Positions 1 through 32,477 of a stretch of 32,477 nucleotides of DNA are shown here, piece by piece. Source of the stretch: a virus. Its lineage: Duplodnaviria; Caudoviricetes. A program made the translations under genes and the position numbers. The DNA is taken from the IMG/VR virus record IMGVR_UViG_3300037462_000130, positions 1 to 32,477 of that record. One strand, 5' to 3'. Position 1 is the first letter of the stretch, and the number at the start of each line of letters is the position of its first letter. The notes beneath the pieces are model-generated. The model was not told the origin of the DNA and searched no databases. It saw only the letters and a list, made by a program, of their open reading frames with translations.

Positions 1-228
1 GTCTTTGATTTGACGTCCCATCAGTAACAGCTTGAGTGACATTTTGCTCTCCGTGACGACAATTGACACATACTGTCGTGATAGGTTTAGTTGACGAGCA
101 ATATCGCTTTGTTTGACCCCTTCATGGTACATCATAAGTATCACTTCCTTGTTTTTGTTAATCCAGGGCTTCTCTGTTGTGTTGGTGATCTTCAACGCAA
201 GATCACCAAAGATGTCATTCCGAGGCAC
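1..228 (-). CDS. Helix-turn-helix DNA-binding protein, sigma70 region 4-like (runs off the left edge; absent from ORF track)
   Basis: My translation from GTG at 228 (AAAGGA 12 nt upstream) is MPRNDIFGDLALKITNTTEKPWINKNKEVILMMYHEGVKQSDIARQLNLSRQYVSIVVTESKMSLKLLLMGRQIKD. KEVILMMYHEG.KQSDIARQLNLSRQYVS fits the sigma region 4 HTH pattern. Start uncertain. Confidence 0.65.
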   Translation of the reverse strand, partial: MPRNDIFGDLALKITNTTEKPWINKNKEVILMMYHEGVKQSDIARQLNLSRQYVSIVVTESKMSLKLLLMGRQIKD

Positions 229-277
229 ACGTTTAGTGAGTCCTTTAATGTACCTTATCTTACACCAGAGTGGATAG

Positions 278-307
278 GCGATCGAGTTGTGTGGACAACT
301 CGATCGC
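278..307. terminator. Stem-loop, probable terminator after the left paralog array
   Basis: Perfect 13-bp stem GCGATCGAGTTGT-gtgg-ACAACTCGATCGC just downstream of the stop at 320. No clear U-tract on the - strand. Confidence 0.5.
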
Positions 308-319
308 AATTTGCCTGAT

Positions 320-904
320 TTAGTCAGACATTCCTGGTAGATCTCGTCGTCTGAGTACCGCCGCATGACGCCAGTGTCCTTCCTCTTCCATCTTATCCGC
401 GAGGATAAGTTTACTTAAGTTATCTTTATACCAATAAGGTTCATTGATTAGATCAAAGTATATATGGTATAAAGTTGATTCAATCACCAGTATACCTTGA
501 ATTACTTTGTAAGACCATACAGAGTATGGTGATCCGATTTCAAGAATATGATTTCGGAAATTCCACTGCACTTCCCGACTGCCAGACTCACATTTTTGCT
601 CACCCGTCCATAAACACTGACCTGACCCGTCAACTTCATTTTCGTAATCAATCAGGTGAATGTTCTTGTAAACCGACATTTCTTGTTTTGGTTGTAACCA
701 TAAAGGTAATGGGTCGGGTGGTGACCGAGGCTCACCAAGATCAATCCCACTGTAGATTGCGGTTCCAGACCAATCGTACAACTGACCTTGAATCTCAACA
801 CCACCGCTGTAGTATTTCGGTTCAAAGCCTTCTTCACCTCGCTTCTTAGCTAAAGCTAAACGTGAGTGCCAGTTTTTGTACCAGAAATTCTCATCATCAA
901 GCAT
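320..904 (-). CDS. Left-array paralog with C-terminal TIGR02996-like helix (N-terminally truncated)
   Basis: Contains FWYKNWHSRLALAKK, GQCLWTGE and YFDLINEPYWYKDNLSKLILADKMEEEG, all shared with neighbours. ATG at 904; the ORF track uses TTG at 916. Confidence 0.8.
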   Translation of the reverse strand: MLDDENFWYKNWHSRLALAKKRGEEGFEPKYYSGGVEIQGQLYDWSGTAIYSGIDLGEPRSPPDPLPLWLQPKQEMSVYKNIHLIDYENEVDGSGQCLWTGEQKCESGSREVQWNFRNHILEIGSPYSVWSYKVIQGILVIESTLYHIYFDLINEPYWYKDNLSKLILADKMEEEGHWRHAAVLRRRDLPGMSD

Positions 905-1596
905 TTGAGTTTCCAATTAGTTGTGGTTTGTGACAACAATTGTTTGTGTTCAAACATGTAGCATGGGGTATTGAGATCCCAGTAGCGTAGATACCTACCA
1001 GTATTTTCGACTACCAAGCCGTCACTGACTACTAGCTTAACAGCACGCTCACCAATCTCTTGTTTGAATCCAGTCCAGACACATTTACCTGGACTTACAG
1101 TCTCGTTGCTGTAGAGGGAGCCTGAAAAGTCCTCTTCATGGATCAGATTCTTAGGGACCAACCAGAAGAGGTTTGGGTCACTATAACTGAACTCAAACTT
1201 CGGGGTGATACCGTTCACCGGTACATTTGACGGTATAAACTTTTCTTCAGACACACGGCCGTCAAATGTATACTTCCGCCAACCAACCTTGATATTGCAG
1301 GTACCCAGTTGGGGGTGTGTGAACAAGATCAGATCTTTGAGTAGTGGGTTGTTAGTTTCTAACTTAAATCGATTCCACCAACCGAAATACCAAAACCGCG
1401 GGTTTACCAAGTCGTAGTATTGAAGTTCACCTTCAGTGTACCTGACAAGGATGCCTTCTTTAACGAGTCTATCATTATTGCTGCGTATGACAATATCGTT
1501 AGTAGGTTGATGCGTCCACATATCGTAGTTGGTTTGACCGATCTTGTAGACTTCAGACGCCATTGAGTAGCTATCAACTGGGAATGACAGAATCAT
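856..1596 (-). CDS. Left-array paralog, divergent, lacking the LADKMEEEG tail
   Basis: 246 aa. YDMWTH, YYDLVNPRFWY and GKCVWTG motifs match the paralogs. Confidence 0.8.
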   Translation of the reverse strand: MILSFPVDSYSMASEVYKIGQTNYDMWTHQPTNDIVIRSNNDRLVKEGILVRYTEGELQYYDLVNPRFWYFGWWNRFKLETNNPLLKDLILFTHPQLGTCNIKVGWRKYTFDGRVSEEKFIPSNVPVNGITPKFEFSYSDPNLFWLVPKNLIHEEDFSGSLYSNETVSPGKCVWTGFKQEIGERAVKLVVSDGLVVENTGRYLRYWDLNTPCYMFEHKQLLSQTTTNWKLKCLMMRISGTKTGTHV

Positions 1597-2362
1597 TTGA
1601 GAATTTCCTTAGAATAGTGGCGAGTTTCCAGTTTCCTTCTTCTTCCATCTTGTCAGCTAAAACTAACCTACTCAACTCATCTTTGTACCAGTAGGGTTCG
1701 TTAATTGTATCATAGAATAGTAGACAATCTGTTGTTGAGAAAATCCTCATACAAGATGTATCGAGATAGTTGTACACACCGTAGTACCTACCATCAAGGT
1801 ACATATTTTGGTTAATTAAGTCTTTTGGTTCACACTTCTTCGGTTCCCCTGTCCAAATACACTTACCTGAAACTGATTCGTTATGTGTGTCTAGTGGGCG
1901 TCCATTAGTTTCAACAGTAATTAAATGCATTGGTTTCAACCAAGGAAGATCGGGTGGCGGCATTCGTGGGTAGAAACTTTTTGAGCTTCCGACACGTTGA
2001 CCTTCAGCGTTGTAGGTATCGTTACCGATTCGGATAACTAGATCGTCACCTTTCAATCCGAGTATTGGTGTGAAATTGTTTAGTAACGCCTTCAACCTTG
2101 GGTCGCTTGTCTTTTTAGCTAAAGCTAACCGGCTGTGCCAATTCCTATACCAGAACCCTTCATTGATGAGATCATAGTAGTCAATACCCTTGCCGTTCTT
2201 TACAACACGAATCCCATCAATTGTGGAATCACGGGTAAGTGCTCCAGGTGTCTTATCTGAAGTCTTGTGTGTCCAGAGGTCTAAAACGCTTAGACCAATC
2301 TCAAGGGTTTCAGACTCTGCTGATATGCTGCAGTTTCGCTCAAGTCGATAGATTAAGAACAT
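1574..2362 (-). CDS. Left-array paralog with C-terminal TIGR02996-like helix
   Basis: 262 aa. YYDLINEGFWYRNWHSRLALAKK, GKCIWTGE, YDTINEPYWYKDELSRLVLADKMEEEG. Confidence 0.85.
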   Translation of the reverse strand: MFLIYRLERNCSISAESETLEIGLSVLDLWTHKTSDKTPGALTRDSTIDGIRVVKNGKGIDYYDLINEGFWYRNWHSRLALAKKTSDPRLKALLNNFTPILGLKGDDLVIRIGNDTYNAEGQRVGSSKSFYPRMPPPDLPWLKPMHLITVETNGRPLDTHNESVSGKCIWTGEPKKCEPKDLINQNMYLDGRYYGVYNYLDTSCMRIFSTTDCLLFYDTINEPYWYKDELSRLVLADKMEEEGNWKLATILRKFSNDSVIPS

Positions 2363-2988
2363 GATTCCCTCAGTGAATTAGCGAGTTCCTGTTTACCTTC
2401 TTCTTCCATTTTATCCGCGAGGATAAGTTTACTAAAGTTATCTTTATACCAGTAGGGTTCGTTGACAGTGTCATAGCAAACTTGAAGACCATCGGCACAG
2501 TTAACTGTCATCAGACCGTCTTTAACCTTCACTTGGATCTGTTGGACACATCCATTGATGAACTCAAGGTGCCCATCCTTGACCAAGGCATTGCTTGGCC
2601 GCGTTGTTATATATTGTTTTGGTTTAAGCCAAATCATTTGGTCGAGGTCAACGGTCCGAGCGTCAACCAACTCATTTGTATATGGTTCACCATATACAGA
2701 GTAGAAACTATTTGCAATCTTAATGATTAGGAAGCCATCGTCGTTAATAACTTCAGGTGTAAATCGACTCAGTACAGATTTGAGATATTTATTATTGGTC
2801 TTCTTAGCTAAAGCTAAGCGGGTTTGCCAATTCTTATACCAGAAGCTTTCGTTGACGGTATCATAGAAGTAGACTTGGCTGTTCCTATATTCTACGCGAA
2901 GCCCATCAAACTGTTGAGGTGCTTCATAGACAGTTCCAGCAAGATGGAACCTTCCCGTGCTGTGGTATTGTAGGATTAAATTTGACAT
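2353..2988 (-). CDS. Left-array paralog with C-terminal TIGR02996-like helix
   Basis: 211 aa. YDTVNESFWYKNWQTRLALAKK and YDTVNEPYWYKDNFSKLILADKMEEEG. Confidence 0.85.
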   Translation of the reverse strand: MSNLILQYHSTGRFHLAGTVYEAPQQFDGLRVEYRNSQVYFYDTVNESFWYKNWQTRLALAKKTNNKYLKSVLSRFTPEVINDDGFLIIKIANSFYSVYGEPYTNELVDARTVDLDQMIWLKPKQYITTRPSNALVKDGHLEFINGCVQQIQVKVKDGLMTVNCADGLQVCYDTVNEPYWYKDNFSKLILADKMEEEGKQELANSLRESCS

Positions 2989-3091
2989 GACTTCCTCAAT
3001 AGATTAGTGATTCCCTGTTTACCTTCTTCTTCCATTTTATCTGCGAGGACAAGTTTACTAAAGTTATCCTTGTACCAATAGGGGTCATTGA
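2388..3091. repeat. Dispersed direct repeat encoding the C-terminal constant block (copies 2388-2465 and 3014-3091; related copies at about 378-447 and 1634-1703)
   Basis: Manual alignment gives 71/78 nt identical between 2388-2465 and 3014-3091, while flanking sequence is unalignable. Confidence 0.85.
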
Positions 3092-3881
3092 TCAGATCGA
3101 AGTAGAGATTGCACGTTTTATCTTTAACTGTCAGTAGACCATTGTCTTCTTCAGTGTCACAGACAAGCACTTGCTTGTCACAGTACGTGGAAACAACTAC
3201 TGGATCTTCATTGTGAGCTGGTTCACAATAGATGAACTGCATGGGACGTAACCACGGTAAAGACGGGACAGCTACATTTACTTCTTCATCCCACTCGCCA
3301 CCAACATATTGCCCGTAGAAATTGTAGACGTCGTTTGCCAGCTTGATATAATTCCACCCGTGCACTTTGACCAATCGTGGTGCAGAGTCCAATAGTAGAT
3401 TTTTGAGGTCTTCGTCTTGAGTCTTATTAGCTAAAGCTAAGCGGCTGTGCCAACTCTTATACCAGAAAGACTCATTGACCGTGTCGTATAACTTAAGTTT
3501 GTTTCCGTACCGTCGAACTTCGATATCAGGCGATTCTAAGAATAAGTAGTCACCTTCAATTGTTGCGATTAAGTTTTCACTGTTCAATGAATAGAAGTCT
3601 GGGAAAGATAACAGGTGTGCGATAGTTTCAGTTTTTGTTGACTTTCGGTTATATGCCTCAACTAGTGGGATGTCAGCATTGTAAAGTAGTAGATTCTTAT
3701 CACGGTAAATGAATACATCGTTATCACGGTTGGCTGGATAGTTAGCGGTAGTGGGATCACATGACCTATCAGTTTTAGTTAAAGTAAAGAGATCATAGAC
3801 TTCACCATCACATGAGATTGTTTCATTGGTCCAATCAACATAATCTGTTGATTGAAGTTTCAGTGTTAGGATTCGTACCAT
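2976..3881 (-). CDS. Left-array paralog with C-terminal TIGR02996-like helix
   Basis: 301 aa with GAGG RBS. VYDLFTLTKTD, YDTVNESFWYKSWHSRLALANK, YFDLINDPYWYKDNFSKLVLADKMEEEG. Confidence 0.85.
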   Translation of the reverse strand: MVRILTLKLQSTDYVDWTNETISCDGEVYDLFTLTKTDRSCDPTTANYPANRDNDVFIYRDKNLLLYNADIPLVEAYNRKSTKTETIAHLLSFPDFYSLNSENLIATIEGDYLFLESPDIEVRRYGNKLKLYDTVNESFWYKSWHSRLALANKTQDEDLKNLLLDSAPRLVKVHGWNYIKLANDVYNFYGQYVGGEWDEEVNVAVPSLPWLRPMQFIYCEPAHNEDPVVVSTYCDKQVLVCDTEEDNGLLTVKDKTCNLYFDLINDPYWYKDNFSKLVLADKMEEEGKQGITNLLRKSCQI

Positions 3882-3899
3882 GACGGCCTCAATAAGTTA

Positions 3900-3932
3900 A
3901 AATCGAACGGACAGTGTTTGTCCGTTCGATTT
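3900..3932. terminator. Intrinsic terminator-like hairpin
   Basis: AAATCGAACGGACA-gtgtt-TGTCCGTTCGATTT, a 14-bp perfect stem, intergenic, with a T-rich run on the - strand. Confidence 0.7.
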
Positions 3933-3957
3933 GGTTAACACTAGTTGGGATATTGCA

Positions 3958-4284
3958 TTACAGTGTATGTTCGCCATTAAAATTCAGCAGAATGTAATTC
4001 ACTTTCGGGTATTGGGATGGGACACACTTACGTTGGAATTCATCCAAAGGAGCGTCGCCGCCAGTAGAGTACACTAACTCTGTTGGGTACACTTCCACCA
4101 CGATCCCATCATTGTACACTTTTGGATAAAGTTCCTCAAAAGTTTCAGGTGCGATCTTGTTACATGCCTTGTCAGTTTTAGTTAAAGTCCACAGATCATA
4201 CACCGTACCATTGACATTCACCGTTTCATTTACAACGTCGATAAAATTGTGCGGGTGCATGGTAACCGTCAGAATCGTTTGCAT
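3958..4284 (-). CDS. Stand-alone copy of the array N-terminal module
   Basis: MQTILTVTMHPHNFIDVVNETVNVNGTVYDLWTLTKTDKAC aligns with the N-terminus of 2976..3881 (MVRILTLKLQSTDYVDWTNETISCDGEVYDLFTLTKTDRSC). Confidence 0.8.
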   Translation of the reverse strand: MQTILTVTMHPHNFIDVVNETVNVNGTVYDLWTLTKTDKACNKIAPETFEELYPKVYNDGIVVEVYPTELVYSTGGDAPLDEFQRKCVPSQYPKVNYILLNFNGEHTL

Positions 4285-4350
4285 GTTTTCAACTTTAGTT
4301 AAAAGTCATTGATTTTAGCAAAGTTAAAACGTGAACTGTGCCTACAATTC

Positions 4351-4387
4351 ATCTTATCAAGAAATTCCGCGTTTGTCAAGCGGAATT
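4351..4387 (-). promoter_or_regulatory. Sigma70-type promoter for the left array, with an inverted repeat flanking the -35
   Basis: On the - strand: TTGACA (4379-4374), 17-nt spacer, TAAGAT (4356-4351) with a TGn extended -10. AATTCCGC (4363-4370) and GCGGAATT (4380-4387) flank the -35. Confidence 0.8.
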
Positions 4388-4405
4388 CTAGATCGATTTA
4401 CTTTA

Positions 4406-4606
4406 CTAAATCGATTCAATTTTAACTAAGTTAATGGTTGCCAATTGAGCAACCAATTTCCAGTCTGGTTTAACTTTAGTTAATTCCTCTTGAATTCGCA
4501 ACTTGAAGTAATCTTGGTTGTCAAGATCCTTAGTCACTTTGTACAAGACATCACCAGCCTTCAACTTAAGTTTAGAGAGTCCGGCTTGGTATTCTTTAAG
4601 CGTCAT
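4406..4606 (-). CDS. Hypothetical protein
   Basis: 66-aa ORF overlapping the upstream gene in the same operon. Confidence 0.65.
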   Translation of the reverse strand: MTLKEYQAGLSKLKLKAGDVLYKVTKDLDNQDYFKLRIQEELTKVKPDWKLVAQLATINLVKIESI

Positions 4607-4814
4607 GTGCAGCAGCCTTACTCAAGAGTGATGCGGTTTTAACTAATTCGATGAGGTACTTCTTTTCAGCGTCACGCTTACGCTCCCACACACTGTGTTG
4701 GTAGCGAGCGTAATAGTCCATAGCGTCCTGCCAGATCGTCAGTAAAAGGAAGTCTGAGCCTTCTGGTTCCTTAGTTTTAGTTAGAAGGCACAGTTTAGAG
4801 ATTTCACTTATCAC
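4596..4814 (-). CDS. Hypothetical protein
   Basis: 72-aa helical ORF overlapping the end of the polymerase gene. Confidence 0.6.
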   Translation of the reverse strand: MISEISKLCLLTKTKEPEGSDFLLLTIWQDAMDYYARYQHSVWERKRDAEKKYLIELVKTASLLSKAAAHDA

Positions 4815-7044
4815 CCCAAGTCCCCAGTTTCTTCCAAGGTAGCGATATTAGCGGAATACGCTTGCGGTAACTTGCCACCACTTCTTCAACCACCTCTTTA
4901 ACTTTGGTGGTGACACTTGGATGTGTTGGACACATGATTTCGTCATGTATATTCAAGGGTTGTACCAACCAATTAGTATAACCGTGAGGTTGAATGTCCC
5001 ATATCTTACGTTGAACGTGTTTAGTGATTTGTGCTCCTGTTGATTGAATTTCATGGTTTTGAGCTGCACGCATCATTGAGGATTGGATCGAGAACGCCGC
5101 CCCATACAAGGCTGATTGTGTTGCTCCGAGTCCCGTCTGCAGTCTATCCCTTCGTTGAACCCTAACTTTAGCTGATTTCCATTCCTTGGGTGGAGATTGA
5201 GCCAGATCAAACAAGACCTTCATAACTTGGACTTCCAAGTCGAAATATCGCCTGAAACCAAGTAATGATGGTTGTGAGGTTTCTGGATCAGTCCAAGTGA
5301 TCCGTGTACCTAATCCCCGATCTTGTTTGAGTGCAGTGAATCGGTCAGTCACCCGTTTACGAGCTAAAGCTACTTGAGGGTAGCGTTGGAAGAATCGATT
5401 TGCTGCATTGATGGCGTCTTCAATTGGCACACCAAGTTTTGACTTAAGTGTTCGCTCGTCACCGCCGTACATCAAAGCGAAAACACCACGCTTACCAAGA
5501 TCATACATATCTAAGGGTTGACCCTTAGAGTCAGTAATATCTTTATAGCTTTTGTTAGGGAAGAGGGCTTGACCAAACAAAGCGTGAATCTTCTTCCCGG
5601 ACAGCAAGTCAAGACGAAGTTGCTTGTCATTGTAGACAGCATCAGCCAAAGCTACTTCGAATGATTCAAAGTCACCACCCCATAACTCAAGTTCACCGAA
5701 TGCCAATGGAAAACAAGATCGAACAAATGAGTCGTGTTTGATACCTTGAACATTGAGTTTGTCAGTACCAGACATACGGGATGATTTTGTCCCAATCACT
5801 TTGAGTGATGCGTGTAACCGCCTAGCAATAATCAGTTTATCATAGAGTTCAATTTCCTTTCGTGCTGACCGAGCATCGAGAACAGCCGCGGCCTTCTCTG
5901 CTACGGGATGTGATACAACGCCCGTTTGGTTACAGATATCACACGGACCAAACATACATGGATTGGTAGCTTTAGTTAGCTCAGTCAAGGCTTCCTTGTC
6001 TGTACTCTTGAGGAAGTGACGTTCAACTTCACTCAAGTCTTGGAATAGCCATTCCCGAACACGGTTAGGGGCAGTTGGAGCCTTTCGTTGTTTAGCTGCC
6101 CTTCTCAATTCCCTAATCTTGTCAATTTCAATTGAGAAGCCCCGCCAACGAACTGCTCCCACCATACAAGCCAACAATGAATCGTCATCATCGAAACTAA
6201 AGTCACCAAAGAACTTGAAGAGATCACGGGTATAGCGGACGTCATTCAAAGCATATTCCCGTGCTGGGTCGTTGTATTCCCAATGACGGATATGGAAATC
6301 GATGACGTTAGGCCAGGAACCGCCCCAAGCTCCAGGCTTACCACACGCGGCAGCGTATGGGGCATAGAGCTTCTCAACAGGATACAGCTTCTTGTCAATC
6401 TCAATTTCACTATAGTTGACCGTCTTCGACCCGAAGACAGCTTTAGTTAGCGACTTGAGGGCCGTTGAAGGTTTAAACTTCAATACCACGTCATCGAAGT
6501 CTTCACCTTCAATGATCGTCCACAGTGGACCCTCTTTCTTCCTATTCATGAATAGGATGTCGTCAAACTGGATAGCACCTTCTAGATGCTCAGCTAACTT
6601 ACCTGAGAGGGCTTTTGGTACGCGACGAATACGGATGTCTTTCCGGTTCATCGTTTTCTGAAACTTGCCTTTCCGACAGCTAAGCATAACGTCATGAGCA
6701 CCCAATGGTTTATAACATAAACCATCACGGGCAAGGTACTCGATTGCTCCCAACAAGTCAATATCATCCTGAGGAATAGCATCTGGACCTTCCCTGTCCA
6801 TGTAAACTTGAAACATAGTACGCATTTTACATAACTGGAACCAGTCAAAGGCTAGATTGAAGCCAACAACATTGGTTTGTGCAATTTTGTCTAGTAGATC
6901 TACTGATTCTTTAACTTTAGTTGTCCAGAAGTTGTGGATAACTGGATCACCGTCATCATACGCATATTGTATGATGACGGCGGGACCAGCCAAACCACAA
7001 GTTTCCGTATCAAGGTACGTAACGCTTGCGGTATCGGATTTCAT
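4804..7044 (-). CDS. polA: Family A DNA polymerase with 3'-5' exonuclease domain
   Basis: Exo I DTET, Exo II GFNLAFD, Exo III YALND; motif A GGDFESFE, motif B GKRGVFALMYG, motif C IHDEI. Start 7044 follows GAGGA; the track gives 7071. Confidence 0.92.
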   Translation of the reverse strand: MKSDTASVTYLDTETCGLAGPAVIIQYAYDDGDPVIHNFWTTKVKESVDLLDKIAQTNVVGFNLAFDWFQLCKMRTMFQVYMDREGPDAIPQDDIDLLGAIEYLARDGLCYKPLGAHDVMLSCRKGKFQKTMNRKDIRIRRVPKALSGKLAEHLEGAIQFDDILFMNRKKEGPLWTIIEGEDFDDVVLKFKPSTALKSLTKAVFGSKTVNYSEIEIDKKLYPVEKLYAPYAAACGKPGAWGGSWPNVIDFHIRHWEYNDPAREYALNDVRYTRDLFKFFGDFSFDDDDSLLACMVGAVRWRGFSIEIDKIRELRRAAKQRKAPTAPNRVREWLFQDLSEVERHFLKSTDKEALTELTKATNPCMFGPCDICNQTGVVSHPVAEKAAAVLDARSARKEIELYDKLIIARRLHASLKVIGTKSSRMSGTDKLNVQGIKHDSFVRSCFPLAFGELELWGGDFESFEVALADAVYNDKQLRLDLLSGKKIHALFGQALFPNKSYKDITDSKGQPLDMYDLGKRGVFALMYGGDERTLKSKLGVPIEDAINAANRFFQRYPQVALARKRVTDRFTALKQDRGLGTRITWTDPETSQPSLLGFRRYFDLEVQVMKVLFDLAQSPPKEWKSAKVRVQRRDRLQTGLGATQSALYGAAFSIQSSMMRAAQNHEIQSTGAQITKHVQRKIWDIQPHGYTNWLVQPLNIHDEIMCPTHPSVTTKVKEVVEEVVASYRKRIPLISLPWKKLGTWGDK

Positions 7045-7816
7045 GTTTGTCACATTCCTCTTCAATTGCATCTTCTAATGTTAGCGAACTCGTCTCACCA
7101 ATCACCCACGAGAGGCATTTGGAAGCGAATGGGTGTTTACCAAAGACTGTGTAGAGATGGACAATCAACTCTTCAACTTCAGTTGGAGAGCGATGTTTGG
7201 CCACACTTGGGCTAGGCGGTTCCAGCTTCTTGGGTTCTGGAACTTCTTCACCCTTCTCTTTAGCCTCTTTACACGCCTTGACAAAGGCATTGAGCTTGTC
7301 AGGATCGTCTACATACTTAGAGGCCTTAACAATCTGGGCCTGAGTGAACTCATTCGCAGCGGCCATCTGCTGAATGTTTTCAGGTAAAGTTAAAAGGCAC
7401 AGCCGGATTCGAACCCAGCCACGAGATTTGGCAAGGTCATCTGCAATCTCATTTTCACCTTTACCCGCCCGAATCAGAGATTGGACACCGCGAGCCTCTT
7501 GCAAGATATTGAGTTCTTGCCGTTGAATGTTCTCCGTCAAGTTGAGAATCGCTGCTTCCGCTTCTGTCATCTCACGAACGAAGCAGGGAACAGACGGTAA
7601 CCTTAGAAAGGTTGCACACATGAAGCGTCGATGCCCGGCCACCAAGTGGTAACGTCCATTTGGTAATGGCCGAACAGTGAGAGGGTCGCGGATACCATGC
7701 TTCTTGATATCTGCTTGAAGATCAGCAATTGTTGAGGGAAGAATCTCACCTCGACAATTAAAGTTAGAATCGGCGTAGATTTGTCCGATATCAATTTGCA
7801 CTACAGTATAGTTCAT
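7010..7816 (-). CDS. parB: ParB/RepB/Spo0J family protein with canonical CTPase motifs and HTH
   Basis: IKKHGIRDPLTVR, LVAGHRRF, LTENIQRQELN, HTH ENEIADDLAKSRGWVR. ATG at 7816 abuts the helicase stop. Confidence 0.9.
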   Translation of the reverse strand: MNYTVVQIDIGQIYADSNFNCRGEILPSTIADLQADIKKHGIRDPLTVRPLPNGRYHLVAGHRRFMCATFLRLPSVPCFVREMTEAEAAILNLTENIQRQELNILQEARGVQSLIRAGKGENEIADDLAKSRGWVRIRLCLLTLPENIQQMAAANEFTQAQIVKASKYVDDPDKLNAFVKACKEAKEKGEEVPEPKKLEPPSPSVAKHRSPTEVEELIVHLYTVFGKHPFASKCLSWVIGETSSLTLEDAIEEECDKHEIRYRKRYVP

Positions 7817-7817
7817 A

Positions 7818-9431
7818 TTACACCCGTTCAAAGGCTTCACTGATTTCACCCAATGAAATCGATTGAAGTTCCCGTTTCTTGTTTAGATTTTCGAGGACGA
7901 GAGTGTCTGTCGGTAGATGGATTAGATCTACAATGTAGACGGCTTTAGTTTGACCAGGACGGTGAATCCGGTCTTCTGACTGAATTCGGGCTTCTCCTGA
8001 GAAGTCGTTAGAGTAGTAGACTGCCATATTGGATGCAGTTAAAGTTAAACCCATACCGGCAGATCGCGGGTGACCGATAAATGCAATACGCTTGTCTGAG
8101 TTGGATTGAAATAGTGGGATTAAAGTCATTGGATCAGATGACCCAAGTGTTGATGACCAACCCCGGCCATCCACTCGAATGTAATCCCAACCTGCAGCTT
8201 CAACGAACTTCACCAACTTATCAATTGTTGCCGTGAATCCACCATAGATAACAATTCGATCTTCGGCCTCTTCCATCAAATCAAGTAGTGCTTGATCCTT
8301 AGGGGTAGAGAATGTCTTGATGGAACCATCCTCTAGATATTGGAAGCCATCGGACAATTCACGCAACTTCTCTAAAACATAAGTTGCCTGACCGAAGATC
8401 ATGCGAGCCGCTCGCAAAGTAGTTGGGTCTGGTTTAAGAAGAATCCGTCGATAGAGTTTATCTGGAAGCTCCAGACAATCCTTCTTGAATTTAACCATAA
8501 CCAACCCAGCCATGCGTTTATACAACGCGGCAACTTCATTGGTTGACTTGACGTGTGGGTGATCCCAAGCAGTGTGATCCTTCAAGGTCTTACCACACGT
8601 CTTACATTTGTTCTCGTCATCCCACCAAGTGACGAGGGATTGATATGGGGTATTGGTGTATGGATTCTCTTTCTTCTCAACTAAAGCTAAGCGTTCTTTG
8701 AACCGCCGCGGGTTACCCTCTTTCAGAAACCCAGGACGGGCAATCTCACATTGTGACCACCAATCCTCAGGGGATCGTGGAGCCGGGGTACCGGACATCA
8801 ATAGGACGTATCCACCCTTATCCCGAACACGCTTAGCGAGGGCCGCAGCAGCTTTAGTTCGCTGAGTCTGACTATTCTTTAGTTTTTGTGATTCGTCAAA
8901 GACGAGGATTTGCGGGGTTCCGCCAACTTTACCTAACATTTCATAGTTGATGAACTTGGGAATAACCTTAGCATTCCACTTCAGGAATTCGAGGTGGATC
9001 GCTGGTAGCGTTTGTTTGGGTGCTACCCACCACACATCTGTGAGACCCGTCCGCTCTATTACCTCAATGGCAGCTAGCGTCTTCCCGGTACCCATCTCGG
9101 CAGCCCAAATAGCTACCTTGTGGTGGTACCAGATAGACGCTAACTCAAGTTGATGCGAGTATAACTTACGTTCGCCCTGAGGTAATAGCTCGACTGGCTT
9201 ATCGAATTCGGCATAAGGATTCTCGCCACGGCGGAAAGCCAACTGCCATGCATTGTGGTCATCGTCATCAATCAACCAGCACTTCTCTTCAGGATTCCAA
9301 CGAGCACCAGTGAATGAAGACTTCACGATCTCGAGGAATTCCCGGTTGAAGGGAAAATTTAGTTTAAGTTGCCCTTCAGGGGTGGGTTCAACGTGTACAT
9401 CGATGTAGTACCTGCCATTAGATAGTTTCAT
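7818..9431 (-). CDS. SNF2-like (SF2) helicase/ATPase
   Basis: AEMGTGKT, VFDESQ, MSGTP, SAGMGLTLT, QSEDRIHRPGQ. N-terminal GARWNPEEKCW resembles a HARP-like domain. Confidence 0.9.
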   Translation of the reverse strand: MKLSNGRYYIDVHVEPTPEGQLKLNFPFNREFLEIVKSSFTGARWNPEEKCWLIDDDDHNAWQLAFRRGENPYAEFDKPVELLPQGERKLYSHQLELASIWYHHKVAIWAAEMGTGKTLAAIEVIERTGLTDVWWVAPKQTLPAIHLEFLKWNAKVIPKFINYEMLGKVGGTPQILVFDESQKLKNSQTQRTKAAAALAKRVRDKGGYVLLMSGTPAPRSPEDWWSQCEIARPGFLKEGNPRRFKERLALVEKKENPYTNTPYQSLVTWWDDENKCKTCGKTLKDHTAWDHPHVKSTNEVAALYKRMAGLVMVKFKKDCLELPDKLYRRILLKPDPTTLRAARMIFGQATYVLEKLRELSDGFQYLEDGSIKTFSTPKDQALLDLMEEAEDRIVIYGGFTATIDKLVKFVEAAGWDYIRVDGRGWSSTLGSSDPMTLIPLFQSNSDKRIAFIGHPRSAGMGLTLTASNMAVYYSNDFSGEARIQSEDRIHRPGQTKAVYIVDLIHLPTDTLVLENLNKKRELQSISLGEISEAFERV

Positions 9432-9784
9432 TGGAACCTCAGAGAGAATGTCCCATCCCCTAAGTCAGTAGGGTGGGCCTTGATAAAAGAACACGCTCGA
9501 TAGGTAACATTACCTATCAAGCGTGTCTGTTTGGTTGCATCCTTGTTACAAGTCTCTGCTAGGAAGTAGAGTAGGTCTTTTAGAGTCCAGAGTGTGAGAG
9601 CAGATGACCCGTAAAAACAATAGTTAGCTGGGATGATGTCAATGAAGTCTGGAAGATTACTTCCCGTGGCGATGATCGTTATGGGGATCAGAGAATCCAC
9701 CATTGAAGGTAATTGTGGTTTCAAACTATCCCTTAGCTGGGCACGATACGTCATCGGATCGGTTGTCTTTAGCGGATACGTCAT
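9428..9784 (-). CDS. Hypothetical protein
   Basis: Fills the gap between the Dam-like gene and the helicase with an ATGA overlap. Start uncertain (9784 or 9754; track gives 9847). Confidence 0.55.
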   Translation of the reverse strand: MTYPLKTTDPMTYRAQLRDSLKPQLPSMVDSLIPITIIATGSNLPDFIDIIPANYCFYGSSALTLWTLKDLLYFLAETCNKDATKQTRLIGNVTYRACSFIKAHPTDLGDGTFSLRFQ

Positions 9785-10496
9785 TGGATGCCAAAGAATA
9801 GTTATACCAAGAGGCAGTGTACACTGGTCCAGCGAATTCATGGACATCTAACTTCCAATCCCGGAATAGCTCCGCATAGATAGGGTTTGGTGTTGTTGTT
9901 ACCATTGCTTGTCGGTTATACAAAAGTTTCTTTAATTTTGCACGTTGAAGTTCAATTAAAGCTACAGGTGGATTACAGTACACAAAACCTTGGTTTTTGA
10001 TTAGGGTTGCTTCAAAGGAACAACAAATAATTTCTACCCCCTGTAGACGTTCAGCCACCTTGTAGATATTAGGTATTGAAGTTATCCAAGCATTAACTTC
10101 GGAAGGTTGATTTCCACGCTTACGGGCTGACCAACAGAAAGCCCGTTGTTGTCCGTTCCTAGACATTCTAAATAGGGTATAGTCATTCACAGCTTGGTCA
10201 AGTGGATCTAAGAAAGCGTAGGATAGGGCAATTGCTTTCTTGAATGACGTATACGAATACTCAATCTGAGACAGTTTTGATACTAGGGCTTTTGGCTGAT
10301 CCCTAACAATAGTTAAGAGATTGATTACCCCGGAATTGATATCACTAAGCACCTCACGTTTACATCGAGGTTTGTGAATGAGAATGTTAGACGCCCCACA
10401 AAACGGCTCTAAGTACGTTTCGTGGGGCGGGAAAAGAGACACTAGATATTCACCCTGAGAGGGTTGGCCCTCAGGGTACCGAATCAATGGTCGCAT
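9726..10496 (-). CDS. Dam-family (D12 class) adenine methyltransferase homolog with degenerate catalytic motif
   Basis: RPLIRYP, YLEPFCG, EVLSDIN and RLQGVEI match Dam-family motifs. The DPPY position reads NPPV. Confidence 0.8.
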   Translation of the reverse strand: MRPLIRYPEGQPSQGEYLVSLFPPHETYLEPFCGASNILIHKPRCKREVLSDINSGVINLLTIVRDQPKALVSKLSQIEYSYTSFKKAIALSYAFLDPLDQAVNDYTLFRMSRNGQQRAFCWSARKRGNQPSEVNAWITSIPNIYKVAERLQGVEIICCSFEATLIKNQGFVYCNPPVALIELQRAKLKKLLYNRQAMVTTTPNPIYAELFRDWKLDVHEFAGPVYTASWYNYSLASNDVSAKDNRSDDVSCPAKG

Positions 10497-11218
10497 TGCA
10501 GGGTTTCCCCATCGTACTTAACGCAGCCAAAGATGTTGGGTGAAACACGTATCACCTCGTGGTACATCTTGATTGCTAAAGCCCGAATTTCAACATCGGC
10601 AGCTTTAGACCCTCGAAGGTTGAAGAAGTGCAGTAGGGCACGGGCATTGGCTGTGACTTGAATTTTAGTTTCAGTCATGTTGGGTAAGATACATCGAGCG
10701 GCTTGCCGTACCTCTTTCCGGCTACCCTCAATCTCTTGATTCATTTCACGGTAGGCGTCTTGGATGGCATCCAAGGCAAACATCAGCTTCTTCATGTAGG
10801 GTACGTCGTACCCTTTCAGATATCGCTCATAGTCATCTTTGAGGGCTGGTGGACAAACAAAAGCTAACTTGTCACTGTAGCGTTGTGACAGTTGTGAGTA
10901 GGCCATACCCACACGGTGGCGAACCAATTCGTGTGTCAGTGAGCGTGAGACTTGAGTTAAAATGAACGTGTAGGCAGTGTGTTCTAAGACACTGCCGTGT
11001 TTGACTTCATGAATGTGTGAGATGTAGCCTTTGTTACCACCAGGCCGAGGGTTCGCGAATGAGAAGTAGCAGAGCCGGCCACCAATCTCAACATTAGTTG
11101 AATTGTCGTCAAGACAGGTTCTATCCCACGTTGTCTTCTCGTCTTGTAGGAATTGAGCGATCGTGTCCTCACTCAATACCAATTGGCCTGTCAGGTAGAC
11201 TTTGGCTTCAGTAAACAT
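10484..11218 (-). CDS. thyX: FAD-dependent thymidylate synthase
   Basis: HGSVLEH, SRSLTHELVRHRVGMAYSQLSQRY (ThyX RHR...S motif), ARCILPN, NARALLHFFNLR. Confidence 0.95.
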   Translation of the reverse strand: MFTEAKVYLTGQLVLSEDTIAQFLQDEKTTWDRTCLDDNSTNVEIGGRLCYFSFANPRPGGNKGYISHIHEVKHGSVLEHTAYTFILTQVSRSLTHELVRHRVGMAYSQLSQRYSDKLAFVCPPALKDDYERYLKGYDVPYMKKLMFALDAIQDAYREMNQEIEGSRKEVRQAARCILPNMTETKIQVTANARALLHFFNLRGSKAADVEIRALAIKMYHEVIRVSPNIFGCVKYDGETLQCDH

Positions 11219-11940
11219 CCATGGACCTCAGGAATGAAGTTGTTGAAATTGAAACCTGCTGCGTTTTTGTGTCCGCCACCACCAAGGGCTTTAGCAATAG
11301 CTGCACAATCAAGTATGGATGAGCGTAGTGAAACACGCCGATCAGTGTACACTACCGCGAGAGGGTAATCGCGGTAACCCCGTTCACCCAACTCTGATTG
11401 GTACACTGAACTGTTGATGTAGACCACACTATCAATCACTCGATGGTTGCTGTAGATGTGTTCCACTTGTTTGTTGATTAGCTTTAGTATATACGGGCCA
11501 ATCAACTTGCCCTTCTCAACGTCGATCTCACCCCACTCTTCGAGAGTGTGTAGGTGGATATAGGCTGAAACTTCCCTTGAAAGTGGAAGCTCCCATTTCC
11601 AGAGATCGCGGTCAGCGATGTAAGGGATTAGGGGATCGGGTGGCAGCTTAAGATAATCGCGAACCAACTCGGCAGCACACTTCTCGTTACTGTAGATCAA
11701 TTGTGCATGTGGTGCGAAGTTCTGAATGTCTTGATGGACTGTCTTGTGGTGATCAATAACTAAAACTGGAACTGCGGGGTCAATTGGGACCCGCGGACAG
11801 CAATCCAGAAAAACGAGTGGCTCGGATTGATCGATTTCAGGTGCTAGTGGTTTCAAGTTATCATTGGGATGGACCTTCGACCACAACCAAGCACATGTAT
11901 TGCCATCTGGACAATTTGGATGATAATAGACATTTTGCAT
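11191..11940 (-). CDS. DHH/DHHA1 family phosphoesterase
   Basis: YHPNCPDG, FLD, VIDHHKT, DRDLW, SLRS, GGGGHKNAAGF. ATG at 11940 follows GGAG. Confidence 0.9.
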   Translation of the reverse strand: MQNVYYHPNCPDGNTCAWLWSKVHPNDNLKPLAPEIDQSEPLVFLDCCPRVPIDPAVPVLVIDHHKTVHQDIQNFAPHAQLIYSNEKCAAELVRDYLKLPPDPLIPYIADRDLWKWELPLSREVSAYIHLHTLEEWGEIDVEKGKLIGPYILKLINKQVEHIYSNHRVIDSVVYINSSVYQSELGERGYRDYPLAVVYTDRRVSLRSSILDCAAIAKALGGGGHKNAAGFNFNNFIPEVHGCLLKPKST

Positions 11941-11953
11941 TGTAAGCTCCAAA

Positions 11954-11979
11954 CCGCCGCTAACTTAAGTTAGCGGCGG
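11954..11979 (-). terminator. Perfect 26-bp palindrome: terminator-like hairpin containing AACTTAAGTT
   Basis: CCGCCGCTAACTTAAGTTAGCGGCGG, intergenic, followed by TTT on the - strand. Confidence 0.65.
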
Positions 11980-11989
11980 CAGATACAGG

Positions 11990-12616
11990 TTAGACGGCAC
12001 GTTCGACTGTCACGGGGATTTCTTTTGGATAATCCTTGAAGTTTGCCAAGGCTTCCATCAGTTCTTCGGTTGTCGGATGTTGCACTTCAAACGAACACTT
12101 GGTGGCCATCAGGCCATGCCACTTATGTGTGCCGTTTGAACACAGTTTGGCTTTCAGAGTGAAGTTGTAAAACTTCATCTCAAGTGCCTTACTAATGTTA
12201 GGAGCTTCCTTCCGAAGCGTCGTAGACCCACAGAAGAAGGTACAGAACCCGTGTTGGGGATGGTAACACAGGAATTCTGGACCGTAATTACACTTTGAGT
12301 CTGCGACAGCAGAACGAGAACGGATATCAATGAACGTCTTAGACGACACATCATGTGACGTCACCATCGTACCGAAATCCATAGCTTTAGGTCGCCACAT
12401 AAAGACGGCGATATGGGTTTCGGGTCCGAGGTCAGTCAACTCACTGCCGGTGATGAGAGCGAATCGGCCTACGCCGATTTTGCCCTCTTTAACCATGTCT
12501 GACGACGAGCCACACAATTGAATGCGTGGCAGGTAGGTGGAGCCGAATACTGATTTGTCGAGCTTGTCTGTTGGTAGGGCCAAAAGCGTGTCTGCGTCGT
12601 ACTTTGCAATTTCCAT
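11990..12616 (-). CDS. Hypothetical replication-module protein, possible single-stranded DNA-binding protein
   Basis: 208 aa. LPRIQLCGSSSDMVKEG...G recalls the N-terminus of phage SSB-like proteins, and the gene lies in the replication operon. Function tentative. Confidence 0.5.
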   Translation of the reverse strand: MEIAKYDADTLLALPTDKLDKSVFGSTYLPRIQLCGSSSDMVKEGKIGVGRFALITGSELTDLGPETHIAVFMWRPKAMDFGTMVTSHDVSSKTFIDIRSRSAVADSKCNYGPEFLCYHPQHGFCTFFCGSTTLRKEAPNISKALEMKFYNFTLKAKLCSNGTHKWHGLMATKCSFEVQHPTTEELMEALANFKDYPKEIPVTVERAV

Positions 12617-12645
12617 TGTTAACCTTAGTTAGAGTGGACAGTTTG

Positions 12646-13581
12646 TTAGACGCGGCCTTCAAGGATTGCATTCGCTTCATCGCGTTTCTTCTGGGCACGT
12701 TCAAGTGCCCGCTTTGCTGCATCGTCTTTAGCTTGCTTCTTCTTTTCCTCATCACGTTTTTGTTGGAACGTAACACCATCGGGATCGACCGAGAGTACCC
12801 ACTTCAGGGTAAACTCAATCGTGGAAGCCACATCGGTATTGACAGCATGTTTTGCCATCAATGAAGCGACATTGCCAGGGTTGGTGAGAGCCGCCTCAAT
12901 CTCATCCTTCTTGCGGATAACTTTAGTTGGCGTCCAAGCCACCTCGGTCGGATCTTTCGCTGCCTTCATTGCATTGCGGAAGTTCCGAGTTTCAGCTTGG
13001 GCCATCGCGGTAAACGACGGTCCTGGTTCCGTGATCGCAGCGTCCAACAATTTGGTTCGCAGTTGCTCGGGAACCTTAACTAAAGCTAAGGCGTTGAAGG
13101 CTGACAGCTTACCGGCATTCAACAATTCCTTGCACTTGTCGTCAAGGTTGTCGAGAGCCAGAGTGTCATTGATCCACTGTTCGGACTTGGCAAACATGTT
13201 TGCCAATTCCTTAACAGTTTTAGTTGGATCGGTATTCAAGATGGTCTTGATATGGGCCAGGTATTCGATTCGTGTCGTCGGAATGTTTTGGACGTTCGCC
13301 ACAAGTTGGGCGATGCGCCCATCCATTTCCGACATCTCGTGGATGACACACGGAATCGTATCTTTTGCTAAATCAATGTGAGCTGAATAACGTTGAACGC
13401 CGTTCACCAGTTCATACTTACCGTCTGGCAGTGGTCGTACCGCGATTGGTTCCAAGAGTCCGTGTTGAACAATCGAGTCCTTCAAGTTCTCGAATTCGAT
13501 TGTGCCGCGTTTTGCATCTCGCAATCGGATTTGTGCAACCACGATGTCAGTCAACTTCAGTGTGAGATACTGCATTGCCAT
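12646..13581 (-). CDS. Second ParB-like protein with divergent CTP-binding motifs and C-terminal coiled coil
   Basis: LKDSIVQHGLLEPIAVRP, YELVNGVQRY, IPCVI, ANVQN, HTH VKELANMFAKSEQWI. Confidence 0.85.
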   Translation of the reverse strand: MAMQYLTLKLTDIVVAQIRLRDAKRGTIEFENLKDSIVQHGLLEPIAVRPLPDGKYELVNGVQRYSAHIDLAKDTIPCVIHEMSEMDGRIAQLVANVQNIPTTRIEYLAHIKTILNTDPTKTVKELANMFAKSEQWINDTLALDNLDDKCKELLNAGKLSAFNALALVKVPEQLRTKLLDAAITEPGPSFTAMAQAETRNFRNAMKAAKDPTEVAWTPTKVIRKKDEIEAALTNPGNVASLMAKHAVNTDVASTIEFTLKWVLSVDPDGVTFQQKRDEEKKKQAKDDAAKRALERAQKKRDEANAILEGRV

Positions 13582-13604
13582 TCCTAACTAGAGTTAAAGA
13601 GGAG

Positions 13605-13680
13605 AAAAAAGTTGCCCTCACGAGATTACTTAAGTTAATAGGCGCCTCTATACTAACTTAAGCTAACTGTGAGGGGTAAC
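13605..13680 (-). terminator. Long stem-loop plus U6 in the leader of the left operon (terminator or attenuator)
   Basis: GTTGCCCTCAC (13611-21) pairs with GTGAGGGGTAAC (13669-80). The inner arms ACTTAAGTTA and TAACTTAAG also pair. A6 at 13605-10 gives U6 on the - strand. Confidence 0.55.
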
Positions 13681-13698
13681 TGTTTGCGAATAGCTTGC

Positions 13699-13762
13699 GG
13701 CCTTAACTTAAGTTGGCCTTAACTTAAGTTGGCCTTAACTTAAGTTGGCCTTAACTTAAGTT
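13699..13762. repeat. Tandem repeat 4 x GGCCTTAACTTAAGTT (16 bp)
   Basis: Four exact copies at 13699, 13715, 13731 and 13747, each containing the palindrome AACTTAAGTT. Confidence 0.95.
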
Positions 13763-13826
13763 AAAACTTAAGTTTCTTAACTAAGTTAAGAATTGCCCAC
13801 ACACTTCTATTCGCTCACACAAATAT

Positions 13827-13855
13827 AGAGTATGGAAAGTAATTGAAAACGACAA
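13827..13855 (-). promoter_or_regulatory. Leftward sigma70-like promoter
   Basis: TTGTCG (13855-13850), 17 nt, TACTCT (13832-13827); hexamers identical to the rightward twin. Confidence 0.7.
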
Positions 13856-13939
13856 AGCTATTTTGGAATTACTTTCTACACTTACTTACAGATGCACACA
13901 CTCTTTATATAGGATGAAATTTATTTCCATCAATTCAGA

Positions 13940-13962
13940 ATTACTACACTTTATGTAGTAAT
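13940..13962. promoter_or_regulatory. Small inverted repeat between the divergent promoters (possible operator)
   Basis: ATTACTACA-cttta-TGTAGTAAT in the AT-rich core. Confidence 0.4.
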
Positions 13963-13977
13963 GTAATTTGTAATCGA

Positions 13978-14006
13978 TTGTCGTTTTCGACCGTCTTCCA
14001 TACTCT
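13978..14006 (+). promoter_or_regulatory. Rightward sigma70-like promoter
   Basis: TTGTCG (13978-83), 17 nt, TACTCT (14001-06). Confidence 0.7.
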
Positions 14007-14111
14007 ATATTAGTGTAGGCCATTGTGGGAGCGTAGGCGTGTCTTAACTAAGTTAATAAACTTAAGTTTTAACTTAACTTAAGTTTAACTTAAGTTTAAA
14101 TGAGAGGAGAG

Positions 14112-16751
14112 ATGAGAACAAAAGCTATAAAGGACTTCTTAACTAAAGCTACTCACCCTGACTTGGCTGAACTTTATAACTTTAACATGGAAGTGCAAGT
14201 TAATGTGGCCCAAGACGGCGGTACGCCAGTCGAGGGTACATACCAAGGTAGGCAATGGCGGGGTTGGACAGATGGTTTCCAAACTTGGAAGCCAATTCGG
14301 ATTCCTTATAGTGCAATGAAGGAACCGAACTATGAAGACAAACCTATGCGTTTTGACCTAGAGCGTTACGCTGAAGGTGTTGGTATGACGGGTTGGGATT
14401 GGGTCAATAAACGCACACGTTGGGTAGCTTTCGATTTTGATTCCATCACAGGTCACTCAGTTAAGCATCAACAAAAGTTAAGTGCAGAAGAATTGGAGCG
14501 AATCAAGAATTTAGCTTCAGAACTTCCTTGGACGACTATCCGAAAGAGTGCAGGCGGATCAGGACTACACATCTACGTTTTCGTGGATGCAGACGTAGAG
14601 ATACCAACACACACGGAGCACGCGGCCGTTGCCCGCTCAATTCTCTGTCTTATGTCAGGGTTATTGGGTTACAGCTTTCAGTCAAGTGTAGATGTGTGTG
14701 GTGGTAATATGTGGGTCTGGCACCGCAAGATGAAAGGGACTGATGGTTTAACTTTAATTAAGAAAGGCGGGACACTTAATCGTCTACCAGACAACTGGCA
14801 AGATCATATTGGCGTTGCTATGCGACGTAGCCGTAAGGTTCAACCAAACTTTACGGATGACTTATTTGATCAGATGTCTGGGCAACGGTTAAAACAAGAA
14901 CTCGATAGTGAACATAGAAAGTTACTTAACTTTCTTCAAGAGAATAACTGCCGTTGGTGGTGGGATAACGACTACAATATGCTTGTCACCCACACAATCC
15001 ACTTAAAAGAAGCATATGACCAACTTAAGTTAAAAGGACTCTTCCAAACTTTATCGACAGGAGCTGAACGTGGACATGACCATAACTGTTATGCGTTCCC
15101 GCTCACTATGGGAGCGTGGGTTGTACGTCGCTACGGTCAACGCACGGCGGAAGCCCCAACGTGGTCGCAAGATGCTAATGGGTACACTCGTTGCTACTTT
15201 AACAAAGACTGCGATTTCGAGACGCTATGTAGAATTTACCAAGGTATAGAACATGAGAAAGGTGGATATCAATTCAATAGTTTGAAGGATGCCCAAAGTG
15301 TAATCCGTTTGATGGGCGGCTCAATTGATACCCCAGAATCCCTAACATACAACAAAACTAGGTTGATTGTACACAACGACAACAAGGTTTTAGTTAAAGT
15401 CGATAACGCTTCCAATCAAGTTGCCCCTGGTTGGATTGATGAGAAAAAGACTTTAAGTAAAATCATTGACACTAGTCGACCACAGAAAGAGGAACAATCA
15501 ACTTTAGTTGAAGACTTGGTGCGTCACGTTGTAACCGCAAGTGGAGATGACGGCGGTTGGTTAATCAATACGTCTAATACTTGGCGTGTTGAACCTATTA
15601 ATCACGTCTATGCTGCCCTCTCTAGTTTAGGTTACAATAATCGTGACTCTAAAAACTTGGTTGGGACATCAATCCGCAATCCCTGGACATTAGTAAATAT
15701 CCCTTTTCAACCAGAGTACCCAGGAAACAGACAATGGAATCGGAATGCAGCACAACTAGCGGTCTTACCTAATCTAGACCGTGATTCTCGAAGTTATCCA
15801 ACCTGGACATCAATGTTAAAACACTTAGGTGAAGATTTAGATCAAGCAGTTAAAGAAGACCAATGGTGTAACTCAAATGGAATTTTAACTGGAGCTGATT
15901 ATCTGAAAACCTGGATCGCCTCATTGTTTAAGGCTCCGATGGACCCACTACCTTACCTATTCTTTTATGGGGATCAGAATTGCGGTAAATCAAGTTTTCA
16001 TGAAAGTGTCGGAAAGTTAATCTCACGGGGCTATCGTCGTGCTGAACACGCTATCACCAGTTCTTCTGGTTTTAACTCTGAATTGGCAAATGCAGTTTTG
16101 TGTGCTATCGAAGAAATTGATCTTTCTCGAAACGCATTGGCACTCAATCGAATCAAAGACTGGGTTACGTCACGTCAGATCACGATTCATGCGAAAGGGG
16201 AAACACCGTACTTAAGTCAAAATAGTACGCACTGGGTTCAATGTGGTAATGATATGCGACATTGTCCTGTATTTCCAGGCGATTCACGTATCACTGTAGT
16301 TAAAGTTAAAAGTTTAGTCAGTGAAATTCCACGGTATATGTTTGAATCTAGGATTATGGCTGAGGCAAGTGACTTCCTAGGTGACATTCTAGACCTTGAA
16401 TTACCAAAACCAAATGGCCGTTTGAACATCCCTGTACTCAACAACCAATCGAAGACATTCCTAATGGAAACTAACAAGACTGCATTAGAGCTTTTCATCG
16501 AAGAGCACGTCCGCTCGGTTGACGGTTGTGCCGTGACAATCTCTGACTTCTTCGACCGTTTCGTGAACTGGTTAGAGCCGGTTGAGGCCACTAGGTGGAG
16601 CAAGCGGCGGGTCACGAGTGAGAGTGGGTTTATTCGTGGTAGACTCACTCAAAACGCTAACTGGCATTATGGCAACATAACCTTTGACCAAGATGCCGTC
16701 CCAAGTCAACCCTACATCGTAGATGGTGTATTTCTAAGGAAGGTTAAATGA
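14112..16751 (+). CDS. Primase-helicase (AEP/prim-pol N-terminus, D5-like P-loop helicase C-terminus)
   Basis: WVAFDFD and KSAGGSGLHIYV (AEP motifs); YGDQNCGKSS Walker A; CAIEEI Walker B; IHAKG. GAGGAG RBS precedes ATG 14112. Confidence 0.85.
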   Translation: MRTKAIKDFLTKATHPDLAELYNFNMEVQVNVAQDGGTPVEGTYQGRQWRGWTDGFQTWKPIRIPYSAMKEPNYEDKPMRFDLERYAEGVGMTGWDWVNKRTRWVAFDFDSITGHSVKHQQKLSAEELERIKNLASELPWTTIRKSAGGSGLHIYVFVDADVEIPTHTEHAAVARSILCLMSGLLGYSFQSSVDVCGGNMWVWHRKMKGTDGLTLIKKGGTLNRLPDNWQDHIGVAMRRSRKVQPNFTDDLFDQMSGQRLKQELDSEHRKLLNFLQENNCRWWWDNDYNMLVTHTIHLKEAYDQLKLKGLFQTLSTGAERGHDHNCYAFPLTMGAWVVRRYGQRTAEAPTWSQDANGYTRCYFNKDCDFETLCRIYQGIEHEKGGYQFNSLKDAQSVIRLMGGSIDTPESLTYNKTRLIVHNDNKVLVKVDNASNQVAPGWIDEKKTLSKIIDTSRPQKEEQSTLVEDLVRHVVTASGDDGGWLINTSNTWRVEPINHVYAALSSLGYNNRDSKNLVGTSIRNPWTLVNIPFQPEYPGNRQWNRNAAQLAVLPNLDRDSRSYPTWTSMLKHLGEDLDQAVKEDQWCNSNGILTGADYLKTWIASLFKAPMDPLPYLFFYGDQNCGKSSFHESVGKLISRGYRRAEHAITSSSGFNSELANAVLCAIEEIDLSRNALALNRIKDWVTSRQITIHAKGETPYLSQNSTHWVQCGNDMRHCPVFPGDSRITVVKVKSLVSEIPRYMFESRIMAEASDFLGDILDLELPKPNGRLNIPVLNNQSKTFLMETNKTALELFIEEHVRSVDGCAVTISDFFDRFVNWLEPVEATRWSKRRVTSESGFIRGRLTQNANWHYGNITFDQDAVPSQPYIVDGVFLRKVK

Positions 16752-17293
16752 AGATTGTGGCTCTCGGCCATCGCAAGAAAGTGGGCAAAGATACATTTGC
16801 CCGCTTTATTGTCCGGCATATTCGAATGCAACACCCTTCAATTAAAGTTAAACTTGAAGGGTTTGCTGATGCTTTGAAAGACGTCGCTTACAGGTTGTAT
16901 GCTTGGACTGGCTTACAACCTGGTAGTTACTATGAGTTACATCCTGAAGATAAGGATAAATTGTTAATCTCGATAGGTAAAACGCCACGTGCTCTCTGGA
17001 TCGTGTTAGCCAAGGCTTTGCGAGATTTTGATCCTAAGATTTTCGCAGATGCATTGTTAAAAACTCGTGACTGTGATGTCCTTATCATTAAGGATTTACG
17101 GTACTATGTTGAGATCAATGAGTTACCACCAGGTACACTTATTGCTCGAATTGAGAGGGAAACTGATGAACCTCTCGACGCTCCTGATGGTGAACTTTCT
17201 AACTATAACTGGCCGATGACCATTTACAACAATGGTTCTGTCCAGGAATTATACAAGAAAGCTATCGACTTCACGGAAGATTACCTAATCTGA
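16748..17293 (+). CDS. Deoxynucleoside monophosphate kinase
   Basis: ALGHRKKVGKDT P-loop, FADALKD and IIKDLRY, typical of T4 gp1-like dNMP kinases. Confidence 0.85.
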   Translation: MKIVALGHRKKVGKDTFARFIVRHIRMQHPSIKVKLEGFADALKDVAYRLYAWTGLQPGSYYELHPEDKDKLLISIGKTPRALWIVLAKALRDFDPKIFADALLKTRDCDVLIIKDLRYYVEINELPPGTLIARIERETDEPLDAPDGELSNYNWPMTIYNNGSVQELYKKAIDFTEDYLI

Positions 17294-17300
17294 GGTTACT

Positions 17301-17432
17301 ATGGAATACATTTCATTAGTCTTAGCTGTTCCACTACTCACTGCTCTCATCCTTTTGGTTCGGACAGAGAACCGAATCATCAAACAATTGGAAGATACTA
17401 TCCACGATTTTGAAGAGAAGACTAAATCATGA
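17301..17432 (+). CDS. Small single-pass membrane protein (43 aa; absent from ORF track)
   Basis: GAGG RBS; MEYISLVLAVPLLTALILLVRTENRIIKQLEDTIHDFEEKTKS; ATGA overlap with the next gene. Confidence 0.7.
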   Translation: MEYISLVLAVPLLTALILLVRTENRIIKQLEDTIHDFEEKTKS

Positions 17433-18220
17433 TGTTTACAGATACCTCATACTTGACTTTCAGGCATAACACAGTAACAATCAATAGCAAACATATGTAT
17501 CATGGGATTCAAGATGTCTGCACAACACGAAAACATGCTTACCTGTTTACTGGTGAAGTAGCTTTAGTTTTCAGGGGAACTCGATGTATTTCATCGATTC
17601 ATGTCACACACTCAACAAAACATGCCGTGAGTGAACAAGGTGACATTCTATCCTTCAATCCATACGTTTGCCTTAATGGTAAACGTCTTGGGCCTAGCTG
17701 TGAATATGCTGCTTTCAAACCAAATGGTAGCCAATTCGTCACAGCTAGTCGAGCAGGATACTCTATCTACAATAAAGATGGTACACCTGTTGATTTCTGG
17801 CTGTGTGACGGCATAACTAATGTTGTCTGGGCCGATAAACTGTATCTACAAACTGGTAGGGATATCCTAACCTTACCTAATAAAACTTTACTTAAAAATC
17901 GGACAATCCTTGGGGTGACAGATGAAGGTTACATCGTAACTAGTATTGGTGAAATCATTGATCCACTCACAGACGACACATTATTGGCTGTCCGATACCG
18001 ATCAGCGGAATTGTTTTTCAGGGATAACCGATTTGCCACTAACACGCGAATTTACAGCTTCACAGAATGGGTATGTTTACAACTTGACATCAAACTTCCT
18101 CAAATTGATGGCCCAGCTTTAATTGTAGCTGACTATTTAGAAGAATACGGGCACAAGGGACACGAACAACTTCGAGAATTCATGAGGGTCTATGATAAAT
18201 ATATCCCCGGTACGACATAA
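17429..18220 (+). CDS. Beta-propeller-like protein with C-terminal TIGR02996-like helix
   Basis: WD40-like AAFKPNGSQFVTAS; C-terminal PALIVADYLEEYG...QLREF. Confidence 0.8.
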   Translation: MMFTDTSYLTFRHNTVTINSKHMYHGIQDVCTTRKHAYLFTGEVALVFRGTRCISSIHVTHSTKHAVSEQGDILSFNPYVCLNGKRLGPSCEYAAFKPNGSQFVTASRAGYSIYNKDGTPVDFWLCDGITNVVWADKLYLQTGRDILTLPNKTLLKNRTILGVTDEGYIVTSIGEIIDPLTDDTLLAVRYRSAELFFRDNRFATNTRIYSFTEWVCLQLDIKLPQIDGPALIVADYLEEYGHKGHEQLREFMRVYDKYIPGTT

Positions 18221-19042
18221 TGCTACCTTCCAATTCAATGATACTGTATCAACAATTACTTATGGTAATACCGCAGTCTTTTTAACTAAAAATAAGTGGC
18301 ACACTACCAAATATAACACACTCTCCAACTTTAACTGACACACTTCTTCCACGTTTCAGATGATGTGGTTTATGTCTATGACCTTGAACTCAAAGAAGTT
18401 GGTTTATTCTACACTCAACCAACTTATCACTATGTCGGACACAAAGACAAATTAGCTGTAATAACTTACACTGAATCAACAGTATATAATGCGAAGGGTA
18501 AGGTTCTTTGGACTGGTAGCGGTGGTAACCACGGTGTATTCTCACCGTGTGGTGAATACCTAGTTACTAATAGCTCGTTGGATGAGTGTACCGTCTCTAG
18601 TCGTGAAGGTAGTTATCACTTACCTTGTGTCGGTGTTTACCTTCACTGGGATGAACACTGGGGACTGGTAAATAACAACAATTTACCAATCCCTTCCTGG
18701 GTTACACTTGGGTTTACACCAAATGGAAACATTGTAACCCATAGTGGCCGTATCATTAACTTTAATGGTGACGAGGTGTTTCGAATTGTTGAACCAATTG
18801 CATTCGTACATAAGGACTGTGTTGCCTTACGCTTTGAAAATTCAATTAGAATTTACACTTACAATGAACTGATACTTCGTCACCTAAACATAACATCAGA
18901 CGTAAACCCAGACTGCCCACTGCTAATTTTAGCTGACTTCTTAGAGGAACGTGGCAGTGGACTCGGACCCTACAACCTAGTTGAGGATTCTCAACGTCTC
19001 CGTAACCTTTTGGAGCTTTATGAAAACGCTAAACCCAGGTGA
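18192..19042 (+). pseudogene. Beta-propeller-like paralog split by a frameshift near 18335
   Basis: RBS plus ATG at 18192 gives 48 aa ending at TGA 18336-38. The -1 frame opens at 18335 and runs to 19042 (VFSPCGEYLVT; CPLLILADFLEERG). The joined length of about 283 aa is close to the paralogs. Restart at GTG 18365 is possible. Confidence 0.6.
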
Positions 19043-19784
19043 AGCAATATACAGCTTTTCTTACACAGCAAAAGGCATTTACCTTTCAACCTACAGTGGC
19101 CTTCACTTCTGGGATAAGCACTATTTTCTTTCTTCCGCCGCATCAGAATATGCGGCATTCAGTTTCACGTGTGACTATGCAATAACCTATCATGGTACGA
19201 CTTACACTATCCGTGATGGTCTAACAAAAGTTACACAGCTTGTAAATCCTGGTGTTTTAGTTCAAGCTACAGGCTCTTGGTTAATCTTCAGACACAATGA
19301 AAACATCATTGCTATGAATCTAGATGGTAGGACAATATCAAGTGGGGATGCTAAGAGTGGTTTTGTCGCTGAGAGGCACAAACTTGAAGTAGTTATCGAT
19401 GGTGAAACATACTTATGGGATCTAGATGCTCAATCTTTAACTAAAATTAAACCACGGATGTACTGTATTTATGGTTGGACACCCAGTGGCAATATTATTG
19501 CGATGGATAGGACAATCCGGCACAAAACGACAGGGGATGTGCTTTTAACAATACCTCACTACTTACAACCAACACAATTACACTCAGGTAAGGTCATCCG
19601 TCAATTCTCCCGCACACTTGATATCTATGATTTCAATGAATGGTTGAATCTGTGTTTGGTAGAAGATTTACCAACTGATATCAACCATAACTGTCCACCG
19701 CTAATTTTAGCTGACTTCTTAGAGGAACGGGGTAGTGGTCTTGGACCCTACAGTCTAGTTGAGGATGCTCAACGTATCCGAAAC
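18912..19784. repeat. 95-bp direct repeat (18912-19006 and 19690-19784) encoding the constant C-terminal module
   Basis: 84/95 nt identical by manual alignment; the remainder of the two genes is barely alignable. Confidence 0.9.
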
Positions 19785-19811
19785 TTCATGGAGAAATATG
19801 ATGCCGAGTAG
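19020..19811 (+). CDS. Beta-propeller-like protein with C-terminal TIGR02996-like helix
   Basis: GGAG RBS and ATG 19020; GWTPSGNII; CPPLILADFLEERGSGLGPYSLVEDAQRIRNF. Confidence 0.8.
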   Translation: MKTLNPGEAIYSFSYTAKGIYLSTYSGLHFWDKHYFLSSAASEYAAFSFTCDYAITYHGTTYTIRDGLTKVTQLVNPGVLVQATGSWLIFRHNENIIAMNLDGRTISSGDAKSGFVAERHKLEVVIDGETYLWDLDAQSLTKIKPRMYCIYGWTPSGNIIAMDRTIRHKTTGDVLLTIPHYLQPTQLHSGKVIRQFSRTLDIYDFNEWLNLCLVEDLPTDINHNCPPLILADFLEERGSGLGPYSLVEDAQRIRNFMEKYDAE

Positions 19812-20430
19812 GAGCCACTTAGATGACTCAATTATGTGTTCGCTAGCGATTAAAACTAGCGGTAAAACACCATACAACAACTGCATCCTTGAAGTGGTAG
19901 CGTTACCATTTGACCGCAACTTCAAGTTAAACAGTTCCCGTGGAATCTTTACAGCTCTCAATCTGAAACCAACGATTCCATACAACGACGAGATGACAAT
20001 CTCACACGATGAGTACATTCAACGTAAGATCAATGGCGTTGACCCGATGTACTACGCAGACCTCTTTGAACAGTGGAAGGTCAAGTTAGGTTTACCTGAA
20101 ACTCATCCAATCCTAACTTTAACTTACAAACCATACACTTTTACTAACTTTATGACTGAGTGGTTAGGTTTCACGACATTCAATTTCGTATTCGGTGACA
20201 AGATTCGAGCAATTGATACCTTTGCTCAGATGTACAAAGATTGTACTTGGTATCGAGCCGATGACTTCCTCTTTAACCAGACGACTTATATGTCTTTAGC
20301 TAATGACTGTGGGGTGGAAGCGTCATTAAAGGACAGTACTTGGCAACGGGCAGTCAACTACATGCTAATCTACTGTAAGTTATTAGAGAAAGGTGCTCTT
20401 TATGAACGGACGGGTGCAATCAAACGGTAA
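19798..20430 (+). CDS. DEDDh/DnaQ-like exonuclease-fold protein lacking catalytic residues
   Basis: SLAIKTSGKTP...ILEVVAL corresponds to D.ETTG..P...I.EI; RAIDT; SLANDCGV; terminal helix IYCKLL. Confidence 0.65.
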   Translation: MMPSRSHLDDSIMCSLAIKTSGKTPYNNCILEVVALPFDRNFKLNSSRGIFTALNLKPTIPYNDEMTISHDEYIQRKINGVDPMYYADLFEQWKVKLGLPETHPILTLTYKPYTFTNFMTEWLGFTTFNFVFGDKIRAIDTFAQMYKDCTWYRADDFLFNQTTYMSLANDCGVEASLKDSTWQRAVNYMLIYCKLLEKGALYERTGAIKR

Positions 20431-20668
20431 TCTCAAGTTGGATGCGCCATTCCCTATTAGCTTGAACTTAGAATGCTGGACTGTAATTGATGAGACTACC
20501 TTGGAGCCTCGTTTTCCTAAGTGTATACATTATAAGGTAAACGAGGTTACATTGAAGTGTGGTAAGAAACGCTACACTTGGTGGTGCAATTACTTTAAGG
20601 GAAATACAAGTGTACGCTTCTGTAACAATTGTGAGGTGAGGTGTGAAGGAAAAGTTACCGAAAGCTAA
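20402..20668 (+). CDS. Cys-rich hypothetical protein, possible Zn binder
   Basis: Seven Cys including CNNC; overlaps neighbours in the operon. Confidence 0.65.
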   Translation: MNGRVQSNGNLKLDAPFPISLNLECWTVIDETTLEPRFPKCIHYKVNEVTLKCGKKRYTWWCNYFKGNTSVRFCNNCEVRCEGKVTES

Positions 20669-21059
20669 AGACGGCTTCTTTATGCAAGACTATCACCCTG
20701 AGAAGTTAGTACCACAGTATTGGGGTGAAGGTCAAACTGGAAACCCGTATGAAGAACCTGATAATAGGGAAGCGGATAAATTGATCCGTCCGCTAACTAT
20801 TGTTAGGTTCACTTACGATTCAACATCTGTATATGAACCTGATACATCTGCTTGCGAAGATGCTGTTATCGGTGCAACAGGTGATACTCTCACCAGTATG
20901 GTTTGCTGTGACTATACATATAACTACGACCCTGAAACTGGTGAGTTGTTAGGTTTTACTGTGAAAGGTACTGAAGTTGATCTTGATGAAGACGGTATAA
21001 TCATTGCCGTGGGTACAAGCAAAATTTATAGTGACTATGACCCGTGTAACCCAACCTAA
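20643..21059 (+). CDS. Acidic hypothetical protein
   Basis: 138 aa, about 20% D+E; GAGG RBS before the GTG start. Confidence 0.7.
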   Translation: MKEKLPKAKDGFFMQDYHPEKLVPQYWGEGQTGNPYEEPDNREADKLIRPLTIVRFTYDSTSVYEPDTSACEDAVIGATGDTLTSMVCCDYTYNYDPETGELLGFTVKGTEVDLDEDGIIIAVGTSKIYSDYDPCNPT

Positions 21060-21067
21060 GAGGTTTT

Positions 21068-21532
21068 ATGGACTGGGCAAACGATATCGGGCCTGAACTA
21101 GAGGCCCGATATAAAACAGACGAAATGCGGAAGAAGAGTAACTATTTTGATAACGTAGACACAGACGAGTTCTTGTCTTCTGTTACCCCTGTCCACGACT
21201 TGTTCTACGGGACTAAAGTTAGGCACTATCTAGTTCTATCTTATCCGTATGAGTGGCCACCACCAGGATACGATGACAACGTAGAGAAGATCAAGAAGTA
21301 CTATGACCAATTTGAACTCTACGAAGTTTTTGTTTACATTGACGGTGTAACTTTAGATACAACCAGTGACCCTGTGGTTACAGATTTTGTATCGAATGTA
21401 GAATCTATGTGTGAAGAGTTGAGTGAGTACGGCTTCCGGTATAACGGGGTCATTGAAAGCGAAATTGAAGCTGATTATTTCTTTGATGAAATCGATGAAT
21501 TTTATAAGGATGACTATGGAGAATCTCTTTAA
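21068..21532 (+). CDS. Highly acidic hypothetical protein
   Basis: 154 aa, about 37 D+E versus about 12 K+R; GAGG RBS. Confidence 0.75.
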   Translation: MDWANDIGPELEARYKTDEMRKKSNYFDNVDTDEFLSSVTPVHDLFYGTKVRHYLVLSYPYEWPPPGYDDNVEKIKKYYDQFELYEVFVYIDGVTLDTTSDPVVTDFVSNVESMCEELSEYGFRYNGVIESEIEADYFFDEIDEFYKDDYGESL

Positions 21533-21839
21533 TAGGTTTGATGATCTAAACATACTGGATCTCTATAGTGCCTGGTTAATTGAACGATCGTCCTCTGTGG
21601 ATGAAGGTAGGACACTTCGGACACTTGTAACTTTAGCTAATAAAGGTCAACCAGTCGTTTCAGTTCAATGCAACATCCGCTGGTTTGTGATCAATGTCAC
21701 AAAGGGTACACTGGAGATTAAGTTACAATGTGAAGGCGTCCGAGTAGAAGCCATGCCAGGGCACTGTGTTATCAACGGTGATGTCCAGACTTTCCGATTT
21801 GTTGTCCCGAGGTATCTACATGCCAAGCGACCACTATAG
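21516..21839 (+). CDS. Small protein with degenerate N-terminal TIGR02996-like domain
   Basis: AAGGA RBS; MENLFNRFDDLNILDLYSAWLIER...EGRTLRTLVTL. Confidence 0.7.
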   Translation: MENLFNRFDDLNILDLYSAWLIERSSSVDEGRTLRTLVTLANKGQPVVSVQCNIRWFVINVTKGTLEIKLQCEGVRVEAMPGHCVINGDVQTFRFVVPRYLHAKRPL

Positions 21840-22225
21840 GATGTTGAGAGCCATCTACCACGACCCATCACTTATCGGAATTTATGCCGATTGGTTAGAA
21901 GAACATGGAATGGACAATTCGCTTGAATTAGCTATTGCTGAACTGCTCAGTCTGGGATGCCCTAAAGTCTGGGTTGCTATCCGTCCAGATATCTTAACGG
22001 GTATATTTGACTGTGTGATTGAAACAGAGCAGTTTATTGTGTGACTACTCAACTCTAACTGCCAAGCGTGTAATGCCATATCAAGTGAAAGCCCCACTTG
22101 TATATGGACCTCACAATGTAAGTACAATTGACCCGTTATCTTACACTGACCACTCTGTGATTATATCAACCGAATCCCCAAACAGTCGAATTAAGGAAAT
22201 TCTTCAAAGTGGAAAATTCTATTGA
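21820..22225 (+). pseudogene. TIGR02996-like domain protein split by a frameshift in TGTGTG (22038-22043)
   Basis: The first part (LRAIYHDPSLIGIYADWLEEHG) stops at 22044. The continuation CDYSTLTAKR...VKAPLV lies in another frame and aligns with the C-half of paralog 22773..23231. Confidence 0.7.
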
Positions 22226-22472
22226 AAACTTGTTTATCCGACATATACGTGACCCGTGTATCCTGGAATTGTATGCTGAGTGGTTAGTAAAGAATAGAGT
22301 TGAAGAAGGCTTAAGTCTTCAACTTTTGCTAAAACTGTACCGTGAAGGTTACAAACCAACCTTCGCAGGTTTTTGCTTTGATGGCCTTCGAGCCTACGAA
22401 GGCCTTGGTGATTACACAATTGATCCACCATTCTACATCCCAAAATGTATTAAACTGATACCGGACTACTAA
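22209..22472 (+). CDS. Small protein with degenerate N-terminal TIGR02996-like domain
   Basis: IRDPCILELYAEWLVKN..EEGLSLQLLLKL, similar to 21516..21839. Confidence 0.7.
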   Translation: MENSIENLFIRHIRDPCILELYAEWLVKNRVEEGLSLQLLLKLYREGYKPTFAGFCFDGLRAYEGLGDYTIDPPFYIPKCIKLIPDY

Positions 22473-22473
22473 C

Positions 22474-22776
22474 ATGGAAAACTTCCTCAAAGCCAACCCT
22501 GACGATCCAGTACAACTGTTAATTTATGCTGATTGGCTCGAAGAACATGGTTGTCCATACGCTTCCCAATTCATTCGAGCGTCAGCCAAATTACTTTCAA
22601 AAGGTATCAAGGCCGTCTACTTTCACCGTGGCACAAAACTTGATCTGACAACTGGTATGTTTGATGTTGGAGAGGGTTTACCAATGTGTGATGAAGATGA
22701 TGTCATTTATGGCTTAGACGGTGAAGTGTCAAGTGACCCTGACTTGATTAACTTTTACTTTCCGAAGTGTCTATGA
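22474..22776 (+). CDS. TIGR02996 (repeat-companion) domain protein
   Basis: FLKANPDDPVQLLIYADWLEEHGCPYASQFIR closely follows the TIGR02996 pattern as recalled (PDD...RLVYADWL.E.G...RAEFIR). Confidence 0.85.
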   Translation: MENFLKANPDDPVQLLIYADWLEEHGCPYASQFIRASAKLLSKGIKAVYFHRGTKLDLTTGMFDVGEGLPMCDEDDVIYGLDGEVSSDPDLINFYFPKCL

Positions 22777-23231
22777 ATTTCTACACTCAATACAAACAAC
22801 CAGAACCATCTGCTTTCCTGAAAGCTGTGTGCGATGACCCATCGCTTATTGGAATCTATTCTGATTGGTTAGAGGAACATGGTTTTGATTTTGGATTTGA
22901 GCGAGCTATCTCTGAGCTTGTTAGCTTAGGTTACACAAGGGTCTGGCTCGCTCTTAAACCAGCAATCACTGTACATCTTATCACACTCGAAGTCTCGTTC
23001 TGGGATGTGGTGTGTTTAGATTTCACTACCTTACTTGCCACTTTAATGTCAGGTTGGGATGTGAATGGTCCGCTAGTTTGTGAGGATATTACAACTTGCG
23101 TTGGGACTATTGGTAATAAATCTAAATACAGTGTTTATTACAATCGCCCACTCAATAGAGGCCGTGTTTTCCAACTTCTAGAAACCCATTTTACGGACGC
23201 ACGATTATGGACACTAATGAGGCTGTTATGA
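22773..23231 (+). CDS. TIGR02996-like domain protein
   Basis: AFLKAVCDDPSLIGIYSDWLEEHG; paralog of 21820..22225 at both protein and DNA level. Confidence 0.8.
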   Translation: MNFYTQYKQPEPSAFLKAVCDDPSLIGIYSDWLEEHGFDFGFERAISELVSLGYTRVWLALKPAITVHLITLEVSFWDVVCLDFTTLLATLMSGWDVNGPLVCEDITTCVGTIGNKSKYSVYYNRPLNRGRVFQLLETHFTDARLWTLMRLL

Positions 23232-23560
23232 AAGCCTTATTCGACTTAATGCCAAATCGACTACACGTCATGCGAACCTGCGTTGATTTATTCCGCTTAC
23301 AGGGTAAGCACACTGAAGCCAACCAGATCAACGCATTACGCGTGCTTATCATTGACCACGGATTTGCAGAGATCAGTGACGGTGAATACGTTTACCAACT
23401 CTTAGCTTTGACTAAATACAAGAGTTTTGAGCCTTGCTGTGGTGCTCACCTTATTGATAAGCATTGGTATTACTCTGACGGTTTATGTAACTATCCTGAC
23501 GTTACTAGTGTCTTGAATACCCTTTACCACGGTCCACTGGATTTATTCGAGGAGATCTAA
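23207..23560 (+). CDS. Hypothetical protein, distant array member
   Basis: Helical hairpin PNRLHVMRTCVDLFRLQGKHTEANQI followed by YQLLALTK motif. Confidence 0.7.
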   Translation: MDTNEAVMKALFDLMPNRLHVMRTCVDLFRLQGKHTEANQINALRVLIIDHGFAEISDGEYVYQLLALTKYKSFEPCCGAHLIDKHWYYSDGLCNYPDVTSVLNTLYHGPLDLFEEI

Positions 23561-23790
23561 TGTGGCCTTCAATTAGCCCTCTGTAGTTGGCTTGAGAATG
23601 AGACAGCTGAAGATATCATCAAACAATTTGAAGCTCTTTACACCCTAACCACCAATTGAAAACCTAGTGTGTACTAACTAAAGTTACGGCACAGTGAACG
23701 TGCCTGAGATTATCGGTAATCATGTCCGATGCTGGTGAGGAAATGCAAACACTGACACATAACAGCCCATTAAATCTGTTTATGGAGGTT
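23560..23790 (+). pseudogene. Probable decayed array member
   Basis: TAATG-coupled start gives MWPSISPL-stop. An adjacent frame gives LCSWLENETAEDIIKQFEALYTL, resembling the array helix, followed by further stops. Confidence 0.4.
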
Positions 23791-23792
23791 CC

Positions 23793-24341
23793 ATGCTCTT
23801 AACTTTAATTAACGGCGGTGTCACAACAATTGATGATCAGTCATTTGTCTACAACCTTCACACACTGACGAAGAGTCCCAGTGAAGGTCACCCGGCAAGT
23901 GTAGTCCGCGTTGGATCGCAGTGGACTACCACTAAGTTTGAACTGAAACAGCCAACAATCGACCTCTTAGATGCCGTGTATCGGCAACGTGACTTTTATT
24001 TCACACCGATTGCAGGCGATCAATTCTTTAAGAAGATGATTATCGGGCGTCCTTACATGCTAAAGGCGTACTACAAATACTTAAAAGCTAACGGTCGTGA
24101 ACACCGCGGTTACCGTGCCCTTTACATGTTGTTGGAAGGCTACGGACTTGATAGTGTTACTTTGGTTGCGAGTGGCACACGATTTCGTTATTACTTCTCA
24201 ACTTTAACTAAAGTAGTCGCAAAAACTGTGACCTATGAGCCTGTGTGGGACAAAGAGTGGGATATTGACAACGAGAAAGTCACGATACTACTAGACGCCC
24301 TATTCTTCAAACATCCTATTACTTGGAAGGACCAATCATGA
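23793..24341 (+). CDS. Array protein (YDLxTLxK modules plus helical module)
   Basis: GGAGG RBS; YNLHTLTK, GRPYMLKAYYKYLKANG, YYFSTLTK, LFFKHPITW; paralog of the next gene. Confidence 0.8.
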   Translation: MLLTLINGGVTTIDDQSFVYNLHTLTKSPSEGHPASVVRVGSQWTTTKFELKQPTIDLLDAVYRQRDFYFTPIAGDQFFKKMIIGRPYMLKAYYKYLKANGREHRGYRALYMLLEGYGLDSVTLVASGTRFRYYFSTLTKVVAKTVTYEPVWDKEWDIDNEKVTILLDALFFKHPITWKDQS

Positions 24342-25123
24342 TTTCTGAATTGCTGTCTCTTGGAATCACCGTAATCTGTGACCAGAATACAGCGTATGAT
24401 CTACGGACGCTATCTAAGTGTCGCTTAGACAAAGGCTCTTATGATGCCACTTTGATCGGTAACACTTGGTGGTGTGATGAATATAAGTTACCGCATAACA
24501 TGCAAGACAAACTCAATGAAGTGTATACCAAACGTGATGCAATCTTCATGACAGTTGAGGATCGCATCAAGAAATTGATTAGTAAAGGAATTCGACGCTT
24601 CAGTGACTCAACCGCAACATACGACTTAACCACCCGCTTCAAAGAACCAGTGACACCGAAGCAATCGGATGTCTCGAAAGTCGATGACCAGTGGGTATCA
24701 ACTAAAATTACATTAGATAAAGAAGACGCAACAAATTTGAGCGTTGTGTACAACAATCAGTTAGAGTTGTTCTCTGTCTTCAACCCTCATGTGTTCTTTG
24801 AGAAGATGTTACCTGGTCGACCATACATGATTAAGGCGTATTGTAAGTACCTTAACCAATGCGGTCACACCTATGAAGGCTATCAGTCACTCTATAGGTT
24901 ACTTGAGTTAATGTGTGTGAGTAGCGTAACTGTCATTAAAGATGGTAAACGCACGCGGTACAACCTCTTACTTTTAATCAAAGAGGGTAGTTCAGACTCA
25001 CGTTTTGAGCCAATTTGGTGTGATGGACAGTGGGTCAACCCCAACGGTGATTTGTTAAGCCCACTGACCACCAAAGACTTAGATATACTCTTCTTCAAAC
25101 ACCCTATTGCGTGGGGAGACTAA
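24338..25123 (+). CDS. Array protein with duplicated N-terminal module
   Basis: YDLRTLSK and YDLTTRFK repeats, GRPYMIKAYCKYLNQCG, LFFKHPIAW; ATGA overlap at 24338. Confidence 0.8.
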   Translation: MISELLSLGITVICDQNTAYDLRTLSKCRLDKGSYDATLIGNTWWCDEYKLPHNMQDKLNEVYTKRDAIFMTVEDRIKKLISKGIRRFSDSTATYDLTTRFKEPVTPKQSDVSKVDDQWVSTKITLDKEDATNLSVVYNNQLELFSVFNPHVFFEKMLPGRPYMIKAYCKYLNQCGHTYEGYQSLYRLLELMCVSSVTVIKDGKRTRYNLLLLIKEGSSDSRFEPIWCDGQWVNPNGDLLSPLTTKDLDILFFKHPIAWGD

Positions 25124-27870
25124 TCCCACTCTGAACCCCATTCATCAGTCGGGGGTTCCTCATCTTCAGGTGGTGGCGGTCCTGGATCATTAGCCGGTCC
25201 TGTTCCACCGCCACTTCCAAATGGAACAACATTCCCATCTTTCTTCTTACCCCACACAGGCACTTGGAAGACGTATTCATACGTTGACCAAGTGTCTCCT
25301 TCAAAATCACCTTGACTTTCCACAATATTCTGCATCAACATGATCGGATAGCCTTGTGGAACCTCATCATCTTCATGCAATTTAAGTAACCGCGCCTTAA
25401 CATTAGTTGGTTCTTTATTCAATCCACCAAAATATGCAGCTACAATGTAGAGTAAACCTGTATCTCGAGCGACAACAAAGCCTGGGTACACCCCTGCCGT
25501 CAAATTGAAGTTTTCAGGAACAGGTGGCAGTTTAATCTTATGTTGCCTATCAACATTGATATCTTCTGGCATGTTAGGCGGTGATTCAATTTCTTCTGAG
25601 TCAATGGCTTCTACAGTTTCATAGCTGATGAAGTCATTCGGAACTGTCACAGGTTGAGAGCCGCCCCAAGTCCAATTAGACGGTGTCCCATAAGTTAAAC
25701 CCGATCCTGGATTCAAGTCACCTGCCACTGGATTCGACCCTGAACCATTCCAGTAATTGTTGCCAGTTGATTGTTCATCTGGTAGCGGCAAAATAACTAA
25801 AGTTGAGTCCGGATACGCTCCAGCAAATACACCCATTTCACCAATTCGCACAGGACACCAAACCGTAAATTGTAATTCTGTATCTTCGTGTGTACAACTC
25901 TCAACTAATCCTGAGAATGGGACATTAGCAATTTCAGGTAGATTGACCGTAATATTGTCATTGGTTTCAATCTTAAGTTTGGTTAAAGGTGTGCGGAATG
26001 TGATTTTCTTATAGACTTCACAAGTTCGTAAAAGCCAAAACATTGCTGCTGCGTGGATTGGTGCGGGATCGGTATAGCAATAGTAATCTACAACAGCTTC
26101 TTTTAACCCGTATTTCGGGATGTTACGTCGAAACACCAATTGGTATTGTTCAACACTGTAATCCGGACGCCATAAAGCAGTGTATTTTGTTGTGACTGAT
26201 TCACTAGGTGTTGTAGACATAACTAAAGTTTTATAAAGGATATCATCTTGTGTTATATTATCAATATCTGTACCTTGATCTGGTAAGTATTTTAAGAAGA
26301 AACGATTGTTCTTTAAGTAAACCAGGCATCGAGATTGATAAGCGATATCTTTAATTAGATTTAAGACATTAGGCCGAGTGGTTAAGGCAAAGTTACAATT
26401 ATATGGAATTTTAGAGCGTGTTGAAGTAAAAGAGGCTGTATCAATTCCCTTATTCGTATAAGTTTGAATTAACCAAGTGATGATATCGACTGGGTGTGTC
26501 GGGTAAGATGAAGTTATGTCTGCTGAGATTTCATCTGACCAACCTTGTTGATCGTAAGAGGACAGAGGTTTTGTGAAGACAACAAATGTAGCTGGTAGTG
26601 GTCCAAAGTTAATGTGTTGAACTGTGTAATATGTTTTCGGGATTAGTGTTGGTAGGATTGTGTTATCAATATTTCGATTTGAGTAAAGAGCTGTTATGTT
26701 CAAGTGTCCCATACCGACCAGGTATCGCGTTGGGTGTTCAGCTAAAGTTACACGGGTTCCAGGTTCTGAGTAGAAGAATCGTTGAAGTTGTGTTTGTGTC
26801 TCATATGTTGTAGATACATTGTCATCTAAGACATTGACTGGACCCGACAATGGAATGATTTTCTTTGTGTCTAGTGGGTTATCACTCGATATGATATTGA
26901 AGATGTTGCCAGACATCGTACCAGTGTACTTAACCCCATTGACACCGATACCAATTACTGTATTTTGTGGGTATTTCTGACCCCCTAAAACACGAACTGT
27001 AGTTTTAGTTGCTAGGTTCTGATAGGCGTTGGATATGAGTGTGTTGTATTCACTAAGAAGTTGCTGGTACTTGAATAGATAGTCATTTGCAAGATCTTGG
27101 AATCGCAAACCTTCAGATCGTTGTTTCTCAGCTAATTGGTAGTATGGGTCGGAATCTGAGACAGCAACACTAAAGTTGACATCTGATGAGACTAACAACC
27201 CACCAGCAACTGAGAAGAGATTCAAACCATAATCCCGACACTCTTGCATTGACTTCAACAAGTCATTTAACTTTTGTGTGTCATTGTCAGTTTGACGTGC
27301 AATTCCTTCTGCTGTTACAGCTTGCGGGATAGCACTAATTAAAGTTAGAGGTAGGCGTTTAACCGAACCAAAAATCAATGGCCAGGCCTTACCTACCAGT
27401 GACGGTGGAACGTAATTAAAGGCCCCTTCTTCTGCTGAGAATCCCACTTCTCGATCTTCAACTTGAGTTACCACATTAAAAGATAATGTTTGTTCACCTT
27501 CATTCCAAGTAAGTGGCCCTTGGATGTTACCTTCAAATAACACGAAGGTGTTTGGTAACTCAACATCTCGATACCACTGGAAGACAGCCGCAGGCATGTT
27601 ATGCACATCGCGACTATCAATGATTTGCTTTAACGATCCATCGTAGTCAGACAACGTCACACTGATACTTGTTGAGGAACTACTACCAGCGACGTTAGCC
27701 ACGTTCTCTAGCCCTGTTAAGGCTAGAATACGTGGCTCAACGCCCGGAGCTTCCTGCGTGGCATAAGTATGTTGTGTGACCCCATTCCATTGAACAGCTA
27801 AAATTAGAATGGGTTCTGCCCCACAAGCCCGTGCAACTTGTGTGGCAGCGACAGCATTTATGTCTCTCAC
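25120..27870 (-). CDS. Large tail protein (tail tip/hub-like)
   Basis: 916 aa, beta-rich, downstream of the tape measure gene; GKAWPLIFGSV resembles tail-tip motifs; Pro/acidic C-terminal tail. Confidence 0.7.
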   Translation of the reverse strand: MRDINAVAATQVARACGAEPILILAVQWNGVTQHTYATQEAPGVEPRILALTGLENVANVAGSSSSTSISVTLSDYDGSLKQIIDSRDVHNMPAAVFQWYRDVELPNTFVLFEGNIQGPLTWNEGEQTLSFNVVTQVEDREVGFSAEEGAFNYVPPSLVGKAWPLIFGSVKRLPLTLISAIPQAVTAEGIARQTDNDTQKLNDLLKSMQECRDYGLNLFSVAGGLLVSSDVNFSVAVSDSDPYYQLAEKQRSEGLRFQDLANDYLFKYQQLLSEYNTLISNAYQNLATKTTVRVLGGQKYPQNTVIGIGVNGVKYTGTMSGNIFNIISSDNPLDTKKIIPLSGPVNVLDDNVSTTYETQTQLQRFFYSEPGTRVTLAEHPTRYLVGMGHLNITALYSNRNIDNTILPTLIPKTYYTVQHINFGPLPATFVVFTKPLSSYDQQGWSDEISADITSSYPTHPVDIITWLIQTYTNKGIDTASFTSTRSKIPYNCNFALTTRPNVLNLIKDIAYQSRCLVYLKNNRFFLKYLPDQGTDIDNITQDDILYKTLVMSTTPSESVTTKYTALWRPDYSVEQYQLVFRRNIPKYGLKEAVVDYYCYTDPAPIHAAAMFWLLRTCEVYKKITFRTPLTKLKIETNDNITVNLPEIANVPFSGLVESCTHEDTELQFTVWCPVRIGEMGVFAGAYPDSTLVILPLPDEQSTGNNYWNGSGSNPVAGDLNPGSGLTYGTPSNWTWGGSQPVTVPNDFISYETVEAIDSEEIESPPNMPEDINVDRQHKIKLPPVPENFNLTAGVYPGFVVARDTGLLYIVAAYFGGLNKEPTNVKARLLKLHEDDEVPQGYPIMLMQNIVESQGDFEGDTWSTYEYVFQVPVWGKKKDGNVVPFGSGGGTGPANDPGPPPPEDEEPPTDEWGSEWD

Positions 27871-28706
27871 AACGGGACTTCCATGTTTAAGGTGATTGTA
27901 AAATGTTGGCGTTTTTCTTGAATGATGTCAGTGTCCGGGTTTGAGATAACCCCTGTAATGGTTTCTCCCCGGAATGACGTATACGTAACACATTGACCTA
28001 CTGAGAACGTCAAGAAGTACTGCAACAACGTAATCTGTTCTAACTTAAGCCAAGAATACGTCATTGTAATACGTCGCGTCTTAGGCCAATAGGACTTGCG
28101 TATATTCTCTAACTTGTTGCCTTGAGTCCGGCGGACAACCCGAGACAACTCAATTGAGTCTGTATCGCCGAATTCTGGTGATGGTAGGTTGACAGTTAAC
28201 CCACCCCAAGATAGAGAGCTTGACCCTGATGTGAATAGTGTTGTCAGTGCTGTGAATTGTGGGTCTAGTTTGTAGTAAGTAACGCTACTGTTCAGTGCAA
28301 TTGTTTGATTTACTTTAGGGTCACGTTGATACGATGCAAATGAGACAATTGTGATTTTATTTTTGTTGGGTTTAGTTATTGTGTACGTTGGATTTTGAGT
28401 GATAGTTAATTGTTGGTTTTGATATGGGGGCCGATTAGACAGAAACTGTTGAAGGATTAAGGGTGTAGAGGTACTTACCTTTGACCCTTTCAACAGTGAC
28501 TGTGTAATTGGTAATGTATGTGTAATCCCACGTTCACCATCTACAGACCAGGTCAATGTTTGCGTGAGAGGAATGCGACTAGCTACACTGCTCTTTATCA
28601 AGTTGTTTCGAGCAACTTGAGTTAAGCGTAGATTTGTAGTTGTTGTTCGACTGCGAAAAGGTGTGCTCGCAGTCTGACCGATATTTATTAGGTGGATTGC
28701 GAGCAT
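27867..28706 (-). CDS. Tail-associated protein (possible distal tail protein)
   Basis: 279 aa, Thr-rich; C-half LPSPEFGD...RRITMTYSWL; located in the tail module. Confidence 0.55.
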   Translation of the reverse strand: MLAIHLINIGQTASTPFRSRTTTTNLRLTQVARNNLIKSSVASRIPLTQTLTWSVDGERGITHTLPITQSLLKGSKVSTSTPLILQQFLSNRPPYQNQQLTITQNPTYTITKPNKNKITIVSFASYQRDPKVNQTIALNSSVTYYKLDPQFTALTTLFTSGSSSLSWGGLTVNLPSPEFGDTDSIELSRVVRRTQGNKLENIRKSYWPKTRRITMTYSWLKLEQITLLQYFLTFSVGQCVTYTSFRGETITGVISNPDTDIIQEKRQHFTITLNMEVPL

Positions 28707-28747
28707 GGTATCCTACAGGGAAAGTACACGTTTACAGAAGTATCTGT

Positions 28748-29248
28748 TTACAGAGACACAGTGTAAGTAGCCCGGAATGAATCACCATTCACCACGTTTG
28801 CGTCACCCGTTGACCACAATCCTGTCGCCCAAAGGCGTCCAGTCGTGCCACCCTTAGTGTCGTTGGTACACACGAACAGACCTTTAATGGTCCCGTTCGA
28901 TGTAATCGAGAAGGTGATAGGGGTACTGTTAGTGATAGACTGAGACGCTGCCGCTCCTGGTCCCCAAGCCTGACGCGTAGTCTCAGAATAACCAGTGAAC
29001 TCAGTCCAACCAGCGTGAGACGCCATCGTATCAGCGGCAGCTAAAGCTGAATAGCCAGAGCTTGAAATCAAGCCGACATACCAGCCAGTAGAAGCGACTT
29101 GTGTCCCATCAGAGAACATAATATCGAGAAGGTCATTCTTACCTTGATTCACGATATCGTTGTGGAACTCATACACACCCTTGACGTTACCTTCACTATC
29201 AAGGTGTTCGATTTTCCACATACCCTTCAGATTAGCCTTGCTTTGCAT
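28748..29248 (-). CDS. Virion structural/tail protein
   Basis: HNDIVNQGKNDLLD, WYVGLI, AADTMASHAGWTEFTGY and VVNGDSFRATYTV are typical of small phage tail proteins; GAGG RBS. Confidence 0.65.
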   Translation of the reverse strand: MQSKANLKGMWKIEHLDSEGNVKGVYEFHNDIVNQGKNDLLDIMFSDGTQVASTGWYVGLISSSGYSALAAADTMASHAGWTEFTGYSETTRQAWGPGAAASQSITNSTPITFSITSNGTIKGLFVCTNDTKGGTTGRLWATGLWSTGDANVVNGDSFRATYTVSL

Positions 29249-29420
29249 TTTTCACTACCTCACAGGACGCCGTTTGATGAATTTGTAATGATGGGAACCG
29301 GATTGTAACTTCGGTGTCTGACACAACTAAAGTGAAAGGCACCGTAGGATATTTTGTTGACAGGAAATCAGCTAGGTCACAGACTAACTGTTCCACGTCG
29401 CAACTCGCGTTTGAGTCCAT
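29232..29420 (-). CDS. Small hypothetical protein
   Basis: Open frame filling the gap between the tape measure stop and the next gene; start uncertain (29420 or 29396). Confidence 0.4.
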   Translation of the reverse strand: MDSNASCDVEQLVCDLADFLSTKYPTVPFTLVVSDTEVTIRFPSLQIHQTASCEVVKNAKQG

Positions 29421-32400
29421 CGATGATCTCACGGACTGTTTGCTGTGATGAATCTCCGCCATTGATAGTGACGTTGATATCACCGAAATTAGTATCACCA
29501 CCTAGTGACATTGGTTTACCTTCTGGTTGTACCTTCAATGAATTCTGTAACCGATCTAAATCATCCTTCTGTAACTTAAACTGTTTATTGATTTCATCAA
29601 TGTTACTCTTAAAGACTTTCAAGGGGACATCTGTGTTGTTTAGTGTCTCACTAATTGTTTTTGTTGTCAGCTTAAGGTCAGGGAACTGCTCTTTTAATGT
29701 GTCTTGTGCTTCTTTCAACTTCTGTGGTGCATCTTGAGCGTCCATTTTGTATTGTTCTTGTTGTGTAATTGACTTTCTCGCATCTAAAACTTGTTGAACT
29801 AAAGCCTCAAAACCAGCTTGAAGTGTTGGTTTACTCAAATTCATCCCAGGTGGCACATTTGACATATCATAGGGTAGCGGTATATCTGAAATCTTATCTC
29901 GTACAGCATAGCCACTCATTTCACCAATCTTATTTAGCACTTTTACAGCGTCACGGTCAGTTCTAATGTTTCGAATTTCTTCACTCAGTGTCTTGAACCA
30001 TTCTTTCTGTAACTCTAATGCTTTATCCTGTTTTTGTTTTGCTTGTTTAGCTGCAGTAAGTTTAGCAGCAGTTTCAGCGTCGGGGGCACCAGCCAACCCT
30101 AAAAACCCAGTAACCTTTTGTCCTGTTGTAGATTGCTGTAAACTGGCCTGTGATTGTAAGAACTGAGCCGTTTTAGAGGCCTTATCCAGTTTCCCACCTT
30201 CACCGTACACTACTTTATCCAGTTCTTTGATTTTACTGTTTAGACCGGCATAGGTGTTTTCAAGAAGTTGCAAGTCAGTGATTGTTCGTTGTTGTGCTGC
30301 TTTATTCTTGTCAAAGTCTTCTGCTGCGTCAACTGTCTTCAACATAGCCTTGCGATACAAATCAACAGCGGCATCAAATTCTTTAGCTTTCTCTTTCGGA
30401 AGTGTAGCCCGAAGTTTAGTGACATCAGCATTAAAGTCGTCCAAGAATTTCTTAATGTCCACTTTACCATCACGTTGTCGGTATTTCGGGAAAATCTCAC
30501 CACCTTGATCCCAAATCTTCAATTTATCGAGAGCATCAACTTGTTGTTTGTTAGCATTTAACTTTTGTTTTTCTGACTCAGCCAAGTCATTATTAGTTTT
30601 AATTTGTTTGCGACGCAGTTCTGTGATTTCTTTTTCTGTTTCCGTACTATATTGTCTCAGCCGATCCAACGCTGGAACAAGGTCATCATTGGGACTGGCA
30701 AGAACTTCCTTGCGTGTAACACCGTCATCGAATCGGCGATATCGCGAACGATAATCCCCAAACTTGCCAGGAAAACGCTGACCTGACTTTTCTTCAGCCG
30801 TAGCTTGGTCAAGTCGGTATTTCGCCCGTAGATCTGCCCGTTCAGATTCCAATTCAAGGATTTCCTTCAATGTGTTTTGCATTGCTTCATAGGCTTCTTT
30901 TGATCGAAGTAAAATTTCATCACGTCGTTGTAGTGCAGCGGGATCTCCTGACAACACACCACTTTCAATAGATTTCAATTCCTTCTCTGTGTCTAATACA
31001 ATACGCTTGTTAGCGTCAGCTTGTTTGTACTTGTTTGCAATTTCATTTTCTAGAATTGGCATTTGTTGGTCATTCCACCACTCTTTACCGCCGTGTTTCT
31101 TCTTAAAGTTTAGGATAGCCTTGTCAATTGAGGTGTTAAGGTTAGTTATAAACCGCTCACCTTGCTTGATATTACTCTTGGCATCATTCATCGCGTTACG
31201 AAACATTTCAATGCCAGTATTCATTCGATCAGTATATGTCTTAAAGATTACTGAGAGTGAATCAAAAGATTCTTCAGCCGACTTACGGAACCCATCTAAC
31301 TCTTTTTGACCTTGTTTATTAACATTAGCAAACATCGTTAATAATTGTACACCAATGCTCTTGTAAGAATCTGGGATAGTTCGGTCAACTTCTGCTTGCG
31401 GTTTAATTGTTGTTTTCAAGATTGAGAGAAATGCATCACGTTTGTTTTCATCTGTCAACTTATCCATGCTTTGAGTGGTTTGATCGAGAATTTCACGGAA
31501 GGCAGAAAACGCAATCACTGCGGTTGCGGCCCACGGGATAAATCGACCAAGACCAGACAATAGACCTGCTTTCGCTTTAGCGTTAGCCGCTGTTGCCGCT
31601 GTATTGGCAAGCGTTTGTGAAGTGCTTTGCGCTGTAGCCGCAGTGTTAGTACCTATTGCACCTGTATTAGTTGTTGTTGCAGCTGTGTTACGTATTTTGA
31701 TTTGCGTAAGGTAAGTTAAAGCCACCGCAGCGACTTTATACGTACCATGCAATGCAGCTACAGCACCAGCTAAAGTTACAAAGATAGCTGTATTTGCACC
31801 AACACGACCTAAGAAGCTAAAGAATGTCTTCGTCGTTAAGCCCATAGCTTCCATTACACTGATGTAATTAGCAGCAGCAGCCAACATCTGATCACCGAAT
31901 TGTAATGTAAAAGCATTACGAATACGATTCATTTCCTTGATTACTTTATCGGCAGCAGGCTCAGCTCGAATGAGTTTGGCTAGGTCATATTCAGAACTAC
32001 TTGCTTTAATTGCATCCAAGTCTTTCTTGAATTCAGCAAATAGTGATGTAGTTGTAAGTTGAGCACCCCGGAATGATCGGATTTCATTGAATAGTTTGGA
32101 AAGTTCCTCTGTAGACCCTTCTGTTGTTTCTTCTAATTTCTTCAAAACACCTTCAAAGCCAAATGTTGCAATAGCAGCTTGTCCTGTTGGTGTACCCCAA
32201 GATTCAAGCAAATCTTTCATCTTGTCTGTAGGTTTAGCCAATTTAATCATAACATTAGTTAAAAGTGTCATTGCATCTGAAGGCTTCGTACCTTGTCGAG
32301 TCAGCGTAGAAATTGCTGCGTTAGCTTCTTCAATCGAGACCCCTAAAGCCGATGCCATTGGGGCAATGCGACCAAAGGTATTTGAAAGGTCAGCCGCTTT

Positions 32401-32477
32401 GACACGACCCAAGTCAATTGTCTTGAAGAAGATTGCTGCCACTCGCTCAGTGTCTTCTAACGGAATTTTGAAACCGT
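29377..32477 (-). CDS. Tail tape measure protein (5' end beyond the window)
   Basis: More than 1030 aa, helical and Ala/Lys-rich. TP901-type core LSNTFGRIAPMASALGVSIEEANAAISTLTRQG; hydrophobic segments; frame open to the window edge. Confidence 0.9.
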   Translation of the reverse strand, partial: GFKIPLEDTERVAAIFFKTIDLGRVKAADLSNTFGRIAPMASALGVSIEEANAAISTLTRQGTKPSDAMTLLTNVMIKLAKPTDKMKDLLESWGTPTGQAAIATFGFEGVLKKLEETTEGSTEELSKLFNEIRSFRGAQLTTTSLFAEFKKDLDAIKASSSEYDLAKLIRAEPAADKVIKEMNRIRNAFTLQFGDQMLAAAANYISVMEAMGLTTKTFFSFLGRVGANTAIFVTLAGAVAALHGTYKVAAVALTYLTQIKIRNTAATTTNTGAIGTNTAATAQSTSQTLANTAATAANAKAKAGLLSGLGRFIPWAATAVIAFSAFREILDQTTQSMDKLTDENKRDAFLSILKTTIKPQAEVDRTIPDSYKSIGVQLLTMFANVNKQGQKELDGFRKSAEESFDSLSVIFKTYTDRMNTGIEMFRNAMNDAKSNIKQGERFITNLNTSIDKAILNFKKKHGGKEWWNDQQMPILENEIANKYKQADANKRIVLDTEKELKSIESGVLSGDPAALQRRDEILLRSKEAYEAMQNTLKEILELESERADLRAKYRLDQATAEEKSGQRFPGKFGDYRSRYRRFDDGVTRKEVLASPNDDLVPALDRLRQYSTETEKEITELRRKQIKTNNDLAESEKQKLNANKQQVDALDKLKIWDQGGEIFPKYRQRDGKVDIKKFLDDFNADVTKLRATLPKEKAKEFDAAVDLYRKAMLKTVDAAEDFDKNKAAQQRTITDLQLLENTYAGLNSKIKELDKVVYGEGGKLDKASKTAQFLQSQASLQQSTTGQKVTGFLGLAGAPDAETAAKLTAAKQAKQKQDKALELQKEWFKTLSEEIRNIRTDRDAVKVLNKIGEMSGYAVRDKISDIPLPYDMSNVPPGMNLSKPTLQAGFEALVQQVLDARKSITQQEQYKMDAQDAPQKLKEAQDTLKEQFPDLKLTTKTISETLNNTDVPLKVFKSNIDEINKQFKLQKDDLDRLQNSLKVQPEGKPMSLGGDTNFGDINVTINGGDSSQQTVREIIDGLKRELRRGTVSL

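Follow-up and report, generated by a model that had tools for sequence, protein, structure and literature searches.

We have identified, in a stretch of 32,477 nucleotides from a virus of the Caudoviricetes (IMG/VR record IMGVR_UViG_3300037462_000130, positions 1 to 32,477; referred to as the window), ten proteins of three mutually unrelated paralog families, A, B and C, that carry one short helical module related to the domain family TIGR02996. We tentatively propose, with a confidence somewhat short of even, that the phage module is a host-derived, TPR-like docking handle predicted to bind the soluble FtsH-type AAA+ protease of the FtsH ternary system, the phage proteins serving as adaptors or decoys. 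The candidate host partner is the new element of this analysis; it is suggested by phyletic co-occurrence, both the directness of the link and the subunit concerned being putative.

Two gene arrays with a common module

A six-frame scan of the window with the pattern [AS]D[WYFK][LM]xExG has revealed exactly 10 copies, all inside predicted genes and on the strands of those genes; by chance, 0.015 copies are expected on average and never more than 1 was obtained (40 window proteins shuffled 200 times). The sequence-only reading of two arrays, on the - and + strands, sharing variants of one motif is thereby borne out. The module is C-terminal in 7 of the 10 proteins and N-terminal in the remaining 3. 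Each of these ten proteins has a single three-helix unit and no tandem repeat array of the kind seen in TPR proteins. Both arrays flank the replication block and not the tail genes. The features are as follows.

320..916, - strand: family A protein, shortened at the 5' end (194 aa as called in the database), with ADKMEEEG (377-400) as the core of its C-terminal module; 8.7 bits on the host-derived HMM, shuffles reaching at most 4.9
856..1596, - strand: family A paralog without the ADKMEEEG core
1574..2362, - strand: orphan protein of family A with an internal duplication of a beta/alpha unit, module C-terminal (ADKMEEEG), core 1634-1657; host-derived HMM 9.0 bits
2353..2988, - strand: family A protein, C-terminal module (ADKMEEEG), core 2395-2418; motif scan
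2976..3881, - strand: N-terminally extended family A protein, module C-terminal (ADKMEEEG), core 3021-3044; motif scan
3958..4284, - strand: module-free, paralogous to the N-terminal region of 2976-3881 (35% across 92 aa by blastp, E 2e-10)
4351..4379, - strand: candidate promoter of sigma-70-like type, TTGACA-17-TAAGAT, immediately upstream of the left array; best-ranked site, the number of sites (12) being that expected by chance (11.6)
17429..18220, + strand: propeller-like protein of family B, module C-terminal with core ADYLEEYG at 18128-18151; TIGR02996 11.5 bits, below cut-off
18365..19042, + strand: family B propeller-like protein, C-terminal module, core ADFLEERG at 18932-18955; its 5' part, 18220-18364, may be frameshifted
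18981..19811, + strand: beta-propeller-like protein of family B that likely starts at residue 14, C-terminal module, core ADFLEERG at 19710-19733
21423..21839, + strand: family C copy in degenerate form (LDLYSAWLIERS), its start likely near 21516; hhalign 17.5 against a shuffle maximum of 12.3; 42% over 36 aa to 22209
21766..22044, + strand: small protein of family C, module N-terminal with core ADWLEEHG at 21886-21909; TIGR02996 E 0.0012, below cut-off
22209..22472, + strand: degenerate family C copy (LELYAEWLVKNR); blastp, hhalign
22474..22776, + strand: small protein of family C with a bona fide TIGR02996 domain (residues 5-39), N-terminal, core at 22528-22551, helices 2-7, 12-24 and 28-42; 40 bits against a cut-off of 29.05, AlphaFold2 pLDDT 89.7
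22767..23231, + strand: family C protein, N-terminal module, core SDWLEEHG at 22860-22883; TIGR02996 E 0.0064, below cut-off
23793..25123, + strand: paralog pair 23793-24341 / 24323-25123 of the right array, 38% identity; module unsupported, profile match absent

The sequence at 18220-18364 agrees in one DNA run, an agreement that is not independent because this run may be the source of the window itself; no RNA data set is listed as holding the sequence.

The two degenerate copies, 22209-22472 and 21423-21839, give as a pair an hhalign score of 20.2 against a shuffle maximum of 12.0, a score equalled by none of 30 shuffles. About 17 motif proteins (12 clear and 5 weak) had been counted from the sequence, which proves to be an over-count; 10 clear and 2 weak copies are supported. 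In the same comparison 23793-24341 and 24323-25123 are unsupported as module carriers (19/30 shuffles score as well), as are 23207-23560 (3/30), 856-1596 and the genes at 4406, 4596, 19759, 20643 and 21068.

Relationship to TIGR02996

The cut-off of TIGR02996 (29.05 bits) is passed only by the protein at 22474-22776, with 40 bits and an E-value of 2.4e-10; among the other nine clear copies three score below it (21766, 22767 and 17429) and six are without any match. Comparison by hhalign places all three motif classes in register with a TIGR02996 profile, as had been surmised, with scores of 29.7 (P 64%) for A, 34.2 (82%) for B and 45.6 (96%) for the C pair, none of which is reached by any of 30 column shuffles. 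The reference profile comprises 94 outside sequences, the window row having been removed; most of them were found through a DNA pattern of the ADWL[DE]E type, so that the test is independent of families A and B and not of C. An HMM built from 24 matches in host genomes recovers 8 of the 10 window copies. The cores of families A and B have departed from the consensus, W being replaced by K or F/Y, and family A scores 0-9 bits on HMMs that were not seeded by its own sequences.

The likeness to TIGR02996 proteins thus consists of one phage copy over the cut-off, three classes in register and a common three-helix unit. The host copies are mostly N-terminal heads of leucine-rich repeat (LRR) proteins, whereas 7 of the 10 phage copies sit at the C-terminal end of a propeller or an orphan fold and have a core that has drifted; a Pfam search of the window proteins gave no LRR match in the array proteins. 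Our literature search found no paper describing any function for TIGR02996.

Fold and conservation of the module

The module of 22474-22776 is modelled by AlphaFold2 as a self-contained three-helix unit (pLDDT about 90), in agreement with the earlier expectation of a helical module, and in this model its three helices appear TPR-like. Its best VIA match is a designed TPR protein (rmsd 1.6 over 45 residues; Z 7.4, which is below the tool's bar for helical units), and most of the top VIA rows are TPR proteins. No Foldseek match was found at E<=0.001 and no sequence relative in the PDB. Among 95 module sequences 16 match TPR_15 weakly, and none matches an F-box or SOCS-box family of Pfam at E<=0.05.

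The most conserved columns of these 95 sequences include the charged residues D20, E24 and R35. Pooled pN is lower in the module than in the rest of the protein in every family (A 0.20/0.46, B 0.28/0.54, C 0.30/0.53), at pooled pS of 0.64-0.76, where synonymous sites are close to saturation. By these sequence comparisons the module is more conserved than the bodies, and the pattern of constant helix and variable domain first noticed in the sequence is under selection.

The bodies described earlier as highly divergent are indeed so between the families, not within them, where paralogs are 24-39% identical. The propeller-like nature of family B is supported for 18981-19811 by ESM Atlas structure rows with TM 0.57-0.62 to DUF5711 and IFT122/WD40 propellers. 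Family A proteins contain two internal repeats, one of which is the module and the other of which is without the acidic core. The AlphaFold2 model of this family is weak (pLDDT 55), with no BFVD match at E<=0.001 and a best VIA Z of 3.2, which does not imply a new fold.

No homologs have been found for the family A bodies outside the window, for the family B bodies in IMG/VR, for the 22474 protein at near length, or for the array bodies in GenBank phages. When the array genes were compared by tblastn with 119 polymerase-centred loci, only the module-free gene 19759-20430 matched, in 3 of them, and 80 further loci (199 in all) gave nothing; these loci extend 10 kb from the polymerase and therefore represent the left-array position more fully than the right-array one. 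Plasmids gave no match to a 42-aa module query.

The module in other phages and the host

Multi-copy TIGR02996 is common in uncultured phages: at least two copies occur in 44 of 80 motif-selected records, and a restriction of such arrays to this phage is not supported. Our literature search found no paper on multi-copy TIGR02996 in phages. One genome (G342) has 4 C-terminal module placements among 18 ORFs, the virus record L217 encodes a 1695-aa protein carrying 4 module copies, and polyproteins with up to 9 copies exist. Three other candidates have been rejected as chance matches, namely Myxococcus phage Mx8 p22 (tblastn E 6; TIGR02996 match absent), G018, and G108, which has internal stops.

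Relatives recognised by the polymerase are mostly module-free, with 1 plausible module among 94 phage records. In 21 genomes with relatives of this polymerase the protease discussed below is absent (0/21) and TIGR02996 is present in 1. The virus is a wetland phage whose hosts are probably planctomycetes, perhaps Gemmata-like ones; the polymerase tree, in which it forms a long branch, does not place the host. The phage record is about 43% complete.

Co-occurrence of TIGR02996 with the FtsH ternary system

The FtsH ternary system of the simple radical-SAM type is a conflict system predicted by Kaur et al. (2020, PMC7159879); the corresponding Pfam families are fvmX3-analog, X5, X6 and X7. We have found no paper on it besides this prediction, and TIGR02996 is not named in the main text or two supplementary files of PMC7159879.

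The genomes considered are 301 of the class Planctomycetia, many of them incomplete MAGs. TIGR02996 is among the larger function-unknown expansions of planctomycetes; it occurs in 82 of these genomes, with at least 22 copies in 19. A soluble FtsH-like protease (FtsH-like N-terminal domain) is encoded in 58, and TIGR02996 is present in 55 of the 58 (Fisher p 9e-36, not corrected for kinship and inflated at the class level, since the double-positive genomes are probably mostly of one lineage). The three exceptions, without a TIGR02996 match over the cut-off, are G516, G587 and G635, the last having one weak match. All 48 genomes with at least 4 copies have a component of the system, the protease in 46 and fvmX7 in the other two; 25 of the 34 genomes with 1-3 copies are without the protease. 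Among the 41 genomes of the family to which G243 belongs, 4 encode the protease, namely those with the strongest TIGR02996 matches, and none of the 33 TIGR02996-negative ones does. These four are scattered on a RecA tree (37 of the 41 genomes; 4 changes), their neighbours being negative or weak-only.

The host operon comprises radical SAM, fvmX6, fvmX5, the FtsH-like AAA+/M41 protein, fvmX3-analog and fvmX7 twice. The usual occupant upstream of the protease is fvmX5, whose cluster is seen in 18 of 21 loci. Only one of the 21 (G297, with four TIGR02996 genes directly upstream on the same strand) has TIGR02996 at less than about 10 kb from the protease, and the domain is on none of the conserved genes of the system in these loci. 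The ubiquitin-like subtype (E1/E2/RING/JAB) has been dropped as a partner, since the operons belong to the simple radical-SAM type and a MoxR cluster could not be recognised in the roughly 10 kb around. Of the 31 top-scoring bacterial TIGR02996 proteins, 19 carry LRRs, a constant head on a variable repeat body.

Possible function and alternative explanations

The module is multiplied in bacteria almost only alongside this predicted immune protease system, and the phage is therefore likely to plug into or jam that machine. Under the preferred explanation the host would be a TIGR02996-rich planctomycete whose TIGR02996-LRR proteins serve as the normal substrate receptors of the module; the ten phage proteins would share a host-derived TPR-like three-helix unit docking on the system, on its soluble FtsH-type AAA+ protease in particular, and each would either bring a host target bound by its body to the protease or, as a decoy, fill the docking site. 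The family B propellers look adaptor-like and family C (67-150 aa) looks decoy-like, while family A, with its drifted core and scores of 0-9 bits, may no longer bind the partner common to the others. Retention of the module at either terminus of unrelated folds while the bodies diverge counts for this explanation, as do the co-occurrence in Planctomycetia, the LRR bodies of the bacterial proteins, the four TIGR02996 genes of G297 in the usual place of fvmX5, and the polymerase-relative genomes, lacking the protease and nearly lacking TIGR02996, with their mostly module-free phages. Against it count the single adjacent locus, the low-copy genomes without protease and the three protease-positive genomes without TIGR02996 over the cut-off; co-occurrence is also silent on which subunit binds and on the directness of the link.

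These same points bear on the alternatives. Adjacency in 1/21 loci and the 25/34 low-copy genomes without protease would suit docking on another lineage-typical machine (chaperone, other protease, RNA polymerase or membrane complex) with the FtsH ternary system only co-distributed, and TPR-like folds bind many partners; we consider this unlikely. That both occur together at scattered places, in 4 genomes of the 41-genome family and beside negative or weak-only neighbours, is hard to obtain from lineage alone. It is also unlikely that the module is a homotypic adaptor of the effector-associated (EAD) or Death-like kind, its phage copies acting as dominant-negative decoys on host TIGR02996-LRR sensors and the FtsH system lying downstream or being merely co-inherited. 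The likeness is that of a small alpha-helical terminal domain with many partners, the EAD principle as given in PMC8195603, in lineages rich in ternary conflict systems; the polyproteins with many copies and weak LisH-type matches, in 1 of 95 module sequences and in P0027, agree with it. However, PMC7159879 describes EADs as present in copies on both the core and the effector genes of a single neighbourhood, a pattern that TIGR02996, near the protease in one locus and on no core gene, does not follow; its host partner domains are mostly LRRs and not enzymes, and the module differs in its modelled three-helix, apparently TPR-like fold and in rarely lying inside the operon of the system.

That the module is a structural cap, an oligomerisation or stability element or a turnover tag without a host target, the arrays being tandem accessory duplications of no common function, appears improbable. 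Within each family the genes are paralogs arranged in tandem, several of them incomplete or disrupted (3958, 856, 18220-18364), and the second internal repeat of family A lacks the acidic core, as this explanation would have it; but D-x-x-x-E-x-G has been retained at N and C termini alike, on three folds unrelated to one another, and recurs in many phages that are themselves unrelated, and the charged D20, E24 and R35 would have to be accounted for. A virion packaging or ejection signal is very improbable: the 1695-aa protein of L217 with its four copies might suggest one, but the arrays lie beside the replication block, away from the tail genes, and the domain is abundant in bacterial chromosomes.

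Comparison with known systems

The preferred link to the FtsH ternary system rests on a host operon distribution that matches that of TIGR02996; the phage differs in that none of the 40 window proteins, from a record of the above completeness, matches FtsH-like AAA+/M41, fvmX, MoxR or vWA families of Pfam, and the system itself is only predicted. A broader reading, which we regard as doubtful, makes TIGR02996 the bacterial counterpart of the F-box, a universal docking head through which LRR receptors, dozens of them, would feed substrates to the soluble FtsH protease and which planctomycete phages would have captured repeatedly for receptors and decoys of their own, the ten genes of this phage being one such arsenal, with its C-terminal fusions to a propeller and an orphan fold. 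If the link between TIGR02996 and the FtsH ternary system holds, bacteria would possess a modular receptor-based proteolysis pathway and phages a counter-strategy built upon it, and the module might offer a portable tag for directing degradation. With a single small domain, a single soluble protease and few subunits, the link gives both sides a direct test.

The proposed parallel is with the ankyrin/F-box (PRANC) adaptors of poxviruses (PMC9414399, PMC4353913), a viral multigene family of variable bodies with a host-borrowed terminal docking motif. The likeness is by analogy, as the phage module has no sequence link to the F-box, its host is bacterial and a cullin/ubiquitin partner is not part of the phage picture. 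A precedent for a phage protein modulating a host AAA+ protease is Gp53 of phage SPO1, reported as an adaptor-like protein of ClpCP (PMC6873191); it is a single protein acting on another protease, unlike the shuffled modular family found here, and is comparable by its role.

Motif-bearing genes of the window

In the current analysis, a short three-helix module resembling TIGR02996, with a conserved core such as ADWLEEHG, ADFLEERG or ADKMEEEG, has been identified in 10 genes of the window, against a mean of 0.015 across 200 shuffled gene sets. These genes form three paralog families, the bodies of which have no cross-family blastp match.

320-916, 1574-2362, 2353-2988 and 2976-3881, - strand: family A, C-terminal module
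17429-18220, 18365-19042 and 18981-19811, + strand: family B, propeller-like proteins, C-terminal module
21766-22044, 22474-22776 and 22767-23231, + strand: family C, small proteins, N-terminal module

Family A also includes two paralogs without the motif; its proteins are internally duplicated, and a search for homologs beyond the window found none. Profile-profile alignment against shuffles supports degenerate family C copies at 22209 and 21423 and none of the remaining weak copies proposed in the window, so that the module count is 10 plus 2. The sequence-only reading had claimed an arsenal of about 17 proteins; the modular family is real, but smaller than that.

An open stretch in a different frame (18220-18364), immediately upstream of the family B gene at 18365, may be the frameshifted 5' portion of that gene. 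A paralog pair lies at 23793-25123, its member at 24323 having a duplicated N-terminal unit. Among the array genes, related phages have homologs of 19759-20430 only, at 3 of 119 loci; this gene matches no protein family model.

Identity and fold of the module

The proposed kinship with TIGR02996 is borne out by the curated model in part, its cut-off being passed by only one of the ten motif proteins (22474-22776), with three more matching below it. The other copies were compared with outside sequences by four routes, namely three HMMs and profile-profile alignment. With an HMM built from 62 canonical proteins, all ten score 15.6-44.7 bits and no other protein exceeds 0; this test is partly circular, since a window-seeded profile served to collect those proteins. 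An HMM of 24 curated-model matches from bacterial genomes recovers eight of the ten; from family A it picks up just 320 and 1574, each scoring about 9 bits where shuffles reach at most 4.9. An HMM of 99 viral matches recovers six and misses family A. In profile-profile alignment all three module classes fall in register, exceeding 30 shuffles each. Family A is therefore the weakest, yet still supported as TIGR02996-like.

AlphaFold2 with 95 sequences models the module as three helices (pLDDT 89.7). TPR units come closest in structure (Z 7.4, rmsd 1.6, 45 residues), a likeness that does not settle the fold class of a unit this small. In a weak model of family A the module stretch forms two terminal helices (pLDDT about 82). 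Among paralogs the non-synonymous divergence of the module is about half that of the body, and the synonymous divergence is similar. The module family is real, selected and modular.

Association with an FtsH-like protease in bacterial genomes

TIGR02996 is encoded in 82 of 301 Planctomycetia genomes, 19 of which have at least 22 copies; the rich genomes are presumably Gemmataceae, judging from the model name. The best bacterial matches are mostly LRR proteins (19 of the 31 top-scoring). Host fusions to AbiEii-like and DUF1963 domains have also been observed (loci L142, L135 and L144).

In one genome (G297) four TIGR02996 genes lead straight into a gene for a soluble AAA+/M41 protease. The usual operon of this protease comprises radical SAM, fvmX6, fvmX5, the protease, an fvmX3-analog and two fvmX7 genes, and corresponds to the simple FtsH ternary system, a predicted conflict system, as set out in Kaur et al. 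2020 (PMC7159879). The N-terminal 240 residues of the G297 protein, searched against the same 301 genomes, are matched in 58, of which 55 are TIGR02996-positive and three have no TIGR02996 above the cut-off. The protease is found in 46 of the 48 genomes that have four or more TIGR02996 copies, the other two having fvmX7, and in only 9 of the 34 genomes with one to three copies. In the family of genome G243, to which the query source G297 belongs as one of the positives, the protease occurs in 4 of 41 genomes, those with the strongest TIGR02996 matches; a RecA tree covering 37 of the genomes, with moderate support values, shows these four at dispersed positions. TIGR02996 adjoins the FtsH ternary protease in only 1 of 21 loci. 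By distribution, the module family is now tied to a specific predicted immune protease, and the module hypothesis is therefore testable.

An RNA 3'-phosphate cyclase gene lies ahead of the operon in 12 of the 21 loci (among L461-L479).

Possible role of the module

On this distribution we tentatively favour the module as a docking unit for the FtsH ternary machine. In the simplest form the target would be the FtsH-like protease itself, because three TIGR02996-positive genomes, G243 (L471), G541 (L480) and G297 (L149), keep an FtsH-like gene without the remainder of the operon nearby. Host LRR fusions would then act as receptors, and phage fusions as adaptors or decoys.

That the module is a homotypic decoy appears rather unlikely, and that it docks on another machine about equally so. 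A structural or turnover role is improbable, and a service in packaging highly improbable. A literature search that took in few subscription papers found no paper on TIGR02996, nothing on 'repeat-companion' with Planctomycetes and, for the FtsH ternary system, only the prediction of Kaur et al. 2020 (PMC7159879). The same search found no description of phage arrays of the module.

The window phage and its relatives

The window, about 43% complete at 32,477 bp, is present in a single wetland metagenome run. It encodes a family A DNA polymerase, two ParB-like proteins, an SNF2 helicase, Dam, ThyX, a DHH protein, a primase, a dNMP kinase and tail genes, and both module arrays flank its replication block. 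An origin- or parS-like region at 13699-14096, located where the ParB-like and primase genes diverge, contains three 16-bp units in tandem (GGCCTTAACTTAAGTT) together with an inverted repeat of 119 bp. At 1-250 on the - strand an open frame, truncated by the contig end, resembles by eye a helix-turn-helix protein.

Polymerase relatives are numerous, at 39-53% identity. Since 17 of 23 such loci in species-representative genomes carry Planctomycetota labels, the host phylum is taken as Planctomycetota; all 8 contigs above 100 kb with such relatives are so labelled, and the polymerase tree does not place the window phage near any labelled host. Among 21 genomes holding polymerase relatives, none has the soluble FtsH-like protease and one has TIGR02996. 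A plausible TIGR02996-like head occurs in only 1 of the 94 IMG/VR records related to the window phage, a set of 44 and 50 of 51 more, most of them incomplete; the arrays thus seem to have been gained in the lineage of the window phage. That record (G023, L046:3-1004) encodes a host-type protein with the head and an FGE-sulfatase domain.

The module in other phages

Scanning 43 of the 64 parts of IMG/VR with an exact DNA pattern for ADWL[DE]E[HRNQKS]G yielded 126 loci, of which 96 match the HMM. Whole-record search of 89 HMM-matching loci, representing 80 distinct motif-selected virus records with some near-duplicates (G354/G342, G359/G372), gave matches in 75, at least two in 44 and at least five in 13. 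The complete 164-kb record G342 has 18 module ORFs, with the module at the C-terminus in four; seven are present in G343, one encoding a 1695-aa protein with four copies; and G377 has a tandem array of module genes. Multi-copy TIGR02996 is thus not unique to the window phage.

Some TIGR02996 proteins reach 3,700 aa, and the number of copies per protein rises to nine, viral origin being established for the G343 protein alone. Giant polyproteins (P0006-P0034, L217:2665-7749) contain 2-9 copies; short R/K-F/M/Y-S/A words, which may be processing sites, stand in front of many of them.
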